Positions 1 to 64,000 of a DNA stretch of 64,000 bases are shown here, in pieces. The DNA is from Clostridia bacterium. GTDB lineage: Bacteria; Bacillota; Clostridia; Oscillospirales; CAG-272. Where the stretch lies: positions 383 to 64,382 of the forward strand of contig CAAFLY010000247.1 of NCBI GenBank assembly GCA_900763885.1, written 5' to 3'. Numbering within the stretch: position 1 is the stretch's first letter; every line of letters begins with the position of its first letter. The notes under the pieces were generated by a model. The model did not search any database, was not told where the DNA came from, and saw nothing but the letters and a program-made list of their open reading frames with translations. The position numbers and the translations under genes are program-made.

Positions 1-1170
1 TGCGTCTGCGGCAACGAACAGAAGGAAGCCCACAAGTGGGATGAGGGTGTCATCACCGTCGTGCCCACCGTGTTCAAGGACGGCACGCGCACCTTCACCT
101 GCACGGTCTGCGGCGCAAAGAAGGATGTCGCGGAACCGTACCACGTACACGACTACGACAAGAATTTCAACAGCGTGAAGTGGTCCACCAACGCTTCCTA
201 TCACTGGAAGAGGTGCGCTTGCGGCGAGATCGCGTACAAGGGCGCGCATGTCTCCAGCGACTGGATCGTGGACGGCTATCCGAATCCTGTCAGCATCGGT
301 ATGATGCACAAGGAATGTGTGATCTGCGGCTACATCCTCGCGCGTGAGATCCTGCCCGCGACCGGCAGCATCATCCGTCCCACACAGACCCGTCAGTACA
401 CCGTTACCGCCACCGCCGGCAATCATGGCTCCATCTCCCACGCGGGAAAGACCGTGGTCAAGAGCGGCGACAACATCACCTATGTGATCACCCCGGACGA
501 GGGCTATGAGATCGCCTCCGTTCTCGTGAATGGCGCGGACATCGGCGCGGTACGGGAATACACGTTCTGGAACGTCAGATCCGACTGCACCATCTCCGTC
601 TCCTTCCGCGAAATCCCCGCCGCCCACTACAATCCCTTCATCGACGTGAGCCCCGCCGACGCGTACTACGACGCTGTGCTGTACGTCTATGAAAACGGAC
701 TGTTCAAGGGCGTATCCGAAATCCAATTCGCACCGAACACCACCATGACCCGCGCCATGTTCGTCACCGTTCTCGGACGGATGGCAGGCGTAAACCCGCT
801 TCTCTACCAGAAGTCGAGCTTCACCGATGTGGAAATGGGACAGTGGTACTCCCCGTATGTCGAATGGGCGGCAAAGAGCGGTATCGTCCTCGGCTATGGC
901 GACGGCACGTTCGGTCTGAACGATGACATCACCGTGGAACAGGCGGCCGTCATTCTGACGAGATACGCCGCGTTCACCGGCAGAAACACCTACACCCTCC
1001 GCACTCTCCACGATTTCGCCGACGCCGCCGACGTATCCGACTGGGCTGTATACAGCATGAAGTGGATCGTGAGCTCCGGCATTTACACCGGCGAAAACGG
1101 GATGCTCTCCCCGAAATCTCTTGCCAAGCGTTCCCTGGTCGCTGCGATGCTCTACAACTACGCAGACTAA
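1..1170 (+). CDS. Cell-surface protein with C-terminal SLH domains (5' end outside window)
   Basis: Frame 1 is open from nt 1; the track ORF 61..1170 is its internal part. Cys-rich HxxxW/CxxC modules, an InlB-B-repeat-like segment (GNHGSISHAGKTVVKSGDNITYVITPDEGYE), then SLH-like repeats (FIDVSPADAYYDAV.., FTDVEMGQWYSPYVEWA.., FADAADVSDWAV..). Confidence 0.7.
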   Translation, partial: CVCGNEQKEAHKWDEGVITVVPTVFKDGTRTFTCTVCGAKKDVAEPYHVHDYDKNFNSVKWSTNASYHWKRCACGEIAYKGAHVSSDWIVDGYPNPVSIGMMHKECVICGYILAREILPATGSIIRPTQTRQYTVTATAGNHGSISHAGKTVVKSGDNITYVITPDEGYEIASVLVNGADIGAVREYTFWNVRSDCTISVSFREIPAAHYNPFIDVSPADAYYDAVLYVYENGLFKGVSEIQFAPNTTMTRAMFVTVLGRMAGVNPLLYQKSSFTDVEMGQWYSPYVEWAAKSGIVLGYGDGTFGLNDDITVEQAAVILTRYAAFTGRNTYTLRTLHDFADAADVSDWAVYSMKWIVSSGIYTGENGMLSPKSLAKRSLVAAMLYNYAD

Positions 1171-1205
1171 GCAGCAGAACCGAATAGCGGCATAGATTCC
1201 TTAAG

Positions 1206-1769
1206 GTGCAGATTTCCTCGCGCACCGGGGATCCTGTGGCAGATCTGCGCACGGATTACGCCGCTGTGACCGTTGCCAAACCGCTCCCCAGCGCGCATAC
1301 CCTCTCCTTTACCGCCGCCCGTGAAGCCACCTGCACCACGGAAGGCAATCCCGCCTATTGGTACTGCGCGGTGTGCCGGAAATATTTCGCCGACGCGGAT
1401 GAGAAGACAGAACTGAAATCCATCACCATCCCGATCGACCCGAACCACCACGGCAAGACGGAAATCCGCAACGCCGCGCGTGCCACCGCGGACAAGGACG
1501 GCTATACCGGGGACAGCTACTGTGTGGATTGCGGCAGGCTTGTCACCAAGGGCAGGACGATCCCGAAAACCGCCTCGGACACCTACGATCCCGCGTACGA
1601 TCCGGCGGCGGAGGACGATCGCAGCAGCACCGGCAGTCGGGACAATAGCCGCAGATACGACCGCACGGACGACACCGGAGAAGGCGGCGCGCTCCACCCG
1701 CAGGACAAGGCCTCCCGCGCGCTTGTAGCACAGATGCTGTATGGATTTGCGGAGGTGCTCCGGGGGTAA
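1206..1769 (+). CDS. Hypothetical Cys-motif protein, possibly a decayed paralog of the upstream SLH protein
   Basis: Same CxxxxGNxxYWxCxxC-type modules as the upstream gene. No signal peptide, a low-complexity D/R/S stretch, and only the last helix of an SLH domain (KASRALVAQMLYGFAE). Start codon uncertain. Confidence 0.35.
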   Translation: MQISSRTGDPVADLRTDYAAVTVAKPLPSAHTLSFTAAREATCTTEGNPAYWYCAVCRKYFADADEKTELKSITIPIDPNHHGKTEIRNAARATADKDGYTGDSYCVDCGRLVTKGRTIPKTASDTYDPAYDPAAEDDRSSTGSRDNSRRYDRTDDTGEGGALHPQDKASRALVAQMLYGFAEVLRG

Positions 1770-1960
1770 AAAGAGGATATGGCGCAAAAGCACCCACAAG
1801 GACAATCTCTGAGGATGCGCTGAACCAATCAGCCCTAAGGAACCTCTGAATGCATCAACGTTTTCCAATCCTTTCTATGGGCCATTGGCGTATACAAAAG
1901 GGATCTACCCTGCCGGAAGGTCCCTTTTTCCCATTTCATAAAACTTTTCCGAAATAGCGG

Positions 1961-4142
<2,182 letters not shown>

Positions 4143-4193
4143 CTCTCCTCCCCATCCATCCGACACGCATATCCACATCTGCGGAGGTACACT

Positions 4194-5162
4194 ATGGTAT
4201 ACGGGATCATCGCTGCGGTATTTCTCCTGTTTCTCGCCGTCTCTGCGGCAGGCGGGTATTATATGTACCGCTATGCCGTCGTGCGCCGGAAAAACGCGGC
4301 GGATTGCTGGGCACATCCGGAACAGCTCGAGCCGCCGCAGCATCTGTCGCCGGAGAAGGCAGCCCTCGTCCAGCGCGATCGGGAATACGTCCTCACCCAC
4401 GCGGGAAAGCCGTATTACAGAGTCAGCCGCGACGGCGTAACGCTGGCCTGCCGCATGCTCCATCCGACCGACGCACACACATCGCGCGGGATCTTTCTCT
4501 GCTGCCACGGCTACCGCTCCCACGCCGTTTACGATTTTGCGGGCGCGGCGCGGTATCTCCTCGCCATGGGCTTCTCGCTCTGTCTCATCGATGAGAGAGC
4601 GTGCGGCTCGTCCGGCGGCCGATATATCACATTCGGTCTGCGCGAAAAGGACGACGTCGTGGACTGGGCATGCTGGCTGCAGGAACGTTTTCCCGATCTG
4701 CCCGTGCTCCTCTACGGCGTATCGATGGGCGCGTCCTCGGTGCTTGCCGCGTCCGGTGAGCCTCTGCCGCCGTCTGTGCGCGGTATCATTGCGGACTGCG
4801 GATACACAAGTGCCTGCGCAATCTGCAAACGGGTACTGCGGCAGACGTTTCATCTCCCGCCCTTCCCCGTCTATTACGCCGCGCTGGTCCTGATCTGGCT
4901 GCGCACCGGGGTCTGGTTTCCGGATCTGGACTGCACACGCGCGGTCACGGAAAACCGGCTGCCGCTGCTGATCGTACACGGGAGTGCGGATGATTTTGTG
5001 CCGTTTTCCATGGGTGAGGCGATCTATGACGCGGCAAGGACACACTGCGACGCGGAATTTTTCGTCGCCGCCGACGCATCGCACGCCCGCTCGTGGCTCT
5101 GTGACGAGGACGGCTACAGGGCGGCGATCAAGCGGCTCCTCCATAAGGCGGGCATCGATTGA
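4194..5162 (+). CDS. Membrane-anchored alpha/beta hydrolase
   Basis: N-terminal TM helix, nucleophile elbow GVSMG, downstream HGSADDFVP and ASHARSW (Asp/His); RBS GGAGGT. Confidence 0.7.
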   Translation: MVYGIIAAVFLLFLAVSAAGGYYMYRYAVVRRKNAADCWAHPEQLEPPQHLSPEKAALVQRDREYVLTHAGKPYYRVSRDGVTLACRMLHPTDAHTSRGIFLCCHGYRSHAVYDFAGAARYLLAMGFSLCLIDERACGSSGGRYITFGLREKDDVVDWACWLQERFPDLPVLLYGVSMGASSVLAASGEPLPPSVRGIIADCGYTSACAICKRVLRQTFHLPPFPVYYAALVLIWLRTGVWFPDLDCTRAVTENRLPLLIVHGSADDFVPFSMGEAIYDAARTHCDAEFFVAADASHARSWLCDEDGYRAAIKRLLHKAGID

Positions 5163-5238
5163 GCCTGCGCGGCGCCGCGGACATATCATCCAACAATCCA
5201 TATATATCTATTTTCATCCACATCATTCGGAGGTAACC

Positions 5239-7425
5239 ATGTCTATTCAGTTCATCGAATCCGAACGCATCTTTCAGCTCAACGCCGGGACCGCTTCGCT
5301 TGTCCTGCAGGTCGCGGACGAAAATTACCTGCTCACCCTCTATTACGGCAAGGCTCTCCCGTTTGGCTCCCCCTTCCGTGGCGCCTTTGACGGGTACGAT
5401 TTCCGCGATTATTCCGCATCGTTCTCCCCGCGCAATGCCCATGTGAAGGACGGCTCGTTCTCCCCGGACGTAGCGCCGCTCGCGTATTCCGGCTTCGGTA
5501 CGGGCGATTTCCGCAAGTCCGCCGTCGCGATCCGGAATCACTGGGGCAACGACGCGACCGATTTCCGCTATGTTTCCCACAAAATCTATGCAGGCAAACC
5601 GCGGCTCACGGGCCTTCCGGCGACCTATGCGGACGAAAACGAAGCGGACACGCTTGAGATTCTCCTGCGTGACAGCACCACGGCGGCAGAGCTGACCCTT
5701 GTCTGCACGGCGTTCCGGGATGTGCCAGTGCTTACACAGTCTGTGCGCCTGTGCAATGCGTCCGATGTGCCGATGGATATAGAAAAGCTCTATTCCGCGT
5801 CCGTTTCCCTGAACGATATGGACTACGACCTCTGCCACCTCTACGGCAGATGGGGCGCGGAACGGAATCTGGAACGCACGACGCTGCGCCACGGTCAGCA
5901 GAGCATCTCCTCGAGCCGCGGCTCCTCAAGTCATTACCACAACCCGTTCGTTTCCCTCGTGCGTCACGGCGCGACGGAGGATTACGGCGAGGTATACGGC
6001 TTCAATCTCGTGTACAGCGGCAGCTTTGACATGACCGTGGACTGCGATTACTACGAAACGACACGTCTTTTGGCCGGAATCAATCCGGACGGCTTTACGT
6101 GGCGTCTTGAGGCGGGCGAAACGTTCCAGACGCCGGAGCTTGTGATGGTATATACGGACGCGGGCGTGGGCGAGATGTCGCGCATCTTCCATAGGCTGTA
6201 CCGGGAGCACCTGATCCGCGGCAGATGGAAGACGGAAAAGCGGCCTCTGCTCATCAACAGCTGGGAAGCGGCGTTCTTCCATTTCGACACGGACAAGCTG
6301 GTGAATTTCGCGGAGCACGCGCGGGATATTGGCATCGAAATGCTCGTCATGGACGACGGCTGGTTCGGCGTGCGCAACGATGACACGAATTCCCTCGGCG
6401 ACTGGTACGTGAACGAGGAAAAGCTGCCCGGCGGTCTGGGCGTCCTCATCGACAAAGTGAAGGCGCTCGGGCTGAAATTCGGGATCTGGTACGAGCCGGA
6501 GATGATCTCTCCGGATTCCGAGCTGTACCGCGCCCATCCGGACTGGTGCCTCCATGTGCCGAACCGCGAAAACTCCATCGCACGCAGCCAATATGTGATC
6601 GATATGTCGCGCAAAGACGTGCAGGACAACATCTACGGCCAGATGGCGGCGGTGCTCGGCAAATACGATATCGACTATGTGAAGTGGGACTTCAACCGGA
6701 ACCTCACCGAGGCCGGAAGCGCGCTGCTGTCCGTCGAACGCGGCGAGGAGATCTACCATCGGTTTGTGCTCGGCACGTACGCCGTCATGGATCGGCTGAC
6801 ACGCGAATTCCCCGATCTGCTCATCGAAAACTGCTCCGGCGGCGGCGGACGCTTTGACGCAGGGATGCTCTATTATTCCCCGCAGATCTGGGCGTCGGAC
6901 AACACGGACCCCATCGAACGGCTGGCGATCCAGTTCGGCACGTCGATGTGCTATCCGGCGGCGACAATGGGTGCGCACGTCTCGATGAGCCACCGCGCCG
7001 GCTTTGAAACCAAGGGCAATGTGGCGATGTGGGGTACGTTCGGCTACGAGCTGGACCCGAACCGTCTCTCCGAGGAGGACCGTGCGCTGTTCCGTCGGCA
7101 GGTCGCCGAATATCACTTCACCTATGACCTCATCCACGAGGGCGATCTGTACCGCCTGATCTCTCCGTTCGACAACGCGTACCACTGCGCGTGGTCCTTC
7201 GTCTCGCCGGACAAGAGCAAGGTGCTCATTACCCACGTCACCATGCGCTATTACCACAACATGAAGGCCTATATCCGGCTCAAGGGGCTCGATCCCACAA
7301 AAACCTACCGCTGCCGCGAGAACGGACTGTCCTATTCCGGCGCCTTCCTCATGAATGCCGGCATCAATATCTCCAAGCTCCCCCACGGCGACGGCAGCAG
7401 CTTCACCCTCTACTTCGAAGCCTGA
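5239..7425 (+). CDS. Alpha-galactosidase, GH36
   Basis: Track ORF 4984..7425 trimmed to the ATG at 5239 behind RBS GGAGGT (MSIQFIESERIFQLNAG). GH36 signatures KWDFNRN, ENCSGGGGRFD, WASDNTD. Confidence 0.9.
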   Translation: MSIQFIESERIFQLNAGTASLVLQVADENYLLTLYYGKALPFGSPFRGAFDGYDFRDYSASFSPRNAHVKDGSFSPDVAPLAYSGFGTGDFRKSAVAIRNHWGNDATDFRYVSHKIYAGKPRLTGLPATYADENEADTLEILLRDSTTAAELTLVCTAFRDVPVLTQSVRLCNASDVPMDIEKLYSASVSLNDMDYDLCHLYGRWGAERNLERTTLRHGQQSISSSRGSSSHYHNPFVSLVRHGATEDYGEVYGFNLVYSGSFDMTVDCDYYETTRLLAGINPDGFTWRLEAGETFQTPELVMVYTDAGVGEMSRIFHRLYREHLIRGRWKTEKRPLLINSWEAAFFHFDTDKLVNFAEHARDIGIEMLVMDDGWFGVRNDDTNSLGDWYVNEEKLPGGLGVLIDKVKALGLKFGIWYEPEMISPDSELYRAHPDWCLHVPNRENSIARSQYVIDMSRKDVQDNIYGQMAAVLGKYDIDYVKWDFNRNLTEAGSALLSVERGEEIYHRFVLGTYAVMDRLTREFPDLLIENCSGGGGRFDAGMLYYSPQIWASDNTDPIERLAIQFGTSMCYPAATMGAHVSMSHRAGFETKGNVAMWGTFGYELDPNRLSEEDRALFRRQVAEYHFTYDLIHEGDLYRLISPFDNAYHCAWSFVSPDKSKVLITHVTMRYYHNMKAYIRLKGLDPTKTYRCRENGLSYSGAFLMNAGINISKLPHGDGSSFTLYFEA

Positions 7426-7555
7426 GGGAACGGAGAGACGGGGAGAAAACGGGCTTGAACGGGTCTGTCCCTGCACAATCGCACCCGGATCCCTTTTCCT
7501 ATAGCTCTTGCCAAGCGGGCAGAAGCATCCCGTTCCCCCGTCTCCCCCGAGCCCC
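7426..7555. repeat. Miniature (130 bp) copy of the G-tract-capped intergenic element
   Basis: Begins on the nt after the aga stop (TGA 7423-7425) with GGGAACGGAGAGACGGGGAG; ends with CCCGTTCCCCCGTCTCCCCCGAGCCCC (7529-7555). Interior has CTGCACAA like the GTGCAAGTC box of larger copies. Confidence 0.55.
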
Positions 7556-7578
7556 TGTGGCAATCCATATAAAAAATC

Positions 7579-9114
7579 ATGCAGAATAAAAAAAATCTCA
7601 CCGGGACTGCGGTGATGATGGGTGTGATGATCCTTGCGGCGAAGGTCTGCGGACTGCTGCGGGACGCGCTCATCACAGCGTCCTACGGCACCGGGACATC
7701 GGCGGCAATCGCGTACGAAACGGCGTCGAAGCTGCCGGTAACGCTGTTCGACCTTGTCATAGGCGGGGTGGTGACGGCGGCGTTTGTGCCGGTATACAAC
7801 GAGCTATTGGTCCGTGACGGCAAAGAAAAAGCGCTGTCCTTCGCGCAGTCCTACACACGCTTCATCCTGATCGTGACCTCGGTGCTTGCCGGGATCGGGA
7901 TCGCGTTCGCCTCGCCGCTTGTCCGACTGATGGCGCCGGGTCTGGACGCGTCCACGCACGCGCTTGCCACCGGTCTCACGCGCATCCTGTTTCCCATGAT
8001 CGTCTTCACGGGACTGGCGTTCACCTTCGTCGGCTATCTCCAGTCGATGGGGGAATTCCGCGTCCCGGCGGTCATATCGCTGGTGGCGAACGGGATCATG
8101 GTCGCGTACCTACTCACGCTGAACCGCTTTTTCGGCATTGTCGGACTGGCGATCGCCATGCTGCTCGGATGGACGGCGCAGGCACTTGTGCAGCTCCCAT
8201 CGCTGTGCCGTCTCGGATACCGATACCGGCCGTTCGCGCCGCTTCGTACTCCGGAACTGAAAAAGGCGATCGTCACCACGGTCCCGATCCTCATCGGCAC
8301 ATGGGTCTCGCCGGTGTGCAATCTCATCAACACGCGCCTTGCGTCCTCCATCGACGGCGGCAGAGGGCTGACCGTGCTGGGATACGCGAACCGCCTGTAC
8401 GTGATCCTCGTCGGGCTGTTCTCCTTTGTCGCGACGAATCTGCTCTTTCCGATTCTGTCCCGTGCGGCGGCAAGCGGCGATCGTGCGGAATCCGCCAGAC
8501 TCACAAGGCAGTCCGCAAAGATTCTATGCTTCCTCATCGTGCCGCTCACCGCAGGCGTCTTTCTCCTCGCCGAACCGTTTGTCGCCCTGCTGTACGAGCG
8601 CGGCGCGTTCACCCACGAGGATACGCTCCTGACCGCGGAGGCACTGCGCTTCTACACGCTTGCCATGACGGCGTCGGCGATCAATGAGGTGCTCACGAAG
8701 TCCTTTTTCGCCGCGCAGAAGCCGAAGCTGCCGATGCTCTCCGCGTTGTGTGCCATGCTGGTCAACGGCGGCGCGATCCTCTTCTGCGGCAGCGCGATTC
8801 TCGCAAGTGCGCATCCCGTCGCGTGGATCGCGTCGATCTCCGGCATTGCCGTGGTCGTGAATATGGCGATCAACCTCGCGTTCACGAAAAAAATCGGGGG
8901 ACTTTCCGTCACGCGCGCGGATCTACTGGATCTTGCCAAGACCGCAGTGTCCGCGGCGGTGATGTCCGTGGCCGTATATTTTGTATCCGGACGCTTCTCC
9001 GGCAATCTTGCGCGGTTTGCGGCCGGTGGGCTTTCCGGGATCGTCGTATACGCGCTCTGTGCGGTGCTGCTCCGTTCGGAAACGGTCGGCGCGGTGCTGC
9101 ACAAGCGGAAATGA
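7579..9114 (+). CDS. murJ: Lipid II flippase MurJ (MviN family)
   Basis: 511 aa, about 14 TM segments, MOP-superfamily N-terminus (GTAVMMGVMILAAKVCGLLRDALITASYGTG). Confidence 0.85.
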   Translation: MQNKKNLTGTAVMMGVMILAAKVCGLLRDALITASYGTGTSAAIAYETASKLPVTLFDLVIGGVVTAAFVPVYNELLVRDGKEKALSFAQSYTRFILIVTSVLAGIGIAFASPLVRLMAPGLDASTHALATGLTRILFPMIVFTGLAFTFVGYLQSMGEFRVPAVISLVANGIMVAYLLTLNRFFGIVGLAIAMLLGWTAQALVQLPSLCRLGYRYRPFAPLRTPELKKAIVTTVPILIGTWVSPVCNLINTRLASSIDGGRGLTVLGYANRLYVILVGLFSFVATNLLFPILSRAAASGDRAESARLTRQSAKILCFLIVPLTAGVFLLAEPFVALLYERGAFTHEDTLLTAEALRFYTLAMTASAINEVLTKSFFAAQKPKLPMLSALCAMLVNGGAILFCGSAILASAHPVAWIASISGIAVVVNMAINLAFTKKIGGLSVTRADLLDLAKTAVSAAVMSVAVYFVSGRFSGNLARFAAGGLSGIVVYALCAVLLRSETVGAVLHKRK

Positions 9115-9147
9115 GCGTCCCCAAATGTTCCGAAAGGAGAGACAACC

Positions 9148-10263
9148 ATGCAAAAAGTCATGCACATACTGACCGACTCCAACATCGGCGGCGCGGGCAG
9201 GCTGCTCATCAACTATCTCCACAACTTCGACCGCACGAAATTCGATATCGTGGTCGTGCTGCCGGAGAATGCCGCGCTGAAGCCGCTCGTCGAGGCGGAG
9301 GGATACCCGGTCTGGGAAATGAAAAACGGACGCGACCGCAGCTTTGACCGCAAGGCTGTGGCGGAGCTCCGCGCGATGATCCGCAAATTTCAGCCGGACA
9401 TCGTCCACACGCATTCGTCCTTCTCCGGCAGGCTGGCGGCGTACCAGTGCCATGTCAAAAAGCGGTTCTACACGCGTCACTGTGCCTTCGATCCGCCACG
9501 CTGGCTGACAACGTTCCCCGGCCGACAGATCAACGGCTGGATCAACAACAAGCTCTCGACGGATATTGTGGCGGTCGCTGAGGCGGCGAAGAAAAATCTG
9601 ACGGACACCGGTGTGGACGCGAAAAAGATCAGCGTGATCATCAACGGCGTCGAACCGATGCGCGTCGCTTCCGCCGAGGAGGTCAAAGCGCTTCGCGGTC
9701 GGCTCGGGATCGCGCCAGATGACTTTGTGTGCGGGCTCTCCGCGCGGCTTGAGCCGTACAAGGGCCATCGCTATCTCCTCGAAACGGCGGCGATCGTGCT
9801 GCGGGACCATCCGAACGTGCGCTTCCTACTCGTCGGGGACGGATCGTGCCGGGCGGATCTGGAAGCGCAGGCGGTCTCCCTCGGCGTGGCGGATCACGTG
9901 ATCTTTACCGGGTTCGTGGACGATGTGGCGCCCTATTACGCGCTTATGGACGTGAACCTCAACTGCTCCATCGGTACGGAGACCTCCTCACTCGCGCTCT
10001 CTGAGGGCATGAGCCTCGGTATCCCCTGCATCGCGACCACCTTCGGCGGCAATCCCTACATGGTCACCGACGGCAAAAACGGGTTCCTCGTCCCCGAACG
10101 AGATCCCGCCGCTATGGCAGAAAAAATCATCGAGCTCATCGAGGACCCCGCACTCCGCAAAAAACTCTCCGCCGGCGCCCTCGAAGCCTACAAAACCAAA
10201 TTCACCGCCTCGACTATGACACGCCAATTGGAATCCATGTACGAGGGGGATTTGAAAACTTAA
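9148..10263 (+). CDS. Glycosyltransferase family 4 (GT-B)
   Basis: 371 aa; N-terminal IGGAG loop and C-terminal E-x7-E region (SEGMSLGIPCIATTFGGNPYMVTDGKNGFLV); RBS AAAGGAGAG. Confidence 0.85.
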   Translation: MQKVMHILTDSNIGGAGRLLINYLHNFDRTKFDIVVVLPENAALKPLVEAEGYPVWEMKNGRDRSFDRKAVAELRAMIRKFQPDIVHTHSSFSGRLAAYQCHVKKRFYTRHCAFDPPRWLTTFPGRQINGWINNKLSTDIVAVAEAAKKNLTDTGVDAKKISVIINGVEPMRVASAEEVKALRGRLGIAPDDFVCGLSARLEPYKGHRYLLETAAIVLRDHPNVRFLLVGDGSCRADLEAQAVSLGVADHVIFTGFVDDVAPYYALMDVNLNCSIGTETSSLALSEGMSLGIPCIATTFGGNPYMVTDGKNGFLVPERDPAAMAEKIIELIEDPALRKKLSAGALEAYKTKFTASTMTRQLESMYEGDLKT

Positions 10264-10966
10264 CGGGGGGAGACGGGGAACGGGGAACGGGGGAACGGTC
10301 GCTTTTGAAAAAGCTCCGCAAAACTTTTATGAGGGGGATGGAGTTGGATATAGTTTGTGCAAGTCCGATTGCTCACCAATTTGGTGCTGTCCAATACATG
10401 AGAAGATCGTTCGCGAGCGGCTGACGCAGTCATCCGCCTTCTACGGGGAGAGATTGCGGGATTTCGTGTATTGGGTAGTGGTAGGATACCGGTTTTCTGC
10501 TGCTATACTGGTTCGGATGGTTGGAGGATTGCGGATGCGCGTTGTCTGTTCCCCATACCCGCGTCTTTCAAATTGAATAACAAAAGCCGTCGGAAGTGCT
10601 TCAAAACACAACCGACGGCTTTTTGTCACGGTTAGATAAAGCAATGCGCGGAGTGAATCGGGATACAGGCAAAAATCAACGTTTTCCCCAACACACCGAA
10701 CCAGTGTATCAACAGAAACCCGGTAACCTGCCACTACCAATACACTATATCCCGCACTCTCTTCCCGTAGAAGGCGGATCCCATCGGGAGCCGCTCGCGA
10801 ACGATCTTCTCATGTATTGGACAGCACCAAATTGGTGAGCAATCGGACTTGCACAAACTAAATCCATCACCAATCCCATGTATAAAAGTTTTGCGGAGCT
10901 TTTTCAAAAGCGACCGTCTCCCCTCGTCTCCCCTCGTCTCCCCTCGTTCCCCCGTCTCCCCGTCCC
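10264..10966. repeat. Full-length palindromic G-tract-capped intergenic element (archetype, about 700 bp)
   Basis: Imperfect inverted arms of about 240 nt (10264-~10505 and ~10725-10966). G-tract cap 10265-10293 and C-tract cap 10917-10966; palindromes 10301-10314 and 10898-10911; boxes GCAAAACTTTTAT 10318-10330 and ATAAAAGTTTTGC 10882-10894. Confidence 0.85.
10582..10624. terminator. Bidirectional intrinsic-terminator-like hairpin at the centre of the element
   Basis: AAAA-GCCGTCGG-18 nt loop-CCGACGGC-TTTTT, lying between the convergent GT4 (+) and acyltransferase (-) genes. Confidence 0.6.
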
Positions 10967-10973
10967 AAGTATG

Positions 10974-11912
10974 TCAGTCCACATCCGGGATCACTTCCGG
11001 GCGTTCGTCGAGCTGCCAGGGGTTGCGGAAGATGCTGTGGAGGTATTTGAGGGCGGAGGCGTAGTAATAGCCGTCACAGATGCGCTCATCGGTCACGAAG
11101 GTGTAGTCCATGTACTGTTTTTTCTTGACCACGCCGGAGGAATCCGTTTCGTATACGCGCCGTTTCGCGCCGAACGCGAAGAATACGGGGCACGTGCCGA
11201 AGTCGTAGAGGTGGTGATAGATCGGCGGGATCCCGAGGGAGCCCATCGACGTAATGAAGTACGAGCAGTGGAACGGACTGACCTCGGCGAGGGCTTTGGG
11301 GAGCAGTCCGAAATAATCGAGGAAGCGGAGGAAGGCAATCGTGAATTTGAGAAGGAGCGAAGGAATGGACGAGAGCCAGCGCGCCGTATCGTCAAAGCTG
11401 CTTTCCGGATTGTCGCGATAGGACACAATCTTGTCGTTGAGGGCGTTGTACACATCCTCCAGCGTCGCGTCCGGCAAAAGCGAGATCTTCACCGCGCTGT
11501 CCGGTGCGTCGAGCCGCATCTCCTTCTTGATGACGAGCGACACCTCCACGTGCCGCCGCGTCCATATCCGCTGTCCGCGTATGAATCGGTTGAGCGCGGG
11601 CCGTGCCGCCACAAGCCGGATGTATGCCGCGATCATCACGTGCATCATGCTCAGATTCACCATGCCCGCCTGCTGCTTTTCCTTGATGTACCGCTCCAGC
11701 TTCTCCACATCGGTCGTGTCGTGGATGAAATTCTGCGCGCCCACCCGATTCACCATGATAAACGGGATCATCGCCGTCATCGGCGGTACGCTCTTCACGC
11801 GGCGGAATTCCCGCTCCTTCTTCCGTTTGCGCGGCCGCGGCGCATGGTTCTCCGCGTTCGTCTGCACCTCCCGCGTTTCCTGCGCTTCTGTTTTCATCTG
11901 TTCTTCAGCCAT
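10974..11912 (-). CDS. 2-oxoacid dehydrogenase acyltransferase catalytic-domain protein
   Basis: Track ORF trimmed to ATG 11912 (RBS GAGGGGG). Basic N-terminus, then an E2-like catalytic core with DERICDG (compare DHRxxDG). Confidence 0.55.
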   Translation of the reverse strand: MAEEQMKTEAQETREVQTNAENHAPRPRKRKKEREFRRVKSVPPMTAMIPFIMVNRVGAQNFIHDTTDVEKLERYIKEKQQAGMVNLSMMHVMIAAYIRLVAARPALNRFIRGQRIWTRRHVEVSLVIKKEMRLDAPDSAVKISLLPDATLEDVYNALNDKIVSYRDNPESSFDDTARWLSSIPSLLLKFTIAFLRFLDYFGLLPKALAEVSPFHCSYFITSMGSLGIPPIYHHLYDFGTCPVFFAFGAKRRVYETDSSGVVKKKQYMDYTFVTDERICDGYYYASALKYLHSIFRNPWQLDERPEVIPDVD

Positions 11913-12084
11913 TGTCAGCCACCCCCTCACAAGAATTGGTTCAATTATTTGTATTATATCACATCGCGCACCGAATTGCAACGGCTGTTTTCGATTTCGG
12001 CAGATTTTTATACAACTTTAAGATTTCGTGCCAAATTCAGCCGGAATTCTTGTAACCGCTATCACAGATTTTTGGGAATCCCGC

Positions 12085-12113
12085 TTGCGAAAATCGTGAA
12101 TTTGTGTTATACT
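12085..12113 (+). promoter_or_regulatory. Sigma-A-type promoter (TTGCGA-17-TATACT)
   Basis: TTGCGA 12085-12090, 17-nt spacer, TATACT 12108-12113; about 135-nt leader to the SBP gene. Confidence 0.5.
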
Positions 12114-12250
12114 GTATACAGGGATTTTTGGGGGGACGCTGCTCACGGCTCGCTTTGCGCCAAAGTCATATCCGCGAGCCGCCCATGCAAAAACGAAACC
12201 CCTGCGGCGCGTCCTGAAATAGCCAAAATACAATATTGGAGGGCACCACT

Positions 12251-13747
12251 ATGCGTAAGCACATTCTTTCTCTGCTGCTTGCCGCGATTCTTTCAGCCTC
12301 CTCTCTCGCAGGCTGCGGAAACGGCGATTCGACCAAGACAAACGACAATTCCGGCACGAATACGGACACCACCGCCACGGTGGACACCACGCCTGCCGAA
12401 ACAGAGACGACCCGGGAACAGATCGAGGACAATCTCCCGGACAAGAACTACGGCGGACAGACCTTCACCCTCTTCACACGTGTGAAATACGAGGATTCCT
12501 TCATGCCGGAGGAGCTGACCGGTGAGGGCGTAAACGACGCGCTGTATCAGCGCAACGCCACCGTCTCCGATCGGTTCAACGTGAAGATGCAGTACGTATC
12601 GCAGGTGTGCGAGTGGGGCTCGGAATCCACGAAATGGAACGAGACGCTTGTGAACGGCGTGATGGCGGGCGATAAGGCGTACGATCTGGTGGCAGGCTAC
12701 GCGTCGACGATCCCGGAGGTGGTGACAAAGGGCATTCTCCTCGACTGGAACACGGTGCCGTACATCGACATGAGCCGTCCGTGGTGGAGCGAGCAGGTCA
12801 AGGACGTGTTCACCATCAACGGCAAGATGTTTTTAACGACCGGCGACTACTCCCTCGCGCTGTGGGACAATATGTACGGCTTCTTCTTCAACAAGCAGGT
12901 GGCGGAGGACCACGACGTCGGCGACCTGTACGCCATGGTGCGCGAGGGCAAGTGGACGATGGACAAGCTGCAGGAGTTTTGCAACCTCTGCGTGGTGGAT
13001 CTGAACGGCGACGGCAAGTACGACGCCTCGGACAAGTACGGTCTGGTATCGAGCTGGTCCACGGCGATCGACACGTACCAGATCGCGTGCGATATGCGGA
13101 TCGTGTCCAAGACGGATTCCGGCTCTCTCGCGCTGACGATCAACTCGGAGCGGGCGATGACGATCCTCGAAAAGGTCGTGAAGCTGTACAACGAATCGCA
13201 CGGCGCGTATTCCTACAATGAAAACGGCGATATGTCCACCTATAACACGATGTTCTCGGAAAACCGCGCGCTGTTCTATCCGCAGTATTTCGAGGCAACG
13301 ACGGCGCTGCGCGATATGGAGACGGATTTCGGCGTGCTCCCCTATCCGAAGCTGGACGAGGCGCAGAAAACGTACATCAGCACGTCCCGCGACAACTTTG
13401 ACCTGTTCGTGCTGCCGGTGGATGTGCCGGATATCGAATTCTCCGGTCTCATTACGGAGGCTCTGTCCGCCGAATCGTACCGCCGCGTGATCCCGCAGTA
13501 CTACGATGTGGTGCTGAAGGTGAAGAATTCCCGCGACGAGGAGTCCGCCGAGATGATCGACCTGATCCGCGACACGCTCTCCTTCGACCTCGGCTACCTC
13601 TGCTCGACCTCCCTGAACGGCGTGGGCCACATCTTCGTGGGTCTTGTCCGTGACGGCAAAACGGATCTCGTCTCCAAGTACACCTCCATCGAACCGAAGG
13701 CGCAGACCAAGCTCGACGATATGCTTGCGGCGTATGGGATAGAGTGA
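12251..13747 (+). CDS. ABC-transporter extracellular solute-binding lipoprotein (sugar type, family 1)
   Basis: Start at ATG 12251 behind GGAGGG. Lipobox LAGC, low-complexity T/D linker, SBP fold motifs; paralog of the four SBPs at 29197-37027. Confidence 0.8.
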   Translation: MRKHILSLLLAAILSASSLAGCGNGDSTKTNDNSGTNTDTTATVDTTPAETETTREQIEDNLPDKNYGGQTFTLFTRVKYEDSFMPEELTGEGVNDALYQRNATVSDRFNVKMQYVSQVCEWGSESTKWNETLVNGVMAGDKAYDLVAGYASTIPEVVTKGILLDWNTVPYIDMSRPWWSEQVKDVFTINGKMFLTTGDYSLALWDNMYGFFFNKQVAEDHDVGDLYAMVREGKWTMDKLQEFCNLCVVDLNGDGKYDASDKYGLVSSWSTAIDTYQIACDMRIVSKTDSGSLALTINSERAMTILEKVVKLYNESHGAYSYNENGDMSTYNTMFSENRALFYPQYFEATTALRDMETDFGVLPYPKLDEAQKTYISTSRDNFDLFVLPVDVPDIEFSGLITEALSAESYRRVIPQYYDVVLKVKNSRDEESAEMIDLIRDTLSFDLGYLCSTSLNGVGHIFVGLVRDGKTDLVSKYTSIEPKAQTKLDDMLAAYGIE

Positions 13748-13802
13748 GAACGCGGGGAAATGCGGTTATTGGCGCGGTACCCCTACAAAAAATTATAACT
13801 GC

Positions 13803-13832
13803 AAAAAAGGGCGCGGTAGACGCGTCCTTTTT
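13803..13832. terminator. Bidirectional intrinsic terminator
   Basis: AAAAAA-GGGCGCG-gtaga-CGCGTCC-TTTTT between convergent genes. Confidence 0.7.
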
Positions 13833-13854
13833 CTATGGGATGAAGCGCGGGCCC

Positions 13855-14577
13855 TCACCGGAACATGGTTTTCACCAGCTCATCGGCGAAGAGCCAGTGC
13901 AGCTCTCTTGTGGGGTGATTGAGGGAGTTTGCCAGCAGCTCCGTGGTATCCACACCCGCTTTTTCCATGGTCTGCCACATCCGGTACACGTCGCAGAGGG
14001 GGGTATCGGTTTCGCGGGCGACGGCTCTGGCGGCATCCATATAGGCGTCAAGCGTGCCGTTTTCCATGATTTCCGCGAACTGCTCTGCCAGATGGACGAA
14101 GAAGGGATCGCGGCAATGGGGGCTGGTATGGTAGCACATGGTGTTGGGGGTCATGAGGATGATTTCGCTGTCTGCCGAGCGCAGCTTTTCGATAATAGCG
14201 GTCAGGCTGTCGTGATAGCGGGTCAAGCCGTCCATTCCGCCGCAGGAATCGTTGAGTCCGAAGCAGACGACGGTGAGATCGGGGTGATACGGCAGCACAT
14301 CGCGCTCGAGGCGGGACAGGCCGCCTGTGGCGTTATCCCCGCTGATGCCTGCGCCGATCACATTGATCTGGGTGCGCGGGAAGAGGGTATGGAGGATCGT
14401 TTTGACCTTATGGGAGTAGCTGTTTTCGGCTTCAAAGACGGTATCAAGGCCGTTTTCGCCGACGCGGTAGACCTCGAAGCAGCCGTGTGTGACGCTGTCG
14501 CCGAGGAACGCGATGGTCACGGGTGGTTTGCCGTACATATCGTGTTCCTTTGCCGCCAATTTTTCGATGATTTTCAT
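13855..14577 (-). CDS. SGNH/GDSL-family hydrolase
   Basis: 240 aa; block I FLGDSVTHG, block III GLND, block V LNHPT. Confidence 0.8.
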   Translation of the reverse strand: MKIIEKLAAKEHDMYGKPPVTIAFLGDSVTHGCFEVYRVGENGLDTVFEAENSYSHKVKTILHTLFPRTQINVIGAGISGDNATGGLSRLERDVLPYHPDLTVVCFGLNDSCGGMDGLTRYHDSLTAIIEKLRSADSEIILMTPNTMCYHTSPHCRDPFFVHLAEQFAEIMENGTLDAYMDAARAVARETDTPLCDVYRMWQTMEKAGVDTTELLANSLNHPTRELHWLFADELVKTMFR

Positions 14578-14614
14578 ATGCGTATACCTCGCAGTCGGAT
14601 TTTGTTCTGTTTTG

Positions 14615-15238
14615 TTATGTGTTTTTATTGCCGTCGCTTCCGATGAGGATCTGCAGGATGGTGGCGGCGAGGAAGAGCATCCACGTCAGGTGCCAATGGC
14701 CGAACGTGAAGCTGACGAGGAAATAGAGGATGACGGTTGCCAGCCAGAGCAGGGCGCTCCAGCTGTCCTTTTGCTTTCCGAGCGGCACACCGTGGTTGTA
14801 TTTCAAGAGCATATTGAGCAAAATCGAGCCCATGGAGCTGCCGATGAAGAGGAGCCACGTGAGGTGCCAATGGCCGAACCGGAAGCTGATGAGGAAGTAG
14901 AGCATGGTGGTGAGGAGCCACTGGATCGACTCGACATTCCCGCGCAGCTTTTTCATCCATTTATAGAATTTTCCCCGTTCGCGACGATCGGCTTCCTCGG
15001 CTTTTTCCCGTCCGGTAAGCGGCAGCTTTTCGAGGACGACGCGCATCCGTTCGACGTCCTTGAGCAGAGTCTGATACGCCTCCAGCTCCGTCATACCGGA
15101 TTCGATCATATTGTCAAAGTCCTCGCTCATCTCCTCGACGGTATCGACCTTAGGCGCGTATGCCGCGGAGACGTTATCGAACTCCTCATACAGCTTGCCG
15201 ATCTCTTTTTTGAGCTGTTTTTTCATACTATCTGCCAT
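14615..15238 (-). CDS. Membrane protein with an N-terminal helical domain and two duplicated FGHWHLTW transmembrane modules
   Basis: 207 aa; soluble coiled N-terminus, then two similar TM hairpins (MLYFLISFRFGHWHLTWLLF and ILYFLVSFTFGHWHLTWMLF). Confidence 0.6.
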   Translation of the reverse strand: MADSMKKQLKKEIGKLYEEFDNVSAAYAPKVDTVEEMSEDFDNMIESGMTELEAYQTLLKDVERMRVVLEKLPLTGREKAEEADRRERGKFYKWMKKLRGNVESIQWLLTTMLYFLISFRFGHWHLTWLLFIGSSMGSILLNMLLKYNHGVPLGKQKDSWSALLWLATVILYFLVSFTFGHWHLTWMLFLAATILQILIGSDGNKNT

Positions 15239-15330
15239 ACACGAACCGTCCCCTCAGAGCACTGATCTATATGGATATTATACACGATTCCGGCGGAAAA
15301 TGCAAGTTAAAAAACGCTATAGGGCACCGG

Positions 15331-15367
15331 AAAAGCAAAACGCCCGCGGAATTTCTCCCGCAGGCGC
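15331..15367 (-). terminator. Intrinsic terminator after the MBL hydrolase gene
   Basis: Minus strand: CGCCTGCGG-gagaaatt-CCGCGGGCG followed by TTTTGCTTTT. Confidence 0.65.
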
Positions 15368-15383
15368 GTATGGCATTGGAGGT

Positions 15384-16121
15384 TTACAGCGCGGTGGTCC
15401 AGTCGTCCGTTGCGGCGTCGACCGGGGTAGGTGCTATGGCTTCGGCAAGGGCGCAGATGGTGGGGTACAGGCGGGGCTGATAGTGGTTGATGACGACGTG
15501 CCGCGGCGGATTTTCGGCAAAGAGCGGCGCGTATTCCGTGGCGGGAAAATGTGCGCTTTCGCAGATGGCGAGGTCCAGACCGTCGGCGAGCGTCTGGAGC
15601 GGGAAGTCGTCCGCCGGTCCCTTATGGGACAGATCGCCGGTGAACAGGACGCGCTTGCCCTCTGCTTCGACGAGATACGCGTAGGATGTGCGGCAATGCT
15701 TGGTCCGGAACGCGGTCACGGTGAGCCGTCCGTCGTCATAGATCACGCCGTCGTGGGTGATTTCGCAGCGGATCTCCTCGCGCAGGCTGGTGCCGTTTGC
15801 CGCGAGCCATCCGGACAGGGCGGGGATTGCCTCCTCCTCGGGCAGAAACACGGTGGGATTGGCGTTCTTGAAGTACCAGCTGCACAGATCGACGAAGTGG
15901 GGCAGACCGTTCGTATGGTCGCCGTGCATATGGGTGATGAAGATGGCGCGCGCGGACTCCACGGGGATTCCCGCGGTGCGCATCCAATCGATCGCCATTA
16001 CGCCCATATCGACAAAGTACCGCACGGCGTCCTGACCTGCGCCCAGGGTGATCATGGCACACGAGCACTTCCGATGTGCTTCCGGCACGCCATGGCTTGC
16101 TCCTAAAAATGTGATTCTCAT
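15384..16121 (-). CDS. MBL-fold metallo-hydrolase
   Basis: Start trimmed to ATG 16121 (MRITFLGASHG). HMHGDH motif. The longer track ORF N-terminus is translation of the repeat element. Confidence 0.8.
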   Translation of the reverse strand: MRITFLGASHGVPEAHRKCSCAMITLGAGQDAVRYFVDMGVMAIDWMRTAGIPVESARAIFITHMHGDHTNGLPHFVDLCSWYFKNANPTVFLPEEEAIPALSGWLAANGTSLREEIRCEITHDGVIYDDGRLTVTAFRTKHCRTSYAYLVEAEGKRVLFTGDLSHKGPADDFPLQTLADGLDLAICESAHFPATEYAPLFAENPPRHVVINHYQPRLYPTICALAEAIAPTPVDAATDDWTTAL

Positions 16122-16148
16122 AATTCTCGCCTTTCTTATATATAGGAT

Positions 16149-16252
16149 GGGGAACGAGGGGGAGACGGGGGGAGACGGGGGTACGCGGCTTTTGAAAAAG
16201 CCTGGCAAAACTTTTATGAAAAGGGGGATGGAATATAGTTTGTGCGAGTCTT
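16149..16252 (+). repeat. Solo arm of the G-tract-capped element
   Basis: GGGGaacgaGGGGGagacGGGGGGagacGGGGG (16149-16181), palindrome GGCTTTTGAAAAAGCC (16187-16202), GGCAAAACTTTTAT, GGGGGATGGAATATAGTTTGTGCGAGTC. Confidence 0.8.
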
Positions 16253-16272
16253 ATAGTGCAGTATTTTCCGGG

Positions 16273-17040
16273 TCACTGTGGATCCCGATCCGCTACGCTT
16301 TCGGCGATTTGCAGGATCTCTGCGTCGGTCACCGCGCCGTCCTCTACGTGAAGGCTATAGGCGTACATGCCGTCGTCCCAATACACGGAGCGGACGGAGC
16401 CCCAATCGGGGTCATAGGTGATGAAGATGCCGGGGCGGCCGCCTATGGTACAGTCCTCGATGGTGCAATGCTCGTTATTGACCGCGGTCAGCCCGTCCAA
16501 GGTCATCTGGTGATAGCCGATGATCTGTCCGGCGTCTGCGGCAGCGTCCACGTCGTCGCCCTTATAGTAGTCGACCACATACATCCCGATGCTTTCTATA
16601 CAGACGTCCGCGCCGGTATAGCCATCGGGGAGATAGGTGGGTACGCGGACCTTTTCGAGGATTTCCGGCGCGTCCTTGGGGATCTCATGGTTCAGCTCCA
16701 TATGGTTATCGAACCACGTGACCATCGACCGCCAGAGCTTCTCGCGGACGGCGGAAATGGACAAGGTCAGGCAGATGGCGACGGCAAAACAGGCGCACGC
16801 GGCGGAGAACCAGCGGATGCGGCTCCTACGGCGGCGGTTTTTCTCCCGTTTTTTCTCCTCCGCGGCGAAGAGCTCCCGGATCCGGTCGTTATGCCGTTCG
16901 GAAAACACGTGCTCATCAGGGGCAGACGCAGCCTCCGTATTCTCGTGCTGTATGGCGGCGCGGCGGATGGCGTCGTCCAGGGAGAGCTTTGATGTGTCCC
17001 CCTGCCCATGGGGTTTTGGCAAGATGGTATGACAGATCAT
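16273..17040 (-). CDS. Putative anti-sigma factor (single TM, DUF4367-like C-terminal domain)
   Basis: 255 aa; start overlaps the sigma-factor stop (ATGA); one TM (WFSAACACFAVAICLTLSI); extracytoplasmic beta-rich domain. Confidence 0.55.
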   Translation of the reverse strand: MICHTILPKPHGQGDTSKLSLDDAIRRAAIQHENTEAASAPDEHVFSERHNDRIRELFAAEEKKREKNRRRRSRIRWFSAACACFAVAICLTLSISAVREKLWRSMVTWFDNHMELNHEIPKDAPEILEKVRVPTYLPDGYTGADVCIESIGMYVVDYYKGDDVDAAADAGQIIGYHQMTLDGLTAVNNEHCTIEDCTIGGRPGIFITYDPDWGSVRSVYWDDGMYAYSLHVEDGAVTDAEILQIAESVADRDPQ

Positions 17041-17588
17041 TGTATGGTCTCCTTTCGCGTCGTGAGGCAGGTATACAGTGCCTTTTTCCCGCGCAGCAGC
17101 CGGGTACGGACCGTCACCTCGTGGATATCAAGTGCCTGTGCGATTGCGGCGACGGACATATCGTGTGCGTACCGGAGAAGAATGACCTCGCGAAAATCGG
17201 GCTTGATCCGATCGATGGCGCGGCGCAGCTCCTCCACGTTCTCCGCGGCGACGACGGCATCCTCCGGCAGCGGTGTGGGATCCGGCACATCGGGCGCGTC
17301 CTCCAACGGGGTATCGGGCTTCCGGCGGCGCAGAATGTCGATGGCGGCATGGCGGGTATAGATGCACAGGAGGGCTTCATTCCGATCGCGATGGGGCAAA
17401 TCGGCGGTATCCTCCTCCAGCGGTTCGGTGAACTGCCCGATATGGCGGAGCATACGGACCACGGCATCGGCTACGGCGTCCTCGGCATCGGCTTCGCGGT
17501 GCAGGATCCCGAACGCCACGGCATACATTTTCTGGCGGTACCGCGTATAGAGCAGCGCGGCAAGGTCTGTAGAATGTAGAGTAGGCAC
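17037..17588 (-). CDS. RNA polymerase sigma-70 family (ECF-like) sigma factor
   Basis: Last 183 codons of track ORF 17037..18671. GTG start at 17588 behind AAAGGAG. Region 2 (YTRYRQKMYAVAFGIL) and region 4 HTH (MSVAAIAQALDIHEVTVRTRLLRGKK). Confidence 0.8.
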   Translation of the reverse strand: MPTLHSTDLAALLYTRYRQKMYAVAFGILHREADAEDAVADAVVRMLRHIGQFTEPLEEDTADLPHRDRNEALLCIYTRHAAIDILRRRKPDTPLEDAPDVPDPTPLPEDAVVAAENVEELRRAIDRIKPDFREVILLRYAHDMSVAAIAQALDIHEVTVRTRLLRGKKALYTCLTTRKETIQ

Positions 17589-17849
17589 AGTTGCTCCTTT
17601 CGGGATCCTCCATAAGCTATACGTCCGGCGAACAGAAATGTTCCCATACAAACAGAAAAATGAGGATTCTTTTTGAAATTTCGGCGTGTATCGTCCCGTC
17701 GCGCCTTGCGTTTCCGGCGGATCCGTGTTATAATAGGGGCAGAGGCTCCCACACCGGAAAAACGCGGGGGAGCGGACACGGCAGACCGGGCAGTGCGGAC
17801 ACAACGGAGCGCGGGACGGTCGGTTTTTATCACAAAGGGGAGAGTTAGA

Positions 17850-18605
17850 ATGAAAATTGCCATCATCACAGGCGCATCGGCGGGACTCGGGAAGGAATTT
17901 CTCCGGCAGGCACCCGCGATGTTCCCGGAAATTGACGAATACTGGCTGATCGCGCGTCGGAAGGAAAAGCTGCTCGAGGCGGCGACGCTTGTGAAGAAGC
18001 AGTGCCGGATCTTCCCGCTCGATCTGACGGAGGACGCGAGCTACAGGCGGCTGGAGGAGGAGCTGGCGTCGGTTCGGCCGGAGGTCGCGCTGCTTGTGAA
18101 CAATTCCGGCTGCGGCTATCTCGGCAACGTCGGCGAGGGAGAGCTTGTCCATCAAACGACGATGGTGGAGCTGAACATCAAGGGGCTGACGGCGGTGACG
18201 CATATCGTGCTGCCGTACATGGGCAAGGGGGACCGGATCATCAACGTATCGTCGATCGCGTCGTTCTGCCCGAATCCGCGCATGACGGTCTACAGCGCGA
18301 GCAAGGCATACGTATCGGCGTTCACCTACGGCATCGGCTATGAGCTGCAGTCGCGCGGGATCACGGCAACGGCGGTCTGCCCGGGACCAATGGACACGGA
18401 TTTCATCTATCTCGGCGAGATCAAGGGCAACTCGAAAACCTTCGACACACTGCCCTACTGCGACCCGGCGGAGGTAGTACGCGGCGCATACAGGGCGGCA
18501 AAGGCAGGCAAAGCAAGCTACACCCCCAAGGCCTTCTACCGCTTCTATCGCTTCCTCGCCAAGCTCCTGCCCGTCCGTCTGGTGATGAAGATGGCGAAAA
18601 CCTGA
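17850..18605 (+). CDS. Short-chain dehydrogenase/reductase (SDR)
   Basis: Start ATG 17850 (MKIAIITGASAGLGKEF = TGxxxGxG); NNSG; catalytic YSASKAY. Confidence 0.85.
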   Translation: MKIAIITGASAGLGKEFLRQAPAMFPEIDEYWLIARRKEKLLEAATLVKKQCRIFPLDLTEDASYRRLEEELASVRPEVALLVNNSGCGYLGNVGEGELVHQTTMVELNIKGLTAVTHIVLPYMGKGDRIINVSSIASFCPNPRMTVYSASKAYVSAFTYGIGYELQSRGITATAVCPGPMDTDFIYLGEIKGNSKTFDTLPYCDPAEVVRGAYRAAKAGKASYTPKAFYRFYRFLAKLLPVRLVMKMAKT

Positions 18606-18697
18606 GAGAAGGGCTGCTTTACAGTCGATTCCCGCGCCAAAAAGCCATCCGTTCATGCTTTTTCCGCACAAAATCCGCTCGATTCTCCATAAACCCT

Positions 18698-18739
18698 GCG
18701 AGGGAGCCTTTTTCCGAGAAAGGTTTCCCTCGCGTTTTT
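18698..18739 (+). terminator. Intrinsic terminator after the SDR gene
   Basis: GCGAGGGAGCC-loop-GGTTTCCCTCGC followed by GTTTTT. Confidence 0.65.
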
Positions 18740-18923
18740 ATCGGGAAAAGCTGACTTAGGGTTGATTTTTGGGAAAAAACATATAGGCAGGCTTTTCCGC
18801 GCAAAATCTCGATTTTTGCAGCACATCCTCGCAAAAATCCGATTGATTCAGAGGTTCCTTAGGGTTGCTGCATGCAGCGCATCCATAGAGAATCGCCGTC
18901 GTCCGTGCGCTGCAGGCGTTTTT

Positions 18924-20210
18924 TTATATCTTCAGCAGGAAATTCTTTTTCTCCCTGTCCTTTTCGCTTTCCTCCTCCGGGTCGGGATCGGGAAGCTTTT
19001 GGACGGTGATCTTTGTCGCACGGTGGTTGACCGTTTCGGATACGGTGAATGCCCAGTTCTCGTAGGTGAACCGATCGCCGTCGTCCGGGATCTTCCCAAG
19101 CCGCTCCGCCACAAAGCCCGACATGGTGACCGCCTCGGAGTCCTCCGGCTTCGGACAGCCCGTTTCGTCCAGGAAATCCGCCACCGCGCTGTCGCCGTCC
19201 ACCTGCCACGTATCGTCGGAGAGCCTGCGGATCGGCTCGATCACCTCGTCGTGCTCGTCCCAGATGTCGCCCACCAGCTCCTCCAGTATGTCCTCCATCG
19301 ATACGATCCCCACTGTGCCGCCCAGCTCGTCAAGCACCACGGCAAAGTGCGATTTTTCCTTCTGCATCGTCTGCAAAAGGGATCCGATCTGCTCCGTTTC
19401 CAGTACAAAGACCGGGCGCGTCATGATCTCGCGGATCGGCTTGTCCGTGATCCCCTCCGGCGTGTAGAAATCCTTCTGGTGGAGCACGCCGACGATGTGG
19501 TCGATGTCCTCCTCATACACCGGCAGACGGGAGAAGCGCGATTCGGCAAACGCTTTGGCGATCTCCGTCTTCGGCTCGTCCACCTCCACCGCGGTCAGAT
19601 CCACCCGGTGCGTCAGGATGTCCTTCGCCTCCCGGTCCGAGAACGCCAGGGCGTTGTGCAAGAGATCCCCCTCGCTCTCGTCGATCCCGCCGTCCTTGCG
19701 CGCCTCCTCCACAAGGATCTTCAGCTCCTCCTGCGACATACCGCCGTTGTCCGCGGGCTTGAACAGCCGGTTGATCAGCCGCTTCCACAGAGAGAAGATC
19801 GCGTTGAGCGGGGCAAGCAGGAGCATGAGAAAGCGGATGAGCGGTGCGGAAAACATCGCAAAGCTCTCCGGACGGTCCTTCGCTATGCTCTTCGGCGTGA
19901 TCTCCCCAAAGATGAGCACCACCACCGTGATGACCGCCGTAGACACCGTCGCGCCCTTGTCCCCAAGCATATGGACAAACAAAACCGTCGCTATGGAGCT
20001 GGCGGAAATGTTGACAATGTTGTTCCCGATGAGGATCGTCGAGAGCAGCCGGTCGTATTTCTCGGCAAGCGTCAGGGCAAGCGCGGCTTTTTTGTTGCCG
20101 TCGTCCGCCATCGATTTGAGTCGGGTCTTGGAGCACGTCGAGAACGCCGTCTCCGTCGCGGAAAAGTACGCCGACATAGCAATTAAGAATACAAGAATGA
20201 ATATGGACAT
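18924..20210 (-). CDS. CNNM/DUF21-CBS-CorC family (hemolysin-type) divalent-cation transport protein
   Basis: 428 aa; N-terminal DUF21 TM domain (YFSATETAF), CBS pair, C-terminal CorC_HlyC domain. Confidence 0.85.
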   Translation of the reverse strand: MSIFILVFLIAMSAYFSATETAFSTCSKTRLKSMADDGNKKAALALTLAEKYDRLLSTILIGNNIVNISASSIATVLFVHMLGDKGATVSTAVITVVVLIFGEITPKSIAKDRPESFAMFSAPLIRFLMLLLAPLNAIFSLWKRLINRLFKPADNGGMSQEELKILVEEARKDGGIDESEGDLLHNALAFSDREAKDILTHRVDLTAVEVDEPKTEIAKAFAESRFSRLPVYEEDIDHIVGVLHQKDFYTPEGITDKPIREIMTRPVFVLETEQIGSLLQTMQKEKSHFAVVLDELGGTVGIVSMEDILEELVGDIWDEHDEVIEPIRRLSDDTWQVDGDSAVADFLDETGCPKPEDSEAVTMSGFVAERLGKIPDDGDRFTYENWAFTVSETVNHRATKITVQKLPDPDPEEESEKDREKKNFLLKI

Positions 20211-20433
20211 ATCGTTTTGGCTCCGTGATACGGTGACTTACACGCAAAAAGGCACACCTGTCCCTGTCCGGTTACAGATGTACCTCTATTGTATGTATCC
20301 TATTCCAGTATCGGGGAATACTGTCCCCGGTATTGTCACCGTCCATGATCGGAAATGTGTCTCCTTGTCGTTGTGGACCGCAGCAATCGGTCCGGTTGTC
20401 CTATAGTATAGCACAGCCGCGGCGAAAAGTCAA
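20211..20433 (-). promoter_or_regulatory. Promoter (TTGACT-17-TATACT) plus about 188-nt leader containing an intrinsic terminator: candidate attenuator or riboswitch
   Basis: -35 at 20433-20428 and -10 at 20410-20405 (minus strand). Leader hairpin GGTACATCTGT-12 nt-ACAGGTGTGCC followed by TTTTT (about 20246-20284), upstream of the CNNM start. Confidence 0.5.
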
Positions 20434-20482
20434 GCGGTTTCGACAAATTGTACAAAAATACTCCGTCACCCTGTCCTCCGCG

Positions 20483-21823
20483 TCATTGCCGCATAACGAC
20501 CTGCTTCTCTATCACAAAGTGGACGTACAGGACGGCGGCGGTGATCACGAGGAAGGACAGGAGGGAGAGGAGCTGCTGTCCGTACAGGGGGACGCCGAGG
20601 ACCATGTTGCCGTTTTCCTGCACCGCGGACAGGATGCGCGCGCCGAGGAGGGAGGCAAGGAATCCGCATACGCCGCCAATGCTGTTCTTGATCGCGCACG
20701 CCGGAACGAAATACTCCATCGGCACATAGCTATAGACGATGTTCAGCGAATTCTGATTCGTCCCCGCCGCGCTGACCGCATAGAGCACCGTGAACAGCAC
20801 CACAAAAAGCTTCGCGGACGGCTGGGAGAACATATTCAGGAAAAAGCCCACAGCCGCTATGCACAGTGCCAGCTCCATCCCACGCGCATAGGACGTCCTG
20901 TCCGAGAAGCGGCCGAACGGCTTCGAGAGGAAAAACCGCGCCAGATTCCCCGCGATGTTGATCAGCTGCACCGTCCCGACCGTCAGCATCAGCTCCTTCA
21001 CCTTGTAGATCCCCATGAACCCGATCGTCAGATACCGCCCCACGTCAAAGAGCACCGTGAGCAGTACCACGTGCCGGAACGCCGCGCTGCCCAGTGTGTT
21101 TGCCAGAATCTCCCGCATGGATCGTCTGTGCTGCGCCTCCGCGGACTGCACCCGCCGGATGAGGGAAAGACTGATGAAATTGCACACCGATATGAGCAGT
21201 CCCGCGATTGCGACGAAGAGGAAGCTGCCGTAGAGATTGCCCGCCGCCTCGTACCGGTCCATCACAAAGCCCACCACAAACGTGAACACCATCCCGGACA
21301 GAAGCGAGATCATCTCCTTCTCCGCCGAGTATACCCCGCGCTTCCCCGGATCCACAAACGAATTGCCCCACTTGTAGATCATCGAGGTCATGAAATAATT
21401 GCAGAAGTACGCCGCCAGGATGCACACCACCACCAGTGCCGTCTTGACCGAGTGCGCAAACGGCAGAAACGGGATCAGGTACAGTCCCGTGAACAAAAGA
21501 CTGCTCAGCGTGTTGCACAGCATCCCCGCCGCCTTGACGTTTCGGATGTGCCCGACCACGAAGATCGACGCGAGCTGAAAGAGAAACGCCAGCGTGATGA
21601 ACGACGAGATCACCCCGATCTGCATATCGCTCAACCCAATCGTCGCGAGCAGCTTCGACAGGTACGCGTCCCCCGCCAGGATCGCGATGAAGTACTCAAA
21701 CGTACACTGCGCCTTGTACGCACCGCGCGAGATTCTGTACTCCCGCGACGCAAACCGTGCCGCATCCGCGCTCTCCGCCGTATCCACAGGGGTCCTCGCG
21801 CCGCGCGCCTTTGTCTTTTCCAT
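20483..21823 (-). CDS. MFS transporter
   Basis: 446 aa, about 12 TM segments, typical MFS loop organisation. Confidence 0.75.
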   Translation of the reverse strand: MEKTKARGARTPVDTAESADAARFASREYRISRGAYKAQCTFEYFIAILAGDAYLSKLLATIGLSDMQIGVISSFITLAFLFQLASIFVVGHIRNVKAAGMLCNTLSSLLFTGLYLIPFLPFAHSVKTALVVVCILAAYFCNYFMTSMIYKWGNSFVDPGKRGVYSAEKEMISLLSGMVFTFVVGFVMDRYEAAGNLYGSFLFVAIAGLLISVCNFISLSLIRRVQSAEAQHRRSMREILANTLGSAAFRHVVLLTVLFDVGRYLTIGFMGIYKVKELMLTVGTVQLINIAGNLARFFLSKPFGRFSDRTSYARGMELALCIAAVGFFLNMFSQPSAKLFVVLFTVLYAVSAAGTNQNSLNIVYSYVPMEYFVPACAIKNSIGGVCGFLASLLGARILSAVQENGNMVLGVPLYGQQLLSLLSFLVITAAVLYVHFVIEKQVVMRQ

Positions 21824-21860
21824 ATCCGCCTATCTCCCTCCCGGTTTTGACCATCGTGCC

Positions 21861-21889
21861 ATTATACCACGTCCGGCGGCAGGAATCAA
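21861..21889 (-). promoter_or_regulatory. Sigma-A-type promoter for the MFS gene (TTGATT-17-TATAAT)
   Basis: Minus strand: TTGATT (21889-21884), 17-nt spacer, TATAAT (21866-21861). Confidence 0.5.
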
Positions 21890-21920
21890 GCCCTTTGGCT
21901 GCGAAACATTTTCGTAAACG

Positions 21921-23996
21921 TCATTCCTCCCACTTCCCGGCACCGCGGCAGTACAGGATCCATCGCGCCCGATCCAGGGGATTGACGCCGCGTCTGGGCG
22001 TTTCATGCATCTCTCCCGCGGGGCATTCGCTGTAGCCATAGAAATCCGACGCGCACGACGCCTTGCCGGAGGTGGTGGACGCGATCCAGACCGAGAAATA
22101 CATCGTGGTCGCAAGCGGGAGGATCGCCTCGATGGACGCGGTATCGCCCGTCACGACCGGTGTATCGTAGGTCCCGCGCCGACTCGTGATCTGCGAGAGA
22201 ATCTTGCCGGATAGCTCCATGGGGCAGGTGATCCGCCAGCGCATGAGCGGCTCAAGCAGCGTGGTCCCGCATGCGACAAGTCCGTTCATGAACGCCATCG
22301 GGGTGCAGACGAAGAAGTCGAGCGGGTGCGTATGGATCGTGTGATGCTCGCCGCCGATGAGATCGCACCGGAAATCCGTGACCTCCCATCCGTGCAGGCC
22401 CTGCGCGAGACATTCCCCGAACGAACGGCGGATGTGGCTCTGGTACCGATAGAAAAGCCGATTGGACGGCAGTCTGCCATGATAGGACACGCCGTATCCG
22501 CGCGGCATGGGGGTGAATTTGAACTGCACGACCGCCCAGCACGGCTTCGGCATGGTATAATCGGCGTAGGCGATCCCCTCGCGCGTCGGCGTTTCCTTAT
22601 AGATAACGGTCGGATCGGAGAAGACCGCGCGCTTGCCGTACCGTTCCCACAGAAGGTTCTCAAGGATCTCCTGCTGCACGCCGCCGGTCAGTCGCACGAC
22701 GATCTCGGACTGGCCGTTTTCCCATTTCGCGTCGAGGTACGGCTCCTCCTCGGACAGCTCCCGCATCGCGTTTGCCAGCGACGGCAGGGCTTCTCCGGGC
22801 ATTTTCGCTTCGTCCTGCGCGGATGGCTTAACCTGCACGGACAGCAGCGGATGGGCAAGGCGGGCGGCATGGCCTCCGGTGACCTCTCCGACAAAATTGC
22901 CGCATTTCGCCCCGGTCAGACCGCACAGCACGCCAATATCCCCGGCGGTGACCGAACCCGCGTCCACGAATCTGCCCCCGTTTTGCACATCGGCGCGGCG
23001 GATCTGGGTGATCTTCCACGGTGCGGCAGGCGTATCGTCCTCCACGGGAACAGCGTCGTCCGGCTCGGGATCGGCGGTGGCGGGATCGGTTTGTGCGGCG
23101 GGATCGATGAGGGTGACGGAATCGCGGCTTTTGAGACTTCCCCCGAACAGGCGGATATACGCCATCTTGCCCATGGCGCGGTCGTGCTCGATCTTGAAAA
23201 TCACGCCGGAGAGGGCGTCCGACGCGCGACAGGCGGCGTCCGGCATGAGATCGGTGCAGAAATCGAGCAGCTCCGCGACGCCCGTGCCGTTTTTCGCGCA
23301 TCCCCAGAGAATCGGCGTGATCCTGCAGTCGCGGATGGCGGATCGCAGCTTTTCGCGCGCCACGGCGTCCGGCAGGGTGGTATCGGTGAGGAAGGCTTCC
23401 TCCGCGTCGGGATCGATCTCCGCGAGTGCCTCCGTAGCGGCCTGCGCCAGCGTGCGCGGGTGGATCATCGCGGCGGCGGTGCCAATACCGGAGACGGATT
23501 GCGCGTGCATATACGCCATGTGCGGTCCGGTGATACGGCGTAACGCGGCGGGCAGCGTGGCGGAATCGGGGGCGGAACGCTCGGCTCCCGCGCGGTCGAT
23601 CTTATTGACGAACAGGACACGCGGGGTGTGGCAGGCGTCGAGGGCGCGGAGGATATTTTCGGTATGCGCGCGCACGCCGTCCGGGGCGGATACGACGACA
23701 ATGGCAATATCCAGCGCGCCAAGACACCGCTCGACCTCCCCCGCGAAATCGACATGGCCGGGGGTATCGATGATGTTGACCGTCTTGCCGTGCCAGAAGA
23801 GCGACGCGGTGGCCGCCCGGACCGAGATCCCGCGCTCCCTCTCGACGGACAGCGAATCGGTGCGCGTGCTGCCGTTGTCCACGCTCCCCGCCTCCCGGAT
23901 GCTCCCCGCCGCGTACAGCATCCGCTCCGTCAGCGTGGTCTTTCCGGCGTCTACGTGCGCAAGGATCCCCAAATTCAAAAATGCACTCGCTGGCAT
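21921..23996 (-). CDS. TetM/TetO-family ribosomal-protection-type translational GTPase (divergent)
   Basis: 691 aa. N-terminus LGILAHVDAGKTTLTERMLYAAGSIREAGSVDNGSTRTDSLSVERERGISV..NIIDTPGHVDF..NKIDR aligns to the Tet(M)/(O)/(W) G domain. C-terminus PRRGVNPLDRARW parallels PRRPNSRIDKVRY. Confidence 0.65.
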   Translation of the reverse strand: MPASAFLNLGILAHVDAGKTTLTERMLYAAGSIREAGSVDNGSTRTDSLSVERERGISVRAATASLFWHGKTVNIIDTPGHVDFAGEVERCLGALDIAIVVVSAPDGVRAHTENILRALDACHTPRVLFVNKIDRAGAERSAPDSATLPAALRRITGPHMAYMHAQSVSGIGTAAAMIHPRTLAQAATEALAEIDPDAEEAFLTDTTLPDAVAREKLRSAIRDCRITPILWGCAKNGTGVAELLDFCTDLMPDAACRASDALSGVIFKIEHDRAMGKMAYIRLFGGSLKSRDSVTLIDPAAQTDPATADPEPDDAVPVEDDTPAAPWKITQIRRADVQNGGRFVDAGSVTAGDIGVLCGLTGAKCGNFVGEVTGGHAARLAHPLLSVQVKPSAQDEAKMPGEALPSLANAMRELSEEEPYLDAKWENGQSEIVVRLTGGVQQEILENLLWERYGKRAVFSDPTVIYKETPTREGIAYADYTMPKPCWAVVQFKFTPMPRGYGVSYHGRLPSNRLFYRYQSHIRRSFGECLAQGLHGWEVTDFRCDLIGGEHHTIHTHPLDFFVCTPMAFMNGLVACGTTLLEPLMRWRITCPMELSGKILSQITSRRGTYDTPVVTGDTASIEAILPLATTMYFSVWIASTTSGKASCASDFYGYSECPAGEMHETPRRGVNPLDRARWILYCRGAGKWEE

Positions 23997-24142
23997 GGTA
24001 TACCTCTCTATCGCTTATGATTTGGTACAGGGGACGCGCTGGCAGAACCCTTCCCGAAAAGGGCCACACCCCCTCCAAAAGCGTTTCTATCGGGGAGCTG
24101 GTGCCGTCCGCGTCCGTTATTTCTGTTTTCGGCCTTATTCTC

Positions 24143-24171
24143 ATTATACCAAAATTGTTGACAATATGCAA
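24143..24171 (-). promoter_or_regulatory. Sigma-A-type promoter (TTGCAT-17-TATAAT) for the TetM-like gene
   Basis: Minus strand: TTGCAT (24171-24166), 17-nt spacer, TATAAT (24148-24143); about 140-nt leader to ATG 23996. Confidence 0.55.
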
Positions 24172-24219
24172 GCGCAAAAAAGATGCTCGACCGGCAGCGG
24201 ATCGGGCATCCTTTATGGT

Positions 24220-25815
24220 TTACAGGGCTTCGTAGATCCTTGCCCCGCGTTTGTAGAGCCAGATCCACAGTGCTGCTGCAGCGGCGATGGTGACGGCGGT
24301 GACAGGGAGGAGATACAGCACGGCGTTGACCGGCCCCGGGAAGAGGAAATACACGATCACGGCAGCCGCACCATAGATCCAGCCGCCAAAGAGGCAGAGG
24401 AACACGGGCAGGCTTTGCTTGATCGGGATATTTTCATTCGACCAGGTGAGGTTCGGGTGCTTGAGATTGAGGGCCAGACCGAGCGCGGCGGAGAAAAACA
24501 CGTAGGCGGTCGCGGCGGCAAGGAGGAGCACGGTCTGGAGGATGGTCAATCGCAGTCCGATGGCGGCGCAGATACAATAAAGCGTCATCGGCACCGCGGT
24601 CAAGGCGACGTGCAGCCAGAGCTTGGCGCGCAAAATCTGCCACGCGGTGACGGGGAGGGACCTCGCGATCCAGAGATTTTTCCCTTCCAGAGAGACGGAG
24701 GGCGCGGAGATGTCGTTCATGGCGGCGAGGGCAAACGCACCCCCGACGGCAAAAACAACGGCTGCCTCCGCGGTACCGAGAAGCTCCGGGATCATCTCCG
24801 CGAGCATACCGCCCTTCCAGAGGAGCAGCACGGCGCAGATCGGGATGAGGAGGATCGCCATTCCGCAGTTGAGCATATAGTTCGCGCTGCTTGTAAAGCG
24901 GAACGCTTCGCGCCGGAGGAGAGCCATATCGGGAGAGTGGACCTTTTCCCTGCCGGCGACATACGCCTTTTTCCCGATGTTCTGCGGTGTGGTGGCAAGC
25001 CGGATGAAGCTATGGGCGATGAGGTACGCGGTGAGGACGACGAGCAGGACGGTGACGGCGGTGACGGACACGATGGCAAGGGGATCGCCGGTGCCCATTT
25101 TGCCGATGGCGTAGAGGGGATACGCCGCGCCCCGGATCTTCGCGCCCACGACAGCGGCATTGGCGACCAGCTCCGTGATCATGGACTGCGCGCGGAAGTA
25201 GACGAGGTAGTACAGACCGATGAACACCAGGGAGGCAAGCACGGTGATCACGCTCTTATGGCGCAGCTTGACGGAGATCTTCGCGACGACCCAGCCGAGC
25301 AGGCACGACAGCACCAGCACGAACAGCGTCACGCACACGACAAGCAAAATCGACCCGACGACGGCAAGCGGGGTCACGGGGACGGTCACGAAATAGACGA
25401 TCACGGCGGGGATGATGACAATCCCGGAGTACATCAGACCCATGAGGTACACGCCGAGGAGTCGGGACACCATGATCGCGCGCACGGGGATCGGCATGGA
25501 CAAGAGCAGGTCGTTGTCCCTGGCAAGGTACAGGCTCGCGAACGTATTGAACACGCTGCCGAATACACCGAGCGCTATGGAGATCATGGCGATGAGCAAA
25601 AAGTACAGCCACGGTACGCCGGCGTCCGACAGCGGTCGGCACAGGCTTATGGCAAAATACGTGAAGATCCCGCCGAGCACGCCGACGATCAAAAACGCGT
25701 ACAGGACAAACAGCCCGATCACAGCCCCCTTCGAGCGTGCCTTGTTCTTTTTCGCGTCATAGAAATACATCCGAAACATTTCGGCCATCTGTTTTTTCAA
25801 TAGAATCTTTATCAT
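24220..25815 (-). CDS. ABC exporter permease (large ABC-2 / 'putative ABC exporter' type)
   Basis: 531 aa from ATG 25815 (RBS AAAGGA, 9-nt spacing); at least 12 TM segments. Presumed partner of the ATPase at 28244-28948. Confidence 0.7.
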   Translation of the reverse strand: MIKILLKKQMAEMFRMYFYDAKKNKARSKGAVIGLFVLYAFLIVGVLGGIFTYFAISLCRPLSDAGVPWLYFLLIAMISIALGVFGSVFNTFASLYLARDNDLLLSMPIPVRAIMVSRLLGVYLMGLMYSGIVIIPAVIVYFVTVPVTPLAVVGSILLVVCVTLFVLVLSCLLGWVVAKISVKLRHKSVITVLASLVFIGLYYLVYFRAQSMITELVANAAVVGAKIRGAAYPLYAIGKMGTGDPLAIVSVTAVTVLLVVLTAYLIAHSFIRLATTPQNIGKKAYVAGREKVHSPDMALLRREAFRFTSSANYMLNCGMAILLIPICAVLLLWKGGMLAEMIPELLGTAEAAVVFAVGGAFALAAMNDISAPSVSLEGKNLWIARSLPVTAWQILRAKLWLHVALTAVPMTLYCICAAIGLRLTILQTVLLLAAATAYVFFSAALGLALNLKHPNLTWSNENIPIKQSLPVFLCLFGGWIYGAAAVIVYFLFPGPVNAVLYLLPVTAVTIAAAAALWIWLYKRGARIYEAL

Positions 25816-25837
25816 AATCAAAAATCCTTTATATGGA

Positions 25838-25938
25838 AGAGGGGAACGCGGCTTCTTGAGAACGAACTTGTTCGTTCCAGCCTTGGCAAGAACTTTTATA
25901 AATGGATGGGATTGACTTTTGTTTGTGCAGGTCCGGGG
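25838..25938 (+). repeat. Left arm of the element pair bracketing a 2.4 kb insert
   Basis: GGGGAACG, GCGGCTTCTTGAG-[GAACGAACTTGTTCGTTC hairpin]-CCAGCC, TTGGCAAGAACTTTTATA, ATGGATGGG, TTTGTTTGTGCAGGTCCGGGG. Confidence 0.75.
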
Positions 25939-26053
25939 CAGCGTTTGGGTTGGCTTGTTTGGCGATCACGCTTGATATGGGAGCGAACCGGCTATCGCAG
26001 GCGTTATTGGGGTGGGAACTTTATGTTTCTATCGCCGATTGCAATGTGCGGCC

Positions 26054-26629
26054 TCACTCGAAATTCGCCTTACACCACGGACAGCGGCGGCGGCCGGGGT
26101 TGATGAAGTTGCCGCAGACGGGGCAGAGATACTCCGCGTCGTCGGGGATGGGGCATTTCATGGGATATTTCAGACCGCGGAGGACGAGAACTCTGTCGCC
26201 CGGCTTATAATAAATCTCATTGGCGAGGACGCTTCTCTCCTTATAGGTGACACACAGCCGCTCGCCGTGGTCGCCGTCAAACACCACATCCGCCGTGGAG
26301 ACCTCCATTTCCCGCATCTGCTTCCACGTCATCGGCCCGGTCAGAGCTTTGAAGGTGGAGGAATATTTCGCGGAGACGACGGAGGCGTAAAAGGTTTTGC
26401 CGCACAGCGTGTTCTGCACCCGGAGCGGATAGAACGGCAGCACCCACAACAGCGGAAAGACAAAATTGGAGGGGGAGGTGAAGCCGCGCGCGAAATGGAC
26501 GGCGGTATACAGCCACGCGGCAAGCACCAATAGGATCCAGCCGATGGTCAGGGCAAGCACCCGGAGGTATCTGCGGTTTCCAAGGGCAAGCAGCTTGCGT
26601 TCGGTCTCAGGCGGGAATCGTTCTTTCAT
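26054..26629 (-). CDS. Hypothetical membrane protein with a C-terminal zinc ribbon
   Basis: 191 aa; two N-terminal TM helices, beta-rich middle, CPVCGNFINPGRRRCPWCKANF at the C-terminus. Confidence 0.6.
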   Translation of the reverse strand: MKERFPPETERKLLALGNRRYLRVLALTIGWILLVLAAWLYTAVHFARGFTSPSNFVFPLLWVLPFYPLRVQNTLCGKTFYASVVSAKYSSTFKALTGPMTWKQMREMEVSTADVVFDGDHGERLCVTYKERSVLANEIYYKPGDRVLVLRGLKYPMKCPIPDDAEYLCPVCGNFINPGRRRCPWCKANFE

Positions 26630-26654
26630 GGGAGGAACTCCTTTCTGTGGTCTG

Positions 26655-27917
26655 TTATCCTTTGTAGTAATAGCTGTCTGACTTTTCTTTTTCCCGGAGA
26701 CACCCGGTCAGATAGACATGCTGTCGTCTGACCTCATGGCGGCACCTGCGATAGAGGAAGAAATTGTACAGGCTGAAATAGAGGACATATATGATAAGGA
26801 AGACAGCGGTATCGACCGGGGATAGGCTGTGGTGGACGAAGATCGCCTCATACTTCCCGGCTGGATTGACATAGGCAATCGTGTAGAGGAGATACGTCAC
26901 GGGAGAGGTGAGTACGCCATACGCCGTGAACGGCAGCGGAATAAGCCCGACAAGGAACCGGAAAATCTCCCCGCCAAGCATCAGCCGCACCGCTTTTTTG
27001 TACCACCATTTTTCTTCATCCCGCAGAGAATACAGCTTCGGAACCACGGACGTCAGATAGCGATGAATAAGAAAGCTGGGGAGCAGCGCCGCCACCGGGA
27101 GTGTGCATAGGGCTTGCAGAACCGCATGGGTCGCACTCCCCTGCCACATGGACAAAAGCGAGGTAAAGCACAGGATGTAGTAATAGGCGGCAAGCTGCGC
27201 GCCGAGAGAAACCGCGGCGAATTTGCAGCGATCAACGGCGGTAACGTCTCTTTGGTAGTAGAAATCCCGCTTTATGATCTGTTCGTTCTGTGTCATTCCA
27301 TCTGCTCCGGATATATCCGCAGTCAGATTTTTCTTCTTGCATTCGCCCTCATACCCCCGCCATACTCTCTCAAACAACAGATAGAGCACGGCAAGCGTTA
27401 TGAGAAAATATACAAAATATACCGCGTGAAACGCGAGATGATCTGCCGCTATATATCCGGATTCCCGAATGGCGGAAAGACGGTTACGCGGTGACATGTA
27501 CACTATGTCGTAAAGGAAATTCGGCAAGAACGCGAATACGCCTTCAAAAAAACGATACCCAAATTCTAAGATATGTCCCGGTTCTGTCGGCAGGGACACA
27601 AGGATCCACCGCATGATCTCCGCAGGCAGCACCACACGGAGAAAGGTATCAAAAATCATCCGCCGTGAAGATACGCCATCGCCGCACTTCGGGACAATAT
27701 CGGGAATCTTATACCGGAAATATAACCACGTCAGGATTGGTGTACCGGCTATCAGAACTGCAAGGAAAAGCACAAGAACAAGCAAGCGATTGCTCGTGAC
27801 CGTTCGCAGCAGGGAAAGCACTACCAACGCCGCAATCGTCCCGCCAAGATTCGCAAGCATCATGACGACCCCATACTTCACCGTATCCCGAGCCGTAACA
27901 TTCCTCTTTGGATTCAT
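26655..27917 (-). CDS. Hypothetical polytopic membrane protein made of two homologous approximately 200-aa halves
   Basis: 420 aa from ATG 27917 (RBS GAGGAG). The halves share the order RD(T/V)..hydrophobic, (R/W)..(FLRVVLPAEI/VRLMLGGEIF), Y-rich TM pair and basic tail. Visibly AT-richer than its neighbours. Confidence 0.6.
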   Translation of the reverse strand: MNPKRNVTARDTVKYGVVMMLANLGGTIAALVVLSLLRTVTSNRLLVLVLFLAVLIAGTPILTWLYFRYKIPDIVPKCGDGVSSRRMIFDTFLRVVLPAEIMRWILVSLPTEPGHILEFGYRFFEGVFAFLPNFLYDIVYMSPRNRLSAIRESGYIAADHLAFHAVYFVYFLITLAVLYLLFERVWRGYEGECKKKNLTADISGADGMTQNEQIIKRDFYYQRDVTAVDRCKFAAVSLGAQLAAYYYILCFTSLLSMWQGSATHAVLQALCTLPVAALLPSFLIHRYLTSVVPKLYSLRDEEKWWYKKAVRLMLGGEIFRFLVGLIPLPFTAYGVLTSPVTYLLYTIAYVNPAGKYEAIFVHHSLSPVDTAVFLIIYVLYFSLYNFFLYRRCRHEVRRQHVYLTGCLREKEKSDSYYYKG

Positions 27918-28128
27918 ACTATTCTCCTCATTCGTAAGCCACATACGGAAACGCACCAAACCATATCCTGAGCGCACATCCCTACGTCGTCAAACGATCC
28001 AGCCGAACCGCCACCTTACGATAGCGCTGTCACAAACGACAAAAACCTCCTCACAATACAACCCGAACACACCACAGCCAACCAAGGTCGCAGCCCATCC
28101 GTCCGACTCAGTCAAAGCCAAAACTCCA

Positions 28129-28240
28129 CCCGGACCTGCACAGACTATATCCAGTCCCTTTTCATAAAAGTTTTGGGAGGTGTCGGAACCTTTTTGAAAA
28201 AAGGTTCTGACGTCGTTCTCCCCGTATCCCCCGTTCCCCC
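28129..28240 (-). repeat. Right arm of the element pair bracketing the 2.4 kb insert
   Basis: CCCGGACCTGCACAGACTATATCC, TTCATAAAAGTTTTGGG, palindrome GAACCTTTTT-G-AAAAAAGGTTC (28186-28207), C-tract cap CTCCCCGTATCCCCCGTTCCCCC ending 3 nt before the ATPase stop. Confidence 0.8.
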
Positions 28241-28243
28241 AAG

Positions 28244-28948
28244 TTATTCCTCCAGCTCCAGGAATACGTCCTCGAGCGTGTCGTCGCCTTTGACCTCCGC
28301 CATCGTGCCGGAGCGGATCAGTCGACCGCCTTTGATGATCGCCACCTTGTCGCAGAGCTTTTCGGCGACCTCCAGAACGTGCGTCGAGAAGAAGATCGCG
28401 CCGCCGTCCGCGCAATGCTCGCGCATCATGCCCTTCAGGGTATGCGACGCGACCGGGTCCAGTCCCACAAACGGCTCGTCCATGAGGATCAGCCGCGGCG
28501 TATGGAGCCACGCAGAGAGAATCGCCAGCTTTTGCTTCATGCCGTGGGAGTACGCCGCGATCGGGTTCGCAAGATCGGCGGTCAGCGCGAACATCTCCGC
28601 GTATTTCGCGATCCGCGCGTCCCGCTCCGCCTTCGTCACCCCGAAAATGTCCGCGATGAAGTTCAGATACTTCTCGCCCGTCATAAAATCGTAAAGATCC
28701 GGATTGTCCGGGATGTACGCTAGCTGCTTCTTCGCCGAGAGCGGATCCGCCCGGACCGACACGCCGCAGACCGTGATCTCGCCCTCCTCAAACGGCAGAA
28801 TCCCCACCACGGCTTTCAGCGTCGTCGTCTTGCCCGCGCCGTTGTGGCCGATGAAGCCGTAGATCTCCCCGGGTGCGATGTGCAGCGACAGATCGTCCAC
28901 CGCCAGCTTCTCCCCGTACCGCTTTGTCAAATGTGTAATCGTCAGCAT
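28244..28948 (-). CDS. ABC transporter ATP-binding protein
   Basis: 234 aa from ATG 28948. Walker A GHNGAGKTT, signature YSHGMKQKL, Walker B LILMDEP. Confidence 0.9.
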   Translation of the reverse strand: MLTITHLTKRYGEKLAVDDLSLHIAPGEIYGFIGHNGAGKTTTLKAVVGILPFEEGEITVCGVSVRADPLSAKKQLAYIPDNPDLYDFMTGEKYLNFIADIFGVTKAERDARIAKYAEMFALTADLANPIAAYSHGMKQKLAILSAWLHTPRLILMDEPFVGLDPVASHTLKGMMREHCADGGAIFFSTHVLEVAEKLCDKVAIIKGGRLIRSGTMAEVKGDDTLEDVFLELEE

Positions 28949-28993
28949 ATGTTCTTCCCTTTCCGAGGATTTGCCCTCGTGTCCTATATCATA

Positions 28994-29022
28994 AGTATAC
29001 CACATCCGCTTCTCGAAGTCAA
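28994..29022 (-). promoter_or_regulatory. Sigma-A-type promoter for the ABC ATPase (TTGACT-17-TATACT)
   Basis: Minus strand: TTGACT (29022-29017), 17-nt spacer, TATACT (28999-28994). Confidence 0.55.
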
Positions 29023-29134
29023 TAGACCGCGTGTAAAATTCCCTTGATATTTTTGCGCATAAACGGCGGGATCCCGCGGCACACCGACCGGAAGGCCGAC
29101 CGCTCCGCCGCGAAACCCGTGCCATACCACTACC

Positions 29135-29172
29135 AAAAACACAGCGTATCCCGTCCGCGGAAATACGCTGTG
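29135..29172 (-). terminator. Intrinsic terminator after the SBP gene
   Basis: Minus strand: CACAGCGTAT-loop-ATACGCTGTG followed by TTTTTGG. Confidence 0.7.
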
Positions 29173-29196
29173 CTTTTCTGTGCTTATGTGTCCCGC

Positions 29197-30699
29197 TTAT
29201 TCGAGCGTCTCAAACGCCTCGAGCAGTGCGGGGAGCTTCTTTTCGGACAACTCGACCTTCTTTGCCAGCGTGGAGGCGCCCTTGGAGGTCTTCGAGTTGT
29301 TGATGTGGTTGCGCGGGATCTGGATCAGGTCGGCAAGGCTTGCGGAATATACGTAGCCGAAGTCGAAGCGCACGCCCGCGTGGATGAGATCGAGCATCTC
29401 CGCGGTGGCGGTGTCGCGCGCCAGCTTGCCCTTGATCGTCGTCTCATAGTACGCCAGCGTGCAGGTCCGGTACGATTCCGCGCACAGGGCCTCCAGGGTC
29501 GCCGCGGCGATATCCGGAGTGGCGCACGTCACCGGGATGCAGAACACGGAGAAGCCGTTGTGCGTGAAGCCGCAATAGTTCTGCTGTGCTTCGTCGTACT
29601 TCGGACACGGCAGGATCATGTAGTCCGCCTCCATGTCGCGCAGGGAGTCGGTCAGGCTCAGGCGGAAGATCGTCATCAGCGCGGTGTCGTCCATGAGCTT
29701 GTTCGCAAGATCGACGTACTCCTGCTTGATCGCGTAGTTGTTTTCGTAGAAGAGGACCTGCGCCTTTTCGATGAAGCCGATCGTCTTTTCGCTGTTGAAC
29801 ACGATCTTCAGCGTGTCTCCCTCGTTCTCGACCAGCGGAATGTCAAACGAACCGACCAGCGCGTCGTTGACGATGCCGACCGCGTCCCGGATGAAGCCGT
29901 AGATGTCGCCCACATCCGCCTTGCCGTCGCCGTTTACGTCGTGGTAGATGTCCGCAAGCCGGAGCACCTCGTCGTACGTCCAGCCGCCGGCGCGTACCGT
30001 TTCATACGGATCGTAGCCCGTGTGGTACTCGTTCAGCACGGATTTGTTCAGGATCGTCACGTATGTGCCGCGCAGCATCGTCTGGCTGATGTCGCCCGCC
30101 GCCATGTAGTTCTTGCCGTTCAGCGTGATCTGCTCGCGGAAGGACGGATTCCACCACGGCATTTCAAAATCGAGATACGGCTGCGCGTTCAGATTGAGAA
30201 AATACTGCTGCAGTACGTACGGCGTCATCTGGCTCATGTGGCTCGCGATGAGGTCGTACACGGGGTCGCCCGCGTTGATGGCAGCCGACATCAGTACCTT
30301 GATCTGGTCCATGCCGTGGATCTCATCGGTCGTTCCCACGTAGGTAAGCTTGACGTTCAGCCGATCCTCTACGGAGATGTTCCGGTTGAAGATGGAGGAA
30401 TCCACCACGTCGCCGGTGTTGTCCGCTGTGATCTCGACCTGCACGTCATGGTCCCCGCCGCGGTGGAGAATGCAGATCTCCTCGCCGCCGAAATCGAGAT
30501 CCATGGGCAGCGTGTCGGGCGTGTTTTCACGGCCCTGCACCGTCTCTTCCTCTTTTTCCGTATCCGTCGAGAGCGCCTCGGACGGCGTTGTTTCCGTGCC
30601 CTTGGTCTCGTCGCTCCCGCTCTGTCCGCAGCCGGTGAAGGTAAGGGAGGACGCGATCATCAGCGCCGCGAGAATCGTTACAAATGTAGCTTTTTTCAC
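29197..30699 (-). CDS. ABC-transporter solute-binding lipoprotein (tandem paralog A1)
   Basis: 500 aa; GTG start 30699 (RBS GGAG); lipobox FTGC; closely similar along its whole length to 30812-32311. Confidence 0.8.
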   Translation of the reverse strand: MKKATFVTILAALMIASSLTFTGCGQSGSDETKGTETTPSEALSTDTEKEEETVQGRENTPDTLPMDLDFGGEEICILHRGGDHDVQVEITADNTGDVVDSSIFNRNISVEDRLNVKLTYVGTTDEIHGMDQIKVLMSAAINAGDPVYDLIASHMSQMTPYVLQQYFLNLNAQPYLDFEMPWWNPSFREQITLNGKNYMAAGDISQTMLRGTYVTILNKSVLNEYHTGYDPYETVRAGGWTYDEVLRLADIYHDVNGDGKADVGDIYGFIRDAVGIVNDALVGSFDIPLVENEGDTLKIVFNSEKTIGFIEKAQVLFYENNYAIKQEYVDLANKLMDDTALMTIFRLSLTDSLRDMEADYMILPCPKYDEAQQNYCGFTHNGFSVFCIPVTCATPDIAAATLEALCAESYRTCTLAYYETTIKGKLARDTATAEMLDLIHAGVRFDFGYVYSASLADLIQIPRNHINNSKTSKGASTLAKKVELSEKKLPALLEAFETLE

Positions 30700-30720
30700 A
30701 ATTTTCTACTCCTTTTATTC

Positions 30721-30777
30721 AAAAAACGCCTGTGGTATTGCCAAATCAAGTATACCACAGGCGTTTGATTTTGTCAA
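30721..30777 (-). promoter_or_regulatory. Overlapping terminator hairpin and TTGACA-17-TATACT promoter
   Basis: Minus strand: TTGACA (30777-30772), TATACT (30754-30749). A 14-bp stem AACGCCTGTGGTAT/ATACCACAGGCGTT plus TTTTTT spans 30766-30721. Confidence 0.6.
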
Positions 30778-30811
30778 GGTGTCCGGAAAAATTGCGAATG
30801 TGAATCCCGCA

Positions 30812-32311
30812 TTATTTCAACTCGTCAAAGGCGGCGAGCAGCTCCGGCAGCTTTGCCTCGGACAGCGCGACCTTCGTAGCCAGAATGGACGCGCCCTTGG
30901 AGGTCTGATTGTTGTTGATGTGGCTGCGCGGGATCTGGATGATGTTCTCCAGGCTTGCGGAATATACGTAGCCGAAGTCGAAGCGGATGCCCTCGTGGAT
31001 GAGGTCGATCATCTCCGCAGTCTCCCCGTCGCGCGCCAGCTTGCCCTTGACCGTCGTTTCGTAGTACGCCATCGTGCAGTGCCGGTACGATTCCGCGCAC
31101 AGTGCCTCCAGCGTCGCCGCGGAGATGTCCGGATTGGCGGCGCTCACCGGAATGCAGAATACGGAGAAGCCGTTGTGCGTGAAGCCGCAGTATTTCTGCT
31201 GTGCCTCGTCGTACTTCGGGCAGGGCAGGATCATGTAGTCCGCTTCCATGTCGCGCAGTGCCTCGGTCAGGCTCAGACGGTAGATCACCATGAGCGCGGT
31301 GTCGTCCATGAGCTTGTTCTGCAGCTGATCGAATTCCTGCGAGATCGCGTAATTGTTCGTGTAGCACAGCGTCTGCATCCGTTCGATGAAATTGATGGTC
31401 TTTTCGCTGTTGAATACGACCTTCAGACCGCTGCCGTCGTTTGTCACAAGCGGAATGTCGAACGAGCCGATCAGCGCGTCGTTGACGATACCGATCCGGT
31501 CGCGGATGACGCCGTAAATGTCGTTCTCATCCGCCTTGCCGTCGCCGTTTACGTCGTGGTACATATCCGCCAGACGGAGGAATTCGTCAAACGTCCAGCC
31601 GCCGGAGCGCACCGTATCGTAGACGTCGTATCCGTTGTAATATTCGTCCAAAACGGCCTTGTTCATGATCGTTACATACGTGCCGCGCAGCATCGTCTGG
31701 CTGATGTCGCCCGCCGCCATGTAGTTCTTGCCGTTCAGCGTGACCTGCTCCTTGAAGGACTGGCTCCACCACGGCATATCGAAATCGAGGTACGGCTGCG
31801 CGTACAGATTGTAGAAATGCTGCGTCAGCACCAGCGGCGTGGTCTGGCTCATGTGGTTCGCGAACAGATCGTATACCGGATCGCCTGCCGCCACCGCCGC
31901 CTTGACCAGATCGTTCGTCGTGGGACCGTTGTGGATGTCGTCCGTGGTCGGCTCGTACTGCAGCTTGATGTTCAGCCGGTCCTCCACAGCGATGTTCCGG
32001 TTGAAGATGGAGGAATCCACCACGTCGCCGGTGTCCTCCGCCGTGATCTCGACCTGCACGTCATGATCGCCGCCGCGGTACAGGATCCGGATGTCCTCGC
32101 CGCCGAAATCGAGATCCGCGGGCAGGGTGTCGGGCGTGTTTTCGCGGGTGATCTCACCGTCGTCGATGCTCTCCGATTCGGATTCCGGCGCGGTCTCTGT
32201 CTTTTTCGTCTCTGTTTCTTCCTCGTTCCCACCCTGTCCGCAGGCGGTCATCCCAACCGCGGACGCGAGCATCAGCCCGGCAAGAATCGCAGAAAATACT
32301 GCCTTTTTCAT
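30812..32311 (-). CDS. ABC-transporter solute-binding lipoprotein (tandem paralog A2)
   Basis: 499 aa from ATG 32311 (RBS GGAG); lipobox MTAC. Confidence 0.8.
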   Translation of the reverse strand: MKKAVFSAILAGLMLASAVGMTACGQGGNEEETETKKTETAPESESESIDDGEITRENTPDTLPADLDFGGEDIRILYRGGDHDVQVEITAEDTGDVVDSSIFNRNIAVEDRLNIKLQYEPTTDDIHNGPTTNDLVKAAVAAGDPVYDLFANHMSQTTPLVLTQHFYNLYAQPYLDFDMPWWSQSFKEQVTLNGKNYMAAGDISQTMLRGTYVTIMNKAVLDEYYNGYDVYDTVRSGGWTFDEFLRLADMYHDVNGDGKADENDIYGVIRDRIGIVNDALIGSFDIPLVTNDGSGLKVVFNSEKTINFIERMQTLCYTNNYAISQEFDQLQNKLMDDTALMVIYRLSLTEALRDMEADYMILPCPKYDEAQQKYCGFTHNGFSVFCIPVSAANPDISAATLEALCAESYRHCTMAYYETTVKGKLARDGETAEMIDLIHEGIRFDFGYVYSASLENIIQIPRSHINNNQTSKGASILATKVALSEAKLPELLAAFDELK

Positions 32312-32422
32312 ACGTTGCTCCTTCATGGCATTCCGCGGGAATACGCTGTCATACCGTCTTCTTTGTGCAAAAATCCGACATATCCAAAGCGCATTCTCCG
32401 TTATTTTGTTGTGTGCACCTGT

Positions 32423-32451
32423 AGTATAGCACAGCGAGCGACACTTGTCAA
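32423..32451 (-). promoter_or_regulatory. Sigma-A-type promoter (TTGACA-17-TATACT)
   Basis: Minus strand: TTGACA (32451-32446), 17-nt spacer, TATACT (32428-32423). Confidence 0.55.
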
Positions 32452-32515
32452 CGTGCATTTCCCAAAAACTGCTACAAAAAACGTTTCTGTTTTTGAGATT
32501 CTGACGGCACGGGAC

Positions 32516-32560
32516 AAAAAATCCCCCGCAGGATCGCCGTAGCGGAGATTCTGCGGGAGA
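32516..32560 (-). terminator. Intrinsic terminator after the oxidoreductase gene
   Basis: Minus strand: TCCCGCAGAATC..GATCCTGCGGGGGA followed by TTTTTT. Confidence 0.65.
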
Positions 32561-32608
32561 TGGTTTTCGCGAAACAGCCCTGTGCCGGCATTATTTCGGA
32601 ACGCGTCC

Positions 32609-33700
32609 TTAGATTTCCGGGATCTCGATCTTGATCTCCTGTCTTTCGCGCGCGGAGATAAGCATGGCGTCGATGATCGCCTGGTTGTAGATGATCTGGC
32701 TCGTCGGAATCGGCGCCGCGCGATGCTCCTTCACGGCGTCCACAAAATCGCGTACCTTCATCGTGAAGATGTTGTAGTTCGTCTTCTCCAGAGACAGCGG
32801 GGTCGTGACCGGTTCGCCGCACTGGTCATGCATGAGGTACAGACCGGAGATCGTGCCGTCGATGATGGAGCCCCACAGCGGATTCGGCTGCGGTGCCGTC
32901 GCCTTCAGACCCGCGTCCGTGCCGAGGATCACAAAGTCGGAGCAGATGTCCATGTGCATCGCCCATGCCATGCGGTAGTCTAAGATGATGTCGCCCTCCA
33001 GACGGATGAACGCCGCGGAGAAATCGTCCACGGAGAAGCGGTCCGATTCTTCGTAGTACTTCGGGTTCTTTCCGAAATAGTCGCTCGTGTACGCGGATAC
33101 GGACAGCGGCTTCGGATAGCCGATCGAGTTGAGCGAAAGATCGAGGGAATAGCAGCCAAGGTCGCCGATTGCGCCGAATACCGCCTTGTCCTTCTCAATG
33201 AACGTGCTGCCCGGAATCCCGCGCCGACGGCTGCCGCCGATCTGCACATAGTATACCTTGCCCAGCTCGCCGGATTCCACGATCCGCTTGATCTTTCTGC
33301 AGTTGTTGTTGTACCGCGGCTGGAAGCCGATGGTCAGGATCTTGCCGCTCTTTTTCTCCGCGCGCATGATCGCAAGCCCTTCCTCCAGCGTTACACACAT
33401 CGGCTTCTCCAATAGTACGTGCTTGCCCGATTCCAGCGCCGCAATCGCACAGACCGCGTGCTGACTGTTGTACGTGCAGATGGATACCGCGTCAATGTCG
33501 TCCCGCCTGCACAATTCCTCGCAGGAGTCGTACGCCGTCGCGTTCGTCCAGCCAAACCGGTCGAGGAATGCCCGCGCCTTGCCCGGAATGATGTCCGCGC
33601 CCGCTACAACCTCTACGTCGTCAAACGATTGGTACGCGCTCGCGTGAGAATGCGCGATTCCGCCTGTGCCGATGATGCCTATGCGTAATTTTTCTGCCAT
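32609..33700 (-). CDS. Gfo/Idh/MocA-family NAD(P)-dependent oxidoreductase
   Basis: 363 aa; Rossmann N-terminus LRIGIIGTGGIAHSH; EKP motif (LLEKPM). Confidence 0.85.
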   Translation of the reverse strand: MAEKLRIGIIGTGGIAHSHASAYQSFDDVEVVAGADIIPGKARAFLDRFGWTNATAYDSCEELCRRDDIDAVSICTYNSQHAVCAIAALESGKHVLLEKPMCVTLEEGLAIMRAEKKSGKILTIGFQPRYNNNCRKIKRIVESGELGKVYYVQIGGSRRRGIPGSTFIEKDKAVFGAIGDLGCYSLDLSLNSIGYPKPLSVSAYTSDYFGKNPKYYEESDRFSVDDFSAAFIRLEGDIILDYRMAWAMHMDICSDFVILGTDAGLKATAPQPNPLWGSIIDGTISGLYLMHDQCGEPVTTPLSLEKTNYNIFTMKVRDFVDAVKEHRAAPIPTSQIIYNQAIIDAMLISARERQEIKIEIPEI

Positions 33701-33729
33701 TTTTGTAAACCTCCGTGATTGTAGGAAAT

Positions 33730-34007
33730 GATACGGTCGCTTTTGAGAACGAACCCTCTCGCCCCAGCGCCCGCAAAGCTTTTGTACATAAATGGGTTGT
33801 ATTGCAAGTGTGCAAGTCTGGACAAAGTAAACGAAATTTGCCCAGACAGCACGCTGTGTAACAAAGAATACCGCCTACCATAAGACGGAGCAGACGCAAA
33901 CCGAAAGAACCAAATCCCCTTATGAAAATCGCACAAATTATACCCTGTCCTTTTTCATAAAAGTTTTGCGGAGCTTTTTCAAAAGCGACCGTTCCCCTCG
34001 TTCCCCC
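33730..34007. repeat. Short (about 280 bp) paired copy of the element
   Basis: Left arm GATACGGTCGCTTTTGAGAACGAAC..CGCAAAGCTTTTGTACATAAATGGG..GTGTGCAAGTCTGG. Right arm TTCATAAAAGTTTTGCGGAGCTTTTTCAAAAGCGACCGTTCCCCTCGTTCCCCC ends on the nt before the SBP stop (34008). Confidence 0.8.
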
Positions 34008-35456
34008 TCACTGCAGCTGCGCAAATGCCTCAGCGGCGGCAGCCATCGCGGCTTCGGCTTTGGGCTTGACTTTTTCCCATCTGGAGACGAAGTCGGTGTT
34101 TTTGGACTGGAACATACTGGTAATCATTTCCGCGGAATTGCCCCAGTTGAAGATCAGACCGAGGTCGTATACGCGGGTCGCGAAGAGGATGTCGAGCATC
34201 TCGCCGGATTCCTCGTCGCGGACGTAGCGGGATTTGAGCGCGCTGTCGTAATAGGCGGCGGTCAGGGTGTCAACGGCGTAATACGCCATCGCCTCAAGGG
34301 TCGCGCCGGTCATTTCGAGGTCGGTATTGTTGTAGGGAATGCTGGCGGTCGGCACAAGCCCGGTGCTGATCAGGTTGTTGTATTCGGCCTGCGCCTCGTC
34401 GTACATCGGATAGGGGAGGATGCCAAAGCCGTATTCCGAATCGCGCAGTCCGCTGATGTCCGTCAGAGCGAATGTGACGAACAGCACGCGCCCCTCGTTG
34501 AACATTTCCGTCGCGGTCGTGTAGTCCGGACAGTGCAGCGCGTCCTCGCCGAGACAGAGCTTGAAGGTCTTTTCCATCACGTCCGCACAGCGGGATGAGC
34601 CGAAGCCGAACTGCAGATTGCCGTCCGCGTCTCTGTCCACGATCCGTTCCCCGGACGCGATGTAGAACGATACCGGCGCGTTGAACGCCGCGGTCATGCC
34701 CCACGCGTCCTTGCTTGTCATTTTGCCGTCGCCGTCCACGTCATGGGTCACAGCGGACGCCAGCTCCCCGACCTTGTCGATCGTCCACCTCTTCTCGCGC
34801 ACCAGCTCGTACGGGCTCTCGAGGGAGTAGTCCGTGATGAGGTCCTTGTTGAAAAACATGACCATCGTGCATTCGTTGTCGAGGATGGAAATATCCCCCG
34901 TCGAGAAGAACACTTTGTTCGCGATCACCATGTCCTTCGTCACACGACCGTCCCACCACGGCTTCTCCAGCGCCAGATACGGCACCGCGGACAAATCCGT
35001 CAAAAGGCCCTCGGTGGCGAGATCGATGGCGCGGTTCATGTACGGCATCACTACGTCAAACGTCGTGTCCCCGGCGACGAGATTGCTGCGCGCGACCTTT
35101 TCCGCGTCCGGCTGCTTCGATTCCGCGATCCGTACGCCGAGCGCCTTTTCCACCTGCCCGTTGCGCACGAATACCGCGTCGTTGAGCAGCTGCCCGTTCA
35201 TCTCGTCCGTGTAGATCTCGTAGCAGGAGTATTGATCCAGACCCGCGTTCTGCACCGTCAGGAACATCACGTCCGCGTCGCCGTAGTTTTTGTCCGGCAG
35301 CTCCACCGTGATCTCCGTTTCGACAGGCGCGGTATCGGCAGCCGTGTCTGCACCGGGCGCAATGCCGTCGGTTTCAGACTCCGTTTTGCCGCCCGAGCAG
35401 GCAGTCAGCAGCATGGCGGCAAGAAGAAGGGAGAGAATGCGTTTGGTCGGTTTCAT
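34008..35456 (-). CDS. ABC-transporter solute-binding lipoprotein (tandem paralog B1)
   Basis: 482 aa from ATG 35456; lipobox LTAC; closely similar to 35582-37027. Confidence 0.8.
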   Translation of the reverse strand: MKPTKRILSLLLAAMLLTACSGGKTESETDGIAPGADTAADTAPVETEITVELPDKNYGDADVMFLTVQNAGLDQYSCYEIYTDEMNGQLLNDAVFVRNGQVEKALGVRIAESKQPDAEKVARSNLVAGDTTFDVVMPYMNRAIDLATEGLLTDLSAVPYLALEKPWWDGRVTKDMVIANKVFFSTGDISILDNECTMVMFFNKDLITDYSLESPYELVREKRWTIDKVGELASAVTHDVDGDGKMTSKDAWGMTAAFNAPVSFYIASGERIVDRDADGNLQFGFGSSRCADVMEKTFKLCLGEDALHCPDYTTATEMFNEGRVLFVTFALTDISGLRDSEYGFGILPYPMYDEAQAEYNNLISTGLVPTASIPYNNTDLEMTGATLEAMAYYAVDTLTAAYYDSALKSRYVRDEESGEMLDILFATRVYDLGLIFNWGNSAEMITSMFQSKNTDFVSRWEKVKPKAEAAMAAAAEAFAQLQ

Positions 35457-35498
35457 GATAAAGCCTCGTTTTTCTATGATGATACAGATACTCCTATC

Positions 35499-35527
35499 AG
35501 GATAGCAGATTCCGCCGTGTTTGTCAA
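35499..35527 (-). promoter_or_regulatory. Sigma-A-type promoter (TTGACA-17-TATCCT)
   Basis: Minus strand: TTGACA (35527-35522), 17-nt spacer, TATCCT (35504-35499). Confidence 0.45.
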
Positions 35528-35581
35528 GAGGTTGCGCGAAATTCATTCCTTTTTACCCCACCTGCCCCCTCCCATATGGGG

Positions 35582-37027
35582 TTACCGCGGCGCATCGAAG
35601 GTTTCCATCGCGTCGGCAAGAGCCGCTTCGGATTTGGCGCGTATGCTCTCCCACTGCGACACAATGTCGGTTTGCTTCTTTTTGTACATATTGTTTATGA
35701 TGTCGCCCGATCCGCCCCAGTTGAAGATAAAGCCAAGGTCGTATACACGCGTCGCGAAGAGAATGTCGAGCATCTCGCCGGACTGCTCGTCGCGTATGTA
35801 GCGGGATTTCAGCGCGTTGTCATAGTACGCCGTCGTCAGCGTGTCTACGGAATAGTACGCCATCGCTTCCAGCGCCGCGCCGGTCATTTCCGGATCCACA
35901 CTGTTGCTCGGCACGCTCGCCGTCGGTACAAGGACGGTGCTGATCAGATTGTTGTACTCCGGCTGCGCCTCGTTGAACAGCGGATACGGCAGGATCCCGA
36001 AGCCGTATTCACAGTCGCGCAGTCCGTTCAGATTCGTCAGCGCAAAGGACGCGAGAAGCGTTCTGCCCTCCTGGAACATCAGATTCCTCGTCTGATACGA
36101 CGCGCCGTACAACGCGTCCTCCCCGAGACAGAGCGCCATCACCTTCGTGAATACGTCCACGCTCCGGTCGGTGCCGAGACAGAACCGCAGTTCCCCGTCC
36201 TCGCCCATCGTCACAATCCGCTCGCCCGCGCCGAAATAGAACGCGTTCGCCGCATTTTCCACGACCGGCATGCCCCATGCGTCCGCGTCCGTCATCTTTC
36301 CGTCGCCGTCCAGATCCTGCGTCACAGCGGACGCCATCTCTCCGAGCTTGTCCATCGTCCACTTTTTCTCACGCACCAACGTGTACGGATCGTCCAGACC
36401 ATACTTTTTTACGATGTCCTTGTTGAAAAACAGCACCATCGTGCATTCGTTGTCGAGAATGGAGATGTCCCCCGTCGAGAAATAGAGCTTGCCGGCGATG
36501 GTCATGTCCTCCGTCACACGCCTGTCCCACCACGGCTTTTCCAGCGCCAGATACGGCACCGACCGCAGCTCCATCAAAAAGCCCTCCGTCGTCAGCGATA
36601 TGGCCTTGTTCATGTACGGCATCACCACGTCGTACGCTGTGTCTCCGGCTGTCAGGCTCTTTTTCGCCACCGTCTCGACGTTTTCGAGCTTCGTTTCCGC
36701 GATTCGAATGCCGAGCGCTTGCTCCACCAGTCCGTTGCGCACAAATACCGCGTCGTTGATGAGCGTGCCGTTCATCTCGTCCGCGTAGATTTCGTAGCAT
36801 GTGTACTGATCCGCCGTGTTTTTCGACGTGAGGAACATCACCTCCGCGTCGCCGTAGTTTTTGTCCGGCAGCTCCACCGTGATCTCCGTTTCGACAGGAG
36901 CAGTCTCGATCGGCCCGGTCGGCACACCCCCGCCATTCTCACTTTCGTCAGCCGGATTCCCGCCGGAGCAGGAAGCGAGCGTCAGTGCGACAAGGAGCAG
37001 TACTGCCATGCGTTTGGAATGCTTCAT
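35582..37027 (-). CDS. ABC-transporter solute-binding lipoprotein (tandem paralog B2)
   Basis: 481 aa; lipobox LASC; RBS GGGAGGAAG. Confidence 0.8.
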   Translation of the reverse strand: MKHSKRMAVLLLVALTLASCSGGNPADESENGGGVPTGPIETAPVETEITVELPDKNYGDAEVMFLTSKNTADQYTCYEIYADEMNGTLINDAVFVRNGLVEQALGIRIAETKLENVETVAKKSLTAGDTAYDVVMPYMNKAISLTTEGFLMELRSVPYLALEKPWWDRRVTEDMTIAGKLYFSTGDISILDNECTMVLFFNKDIVKKYGLDDPYTLVREKKWTMDKLGEMASAVTQDLDGDGKMTDADAWGMPVVENAANAFYFGAGERIVTMGEDGELRFCLGTDRSVDVFTKVMALCLGEDALYGASYQTRNLMFQEGRTLLASFALTNLNGLRDCEYGFGILPYPLFNEAQPEYNNLISTVLVPTASVPSNSVDPEMTGAALEAMAYYSVDTLTTAYYDNALKSRYIRDEQSGEMLDILFATRVYDLGFIFNWGGSGDIINNMYKKKQTDIVSQWESIRAKSEAALADAMETFDAPR

Positions 37028-37065
37028 TACACTTCCTCCCTATTCCAGATATCCCCCCTGTCTTT

Positions 37066-37094
37066 ATCATACCAAACGCGCGCGGGTTTGTCAA
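37066..37094 (-). promoter_or_regulatory. Sigma-A-type promoter (TTGACA-17-TATGAT)
   Basis: Minus strand: TTGACA (37094-37089), 17-nt spacer, TATGAT (37071-37066). Confidence 0.5.
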
Positions 37095-37143
37095 CCGCTT
37101 TCGTGTATTTTGCCTTTTTTATTTCGTTTAGCTACATCTGTCA

Positions 37144-38070
37144 CTATTTCATCAGCCAGCGGTCGAGGAAGCGATAGCCCTGCTCGCGTGCGTCCCGGGG
37201 CGGGCGGTGTCCTGCCACGTGATGGAGGAACAATAGCCTGCCGTCCGTGTTCGCCGCGTATTCCGGCACCTTTTCGAGCATCGCCAGACTGTCCGCGTCG
37301 TCGTATTGCCCCGCCAGCAGACAGAGCGGTTTTGCCCCGCCTGCCGCCGCAAGCTGTGCGTGATCCATCCCCCGCGAGACAAGTGTGTCCAGACGTGCGC
37401 CCCAGTACCAGTCGTCGCGCCAGTTGGTCTGCTCCCAGCCGATGCCGAAATCCGAGCAGAGCAGCACGGAAATGCGCGCGTCGAGGCAGCCCGCGTAAAA
37501 CGCCATCTTTCCGCCGAGCGAATGGCCCGCAATCCCGATCCGGCGTGCGTCCACCCGCGGATCCTCTGCCAGCGCGTCCGTCAGCAGCACCGTATCCGCG
37601 ACGAGCTTCCCCATTCCCGTCCAATGCGGATGATCGCGGTGCAGCGCGTCGGCACTGTCCTGCCAGCGGGAAAAATCATCGCGCGCCTTGTCGGAGAGGC
37701 GGTAGGTCAGATGATACGCGTCGGCGGTGGCGGCGGCATATCCGCGTGCGGCAAGCTCGAGAAGCATGGGGATCTCCGCGAACGACGGAAGGGACTCCCC
37801 CGTCGCCGGATCGAGCGCGAGCATTGCCTCCGGATAATAAAACGGCACCACAACGGCGGGCAGCGGTCCGTCAATCCCCTCCGGAAATACCTTGCATACG
37901 CGCTGTGCGGTCCCCGGCCCGTTCGCCTGCAGCCACATCTCCACACGCACGGTCCTTGCCGGATCCCGCGTCGGTATGTGCGGATACACGCAAAGGCGCG
38001 TCATGGAGGCACAGAAGCTGTATCTCTCCGGCTGCCCGAGCGCGTCAAGCCAATCCTGTAGGGTTGTCAT
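37144..38070 (-). CDS. Alpha/beta hydrolase (putative carbohydrate esterase / dienelactone-hydrolase-like)
   Basis: 308 aa; nucleophile elbow GHSLGG; RBS AGGAGGAAA. Confidence 0.65.
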   Translation of the reverse strand: MTTLQDWLDALGQPERYSFCASMTRLCVYPHIPTRDPARTVRVEMWLQANGPGTAQRVCKVFPEGIDGPLPAVVVPFYYPEAMLALDPATGESLPSFAEIPMLLELAARGYAAATADAYHLTYRLSDKARDDFSRWQDSADALHRDHPHWTGMGKLVADTVLLTDALAEDPRVDARRIGIAGHSLGGKMAFYAGCLDARISVLLCSDFGIGWEQTNWRDDWYWGARLDTLVSRGMDHAQLAAAGGAKPLCLLAGQYDDADSLAMLEKVPEYAANTDGRLLFLHHVAGHRPPRDAREQGYRFLDRWLMK

Positions 38071-38094
38071 GTCCGTTTCCTCCTGTCATAACGA

Positions 38095-38128
38095 TAAAAA
38101 AGCCGGATCTGCACCTGTACAGACCCGG
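38095..38128 (-). terminator. Intrinsic terminator after tRNA-Ala
   Basis: Minus strand: CCGGGTCTG-loop-CAGATCCGG followed by CTTTTTT. Confidence 0.6.
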
Positions 38129-38141
38129 TTATGGTAAAAAA

Positions 38142-38214
38142 TGGAGCATAGGGGGATCGAACCCCTGACCTCAAGATTGCGAACCTTGCGCTCTCCCAGC
38201 TGAGCTAATGCCCC
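38142..38214 (-). tRNA. tRNA-Ala (anticodon CGC)
   Basis: 73-nt cloverleaf GGGGCAT-TA-GCTC..GAGC-G-CAAGG-TTCGCAA-TCTTG-AGGTC-AGGGG-TTCGATC-CCCCT-ATGCTCC-A. Has the G3:U70 identity pair; CCA is not encoded. Confidence 0.95.
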
Positions 38215-38330
38215 GTCATCGAACGGTATTATTATAGCGCATTTTCCTCCGAATTGCAATAGGTTTTTCAAAAAAAATCCGGGTTTTGTGAAATTTCCGC
38301 TGGATTTTTCGCGCGCTCCCGCTTTTGCGG

Positions 38331-38359
38331 TAGACTTTTCGCGGAATGTGTGGTATAAT
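38331..38359 (+). promoter_or_regulatory. Sigma-A-type promoter for the GH35 gene (TAGACT-17-TGG-TATAAT)
   Basis: TAGACT 38331-38336, 17-nt spacer, extended -10 TGGTATAAT 38351-38359. Confidence 0.55.
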
Positions 38360-38391
38360 ACGGGTGAAAACGCCCCACAATGGAGGAAATC

Positions 38392-40164
38392 ATGGCAATT
38401 CTGACCTACGACGAAAAACAGTTCTATCTGGACGGCAAGCCGTACCGGATCATCTCGGGCGCGATGCACTATTTCCGGATCCCGCGGGAATACTGGCGCG
38501 ACCGGCTCATGAAGCTGAAGGAATGCGGCTTCAATACACTCGAAACGTACACCTGCTGGAACCTGCATGAGCCGGAGGAGGGAAAATTCGACTTCACCGG
38601 GATGCTGGATCTCGCCGCGTACATCGATCTTGCGGCGGAGCTTGGGCTCAACGTGATCCTGCGGCCGGGTCCGTACATCTGCTCGGAATGGGATTTCGGC
38701 GGACTGCCGGCGTGGCTGCTCAAATACGACAAGATCGCGCTCCGCTGCAACGATCCCGCGTTCCTTGAGAAGGTGCGGCGGTACTACCACGCGCTCTTTC
38801 GCGAGGTGGGCGACCGCCTGTCCACGCGCGGCGGCAATGTAGTGATGGTGCAGATCGAAAACGAATACGGCAGCTACGGCAACGATCACGACTATATGCG
38901 CGCCGTGGTGGACATTTACCGCGAGTGCGGCGTGGACTGCCTGCTCTTTACCTCGGACGGCGCGTGCGATTGGATGCTGAACGGAGGGACGCTGCCGGAA
39001 TTCCTCTCCGTAGCGAATTTCGGCTCCCGCGCAAAGCAGAATTTCGACGCCCTCAACGATTTCCGCCGCAAGGGGAACCGTTCGATGGGCCCGACAATGT
39101 GCGGCGAATTCTGGAGCGGCTGGTTCGATCACTGGTATGAGGAGCATCACGTGCGCCCGACCTCCGAGATCATCGACTGCTTCCGAGAAATGCTCGATTA
39201 CGGCGCGTCGCTGAACTTCTATATGTTCCACGGCGGCACGAATTTCGGCTTTACCAACGGCGCGAACCATACGGGCGTGTATCAGCCGACGATCACAAGC
39301 TACGACTACAACGCGCCCTTGACCGAGGCCGGGGACATCACGCCGACGTATCTGGCCATGCGCGCGCTCGTGGAGGAGTACGAGGGGATCAAGCTGCCGC
39401 CGCTGACGGTCAAAAACAGCGAAAAGGCGGCATACGGCAAGGTGCAGCTCACGGAATCGGCACCGATCTGCCGCGCGGTCCGCGAAACTGCCGCCCCGAT
39501 CCCTATGCCCGCGCCGGTCTACATGGAGGAGATCGGGCAGTACCACGGGTTCGCGATGTATTCCACGGTGATCCATGGACCGATCTCCGGCGTGAAGCTC
39601 GAGTTTGATGTGCTGCACGACCGCGCGACGGTATTCATGGACGGCAGCTTCTGCGGCATCTTCGAGAGAGACCGCCGGAGTGCCGATGTGCCGCTGAGCC
39701 TTGATCACGGTCAGTCGGTGCGTCTGGACATCTTCGTCGAGGATATGGGGCGCGTCAACTACGGTCCGAAGCTGCGCGACCGCAAGGGGGCTGTCGGGAT
39801 CCGGTTCGGTCAGCAGTACCACTTCGGCTGGGAGATGATCCCCCTCAAGCTGGACAACCTCGCCCCTGTGACCTATGACAAAACCCCGGACGGCCCCGCG
39901 GAAGGCACGAATCTCCTGCGCGGCAGTCTGGAAATCGACGGCGCGCCGCGGGATACGTTCATCAAGCTCGACGGCTTCCACCACGGCATCGTCCTCGTCA
40001 ACGGCTTCAATCTGGGCCGCTATTACCTCGACGCCGGTCCGCAAAAGACCCTCTACTGCCCCGCCCCGATGCTCCGTACCGGCAAGAACGAGATCCTCGT
40101 CCTCGAAACCGACGGCTACGACCGCGCGGAAATCGAATTCACAGACGTCCCGGATCTGGGCTGA
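38392..40164 (+). CDS. Beta-galactosidase, GH35
   Basis: Start ATG 38392 behind GGAGGAAATC. GAMHYFRIPREYWRDRLMKLKECGFNTLETY and QIENEYGSYG (acid/base Glu) are GH35 hallmarks. Confidence 0.9.
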   Translation: MAILTYDEKQFYLDGKPYRIISGAMHYFRIPREYWRDRLMKLKECGFNTLETYTCWNLHEPEEGKFDFTGMLDLAAYIDLAAELGLNVILRPGPYICSEWDFGGLPAWLLKYDKIALRCNDPAFLEKVRRYYHALFREVGDRLSTRGGNVVMVQIENEYGSYGNDHDYMRAVVDIYRECGVDCLLFTSDGACDWMLNGGTLPEFLSVANFGSRAKQNFDALNDFRRKGNRSMGPTMCGEFWSGWFDHWYEEHHVRPTSEIIDCFREMLDYGASLNFYMFHGGTNFGFTNGANHTGVYQPTITSYDYNAPLTEAGDITPTYLAMRALVEEYEGIKLPPLTVKNSEKAAYGKVQLTESAPICRAVRETAAPIPMPAPVYMEEIGQYHGFAMYSTVIHGPISGVKLEFDVLHDRATVFMDGSFCGIFERDRRSADVPLSLDHGQSVRLDIFVEDMGRVNYGPKLRDRKGAVGIRFGQQYHFGWEMIPLKLDNLAPVTYDKTPDGPAEGTNLLRGSLEIDGAPRDTFIKLDGFHHGIVLVNGFNLGRYYLDAGPQKTLYCPAPMLRTGKNEILVLETDGYDRAEIEFTDVPDLG

Positions 40165-40225
40165 GGAGACACGGGGAACGGTCGCTTCTGAACCTGCGCG
40201 TTGGCACCCGAAGCACCGGATCCAA
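40165..40225 (+). repeat. Degenerate or truncated arm of the element
   Basis: Starts on the nt after the GH35 stop: GGAGACACGGGGAACGGTCGCTTCTG..GAAGC. It lacks the AACTTTTAT box. Confidence 0.45.
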
Positions 40226-40334
40226 CCGTCTGCTTGAAGCGATCGCGTCCATATGCTTCCTTTTTACGCAGCAAAACCGCCGGTCGTATGGTGCGGTCGA
40301 TTCCCCCTGTGCGATGGTTCTCCCCTGCGTAATG

Positions 40335-40380
40335 AAAAAGTGCGATCCCTGCCATTTTTTGGTACAGGACCGCACTTTTT
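40335..40380. terminator. Bidirectional intrinsic terminator
   Basis: AAAAAGTGCGATCCCTG-loop-CAGGACCGCACTTTTT between the convergent GH35 (+) and TM2 (-) genes. Confidence 0.7.
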
Positions 40381-40384
40381 CTAT

Positions 40385-40801
40385 TCAGCGAACGTAGTAG
40401 GGATTGGGTTTCATAAGCAGAGCGATGATGTCGCAGATCCATCCGATGCCGAACAGACCACCCGTGAAGAGGTAGAGGATGCCCATGCCCACTCTTCCCT
40501 CATAGAATTTGTGAGCACCAAGACCGCCTAAGAAGAAGCAGAGCAGAAAAGCAACCCATTTGTTCTTTTCGCGTCCAGCCGCACCGTTCACATTGGTGTT
40601 CGTGTTGACATTGCTGTTGTTGATGACGATCGGCTGTTGCTGCTGCGCGGATTTGACCTCTTCCACCTGACAGCCGCAAAGCGGGCAGATCACCGCTTCC
40701 TCCGCAATGGTGCCGCCGCAGTGCTTGCAGAACTTCGTCTTTCCATTCGTCGCAGGATTCTGAGCCGCCGTGTTTTCCGCTGTGTTGTTTCCGTTGTTCA
40801 T
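40385..40801 (-). CDS. Zinc-ribbon plus TM2-domain membrane protein
   Basis: 138 aa from ATG 40801 (RBS AGGAGG). CKHCGG..CPLCGC zinc ribbon, N/Q-rich linker, TM2-like FLGGLGAHKFYEGRVGMGILYLFTGGLFGIGWICD. AT-rich gene and upstream region. Confidence 0.75.
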   Translation of the reverse strand: MNNGNNTAENTAAQNPATNGKTKFCKHCGGTIAEEAVICPLCGCQVEEVKSAQQQQPIVINNSNVNTNTNVNGAAGREKNKWVAFLLCFFLGGLGAHKFYEGRVGMGILYLFTGGLFGIGWICDIIALLMKPNPYYVR

Positions 40802-41068
40802 AGATTGTACCTCCTGATAGATAAAATGTTTTTCGGGGGGTGCTATCGCCCTTATTATATCATAATAATCTATCCATTGGAAGTACTTTTTGATAATTTT
40901 TTCAAGAAAAATTGCAATTGTGCCGCTTCGACAAAAGCACGCACGGTCAGCCGGGGCAATCCTTGTCAAATGTTGACATCCGTCACTCTCACAAGAGACA
41001 TTTTTCCCTCAAAAAATCCACCCACAAAAACGCTCATATGATTTGAACAGAACCAAATTGTCAATCCA

Positions 41069-41172
41069 CCGGCCCTGCACAAACTAGACCTGAATCCATC
41101 CCCTCATAAAAGTTTTGCGGAGCTTTTTCAAAAGCGACCGTTCCCCCGTTCCCCTCGTTCCCCGCGTCCCCC
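41069..41172 (-). repeat. Arm of the element abutting the comM-like stop codon
   Basis: CCGGCCCTGCACAAACTAGACC..CTCATAAAAGTTTTGCGGAGCTTTTTCAAAAGCGACCG plus four C-tracts (41143-41172); stop codon at 41174. Confidence 0.8.
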
Positions 41173-41173
41173 A

Positions 41174-42778
41174 TCAACGCCCGCCGAAGTATTTTTTGTC
41201 GAGGGCGCGTAGCTGGACGGCTTCAAGAAGGTGCCGTTTGGCGATGGGGCCGCCCGGGACGCCCGCACACGCCGCGCCGCCCGTTTGCGCTACCGATTCG
41301 AGATCGGCAAGGGTCCGCGCCACGCGGAGAATCCGGTCATAGGCACGCGCGGATATGTGGAGCCGGTTGAATACATCCTCCATCACCGCCGTCGTTTCGC
41401 TGTCCAGGGCGCAGAATCGGCGCAGAGCCTCCCCCGACAGACGGCTGTTCGAGAAGACCGGCTCCCCCGGTATGCCCGACTCCCGGGATCGACGGATAGC
41501 AAGCTCCCGCGCCGCTTTTACTCTGGCTCGAATCTCCGCCGACGGCTCCCCCGGCTTCGCCTCCGACAGCTCCGCAAAGGACAGCGCGGGCATCTCCATC
41601 TGGATGTCGATCCGGTCCAGCATCGGCCCGCTGATCTTTTCGAGATACGCCGCAATCGCCTTTTCGGTGCATTTGCACGGGTGCGCCTCGTCTCTGCTGC
41701 CGTAATACCCGCACGGACACGGATTCATCGCGCAGACCAGCAGAAAATCCGCCGGATACGTCACCCGGCCTGCCGCACGCGTGATCGTCACCTGCCTGTC
41801 CTCGATCGGCTGCCGCAGTGCTTCCATCGCGTCCTTGCGGAACTCCGGGAACTCGTCGAGAAACAGTACCCCGTGGTGCGCCAGCGAGATCTCTCCCGGC
41901 GACGGCACCTTTCCCCCGCCAACGAGCGACGCCGTGCTCAGGCTGTGGTGCGGCGAACGGAATACCCGGCTCTGTATGTACGGCAGCTCCTCCGACAGCA
42001 TCCCCGCGCATGAGTGGATTTTCGTCGCTTCGAGCGCTTCCTCCCGGTGCATCGGCGGCAGAATCGTCGGCAGCCGCTTCGCCAGCATCGATTTGCCCGA
42101 TCCCGGCGGCCCGATCAGGAGAATGTTGTGTCCCCCCGCCGCCGCGACCTCCATCGCCCGCTTCGCACGGAACTGCCCCTTGACCTCGGCAAAATCCACA
42201 TCGAATACCGGCTCCGCCACGTGCGCAAACGGATCCGCCGCGCTCGGCGCCATCCGCTCCCGGCCGTTCAGATGCAAAAGGAGCGTCGGGATGTCCGGCA
42301 CGCCGTAGATCGCGATTCCCTCCGTTTCCGCCACCGACGCCTCGCCTATGTTCGCCTCCGGCACGAAAATCTCCGTCTTGCCCGCGTGGATCGCCGCCAG
42401 CGTCATCCCCAGCACGCCGCGCACGCTCCGCACCTCGCCGGAAAACGAGATCTCCCCGATAAAGCACTTCGTCCCCATGTCGCACGACGGGGTGATCACG
42501 CCGCACGTCTGGTAGATCGCGCACAGAATCGCCAGCTCCAGCGCTGTGCCCTCCTTCTTCCGATCCGCCGGCGCCAGATTCACGCTGATCTCCAGCTCCG
42601 GGATCGCAAAGCCGCAGTTCTTCGCGCCGGTGTAGATCCGCAGCTCCGATTCCCGTACCGCGGCGTCCGGCAGGCCGACAATCTCAAACTCCGGCAGATT
42701 CCGCTCCGCTGTGCATTCCACCGTCACCAGAAATCCGTCAATTCCGTACAGCGCGGCTCCGCTTGTGATCGCTAACAT
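41174..42778 (-). CDS. YifB/ComM-family Mg-chelatase-like AAA+ ATPase
   Basis: 534 aa; N-terminal Lon-like domain; Walker A GPPGSGKSM, Walker B VLFLDE; C-terminal ChlI-type domain. Confidence 0.9.
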   Translation of the reverse strand: MLAITSGAALYGIDGFLVTVECTAERNLPEFEIVGLPDAAVRESELRIYTGAKNCGFAIPELEISVNLAPADRKKEGTALELAILCAIYQTCGVITPSCDMGTKCFIGEISFSGEVRSVRGVLGMTLAAIHAGKTEIFVPEANIGEASVAETEGIAIYGVPDIPTLLLHLNGRERMAPSAADPFAHVAEPVFDVDFAEVKGQFRAKRAMEVAAAGGHNILLIGPPGSGKSMLAKRLPTILPPMHREEALEATKIHSCAGMLSEELPYIQSRVFRSPHHSLSTASLVGGGKVPSPGEISLAHHGVLFLDEFPEFRKDAMEALRQPIEDRQVTITRAAGRVTYPADFLLVCAMNPCPCGYYGSRDEAHPCKCTEKAIAAYLEKISGPMLDRIDIQMEMPALSFAELSEAKPGEPSAEIRARVKAARELAIRRSRESGIPGEPVFSNSRLSGEALRRFCALDSETTAVMEDVFNRLHISARAYDRILRVARTLADLESVAQTGGAACAGVPGGPIAKRHLLEAVQLRALDKKYFGGR

Positions 42779-42799
42779 TTAGAATACCTCCCGATATTA

Positions 42800-42876
42800 G
42801 GGGATACGCGGCTTCTTGAAAGAAGCCTGGCAAGAACTTTTATACAGGGGATGGGGTGGATATAGTTTGTGCTGGG
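42800..42876 (+). repeat. Arm of the element upstream of the comM-like start
   Basis: GGGGATACGC, palindrome GGCTTCTT-GA-AAGAAGCC (42810-42827), TGGCAAGAACTTTTATA, GGGGATGGGGTGGATATAGTTTGTGCTGGG. Confidence 0.8.
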
Positions 42877-42887
42877 CAGTTTTTGTT

Positions 42888-43097
42888 TTACTCTGCTGAC
42901 TCGTTTTCTTGGGGCAGCTCTACCGTACTGGTGTCCAGCTTGCCGTGGATTCGCTCGTAGTAGGCGATATTTGTGCGCAGGAGGTGCAGGAAGTGGTTGT
43001 TCGGCGACCGTCCTTCCTTCTCCGCGACCGCGATAAACTTCTTATACATATCTTCATCCATCCGCGCTACAAACGCGATTTTGTTCTTCTGCGCCAT
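42888..43097 (-). CDS. Ribbon-helix-helix (Arc/CopG-like) DNA-binding protein
   Basis: 69 aa; KIAFVARMDEDMYKKFIAVAEKEGRSPNNHFLHLLRTNIAYYE fits a beta-strand/helix/helix RHH pattern. Confidence 0.6.
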   Translation of the reverse strand: MAQKNKIAFVARMDEDMYKKFIAVAEKEGRSPNNHFLHLLRTNIAYYERIHGKLDTSTVELPQENESAE

Positions 43098-43159
43098 ACC
43101 AATACTCCTTCTTTCCTTCTTACATCGATTTATTCCTTGAAAAGGAAGACGGTATTCTC

Positions 43160-43240
43160 CCCCTACCCATCAACCCATTCATAAAGGTTTCGTTCAGAAC
43201 GCGTAGCTTTCTGCCTTTTTCCAAAAGCCCCGCTTCGCCG
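43160..43240 (-). repeat. Degenerate arm of the element abutting the flippase stop
   Basis: CCCATCAACCCATTCATAAAGGTTTCGTTCAGAACGCGTAGCTTTCTGCCTTTTTCCAAAAGCCCCGC. Shares the CAGAA(C/T)GCG(T/C)AGCTTTCTG module with 52016-52035. Confidence 0.5.
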
Positions 43241-43241
43241 A

Positions 43242-44645
43242 TCAGCCCCTGCGCAACAGCTTCAGAGCAGCTTTGATCAGGTGGCGGAAGTTGAGGATTG
43301 TCACGACGGCGGTCAGAGCGATGGAGATCGGGAGATCATAGGGGACCTCGAGAATCATGACGGCGCAGAGGACGGTCACCAGGATCGCGCTGGCGATAAA
43401 GCGGCCGTTGTCCCAGCGGATGCGGACGGAGGTGCGGCTGTGGAAGAAGCGGATCACGAACATGACGAAATAGCTCACGCAGGTCGAGATCGCGCATCCC
43501 ATGGCGCCGAGCGGGTGAACGAGAATCAGGTTGCCGATCACGTTCAGGAGCGCGCCGATGAAGATCGTCACAAAGGTCGCCATGCTCCGCTTGTCCACCA
43601 GATACGCCGAGGTCAGGAAATTTGCGAGACAGCAGAACGTCGTCGCCAATACAAGCATCGGAACCTCGCGCCACGCCGGATAAAACGCCGGTGCCGCCAG
43701 AACGATCGTGGACAGCTTCGCGGTCGCCATCAGCCACGCCGCGCCGGTGAACGCCACCGCCTGATACACCTTTGCCACATTGGAGAAGAGCTGCTCCCGC
43801 TCCTCCCGCGGCTGATTCACGAACGCCGACAGCTGCCACGCGTAGGTGAAGATGTTCGAGATGATGATGAGGATCGTCGGCACCTTGTTCGAGATGGAGT
43901 ACAGGCCGTTTTCCACCGTGCCGAGGACGGACGTGATGATGAACCGGTCGGAAATGTTGATGACCCAGCTGCAAATCGTCGTCGGGATCAGCGGGATTGC
44001 GTACCGGAGCATGTCCCAGTCGGCGGCGCGCCGTTCCTTCGGCAGAATCGCCGCGAGGGAGAACGCCCGCCACTGCCTGTCCTTGATGATGCAGAACGCC
44101 GCGCACGTGAAGTCCGCCAAAACGCTCGACAGCACGTACCCCGGCACGCCCCACCGGAACACGGCGAGGAATAGGATGTTCAGTCCGATATTGACCGCGG
44201 TGCATAGGATCCCCGCCTCCGCGTAGAGCCGCACATTTCCGCCCGACCGTGCAAACTGGCTGCACGCCGCGTAGAAATTCGACGCGATCACGTAGAAGCA
44301 CATGAGGATCGTGTACCCGTGCGTGTACGGGATCAGATTCAGGAGCGGATACAGCAGAAGGAGCGCCGCCGAGCCGAACGCGGTCACGACGATCCCGAAT
44401 GTATACACGGAACGGCGATCCGTCTCCTGGTCCATCCCGAACCGGATCACGGCGTTGGCGATCCCCACGGACGCGATCGGGATGAGCAGATTCGCCAGCT
44501 GCACCACGTTGTCCATGACGCCGTATTCCGCCTCGGACAGCACCCGCGTGTAAAACGGCGTCAGCAGGAACACCAGCAGCTTCGACCCGAACGTACTCAG
44601 TGCGATCAGCGCCGTATTCGTCATTAGCTTTTTATATACATTCAT
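43242..44645 (-). CDS. Polysaccharide/oligosaccharide flippase (MOP/Wzx family)
   Basis: 467 aa, about 12-14 TM segments; N-terminus NTALIALSTFGSKLLVFLLTPFYTRVLSEAEYGVMD is typical of this family. Confidence 0.8.
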   Translation of the reverse strand: MNVYKKLMTNTALIALSTFGSKLLVFLLTPFYTRVLSEAEYGVMDNVVQLANLLIPIASVGIANAVIRFGMDQETDRRSVYTFGIVVTAFGSAALLLLYPLLNLIPYTHGYTILMCFYVIASNFYAACSQFARSGGNVRLYAEAGILCTAVNIGLNILFLAVFRWGVPGYVLSSVLADFTCAAFCIIKDRQWRAFSLAAILPKERRAADWDMLRYAIPLIPTTICSWVINISDRFIITSVLGTVENGLYSISNKVPTILIIISNIFTYAWQLSAFVNQPREEREQLFSNVAKVYQAVAFTGAAWLMATAKLSTIVLAAPAFYPAWREVPMLVLATTFCCLANFLTSAYLVDKRSMATFVTIFIGALLNVIGNLILVHPLGAMGCAISTCVSYFVMFVIRFFHSRTSVRIRWDNGRFIASAILVTVLCAVMILEVPYDLPISIALTAVVTILNFRHLIKAALKLLRRG

Positions 44646-44672
44646 AATTTTGTATCTCCGTGGATTTAGAAA

Positions 44673-44930
44673 GGGGGAACGAGGGGATACGGTCGCTTTT
44701 GAAAAAGCTCCGCAAAACTTTTATGAAAAGGTTGTATGGATTTCGTTTGTGCAAATCCATGTGCGCACCCATACAGCTCCGTCCCCACTGACTTTAGTCA
44801 GTGACCCGACAGGTATCGTTCGCGAGCGGCTCCCATGCGTTTAGCTTGCTAAACTCCGTAATCCGCTTTCTACGGGAGCAATTGCGTCCATGGATTTATT
44901 TTTAGTGGCAGGATGCCTCAATTACAGTTT
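44673..44930 (+). repeat. Solo long arm of the element
   Basis: GGGGGAACGAGGGGATACGGTCGCTTTTGAAAAAGCTCCGCAAAACTTTTATG..TTTGTGCAAATCC..ATCGTTCGCGAGCGGCTCCC..ATCCGCTTTCTACGGGAGCAATTGCG..AGTGGCAGGATGCC. Collinear with the long arms at 10264 and 50581. Confidence 0.75.
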
Positions 44931-45035
44931 TGAGGCTTAGGTCCATGTCCCGTTTCTCACACCATCACAACATAGTATACCACAAAAGGGGGCTTTATGG
45001 AATAGGATTCTGTGAATTTTTGGTTGACGGCAAGG

Positions 45036-45070
45036 AAAAAGTCCCTTTATCCTGTGGATAAAAGGACTTT
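45036..45070 (-). terminator. Intrinsic terminator ending the ribosomal protein / rpoA / rplQ transcription unit
   Basis: Minus strand: AGTCCTTTTATCC-aca-GGATAAAGGGACT followed by TTTTT. Confidence 0.75.
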
Positions 45071-45133
45071 CTATAATCCGTCAAGCCAAGAGCACCGATG
45101 CATCGGTGTTCCTTAGAATTTGCGTCAGCGAAT

Positions 45134-45478
45134 TCAGTCTACCAGCTTGATGAGTGCCATTTCGGCTGCGTCACCGCGACGGGGCCCGAGCTTGTAGATC
45201 TGGGTGTAACCACCGTTGCGATCTGCGTACTTCGGAGCGACCTCGTCGAAGAGCTTCTTGACTACGTCTTCCTTGGTGATATAGGCGAGAGCAGCACGGC
45301 GGGAAGCTAAGGTATTCTTCTTGCCGAGCGTGATCATTTTTTCAGCGATGGCACGGACTTCCTTGGCGCGGGTCAGCGTGGTTTCGATGGAACCGTTTTC
45401 AATCAGGTAGGTTACCATGCCACGAAGCATAGCGTTTCTGTGAGCCGTGGGTCTGCCGAGTTTTCTGGTACCGGGCAT
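45134..45478 (-). CDS. rplQ: 50S ribosomal protein L17
   Basis: [21 protein letters not shown].. is the canonical L17 N-terminus. Confidence 0.95.
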
Positions 45479-45610
45479 ATTCCATGTCCTCCTTATGCAT
45501 TATGGGTTGTTCCCGTTCTCTCCGGCAGTCTGGGACCGCGCGGATACCTCCGACAATGAGGGCGGGAGTGAAAATCATATATATGGGGTAGGATCCGCGA
45601 AGGGCAGTCC

Positions 45611-46582
45611 TTATTCCTCTTCCTTTTTGAGGTCGAGTCCGAGGGAATGCAGCTTCTGGATCACTTCTTCAAGCGACTTCTTACCGAGGTTACGCACCTT
45701 CATCATGTCGTCCTCGGTTCGGTTGATCAGATCTTCAACGGTATCAATGCCGGCGCGCTTCAGACAATTGAAGCTGCGGACGGACATGTCAAGCTCCTCA
45801 ATGGTCATCTCAAGGACCTTTTCTTTGACGGTTTCTTTACTTTCCACCATGATCTCTGCATTCTTTGCTTCGTCTGAAAGATCGACGAACAAGTTGAGAT
45901 GCTCGTTGAGTATCTTGGCGCCGAGAGAAATCGCTTCTTTCGCGAGGATCACGCCGTTGGTCAGCACCTCGAGTGTGAGTCTGTCATAATCGGTGTTGCT
46001 GCCCACGCGGGTATTCTCGACGGTATAATTCACGTTATAGACCGGCGTATAGATCGAGTCGGTAAAAATGGTACCGATCGGAGCAGAGACGCCCTGGCTC
46101 TGCGCCAGATAGAGCTGCTTGTTCTTTTCCTGCGACACATAGCCTCTGCCGTGATCGAACGTAAGCTCCATGAAGAAGCGCACGTTGTCGCCGACGGTAG
46201 CGATGTGATGTTCCGGGTTGAGGATTTCGATGTCCGCGTCCTGCTTGATGTCGCCGGCAGTCACATCCGCGCCGCCCGTCACGTCGATCAGCACCGTTTT
46301 CGGGCCGTCGGTGTGGAGCTTGGCGGTAATGCCTTTGACGTTGAGGACGATTTCGGTCACGTCTTCCTTCACGCCGGGAATCGTGGAGATCTCGTGCAGC
46401 ACACTGTCGATCTTAATGCTGGTAACGGCAACTCCGGGCAGGGAGCTCAGGAGGACACGGCGCAGGGAATTTCCGAGCGTAATACCGTAGCCTCTCTCCA
46501 GGGGTTCGATTATAAACTTTCCGTTTCTGCCATCTTCACTCAGATTGATCGTCGCAATATTCGGCTTTTCAATCTCAATCAT
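45611..46582 (-). CDS. rpoA: DNA-directed RNA polymerase subunit alpha
   Basis: 323 aa; [26 protein letters not shown]; C-terminal domain [17 protein letters not shown]. Confidence 0.95.
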
Positions 46583-46861
46583 GTACTAATAACCCTCCGT
46601 TTCCAATGTTTGCAAATCCACACATTTGCTGTTGCGCTATCTCTCGCAAGGGGAAAGTCTCCAAAGCCGAACCGGACAGATGTCGGTCAGGCAACCGTCG
46701 GATGTGGCAAGGTGGGGAACCGAAAGGGGATCCTTTGCGATTCCGCCGCCATCCATACCGTGTCCATGAAACGGAGTGCCTCATGGATGATCCCATACTT
46801 CCCGGGCCACGCTGGGAGAAAACCGGGAAACGCTCTCGTGAAAGCGCGCTCTGGGGGATTA

Positions 46862-47488
46862 TTATTTGGAGTACAACTCGACGATGAGCTGTTCTTCGAA
46901 CGGGAAGTCGATGTCGTCACGCTTCGGCAGGGCAATCACCTTGGCGGTAGCGTTGGCGTGGTCGATTTCGAGCCACTTCGGGATCACAGCGGTCTCAGAG
47001 GTTTCGACGAGCATCTTGAACTTTTCGGAAGCCTTGCTCTTTTCACGGAGTGCGATCACGTCGCCGACCTTGCAGATGATGGACGGAATGTCTACCTTCT
47101 TGCCGTTTAAGGTGAAGTGTGCGTGGCGAACCATCTGGCGCGCTTCCTTACGGCTGGATGCGAGGCCCATTCTGTACACGACGTTGTCGAGACGGCACTC
47201 GAGGATGGTGAGCATATTTTCACCGGTAACGCCAGCCTTCTTGTCGGCCTTTACATAGTATTCGTGGAACTGCTTTTCCTGAACACCGTAGTAACGGCGT
47301 GCGGTCATCTTTTCTCTATGCTGGAGACCATATTCCTTGATGGTCTTGCGGCCTGCGCCGTGCTGACCCGGAACCGTGGCACGACGAGCGACGGCACACT
47401 TATCGGAGAGGCAGCGGTCGCCCTTGAGGAAAAGCTTTTTGCCTTCTCTGCGGCAGAGCTTGCAGGAAGGACCAGTATATCTTGCCAT
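46862..47488 (-). CDS. rpsD: 30S ribosomal protein S4
   Basis: [16 protein letters not shown].. Confidence 0.95.
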
Positions 47489-47507
47489 TTGTTATTTTCC
47501 TCCTAAA

Positions 47508-47906
47508 TTATACTCTTCTGCGCTTCGGCGGACGGCAACCGTTGTGCGGGATCGGGGTAACGTCCTTGATGAGGGTGATGTCAAGACCGGTGGTCTGGAG
47601 TGCGCGGATGGCAGCTTCACGACCGTTGCCGGGACCCTTTACGTATACTTCCACCGTCTTCATACCATGTTCCATAGCTCCCTTTGCGGCAGCTTCGGCA
47701 GCGGTCTGTGCAGCGAACGGCGTGTTCTTCTTGGAGCCCTTGAAGCCCATGCCGCCGGAGGATGCCCACGATACGGTATTGCCCATAACGTCGGTGATCG
47801 TCACGATGGTATTGTTGAAGGTAGAGCGGATGTGTGCGTGACCTTTTTCAATATTCTTCCGGTCGCGACGCTTCTTGATGACTTTCTTAGCAGCTACTTT
47901 AGCCAT
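47508..47906 (-). CDS. rpsK: 30S ribosomal protein S11
   Basis: [18 protein letters not shown].. Confidence 0.95.
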
Positions 47907-47926
47907 TTCGTGCTCTCACTCCTTTA

Positions 47927-48295
47927 TTACTTCTTCTTGTTGGCAATCGTCTTAGCCGGACCTTTTCTGGTTCTGGCGTTGGTCTTCGTTCTCTGACCAC
48001 GCACGGGGAGGCCCTTTCTGTGACGGATGCCGCGATAGCAGTTGATCTCCACGAGCCGCTTGATGTTCATAGCGACCTCACGACGGAGTTCACCCTCTAC
48101 GGTATATTCATTTTCGATGACGTCACGCAGCTTTGCGATGTCGTCCTCGGTCAGATCCTTCGCACGGATGTCGGGATTGATGCCGGTTTTCTTGAGAATG
48201 TCGTTCGCGCTTTTTCTGCCGATACCATAAATGTAGGTAAGAGCGATTTCCACACGCTTCGAATTCGGGATATCAACACCGGATATACGAGCCAT
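47927..48295 (-). CDS. rpsM: 30S ribosomal protein S13
   Basis: [26 protein letters not shown].. Confidence 0.95.
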
Positions 48296-48326
48296 TTGCT
48301 TCTTCCACCTTTCTCTGGTTCTTCAA

Positions 48327-48440
48327 TTAACCCTGTCTCTGCTTGTGCTTCGGGTTTTCACAGATCACCATCACACGGCCGTGACGCTTGATGATCTTGC
48401 ACTTTTCGCAGATCTTTTTTACGGAAGGCTTAACTTTCAC
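48327..48440 (-). CDS. rpmJ: 50S ribosomal protein L36
   Basis: Not in the ORF track (37 aa). GTG start; translated by hand as (M)[36 protein letters not shown]. Confidence 0.9.
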
Positions 48441-48818
48441 AGTATAATTCCACCTTTCTTCTTGTTTGCTCCGCGTCCGGGACAGAACACGGAACGGACC
48501 ACACGCAAAAACGGATCTCGCTTCTGCGGTTTTGGATCGGGCGCGGCAGACCGGATCGTCTGTCAGGCTCGTCCGGGTATGCCGGGATCGGACGCGACGG
48601 GAAATGCGAAACCGTCAGCGCCGGCGGGACAACCGGCTTCTCCGCCAAGCAACTCTTTGTCGATTCACGCGAATTTTGGATACGCCAAACCGCGCACAGC
48701 AATCCGCTGCAAAGACACTCTGGAAAATACGGATTTTGCTCCGCGCCAGGATAAGCACACAACGTCGGCGGCACAGAGTTTACGCAAGCCTCTGTCCACG
48801 GCGACCGTCATGCCGCAA

Positions 48819-49040
48819 TCAGCCTTTTGTTCTCCAGGTGATTCTGCCCTTGGTCGGGTCATAAATGGAGACTTCCACCGTGACCTTATCGCCCGGGAGA
48901 ATGCGGATATAGTTCATTCTGAGTTTACCGGAAATGTGCGCCGTCACGATCATATCGTTCGGGAGCTTTACCTTGAACGTGGTGTTCGGCAGAGCTTCCA
49001 CAACGGTGCCTTCAAACTCAATTACATCATCCTTCGGCAA
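48819..49040 (-). CDS. infA: Translation initiation factor IF-1
   Basis: 73 aa; TTG start behind GGAGG; ..[36 protein letters not shown]. Confidence 0.95.
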
Positions 49041-49459
49041 ATGCGTTTCCTCCTTGCGTTTTTTCCATAGGATTCTTCATCGCTCCGGTACATACTTTGC
49101 GGCGATAGATCGACTGCGGGGATCGCGACGCCCGAAGCAGGCACCCAGCCTCCGCTCCGATCCGCATTTCCGCAAGGGAGCCCTTTTTCTTCTGCAATTT
49201 TGGTGCGCAAAATCGCGCGGGCAGTCCATGGGGATCCCGGGTCAGGGAATCTCCGTCTGCCATAGGTCGCACAGGGCAAGTCCTGCGCCTGCCGACACCA
49301 ACCCCGCCGGATCCATAATACAGCCGCGGATCTGGTGGCATTGGAGCGGTAAATTGCCGGTGAAAAACAGCACCGCATGCCCGGATTGCTCCGAAAATGC
49401 AGATACGCGGTCCGATTTTTGGGCAAAAATCCCCCTATCGCACAGCATATCACTTATAC

Positions 49460-49488
49460 ATTATACTGAAAATGACCGCTCCTGTCAA
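49460..49488 (-). promoter_or_regulatory. Perfect-consensus sigma-A promoter (TTGACA-17-TATAAT) inside the ribosomal protein cluster
   Basis: Minus strand: TTGACA (49488-49483, overlapping the KOW gene stop), 17-nt spacer, TATAAT (49465-49460); about 415-nt leader to infA. Confidence 0.6.
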
Positions 49489-49793
49489 GCGGGATTTTCG
49501 CCTTTTGCGGATTTTTTCGCATTTTCTACGTAATGCTCATATTTCGCAAGGATTTCGGCGACTGTTTTGTCTGTATATGCCATAGCGAGCGCGGCTCTCT
49601 CGTCCTCGGACAGCGGTGCGATCCACACAAGATGGGCGATATTCTTCACCTTCGGCCTGTCCACCGGATGGAGCGCGCCGTTCACGATCGTGACTGCCGG
49701 ATACGGCGCGTCCGCCGCGCCCGTGGTGAGGTAAAGCCGCCTCCGATCCCTGCCGCATCTGGACCGCACGACGTACAGCTCCGTCGGATTCAT
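49485..49793 (-). CDS. KOW-domain RNA-binding protein (map-infA intergenic gene typical of Clostridia)
   Basis: Last 102 codons of track ORF 49485..50351. ATG 49793 overlaps the map stop (ATGA). MNPTELYVVRSRCGRDRRRLYLTTG..VTIVNGALHPVDRPKVKNIAHL. Confidence 0.75.
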   Translation of the reverse strand: MNPTELYVVRSRCGRDRRRLYLTTGAADAPYPAVTIVNGALHPVDRPKVKNIAHLVWIAPLSEDERAALAMAYTDKTVAEILAKYEHYVENAKKSAKGENPA

Positions 49794-50551
49794 ATATCCG
49801 CCACCTTGGTGAGCAGAAGCACGCCGTCCGGCGTCAGAGCGCAGCTGTGCTCGTAATGCGCGGACAGGCTGCCGTCTCTCGTGACCACCGTCCAGTGATC
49901 GGGACGCTCGACGACCTCGGGTCCGCCCAGGTTCACCATCGGCTCGATCGCGATCGTCATCCCGCGGCACAGTCTCGGTCCGCGTCCCGCGGTGCCAAAG
50001 TTCGGTACGTTCGGATCCTCGTGCAGCTCGTGGCCCACGCCGTGTCCGACGTACTTCTTCACCGTCGTCATGCCGTTTTCCACTACATAACTGTCGATGG
50101 CGTGCCCGATGTCCCCAATCCTGCCGTGCTCGATGTCGATCGCCGCTACGCCGCGGTAGAAGCTCTCCTTCGTCACGTCGATCAGGTGCTGTGCCTCCGC
50201 GGAAATCCTGCCCACCGGGAACGTGTTCGCGCTGTCCCCATGAAAGCCGCCGATGAACGCGCCTACGTCGATCTTCACAATGTCCCCCTCGTGCAGCACC
50301 CTGTCCGCCGACGGGATCCCATGGATCACCTCGCTGTTGATCGATATGCACGCGCTCCCCGGAAATCCACCGTACCCCAAAAACGACGGCTTCGCTCCGT
50401 TCTTCTCAATATGGTGCCGGATCTTCTCGTCGATCTGCTTCGTGGTGACCCCTTCCTTGATCATCTCCGCCGCCACCAGTATCGCTTCCCCGGTGATCCG
50501 CCCGGCTATCTTCATCTTCTCAATCTGCTCTTTTGTCTTTATTACTATCAT
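49790..50551 (-). CDS. map: Type I methionine aminopeptidase
   Basis: 253 aa; metal ligands in DIVKIDVGA, GDSANTF, VGHGVGHELHE, IEPM. Confidence 0.95.
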   Translation of the reverse strand: MIVIKTKEQIEKMKIAGRITGEAILVAAEMIKEGVTTKQIDEKIRHHIEKNGAKPSFLGYGGFPGSACISINSEVIHGIPSADRVLHEGDIVKIDVGAFIGGFHGDSANTFPVGRISAEAQHLIDVTKESFYRGVAAIDIEHGRIGDIGHAIDSYVVENGMTTVKKYVGHGVGHELHEDPNVPNFGTAGRGPRLCRGMTIAIEPMVNLGGPEVVERPDHWTVVTRDGSLSAHYEHSCALTPDGVLLLTKVADI

Positions 50552-50580
50552 TTTATGTAATCCTTTAATTTCTGGTGACT

Positions 50581-51100
50581 GGGGGACGCGGGGAGACGGG
50601 GAACGGGGAACGGTCGCTTTTGAAAAAGCTCCGCAAAACTTTTATATGGGGGTGGTGATGGATTTAGTTTGTGCAAGTCGGTTTGCTCACCAATTTGGTG
50701 CCGTCCTAGGCATCAGGAGATCGTTCGCGAGCGGCTCCCGATGGGATCCGCCTTCTACGGGGAGAGATTGCGGGATATAGTTTATTGGGGTAATGGTAGA
50801 ATACCGCGTTGGGGATGGGATTGCGTGTAATTTTCATTGGAGATTAGACCGCACACCTATCCACCCCCGTCGTGTCTCCCCGCATCCCCGCATCTCCACC
50901 CTGATGGACGCACCTACATCAAATAGACGGCGGATCCGTCCCCGGAGCCGCCCCAGAACGATCTCCTGCGGACTTGGACGGAGCAATATTGGTGCGCACA
51001 CGGACTTGCACAAACTATATCCATCACCAATCCCCTTATAAAAGTTTTGCGGAGCTTTTTCAAAAGCGACCGTTCCCCCCGTTCCCCGTCTCCCGTTCCC
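50581..51100. repeat. Full-length paired copy of the element between map and adk
   Basis: Left arm GGGGGacgcGGGGagacGGGGaacGGGG, CGGTCGCTTTTGAAAAAGCTCCGCAAAACTTTTATA..TTAGTTTGTGCAAGTCGGTTTGCTCACCAATTTGGTGC.. Right arm ..CGGACTTGCACAAACTATATCC..TTATAAAAGTTTTGCGGAGCTTTTTCAAAAGCGACCG plus C-tracts ending 7 nt before the adk stop. Confidence 0.85.
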
Positions 51101-51107
51101 TACAAAG

Positions 51108-51746
51108 TTACTCTTCCAATGCAGCAGCCATCAAAGCGGTGGTGTCTTCGAGTTTTTCCTGACCGTAGACGAGCTTGAGGAGGCCGCGGGACTTGTAGAA
51201 ATCCTTGAGCGGCTCGGTCTGATCGTGATAGACCAGGAGGCGTTCCTTGACGACCTCGGGCGCGTCATCGGAGCGAATCGTGAGCGGCTCGCCGCAGTGG
51301 CAATTTTCGCCGGCAGGGGACGGATTGTACTTCACGTGGTACGTCATGCCGCACTTTTTGCAGACGCGTCTGCCGCCCATGCGCTCCATGATGGAATCAT
51401 CCGTCACCTCAATGGATATCACGTCCGTGATCTCGACGCCCATCTTTTCGAGTGCTTCCGCCTGCGGAACCGTGCGCGGGAATCCGTCCAGGATAAAGCC
51501 GTTCGCGCAGTCGTCCTTTGCCATGCGTTCCTTGATGATGTGGATCACCACGTCGTCCGGCACCAGATCGCCCTTTTCCGTGTAGCTCTTGACCTTCTTG
51601 CCAAGCTCGCTGCCCGAAGCGATCGCCTCGCGGATCATCGCACCTGTGGAGATCGCCGGAATCCCGTACCGCTCCGAAATGATCTCCGCCTGCGTTCCCT
51701 TGCCGGCTCCCGGCGCGCCCAGGAGAATCAGATTCAATTTTCTCAT
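51108..51746 (-). CDS. adk: Adenylate kinase
   Basis: P-loop GAPGAGKGTQ; Cys-rich lid CKKCG..CHCG. The start could instead be the TTG three codons in. Confidence 0.9.
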   Translation of the reverse strand: MRKLNLILLGAPGAGKGTQAEIISERYGIPAISTGAMIREAIASGSELGKKVKSYTEKGDLVPDDVVIHIIKERMAKDDCANGFILDGFPRTVPQAEALEKMGVEITDVISIEVTDDSIMERMGGRRVCKKCGMTYHVKYNPSPAGENCHCGEPLTIRSDDAPEVVKERLLVYHDQTEPLKDFYKSRGLLKLVYGQEKLEDTTALMAAALEE

Positions 51747-51756
51747 TTTGTATTTC

Positions 51757-52079
51757 GCGGAGGAGCTTTTCTGAAATAGCCTTCCCCCGCACCCCTTTCA
51801 AAAAACTTTATACTGTATTCTGGTTTTCGTACCCGCAAATCGTCCGTTACGGTATATAAAGTGAGTGCGGAAACATACCGTAACCACTATATCTCTCATT
51901 CTCTCCAAAATAACCCGGGAATAAACAAGCGCACAAAGCTAACCCCTAGAAATCAACCCGGCAATCCGGCAATCCAGCAGTCCAAAATCCTGCCCCTTTT
52001 TTATAAAGTTCTTGCCCAGAATGCGCAGCTTTCTGACTTCTTGTCAAGAAGCGTCCTGTTCCCCCGTTCCCCCGTATCC
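51757..52079. repeat. Paired copy of the element with a variant left arm, between adk and secY
   Basis: Left arm GCGGAGGAGC..GCCTTCCCCCGC-ACCCCTTTCAAAAAACTTTATAC. Right arm TTTATAAAGTTCTTGCC-CAGAATGCGCAGCTTTCTG-ACTTCTTGTCAAGAAG-CGTCCTGTTCCCCCGTTCCCCCGTATCC. Confidence 0.65.
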
Positions 52080-52151
52080 AAGGCAATAACGCCAATAAGC
52101 GGCGTGCTTTCCGTTGGATTGGAGAGAACGCCGCTTGTCGGATGCGGATGA

Positions 52152-53483
52152 TTATTCCAAGAAGCCCTTGTAGTGACGCATGGTCATCTGCGCTTCGATC
52201 TCGCGGATCGTTTCGAGGACGACGCCCACCACGATGATGAGGGACGAGCCGCCGAACGCCAGACTAGCCATTGCACCGCCGGCGATGATGTTCGCAAGGA
52301 GCGGCACCACGGAGACAATACCTAAGAAGATCGCGCCGATGAAGGTCACACGGGACAGGATCTTGCTGATATAGTCCGAGGTCGGTCTGCCCGGACGGAT
52401 ACCCGGGATGAAGCCGCCGTTCGCCTTCATGTTGTTCGCCACTTCGATCGGGTTGAAGGAAATGGAGATGTAGAAGTAGGAGAACGCGACGATGAGAACG
52501 AGCGTCAGGATCGCGTACACGATGCTGTCCGCCTGGAACAGTCCGAGGAATCCGGCCCAGAAGGAGCCTTCCTTCGGCGTCGGGCAGAACATGGCAATCG
52601 TCGCCGGGATCGTGATGATGGAGTTCGCGAAGATGATCGGCATAACGCCCGTCATGTTCACCTTGATCGGAAGATTCGACGACTGGCCGCCGTACATCTT
52701 TCTGCCAACTACCTTCTTCGCGTACTGTACAGGGATTCTGCGTTCACTGTTCGTACCGAATACGATGAACGCCACCATGGCGATCGCAACCACAACCGCA
52801 AGGATTGCGATGATCGTGCCGAGCCACCACGGAATCGTGCCCACCGTGTCGTCGCGCTTCATGTACTGCGCCTTGCCCGTGACAAAACGCCACAGGGAAA
52901 GAGCCGTAGACGGAAGGCGGGAGATAATGTTCACGAAAAGGATCATGGAAATGCCGTTGCCAATGCCGTTTTCGTTGATCTTCTCAGAGAGCCACATGAC
53001 CAGCGCGGAGCCGGCACAATAGCTCGTGATGATAACGATCGCCGCGAAAACGCCCTTGTCAATGATCGCGCCGTTCGTCTTCAGAATCTGATAATAGCCG
53101 AACGCCGTCAGAAGACCCAGCGCAACCGTAACGTAACGGGTGATCTGGTTGATCTTCTTTCTGCCCTCTTCGCCTTCCTTGGAAAGGTTTTCGAGGTAGG
53201 GGATCGCGATGCAAAGAAGCTGCATTACGATGGATGCCGTAATGTACGGGTTGATACCCAGTGCAAACAGTGTCGCCTGCGAGAATGCGTTACCGGTGAT
53301 GATGTTCAGATACTGGAAGATCGAACCGTTCGTCGCCGACATATACAGGCTGAGCTGGTTGGAATCCAGGTACGGAACCGGAATCGCTGTGCCAACCCGG
53401 TACAATACGAGAATGAACAGGGTAAAGAGCAGTTTCTTCTTCAGATCCGCAATTTTCCACGCATTCTTGATGGTCTCGAACAC
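52152..53483 (-). CDS. secY: Preprotein translocase subunit SecY
   Basis: 443 aa, 10 TM segments; canonical SecY N-terminus and position after rplO. Confidence 0.95.
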   Translation of the reverse strand: MFETIKNAWKIADLKKKLLFTLFILVLYRVGTAIPVPYLDSNQLSLYMSATNGSIFQYLNIITGNAFSQATLFALGINPYITASIVMQLLCIAIPYLENLSKEGEEGRKKINQITRYVTVALGLLTAFGYYQILKTNGAIIDKGVFAAIVIITSYCAGSALVMWLSEKINENGIGNGISMILFVNIISRLPSTALSLWRFVTGKAQYMKRDDTVGTIPWWLGTIIAILAVVVAIAMVAFIVFGTNSERRIPVQYAKKVVGRKMYGGQSSNLPIKVNMTGVMPIIFANSIITIPATIAMFCPTPKEGSFWAGFLGLFQADSIVYAILTLVLIVAFSYFYISISFNPIEVANNMKANGGFIPGIRPGRPTSDYISKILSRVTFIGAIFLGIVSVVPLLANIIAGGAMASLAFGGSSLIIVVGVVLETIREIEAQMTMRHYKGFLE

Positions 53484-53924
53484 TTATACCACCTCGGTCT
53501 TTCCACCCACCGCTTCAATTTTTTCCTTTGCACTTGCGGAGAAAACAGAAGCTTCAACGGTTAATTTTTTCTTGATTTCGCCGTTGCCGAGTACCTTCAG
53601 ACCGTCCAGTGGCTTCTTAACAATACCGGCGGCCATAAGTTTGTCGAGGTTTACGGTTTCGCCGTCTTCAAAACGATTCAGAGTCTCCAGATTCACGATC
53701 GCGTAGTGTACCGCGAAGTGATTGTGGAAGCCTCTCTTCGGCAGCTTTCTGTACAGAGGAAGCTGACCGCCTTCAAATCCCGGACGAACGCCGCCGCCGG
53801 AACGCGCATTCTGACCCTTGTGGCCTTTGCCCGCGGTCTTGCCGTTGCCGGAGCCGGGACCTCTGCCAACACGGAATCCGTCTTTTACGGAGCCGGGAGC
53901 CGGTGTCAGTTCATGGAGTTTCAT
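53484..53924 (-). CDS. rplO: 50S ribosomal protein L15
   Basis: [31 protein letters not shown]. Confidence 0.95.
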
Positions 53925-53966
53925 AAGTTATATCCTCCTATCAATATATCGTGTCTTTCGGAGGGC

Positions 53967-54146
53967 TTACGCCTTCTCCACGATCACCAGGTGAGAAAGC
54001 ACCTTGATCTTACCGTCCAGTACCGGGCCAGCCTCGTGCACCACGGAGTCACCGATCTTGCGCAGACCGAGAGACGCGGCGGTTGCCTTCTGGTTGGGCT
54101 TCGCGGCTATGAGACTCTTCTTCAGAGTAACCTTTACGTTTTCCAT
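53967..54146 (-). CDS. rpmD: 50S ribosomal protein L30
   Basis: Not in the ORF track (59 aa). Hand translation MENVKVTLKKSLIAAKPNQKATAASLGLRKIGDSVVHEAGPVLDGKIKVLSHLVIVEKA. Confidence 0.9.
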   Translation of the reverse strand: MENVKVTLKKSLIAAKPNQKATAASLGLRKIGDSVVHEAGPVLDGKIKVLSHLVIVEKA

Positions 54147-54161
54147 TGCTCATAACCTCCC

Positions 54162-54668
54162 TTATTCCGTTACCTGCTCCACGCTGATGCCTCTGGTCTT
54201 GGCGACCTGTTCGGCACTGCGGAGCGTTTTCAGACCCTCAAAGGTAGCCTTCACAACGTTTACCGGGTTGTTGGAACGGAGGCACTTGGAACGTACATTC
54301 TTGATGCCCGCCAGCTCCATTACGACACGTACCGTCTTGCCTGCGATGATACCGGTACCTTTCGGAGCCGGCTTCAGCAGTACGGTGCCCGCGCCATATA
54401 CGCCCAGCACTTCGTGCGGAATCGTTACCTCATTGATGGATACTTCGATCATGTTCTTCTTTGCATCTTCGATCGCCTTGCGGACCGCTTCCGGTACCTC
54501 AGCAGCCTTGCCGATACCGTAGCCTACGTGTCCGTTGCCGTCGCCGACTACCATGACAGCCGCAAAACGAGCGATACGACCGCCCTTGACCGTCTTGGAT
54601 ACGCGGCGGATGACGACCTGCTTTTCCTGCAGATCGAGCTCATCGGGATTAAATCTCTTGTTAGCCAT
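54162..54668 (-). CDS. rpsE: 30S ribosomal protein S5
   Basis: ..[38 protein letters not shown]. Confidence 0.95.
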
Positions 54669-54943
54669 TTCGTTTCTCCAAAATTATTTTTGAAATGATG
54701 TTCTGATAACTTCCTTCTCGACGCCATCGCGTTACCCTATCACATAGGAAGCAGGCTCGGAATCTGCCCGCGATGCCGCCCCAAAAACCGGGACAAAAGC
54801 TGCCAACACAGCCCAAAAAACGAAAGTCAAAGCCCAACCACCACCCTACGATAGCGGTATTCTCCCCTATACAGCGTGCCGCACAAAGGATAAAAGCCAA
54901 ACCAAAGAAACGAGCGCCATAAGCCAACCAAACATTCATTCTG

Positions 54944-55010
54944 TTCCCCAGTATAAAAGTTTTGCCAGGCTTTTCCAAAAGCCGCGTTCCCCCGTCCCCG
55001 TTCCCCCCCC
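54944..55010 (-). repeat. Solo arm of the element between rplR and rpsE
   Basis: CCCCAGTATAAAAGTTTTGCCA, palindrome GGCTTTT-CC-AAAAGCC (54968-54983), GCGTTCCCCCGTCCCCGTTCCCCCCCC. Confidence 0.8.
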
Positions 55011-55036
55011 GAGGAAGTTATGTGTACAACCCGGAA

Positions 55037-55396
55037 TTAGAACTTAAGGCCGCCTTCGCGAGCGCCTGCCGCCAGTTCCGATACACGTCCGTGATAGATA
55101 TAACCGCCACGGTCGAAGACAACATCTTCGATGCCCTTGGCCTTTGCTCTTTCGGCGATGGTCATGCCGACCTTCTTAGCGGCTTCCTTGTTGGAGCCGA
55201 TAGCGCCGAAATCCTTCTCGGTGGTGGAAGCCGCGCAGAGCGTAACTCCTGCCACGTCGTCGATGATCTGTGCGTAAATGTGTGCGTTGGAGCGGTAAAC
55301 AGCGAGACGGGGACGTTCAGCGGTACCGGACACTTTGGCACGAACTCTCGCATGTCTCTTAAGACGCTGCGCATTCTTATCCTTCTTAGTAACCAT
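55037..55396 (-). CDS. rplR: 50S ribosomal protein L18
   Basis: ..[29 protein letters not shown]. Confidence 0.95.
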
Positions 55397-55414
55397 TTAT
55401 AACGTCTCCTTTCC

Positions 55415-55954
55415 TTATTTACCGGTCTTACCGGCTTTACGACGGATACGCTCGTCGCTGTACTTGATACCCTTGCCGTGGTACGGTTCCGGGGGTCTCT
55501 TCGCGCGGATGTTCGCTGCGACCTGACCGCAGTACTGCTTGTCGAAGCTCTTCACGATGATCGTGTTGGAGTCCGGCACGTCGAACGTTACCTTGTCGTC
55601 TTCGTTGAAGTAGATCGGGTGCGAGTGACCGACGTTCAGGACGATGCGCTTGCCTTCCTTCGCTACTCTGTAGCCGACGCCAACGATCTCCAGCTTCTTC
55701 TCGTAGCCCTTCGATACGCCCTCGACCATGTTGTGGATCAGGGTTCTCGTCAGACCGTGGAGCGCGCGGTTCTCGTTCTCGTCGTCGGGACGCGTTACGT
55801 GAATGACGGAGCCGTCCACGGTAACGGTCATGGCCGCGGGTGCCTTGTACGTCAGCTCGCCCTTTGCGCCCTTAACGGTAATCAGGTTGTTTTCGCCCAC
55901 GGTTACGGTCACGCCAGCGGGTACCGTAATGGGAGCTCTACCAATTCTAGACAT
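55415..55954 (-). CDS. rplF: 50S ribosomal protein L6
   Basis: MSRIGRAPITVPAGVTVTV.. Confidence 0.95.
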   Translation of the reverse strand: MSRIGRAPITVPAGVTVTVGENNLITVKGAKGELTYKAPAAMTVTVDGSVIHVTRPDDENENRALHGLTRTLIHNMVEGVSKGYEKKLEIVGVGYRVAKEGKRIVLNVGHSHPIYFNEDDKVTFDVPDSNTIIVKSFDKQYCGQVAANIRAKRPPEPYHGKGIKYSDERIRRKAGKTGK

Positions 55955-55973
55955 CTCTTAACCTCCCTTTCTC

Positions 55974-56372
55974 TTACCAGACAAAAGCGAGGATCTCGCC
56001 GCCTACGTTTTCCCGTCTTGCCTTCTTGTCGGTCATGATGCCCTTGGAGGTCGATACGATCGCGATGCCAAGTCCGTTCATAACCTTCGGCATGTCTTCG
56101 CAGTTGGAGTAGATCCGCAGACCCGGCTTCGATACGCGGCGCAGTCCGTGAATGACCTTCTGCTTGCCTGCCTCGTACTTCAGCGTGATGCGGATGATGC
56201 CCTGCTTGCCGTCTTCAATTACCTGCACGCCCTTGATGTACCCCTCGTTCAGCAGAATGTCGGCGATTGCCTTCTTCATGTTGGACGCGGGTACGTCTAC
56301 GGTCTCGTGCTTTGCGTTATTCGCATTTCTGATTCTGGTCAGCATATCGGCGATAACGTCAGAAATCTGCAT
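55974..56372 (-). CDS. rpsH: 30S ribosomal protein S8
   Basis: ..[24 protein letters not shown]. Confidence 0.95.
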
Positions 56373-56502
56373 AATGTTTTCCTCCTGTCATGCAAGTCGT
56401 TTTTTCTTGCTGCCCGGCAGTTCTTTCGAGGATTTTTACCTTCCTCTCTCAGCTTTGCCAAGCCGCTTGCCAGGGGTTAAAGTGAGTAGTCCTGGTCGCT
56501 CG

Positions 56503-56575
56503 GGTGGAGAGACGGTCGCTTTTGAAAAAGCTCCGCAAAACTTTTATACATGGACTTCGTGGGCACAAGACCCAC
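56503..56575 (+). repeat. Arm of the element inside the rpsN-rpsH spacer
   Basis: GGGTGGAGAGACGGTCGCTTTTGAAAAAGCTCCGCAAAACTTTTATACATGGACTTCGTGGGCACAAGACCC. Confidence 0.75.
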
Positions 56576-56988
56576 GCAGCCATGTATGACAGATTTCATG
56601 GAATTTCTCTCACAACAGTGAATCGTCCATCTATCCGGGTGATCAGAACCGACGCTTTCCTACTGGCGCGGAACGTATATTTCCCGACGCGGGATTTCTC
56701 CCGTACCGGGGTATGGATCGGGGACAGTTTTTGCGCCATCCCCGTACCAATCTGAAAATAAGTGCGCTTTCGCAATATCCGGGACATACATGTGTCCGCC
56801 GCAAGCCAGCCAAACAGCAGTCTACAGAGCCAGTCTGAACGAACAAATCCTCAACCCAACTCCATAATCCGCCAACCGTCAGCCCCAAACCCAACAAAAT
56901 GTCAAATCCAGTCTGCGGCAGCTATTTGCGGTAGCCTTCATGCCTGTCGGGGCTTCCCGACCTTCATGCCCGCGGGGGCGTCCCCGCC

Positions 56989-57174
56989 TTACCAGGATGC
57001 TTTGCGAACGCCGGGGATCTCGCCCTTGTAGGCCAGCTCACGGAAGCAGATACGGCAGATACCGTACTTGCGGAGGTAAGCATGGGGACGACCGCAGATC
57101 TTGCAGCGGTTGTACTTCCGGGTGGAGTACTTCTGCTCTTTCTGCTGCTTCAGGATCATCGATGTTTTAGCCAT
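56989..57174 (-). CDS. rpsN: 30S ribosomal protein S14, zinc-binding type Z
   Basis: 61 aa; [23 protein letters not shown]. Confidence 0.95.
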
Positions 57175-57191
57175 TTCTTCTGCCTCCTCGA

Positions 57192-57734
57192 TTATTTCGC
57201 AAAGGGTGCGCCCATAAGGGTCAGCATTTCCTTAGCTTCTGCGTCGGTCTGCGCGGTGGTAACGAAGCAAATGTCCATACCACGGATCTTTTCGACCTTG
57301 TCATACTCGATTTCGGGGAAGATGAGCTGTTCCTTCAGACCGAGGGCGTAGTTGCCTCTGCCGTCGAACGCGTCCGGGTTGATGCCCTTGAAGTCGCGCA
57401 CTCTCGGAAGAGCGAAGTTGAACAGACGATCCATGAACTCGTACATCTTTTCGCCGCGGAGGGTGACCTTCACGCCGATCTTCATGCCCTCACGGAGCTT
57501 GAAGTTCGCGACGGACTTCTTCGCGTAGGTCGGAACGGGCTTCTGACCGGTGATCAGCGCCAGGTCCGCCATGATCGCGTCGATGACCTTCGTGTTTTCC
57601 TTCGCGTCGCCCGCGCCAACGTTGATGACGATCTTGTCGATCTTCGGGATCTGCATCACGCTCTTGTACTGGAACTTCTTCATCAGAGCCGGAGCTACCT
57701 CAGAAGTGTATAATTCTTTCATTCTTGCAGCCAT
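57192..57734 (-). CDS. rplE: 50S ribosomal protein L5
   Basis: ..[37 protein letters not shown]. Confidence 0.95.
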
Positions 57735-57748
57735 CGTACACCTCCGAA

Positions 57749-58066
57749 TTACAGCTCAGCGCCGCACTTGGCGCATACGCGGGTTTTCTTGTCGCCGTCG
57801 ATCTTGTGGGCGGCTCTGGTAGCCTTCTTGCACTTGCTGCAGTACAGCTGTACCTTGGAGGCGTAGATCGCGCCTTCAACCTCGACGATTCCGCCGGCTT
57901 CCTGGGGCGGTCTCGGCTTGACGTGCTTCTTTACGAGATGCACGCCGGATACGATTACTTTGCCTTCCTTCGGCGATACCTCAACGACCTTGCCGGTCTT
58001 GCCCTTATCGTCGCCGGAAATGACGATGACCTCGTCACCCTTCTTTATATGAAGCTTCTTAATCAT
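57749..58066 (-). CDS. rplX: 50S ribosomal protein L24
   Basis: Start trimmed to ATG 58066 (GGAGG, 8-nt spacing): [25 protein letters not shown]. Confidence 0.9.
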
Positions 58067-58080
58067 CTTTTCTACCTCCA

Positions 58081-58449
58081 TTAAAGAACTTCGGGTGCCA
58101 GGGACAGGATCTTGGTGTAGTCGTGCTCACGAAGCTCACGTGCTACAGGCCCAAAAATACGGGTGCCCTTGGGGTTCTTATCGTCGTTGATGATCACGGC
58201 CGCGTTTTCGTCAAACTTGATGTAGGATCCGTCGCCGCGGCGCAGACCCTTTCTGCTTCTGACGATCACTGCCTTGACTACGTCGCCTTTCTTGACAACG
58301 CCGCCCGGAGACGCCTTCTTTACAGCGCATACGACTACGTCGCCAATGTTTGCGTAACGTCTGCCGGTGCCGCCCAGTACCCGGATGCACATAAGCTCCT
58401 TCGCACCGGTGTTGTCGGCAACCTTCATTAAGGATTGCTGTTGAATCAT
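58081..58449 (-). CDS. rplN: 50S ribosomal protein L14
   Basis: [27 protein letters not shown]. Confidence 0.95.
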
Positions 58450-58594
58450 GTCTTGTATCTCCTTGTGTGTTTTTGTGAGGAGTACACCGTCAGAGAGTTC
58501 GCACGACCATAGGGCGTCAAAGCAGGTTTCCCCGCCGTCTGACCCCTGCTCCGTGCGCTTATCTTACGGCTTTTTTCTTTGGGATTTATTGTTC

Positions 58595-58811
58595 GCGGGG
58601 GAAACTTTTTTCGAGAAAAAAGTCTCCCCCGCACCCCCTTCCAAAAAGCTTTACATATTTTTGGTTAGGGATACGGTTTTGCCTACAGGACGTACATACG
58701 GCTTAACTCGTCAGAGCCGCACCGCATGTTTGTCTCGTGAAAAGGTATAAAGTTTTTTGGAGGTGTCGGAACCTTTTCGCAAAAAGGTTCTGACATCGTT
58801 CCCCCGTATCC
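58595..58811. repeat. Paired copy of the element with a variant left arm, between rpsQ and rplN
   Basis: Left arm is a 17-bp hairpin GCGGGGGAAACTTTTTT-cgag-AAAAAAGTCTCCCCCGC (58595-58632) plus ACCCCCTTCCAAAAAGCTTTACATA. Right arm GTATAAAGTTTTTTGGAGGTGTCGGAACCTTTTCGCAAAAAGGTTCTGACATCGTTCCCCCGTATCC ends on the nt before the rpsQ stop. Confidence 0.7.
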
Positions 58812-59072
58812 TTACTTAGCCTTTTCGATGATGCGGACCAGTCTCCAGCGGATGGTTTTGGAGAGCGGGCGGGTTTCCATGACCTCGACGGTGTCGCCGA
58901 TACCCGCGGAGTTCTCCTCGTCACGCACGTGGATCTTGTTGGTACGCTTGATAATTTTGCCATAAGTGGGATGCTTTACATGGTTTTCGATGGCAATCAC
59001 GATGGTTTTGTCCATCTTATCGCTGACTACCTTACCCACTCTGGTTTTTCTGAGAGCGCGTTCTTCTGCCAT
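58812..59072 (-). CDS. rpsQ: 30S ribosomal protein S17
   Basis: ..[22 protein letters not shown]. Confidence 0.95.
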
Positions 59073-59082
59073 AATGTCCCCC

Positions 59083-59271
59083 TTATGCCTTCTTCTCGGC
59101 GATGACGGTCATCACGCGAGCGATTTCCTTTTTGGTTTCCTTGATCTTGTGGGGATTATCGAGCTGATTGATTGCGAGCTGAAAACGGAGATTAAAAAGC
59201 TCTGTTTTCAGGTCATTCAGCATGGATGCGAGCTCTTCTGCAGACTTATTTCTGAGTTCTGTTGCCTTCAC
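59083..59271 (-). CDS. rpmC: 50S ribosomal protein L29
   Basis: [31 protein letters not shown]. Confidence 0.95.
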
Positions 59272-59274
59272 AGC

Positions 59275-59706
59275 TTAACCCTCCACTTCTTTTTCCAGTT
59301 GTTCGCGGGTAGCGAAGCGGCACTTGATCGGGAGCTTATGCATAGCAAGACGCATAGCTTCACGAGCGAGCTCCTCGGAGATGCCACCCATTTCAAACAT
59401 AACTCTGCCCGGCTTTACGACTGCGACCCAGTATTCGGGCGTACCTTTACCGGAACCCATACGCGTTTCGGCAGGCTTTTCAGTGATGGGCTTGTCGGGG
59501 AAGATTTTGATCCAGACCTGACCGCCTCTCTTGACGTAACGGGTCATAGCGATACGGGCTGCTTCGATCTGGTTTGCGGTGATCCATGCGGGTTCGGTAG
59601 CTACGAGGCCGAATTCGCCGTTTGTGATCTTATTGCCGCGGAGTGCCTTACCGGTGAGGCGGCCTCTCTGTACGCGTCTGTACTTAACTCTCTTAGGCGA
59701 TAACAT
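59275..59706 (-). CDS. rplP: 50S ribosomal protein L16
   Basis: [21 protein letters not shown]. Confidence 0.95.
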
Positions 59707-60566
59707 TAGTGGGCGCCTCCTTCCTCAGTCTTTCTCGGTGCTCTGGGCGGTCTGGATTCCTGTCCAGCGGGGCGGCTGCCTCTCGGGCCCTGACCGTCGC
59801 GGCGCTGGAATCCGCCGTCTCTGCGATCACCGCGGCGATCACCGTCTCTGCGGTCGCGTCTCTGACCGTCTCTGCGGTCACCGCGGCGCTGGTTGTTGCG
59901 GCGATCCTCGGTAACGGCACCGGTGCGAGCGACCTCGGAGAGGATTTCGCCCTTGTAGATCCACACCTTTACGCCGATCTTACCGTAGGTGGTGTTGGCT
60001 TCCCAGAAGCCGTAATCGATGTCTGCGCGGATGGTCTGCAGCGGGATGGTGCCCTCGTGGTAATGCTCGGTACGTGCGATTTCAGCACCCGCGAGACGAC
60101 CGGAGAGGCAGACCTTGATACCCTTCGCGCCCATACGCATGGTACGCTGGATAGCGCCCTTCATGGCTCTGCGGAAGGAGATACGGCGCTCGAGCTGGTT
60201 TGCGATGGATTCGGCAACGAGCTGCGCGTCCATCTCGACCGGCTTGACCTCTACTACGTTTACGATAACCGGAGCGCCGACGATCTTTTCGATGTCCGCC
60301 TTCAGGTTGTCGATTTCGCTGCCGCCGCGTCCGATAACCATACCGGGCTTCGCGCAGTGGATAAAGACGCGCACCTTACCGGTGTTGTCTCTTTCGATCT
60401 CGATCTTCGGAATGCCCGCGAGGAAGAGCTTCTTCTTGAGGAATTCTCTGACCTTATAATCCTGGACCAGGGTATCGCCGAACTTTTCGTCGGAGGCAAA
60501 CCATCTGGAGTCCCAGTTCTTGATTACGCCGACACGAAGGCCGTGCGGATTCACTTTCTGTCCCAT
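59706..60566 (-). CDS. rpsC: 30S ribosomal protein S3 with an approximately 70-aa Arg/Asp/Gly-rich C-terminal extension
   Basis: [24 protein letters not shown]..; 286 aa; tail [47 protein letters not shown].. Confidence 0.95.
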
Positions 60567-60581
60567 ATTTCGACTGCCTCC

Positions 60582-60917
60582 TTACTCTTTTTCTTTCACA
60601 GCCACGGTGATATGGCTGGTTCTCTTGAGGATCCGGTCAGCGGACCCCTTGCCTCTGGGCATAATGCGCTTCATGGTCATGCCGGGGCAGACGAAGCACT
60701 CGGACACATAGAGGTTGTCCTTGTTCATGTGGAAGTTGTTTTCCGCGTCAGCAGCCACCTTTTCCAGCAGCTTGAGGACGTAGGGACTTGCGGATTTCGG
60801 GGTATTCTTTAAGATACCGCAGGCTACATCGTAGTTCTTCCCACGGATGAGGTCGAGAACGATCTTGACCTTGCGAGGGGAGATGCGGATATGCTTTTGG
60901 GTAGATTTGGATTCCAT
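60582..60917 (-). CDS. rplV: 50S ribosomal protein L22
   Basis: ..IRISPRKVKIVLDLIRGKN. Confidence 0.95.
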   Translation of the reverse strand: MESKSTQKHIRISPRKVKIVLDLIRGKNYDVACGILKNTPKSASPYVLKLLEKVAADAENNFHMNKDNLYVSECFVCPGMTMKRIMPRGKGSADRILKRTSHITVAVKEKE

Positions 60918-60940
60918 TTCCTTATTGCTCCTCCCTCTTC

Positions 60941-61222
60941 TTATTTACCGTTGTTGGAAGTCTTGGAACCGGCGTGACCCTTAAAGGTTCTGGTAGGGGC
61001 GAACTCACCGAACTTGTGGCCGACCATATCCTCGGTGATGTACACCGGGATGTGCTTCTTGCCATCGTGGACGGCAACCGTATGACCAACGAATTCCGGG
61101 AAAATGGTAGAGGCTCTGGACCAGGTCTTGAGGACCTTCTTTTCGCCTTTTTCGTTCATCTGGCAAACTCTCTGGTAGAGCTTTTCCTCGATAAACGGTG
61201 CTTTTTTCAAACTTCTGCTCAT
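60941..61222 (-). CDS. rpsS: 30S ribosomal protein S19
   Basis: [44 protein letters not shown]. Confidence 0.95.
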
Positions 61223-61240
61223 TCTAAGCTGCCTCCTTCC

Positions 61241-62071
61241 TTACTTGCTGTTTCTGCGCTTTACGATCATCTTGTCGGTGCGGGCCTTCTTGTTTCTGGT
61301 CTTGTAACCGAGAGCCGGCTTGCCCCACGGGGTAACAGGACCCGGACGACCGATCGGGGAACGGCCTTCACCACCACCATGCGGGTGATCGCACGGGTTC
61401 ATGACGGAGCCGCGGACGGTCGGGCGGATACCCATGTGACGCTTCTTACCGGCCTTACCGACCTTGACGGTGTCGTGCTCGATGTTGCCGACCTGACCGA
61501 TGGTCGCGAGGCAGTTGTCCATGACGTAGCGCATTTCACCGGAGGGGAGACGAAGCATGACCTTGCCGTCCTCCTTACCCATGACCTGTGCCTGTGCGCC
61601 GGCGGAACGGACCATCTGGCCGCCCTTGCCGGGATACAGCTCGATATTGTGTACGAAGGTACCGTCGGGGATGTTCGCGAGCGGCAGGGTGTTGCCGGGG
61701 ATGATGTCGGCGTCCTTACCGGAGTAAAGCACCTGACCGTCGGTCACGCCCACGGGAGCCACGATGTAGCTCTTCTTGCCGTCCTCATCCTTCAGCAGCG
61801 CGATATACGCGGTACGGTTCGGGTCGTATTCGATACCCACAACGGTCTGCGGCTTCTCGGACTGACGCTTGAAGTCGATGATGCGGTATTTCTGACGGTT
61901 TCCGCCGCCTCTGTGACGGACGGTGATTCTGCCGTAGCTGTTGCGGCCGGCGTTCTTCTTCTTGGAAGCGAGCAGGCTCTTTTCGGGAGTGAACTTGGTG
62001 ATCTCGTCGAAGGACGGGACAGACATATGTCTTCTTGCCGGAGTTGTCGGCTTATATTTGATAGTAGGCAT
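61241..62071 (-). CDS. rplB: 50S ribosomal protein L2
   Basis: ..[28 protein letters not shown].. Confidence 0.95.
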
Positions 62072-62089
62072 TTGTTATCGTCCTCCTTC

Positions 62090-62386
62090 TCAGTTCATGC
62101 CTTCGAAGAATTCGATGGTCGCGGAATCCTCAGCGAGGGTGACGATCGCCTTTTTCCAGCTGGCGGTCCTTCCGGGCACGAGACGAACTCTCTTCGGCTT
62201 AGACTTCATCGTAACGGTGTTCACGCTCTTTACCTTGGTGCCCTTGAACATCGCTTCAACAGCGGCGGCGATCTCCGGCTTGGTGGCGTCCTTTGCGACT
62301 TCAAAGGTGTACTTCCGATCCGAGATCATGTCCATGGAGCGCTCGGTGATGAGAGGTCTGATAATAACATCCTGAACGAATTTCAT
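62090..62386 (-). CDS. rplW: 50S ribosomal protein L23
   Basis: ..IIRPLITERSMDM.. Confidence 0.95.
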   Translation of the reverse strand: MKFVQDVIIRPLITERSMDMISDRKYTFEVAKDATKPEIAAAVEAMFKGTKVKSVNTVTMKSKPKRVRLVPGRTASWKKAIVTLAEDSATIEFFEGMN

Positions 62387-63009
62387 TATGCGTATACCTC
62401 CTCGATTTTCTGTACGGCTTCCTTAGCGATCACGAGGGAATTGCAGTTGAGGATGTCGTAAACGCAGAGGGTATTGGTCAGAACGACCTTGACGCCGGGG
62501 ATATTGGCAAGGCTGCCCATCACCATCGGATCCACGGCGGGAAGCACCACGAGGGTCTTCTTGCCCGCGCCGATTGCGGAGAGCATCTTGACCATGGTCT
62601 TGGTCTTGTATTCGCTGGCGGTGATGGCGTCGACAACGATCATCTCGTTTTCGGCTACCTTGGAAGAAAGCGCGCTGGTCATAGCGAGACGGCGGACCTT
62701 CTTGTTGACCTTGGTCTTGTACAGACGCGGCTTCGGACCGAGTGCGACACCACCGTGCGTCCACTGCGGCGCTCTGGTGGAGCCCTGTCTTGCGCGGCCG
62801 GTACCCTTCTGCTTCCACGGCTTTCTGCCGCCGCCGGAAACCTCGGTACGGGTCAGCGTGGACTGCGTGCCCTGTCTCTGGTTGCCGAGATATGCCTTTA
62901 CTGCTGCGTGAAGGACGGAAGCATGGATCTCACAGGCAAATACACTGTCGGCGAGGTTGATGGAACCCACTTCCGCGCCGGACATGTTTACAACTTTTAA
63001 TTCAGCCAT
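62386..63009 (-). CDS. rplD: 50S ribosomal protein L4
   Basis: ..GGGRKPWKQKGTGRARQGSTRAPQWTHGG. Confidence 0.95.
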   Translation of the reverse strand: MAELKVVNMSGAEVGSINLADSVFACEIHASVLHAAVKAYLGNQRQGTQSTLTRTEVSGGGRKPWKQKGTGRARQGSTRAPQWTHGGVALGPKPRLYKTKVNKKVRRLAMTSALSSKVAENEMIVVDAITASEYKTKTMVKMLSAIGAGKKTLVVLPAVDPMVMGSLANIPGVKVVLTNTLCVYDILNCNSLVIAKEAVQKIEEVYA

Positions 63010-63029
63010 TTCTGTTTCCTCCTTCCGAC

Positions 63030-63662
63030 TTATGCTTTCACGCTGTCGCGGAGGAACACGATGCCGCCCTTCGCGCCGGGAACTGCGCCCTTGACCGCGA
63101 TGAGGTTCTTTTCGGTGTCGACCTTGACAACTTCGAGATTCAGAACCGTAACCTGCTCGTTACCGTACTGACCTGCCATGTGCTTGTTCTTGTAGATTCT
63201 GGACGGCGTGGAGTTTGCGCCCATGGAACCCGGCTGACGATGGATCGGACCGGTACCGTGCGTCATACGCAGGATGTGCGCGTTCCATCTCTTGACAACG
63301 CCCGTGTAGCCGCGGCCCTTGGTGATGCCGGTAACGTCTACCTTGTCGCCGGCCGCGAACGTATCCGCGGATACGGTGTCGCCGACGTTCATGCTCTCGG
63401 TGTCCTCCAGACGGAATTCCTTGAGGTGACGGCGCGGGGATACGCCTGCCTTCTTGAAGTGACCTGCCTTCGGCTTGTTGACGAGCTTTTCGCGGATCTC
63501 TTCAAAGGCGAGCTGTACGGCATTGTAGCCGTCGGTTTCCACGGTCTTCTTCTGGGTGATGGCGCAGGGACCGGCTTCGATTACGGTAACCGGGATCACC
63601 TGACCGTTTTCCGTGAAGATCTGGGTCATGCCCAGCTTCTTTCCGATGATTCCTTTTTTCAT
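63030..63662 (-). CDS. rplC: 50S ribosomal protein L3
   Basis: Start trimmed to ATG 63662 (RBS AGGAGG): [33 protein letters not shown]. Confidence 0.95.
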
Positions 63663-64000
63663 CGTTTTTCCTCCTATAAATAGGTTATTGGTTGCGCAGC
63701 CCTTGGAGCCTTGCAACGTGACCTCGCTGTTCATCAAGCGGTGCCGCCGTTTCCACACACCCTGGCGGATGCATCGACCCGTGCGTCACTGGGCATCCGA
63801 TCGGAGAACCAGACAGCCCGCTCACTCTGCCACAGTCAGTCTCCACTTTCTTGCAAGAAAATGGTCAAAGAACTTTGTTTGGCGGATCGCTTTTCCATGA
63901 TCGGTCTTCTTTTTCCTTCCTCACAGACGGAGCGCGGACTTATCGGTCATACCGGCAGTTTCCGCAGAAGGGATCACGAGCGAACCGGAGATCCGTACCG

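Follow-up and report, generated by a model that had tools for sequence, protein, structure and literature searches.

The window, a 64-kb stretch of DNA from an uncultured human-gut Oscillospirales/Eubacteriales bacterium, carries the S10-spc-alpha ribosomal protein cluster on its minus strand, from the start of rplC at 63662 to the stop codon of rplQ at 45134. The cluster comprises 31 open reading frames (ORFs), including secY, adk, map, infA, rpoA and an ORF of 102 amino acids (ORF102), and the genes were identified from their translations and from the Pfam families found on conspecific contigs of identical sequence. An earlier, sequence-only reading had labeled ORF102 “KOW,” which finds no support in Pfam or NCBIfam.

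Spacer lengths in the cluster

The tight junctions of the cluster measure 14–42 nt. Eight spacers are long, namely rpsQ-rplN (362 nt), rpsN-rpsH (616), rplR-rpsE (368), secY-adk (405), adk-map (556), ORF102-infA (444), infA-rpmJ (378) and rpsD-rpoA (279), and rplC is preceded by at least 338 nt in the window; conspecific contigs give the whole rpsJ-rplC spacer as 420 nt. The lengths measured in the window, recomputed, match the sequence-only reading exactly, and self-BLAST regains every position of the repeat arms that it had described in five of the long spacers.

The expansion it had proposed is real. At the expanded junctions, the median spacers in 46 distant relatives (species with secY identity below 66%) range from -14 to 115 nt: 115 for rpsJ-rplC, 54 for rpsQ-rplN, 107 for rpsN-rpsH, 15 for rplR-rpsE, 17 for secY-adk, 3 for adk-map, 30 for infA-rpmJ and 97 for rpsD-rpoA. 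The span from rplD to rplQ is 17,876 nt here, against about 14,600 nt (median) in these relatives, an excess of roughly 3–3.4 kb. Across 90 loci, the spacer lengths form a gradient. Relatives without the repeat do not share the same long spacers; in L014 and L016, which lack recognizable heads of the repeat (described below), they are clearly shorter than in the window, yet intermediate in length. The repeat is therefore not the sole cause of the expansion. Recognizable element DNA makes up about 1.3–1.5 kb, or some 40% (38–43%) of the excess of about 3.4 kb, and the rest is repeat-free spacer that drifts quickly.

Several long spacers are free of the repeat altogether. No repeat was found in the 3' part of the rpsJ-rplC spacer (63663–64000, minus strand), and the ORF102-infA (49041–49484), infA-rpmJ (48441–48818) and rpsD-rpoA (46583–46861) spacers, all on the minus strand, are unique and fold no better than shuffled sequences (z -1.2, -0.6 and -1.3, respectively). 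These four match other sequences only at orthologous loci, and the repeat-free spacers change at about the pace of third codon positions.

One could suspect that metagenome assembly across repeats produced the expansion or its variants. Many heads lie at contig ends, and in L003, L009 and L153 the adk-map element is joined to different DNA; since such assemblies break and may mis-join at repeats, some structural variants could be assembly errors. However, at least 10 independent assemblies, made in different studies with different assemblers, show the same long spacers and the same architecture, as do two further species representatives; the flanking genes are collinear and the spacers align cleanly. 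Artefact is a highly improbable explanation.

A family of palindromic repeats

The repeat is a real non-coding family of small, REP/MITE-like palindromic repeats and is apparently undescribed so far. Each unit opens with a cap made of G-rich heptamers (GGGGAAC or GGGAGAC) in variable number. Next come an AT-rich hairpin bearing a GC clamp (GCTTTTGAAAAAGC, with covarying variants) and the box CAAAACTTTTAT, and in many copies a conserved body of about 180 nt comes after them. Solo units, head-to-tail units and inverted doublets are all found, the doublets measuring 150–670 nt and folding into a single long hairpin. The repeats litter the whole genome, with about 20 intergenic heads in the window, where the box GCAAAACTTTTAT (at most one mismatch) occurs 11 times against 0.03 expected by chance. 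The family is not enriched in the cluster: on the gene maps, heads are present at 5 of its 30 junctions versus 10 of 34 outside, which speaks against the suggestion that the element targets the cluster.

The first copy in the cluster, directly after the rpsQ stop codon, is an inverted doublet of variant heads (58595–58811) with the hairpin GAACCTTTTTGCGAAAAGGTTC and the box CAAAAAACTTTAT. Its segment 58747–58811 matches 28164–28229 (89%, E 1e-18) and 58625–58653 matches 51783–51810; the whole spacer folds with z -7.9. In the rpsN-rpsH spacer, a 172-nt block (56483–56654, plus strand) sits in the apex of hairpin P2a of the rpsH leader and carries a solo head (56506–56561) antisense to the operon. 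About 25 nt past the rplR stop codon lies a solo cap and head in sense orientation (54944–55010, minus strand), whose cap is hypervariable, with nested palindromes in some strains. The P2a head and the segment 54945–55007 each match several other copies. The secY-adk spacer, which ranges from 385 to 481 nt among conspecifics, holds another inverted doublet, again of variant heads, whose center is G/T-rich (51757–52079), and the adk-map spacer is filled by a full-length foldback element with two caps, two heads and two bodies (50578–51100; 50574–50810 matches 10717–10959 at 87%, E 1e-77). Just downstream of rplQ, a solo unit of cap, head and body (44657–44950, plus strand) stops 12 nt short of the next gene's start codon.

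The repeat is unstable in the population. For example, the adk-map junction exists among conspecific contigs as a cap-only hairpin, a full element or an element with an inverted interior. In L001 and L005 the spacer consists of a cap-GCGA-cap hairpin of 74 nt, against 556–574 nt elsewhere; the interior is inverted in L002, L007 and L011, and the L002 interior aligns with the window in the opposite orientation (91% over 476 nt) between directly matching flanks. Even conspecifics with an identical rpsE protein show hypervariable caps and nested palindromes. Some cluster insertions are common to L011 and the sister species L012 (secY 96%). Four of the five are present in L012 and are therefore old and fixed, which bears out the proposal that the element is tolerated inside the cluster. 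L013, L017 and L022 have family members at rpsQ-rplN, rpsN-rpsH, rplR-rpsE, secY-adk and adk-map, and gained these copies at the same junctions independently.

No transposase was found between or beside heads in any locus examined, no target-site duplication at the insertions and, within the species, no truly empty allele that lacks caps. The case for mobility thus rests on polymorphism and phylogenetically scattered presence; no mechanism is demonstrated, and we infer transposition by an enzyme encoded elsewhere.

Members of the family turn up widely in human-gut metagenomes, on 57 contigs. An identical 29–34-nt head occurs in unrelated low-GC gut Firmicutes, and the 34-nt version is identical across organisms of 32–59% GC. 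Such identity could instead mark a conserved host-factor site, and the heads would then be promoters or protein-binding sites of a regulon rather than mobile DNA. The commonest head does read TTGAAA-N17-TATxxx, and the rplR-rpsE copy (TTGGAA-17-TATACT) passes a promoter scan. However, only a few copies have a T as the sixth base of the supposed -10 hexamer, and variant heads shift the hairpin by about 10 nt, losing the -35 spacing. Heads also occur in both orientations, one site lying between convergent gene ends (10263–10966); others lie within a leader hairpin, form inverted doublets or are arrayed in tandem, and the presence and orientation of heads vary between strains. A purely regulatory role is improbable on this evidence.

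Several known systems resemble the family. The Correia (NEMIS) elements of Neisseria and other bacterial MITEs are small non-autonomous inverted-repeat elements, and they too are abundant between genes and within operons. When co-transcribed, Correia copies form hairpins cleaved by RNase III, and some bear promoter-like hexamers, making them the best functional analogy for what the adk-map copy may do. Unlike Correia, with which there is no sequence relationship, the present family has no TA or other target-site duplication, its terminal heptamer arrays vary in length, and its units also occur solo and head-to-tail. No parent insertion sequence whose ends match is known. BOX elements of Streptococcus pneumoniae are likewise modular interspersed intergenic repeats with a variable module number, a stable predicted fold and no known mobilizing enzyme, but their sequence is unrelated, their variable module is the 45-nt boxB and not a G-rich heptamer array, and they lack long inverted arms. 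The REP/BIME/REPIN family consists of repetitive extragenic palindromes whose doublets are mobilized by RAYT tyrosine transposases. It shares with the present repeats a short, non-coding, high-copy palindromic nature, solo units resembling decayed doublets, inverted doublets forming long hairpins, clusters, sites after stop codons and between operon genes, and the absence of target-site duplications (PMC3116915, PMC3733652). The units here are larger and built from modules (cap array, hairpin, box, 180-nt body), have no consistent GTAG or CGTC tag, and reside in Clostridia, which are missing from the REP-bearing phyla listed in PMC3733652; no RAYT gene occurs in the DNA examined. Whereas REPINs are described as vertically inherited and lineage-specific, the head here is identical in distantly related organisms.

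Conserved leaders and transcripts

In the rpsN-rpsH, rplR-rpsE and rpsQ-rplN spacers, some of the DNA is neither repeat nor junk but conserved leader. Upstream of rpsH lies a structured leader (56373–56674, minus strand), broken by the insert in the P2a apex. It is modeled with helices P1, P2, P2a, P3 and P4, of which P1 is predicted to sequester the Shine-Dalgarno sequence; among 18 relatives, 11 of its 27 pairs show compensatory changes. Ribosomal-protein leader RNAs such as S10-Clostridia (RF03136) and S4-Clostridia are known (Eckert and Weinberg 2020, PMC7247131), and the rpsH leader is similar in its covarying helices and sequestered Shine-Dalgarno sequence, but it is absent from that list and from Rfam 15. 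The 5' part of the same spacer (56675–56988, minus strand) is lineage-specific and G/T-rich, opens with the GC hairpin GGCGGGGACGCCCCCGC (56972–56988) and contains no detectable repeat. A leader-like block upstream of rplN (AAGCGCACGGAGCAGGGGTCAG..., 58450–58594, minus strand) is common to L012 and L013. After the rplR stop codon, CCGGGTTGTACAC (55022–55034, minus strand) is the local version of CCGGTTTGTACAC, a motif that the order conserves at this position, and a CAGATTCCGAGCCTG hairpin upstream of rpsE (54752–54766, minus strand) is kept in the closer clade. A hairpin just after the secY stop codon (52097–52136, minus strand) has terminator-like counterparts at the same position in relatives.

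At the end of ORF102 lies a perfect promoter-like site, TTGACA-17-TATAAT (49460–49488, minus strand; 12 of 12 matches), so the array was probably never one unbroken transcript. Most of the affected junctions coincide with natural borders of operons or with leader regions.

These features raise the question of whether the long spacers serve chiefly as cis-regulatory RNAs that evolved in this clade, such as ribosomal-protein leaders and attenuators, with the repeats as incidental passengers. The covarying rpsH leader, the motifs upstream of rpsE and rplN, the conserved position of the post-secY hairpin, the stretch of about 420 untranslated nt between the consensus promoter and infA, and the intermediate spacers of head-less L014 and L016 would all fit. 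Conserved blocks, however, cover only about 100–200 nt per junction; the remainder is unalignable with L013 (identity 0.42–0.64) and diverges from L011 and L012 like third codon positions, the repeat-free spacers lack better-than-shuffled folds, and Rfam gives no family match. Leaders account for the baseline 100–200 nt at three junctions only, not for the expansion, and this explanation seems rather unlikely.

The sequence-only reading had also suggested that the repeats could create processing sites, internal terminators or promoters. Terminator-like sites are no commoner than in shuffles, and the promoter likeness of the heads is weak, most lacking the T noted above. The idea of processing sites alone among transcript effects has computational support, in the adk-map element, which is predicted to form an RNA hairpin of about 240 bp (-324.8 kcal/mol, z -19.9).

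The element may also actively target the apices of hairpins and palindromes (P2a, terminator-proximal DNA, its own tips). The P2a apex was entered twice independently, in the window lineage and in L022, where it holds a doublet; in L013 and L014, P2a is short at the site of the window's 172-nt block. In the window, L015 and L017, copies are found shortly past the post-secY hairpin; element hairpins have small palindromes at their tips, and target-site duplications are absent, as with hairpin- or ssDNA-directed transposases. Yet independent events are few, no unoccupied cap hairpins were found elsewhere, no enzyme was found, and the same pattern is expected from selection alone, with insertions surviving only where a loop tolerates them or past a terminator. 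Apex targeting is unlikely on balance, and it is just as doubtful that the junctions were hit for their structured DNA or RNA and not merely because insertion there is harmless.

A proposed history of the cluster

Around the observed anatomy, copy number, population polymorphism, independent same-junction gains and lack of cluster enrichment, a history can be proposed that is part observation and part reconstruction. The spacers probably lengthened first, and members of the palindromic family then landed and stayed. Lengthening would have begun, in the lineage leading to this species, before and without the repeat. Copies, spread by transposition with an enzyme supplied from elsewhere, would then have been retained only at junctions without translational coupling, that is, operon borders, leader regions and the apical loop of the rpsH leader. 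Their decay would involve slippage of caps, flipping of the interior between long inverted arms, deletion of the middle of the palindrome to leave cap-loop-cap hairpins and solo heads, and the nesting of small palindromes at hairpin tips. Any effect on transcripts is conjectural: doublets that are read through may form long double-stranded RNA that RNase III would cut, thereby uncoupling adk from map.

Expansion of the S10-spc-alpha cluster

The S10-spc-alpha array is the textbook case of a compact, conserved ribosomal-protein gene cluster under strong selection. Here it belongs to an uncultured human-gut member of the Eubacteriales/Oscillospirales, a species seen only in metagenomes (including those of the Hadza and of other cohorts, and the MAG GCA_902475975.1). 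The cluster runs from rplC to rplQ on the minus strand (45134-63662), and its genes, including secY, adk, map, ORF102, infA, rpmJ and rpoA, were identified by translation and by Pfam on contigs with identical proteins. The sequence-only reading had claimed nine long spacers, and recomputation returned equal values for all of them: 362 nt for rpsQ-rplN, 616 nt for rpsN-rpsH, 368 nt for rplR-rpsE, 405 nt for secY-adk, 556 nt for adk-map, 444 nt for ORF102-infA, 378 nt for infA-rpmJ, 279 nt for rpsD-rpoA, and at least 338 nt upstream of rplC, where the full length in conspecific contigs is 420 nt. The label "KOW" that it gave to ORF102, the 102-aa frame between map and infA (49485-49793, minus strand), could not be confirmed, with no Pfam or NCBIfam match found. 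ORF102 overlaps the map stop codon and diverges fast, with 72% nucleotide identity to the close contig L011 compared to 89-98% for the neighbouring genes.

The same reading had proposed a comparison of these junctions in relatives. Eighty species-representative loci were collected via SecY and 10 conspecific contigs via S5, 31 genes were located on each locus by tblastn, and all junctions were measured. In the 46 species with SecY identity below 66%, the medians are far shorter: 54 nt for rpsQ-rplN, 107 nt for rpsN-rpsH, 15 nt for rplR-rpsE, 17 nt for secY-adk, 3 nt for adk-map, 30 nt for infA-rpmJ, 97 nt for rpsD-rpoA, and 115 nt for rpsJ-rplC. The span from rplD to rplQ rises with SecY identity: it is about 14.6 kb in species below 66%, about 15.8 kb in those between 66 and 80% and 17.0 kb at 84%, and the species itself has 17.3-17.9 kb. 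Together, the rising span and the junction medians show that the expansion is real, lineage-specific and stepwise. Summed over the nine junctions, the excess comes to about 3.4 kb; the non-coding DNA added to the cluster amounts to about 3.3 kb (roughly 22%). Upstream of rpsJ, relatives carry the S10-Clostridia leader RF03136 (302-374 in locus L038, 150-247 in L030); the window stops short of that position.

The repeat family in and around the cluster

All five repeat positions claimed earlier in the cluster spacers were recovered by self-comparison. The box GCAAAACTTTTAT has 11 occurrences in the window compared to 0.03 expected, and its consensus is CAA(A/G)AACTTT(T)AT. Each unit is built, in order, of a cap, a hairpin and the box, and many copies then continue into a conserved body (about 180 nt). 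The cap consists of 2-6 G-rich heptamers (GGGGAAC, GGGAGAC and similar), and its G-runs are usually numerous enough that it may fit a G-quadruplex pattern. The hairpin has a GC clamp followed by a T-run/A-run stem, and pairing is kept across the variants GCTTTTGAAAAAGC, GGCTTTTGGAAAAGCC, GAACCTTTTTTCAAAAAGGTTC and GGCTTCTTGAAAGAAGCC. Elements measure 150-670 nt and contain no conserved open reading frame. An RNAalifold consensus of the arm was weak (-12.8 kcal/mol, four covarying pairs) and held only local hairpins, so a structured noncoding RNA encoded by the arm was rejected.

The window contains about 20 heads (the hairpin plus box), all of them intergenic on gene maps from conspecific contigs. 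Some are solo units (54944-55010, 56506-56561, 44657-44950), others are inverted doublets (58595-58811, 51757-52079, 50578-51100, 10263-10966), and head-to-tail arrangements are seen in metagenome contigs. Further copies outside the cluster lie at 7531, 10263-10966, 16150-16270, 25884, 28164-28240, 33730-34007, 40158-40195, 41040-41163 and 42800-42875. One outside copy, a 700-nt foldback, takes up the whole space between two convergent genes, and some outside heads end 12-30 nt from start codons. The proposal that the element tolerates or targets sites inside operons holds for its first half: on the conspecific gene maps, heads occupy 5 of 30 junctions inside the cluster versus 10 of 34 outside it, so the element shows no preference for the cluster but does not spare it either.

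The element accounts for part of the expansion. Recognizable repeat DNA totals about 1.3-1.5 kb, roughly 40% of the excess length, whereas the remainder carries no recognizable repeat. The ORF102-infA, infA-rpmJ, rpsD-rpoA and rpoA-rplQ spacers and the one upstream of rplC match no sequence except their orthologues. These repeat-free spacers are 67-92% identical to those of L011 and of L012, the sister species, where third codon positions are 62-98% identical, and they cannot be aligned with those of L013 (84% SecY identity). The three largest fold no better than shuffled sequence (z -0.6 to -1.3). It is possible that the remaining excess consists of fully decayed insertions.

The exact head was found on 57 human-gut contigs in a metagenome scan. 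In some of the organisms that carry it, with 32-42% GC, the cap is a single GGGGAG within a longer conserved end (TTCAAATTTTGATTTATCGGGGAG...). It follows that the family occurs widely among gut Firmicutes; the expansion of this outer motif into heptamer arrays is lineage-specific. Two contigs (L108 and L147) hold tandem arrays of three head-containing units, and another (L152) holds a compact doublet of 150 nt. The same 29-34-nt head also occurs without heptamer caps in other human-gut organisms of 32-59% GC (L096, L102, L108, L115, L122, L125, L131, L138, L140, L143, L147 and L152).

Insertion history, allele variation and the conserved elements at the seams

The heads at rpsQ-rplN, rpsN-rpsH, rplR-rpsE and secY-adk are common to the window species and L012 (SecY 96%), and L011 has the same heads at every one of these junctions that its contig covers; the four insertions are therefore old and fixed. 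Other lineages acquired members of the family on their own at these junctions. In L013, a head in rpsQ-rplN lies on the opposite side of a conserved leader block; in L017 (77%), both rplR-rpsE and secY-adk contain copies; and in L022 (66%), compact doublets from another subfamily occupy rpsQ-rplN, rpsN-rpsH, rplR-rpsE and adk-map. Scans and spacer listings revealed no recognizable heads at these junctions in the intermediate relatives L014, L016, L019, L021 and L024, and no insertion was found at a short or overlapping cluster junction in any locus compared.

At the fifth junction, adk-map, the repeat is still variable, and three allele classes occur among conspecific contigs with an identical S5 protein. 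Contigs L001 and L005 have a 74-nt spacer holding only cap-GCGA-cap', a short GC-rich hairpin. The window and L109 have the full element in one shared orientation, and L002, L007 and the close contig L011 have it with a reversed interior; in L002 the interior is 91% identical to the window over 476 nt in reverse orientation, and both flanks are direct. At this junction a cap-hairpin remnant of 115 nt is left in the sister species L012, and the more distant L014 has a plain 31-nt spacer without caps. The cap-only forms resemble what remains when the centre of a long palindrome is deleted, rather than sites that were never occupied, and free cap-only hairpins, which could have been pre-existing targets, were found nowhere beyond the adk-map alleles. 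Since all three alleles persist in natural populations, none is strongly deleterious. Invertons have short inverted repeats around a promoter, an invertase gene alongside and both orientations in a single population; here both orientations are found among samples, the arms are 150-200 nt, and neither an outward promoter at adk-map nor a recombinase nearby was found.

Variation is also seen at rplR-rpsE, where the cap differs in nearly every conspecific contig and the downstream leader is nearly invariant. Some conspecific copies there hold, within the hairpin loop of the head, two small perfect palindromes that together span 47 nt. Tiny perfect palindromes of 20-26 nt (for example GAAGAATGCCTTGGCATTCTTC, GGAGAAATCTCTGATTTCTCC, AATGAATCCAAGGATTCATT, GAATTTAGCTTGCTAAATTC) sit at element hairpin tips in some alleles and copies only, namely at rplR-rpsE in L004, L006 and L011, at adk-map in L002 and L007, in L117, L119, L126 and L146, and in the window at about 44834-44866. 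The pattern resembles a second round of palindromes inserting or growing, nested within the first. Odd joins were also noted at the adk-map element, of adk to truB, of adk to an inverted rplQ, and of an unrelated gene to map (L003 13561-13780, L009 4509-5396, L153 1-2274); these joins stem either from rearrangements mediated by the repeat or from chimeric assembly.

Several of the affected junctions hold conserved elements of their own. The best defined is a leader of about 110 nt that is conserved upstream of rpsH in many Oscillospirales (also in loci L027-L086) and is interrupted in the window (56373-56674, minus strand). An RNAalifold model over 18 species has 27 pairs, of which 11 show compensatory changes; in one predicted helix, CUCC pairs with the Shine-Dalgarno GGAG. 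The leader is present neither in Rfam 15 nor in a 2020 list of leader candidates, and it may serve in S8 autoregulation. The window has a 172-nt block with a head (56483-56654) inside the apex of the leader's variable hairpin P2a, and this apex is occupied in L022 by a doublet of independent origin. Other such elements include the motif CCGGTTTGTACAC just after the rplR stop codon (55022-55034, minus strand), conserved across the order, and the hairpin CAGATTCCGAGCCTG upstream of rpsE (54752-54766, minus strand), conserved in the closer clade; together these may form an rpsE leader. A block upstream of rplN is conserved among relatives. Directly after the secY stop codon there is a hairpin (52097-52136, minus strand) whose position is kept and which is terminator-like in L013-L017, suggesting that transcripts end, or are attenuated, at a conserved point between secY and adk. 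A perfect promoter-like TTGACA-17-TATAAT site lies at the end of ORF102 (49460-49488, minus strand), about 420 nt ahead of infA. It follows from the conserved elements and the promoter-like site that the cluster had been split into regulatory units beforehand, with the repeats located at the seams.

As for transcripts, the adk-map spacer, if transcribed through, is predicted to form a near-continuous hairpin of about 240 bp (-324.8 kcal/mol, z -19.9) that ends 26 nt ahead of the map start codon. In Correia-containing transcripts, such double-stranded RNA is cleaved by RNase III, and by analogy the read-through adk-map hairpin would be the kind of substrate that this enzyme cuts. The rpsQ-rplN spacer also folds well (z -7.9), and the secY-adk spacer folds weakly better than shuffles (z -2.5). 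Intrinsic terminators are not in excess in the cluster (21 found versus 24.5 expected). Promoter readings of the head and of the downstream TATAGT motif were rejected, as the hexamers are unconserved at critical positions; the T at position 6 of the -10 hexamer is missing in most heads. New terminators or promoters are therefore given little weight.

Relation to known repeats and meaning for the cluster

The closest known kinds are REP/BIME/REPIN sequences and MITEs such as Correia. The repeat resembles REPs and REPINs in being a short, imperfect, extragenic palindrome of high copy number whose stem variants covary, in having an inverted doublet as its main unit (compact in L022, L017 and L152), and in leaving singlets as remnants, with cap-only or solo forms where other strains have a filled site. 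However, the GTAG/CGTC tag is not conserved at one end: apart from adk-map, only a few sites have GTAG ahead of the cap, and CGTC occurs only within GAGAC-type heptamers. The single-copy RAYT gene (IS200/IS605-type Y1) that REPs typically flank is absent from the 64-kb window and from the loci examined. Like MITEs, the elements are small, non-coding and multi-copy, and the window doublets with inverted heads or arms have terminal inverted repeats. Unlike MITEs, many copies are solo or head-to-tail, and eight distinct doublets show no target-site duplication, in that no direct repeat lies outside the caps, a weak test because the variable caps blur the true ends. The likeness to Correia/NEMIS is functional only, as the sequence is unrelated to their 26-bp Neisseria consensus ends and there is no TA duplication here. 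The modular, variable-copy design recalls BOX elements. The family is filed as a new variant of the interspersed palindromic repeats.

Searches for a mobilizing enzyme covered the window and about 160 loci, where no transposase was found between or beside heads and no head pair encloses one, as a parent insertion sequence with the same ends would. Heads 1.3-6 kb apart that enclose an open reading frame were considered as autonomous elements and rejected, as only ordinary genes lie between unrelated copies; the pair at 40158-41163 encloses a TM2-domain gene. An all-against-all comparison of open reading frames in 57 metagenome loci also yielded no transposase, and the multi-copy proteins were paralogues of about 500 aa with 25-30% identity, plus spurious frames across repeats. 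The N-terminus of one of these paralogues, L152_194_1633, is lipoprotein-like, and the window too has several SBP_bac_1 genes. Two pairs of tandem paralogous genes there (29197-32458 and 34008-37027; 72-85% DNA identity) are annotated as SBP_bac_1-type solute-binding proteins in conspecific contigs. Rfam returned nothing relevant at the gathering threshold and E<=1 over the cluster or at E<=5 over the full element, and the element had no match in plasmid, phage and IMG/VR collections. A tRNA or tmRNA involvement was rejected, the sole match being one unrelated tRNA-Ala. In the literature, no report was found of the family or of repeats invading the S10-spc-alpha cluster, and the family appears to be undescribed so far.

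A far-reaching proposal, which we regard as improbable, is that the repeat is a new duplication-free kind of mobile DNA, horizontally shared among gut Clostridia and mobilized by a not-yet-linked transposase or recombinase directed to hairpins or single-stranded DNA. Such an element would insert by preference at the apices of hairpins, build up hypervariable terminal minisatellites that are prone to form G-quadruplexes, and flip; its presence, absence and inversion alleles in the cluster would be natural switches that re-partition the operon and tune the expression of adk, map and the ribosomal proteins between strains.

The cap-only, filled and inverted adk-map alleles are ready material for studying REP- and MITE-like hairpin effects on polycistronic mRNAs. 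The repeat family is abundant in human-gut metagenomes and breaks assemblies. Practical use lies mostly in the annotation and assembly of MAGs of gut Clostridia and in finding ribosomal-protein leaders. The independent colonization of the same junctions offers a natural map of insertion-tolerant junctions versus the short or overlapping ones that are never hit, and one repeat has settled inside the apical loop of a conserved leader, that of rpsH, with a predicted autoregulatory-type role. Overall, the spacer and repeat observations stand, and the earlier interpretation holds in part. Two by-products are a repeat family that appears to be undescribed and a candidate for a new rpsH leader. With its relaxed ribosomal-protein genes, the lineage is a solid and moderately surprising example of how far the S10-spc-alpha cluster can be loosened.
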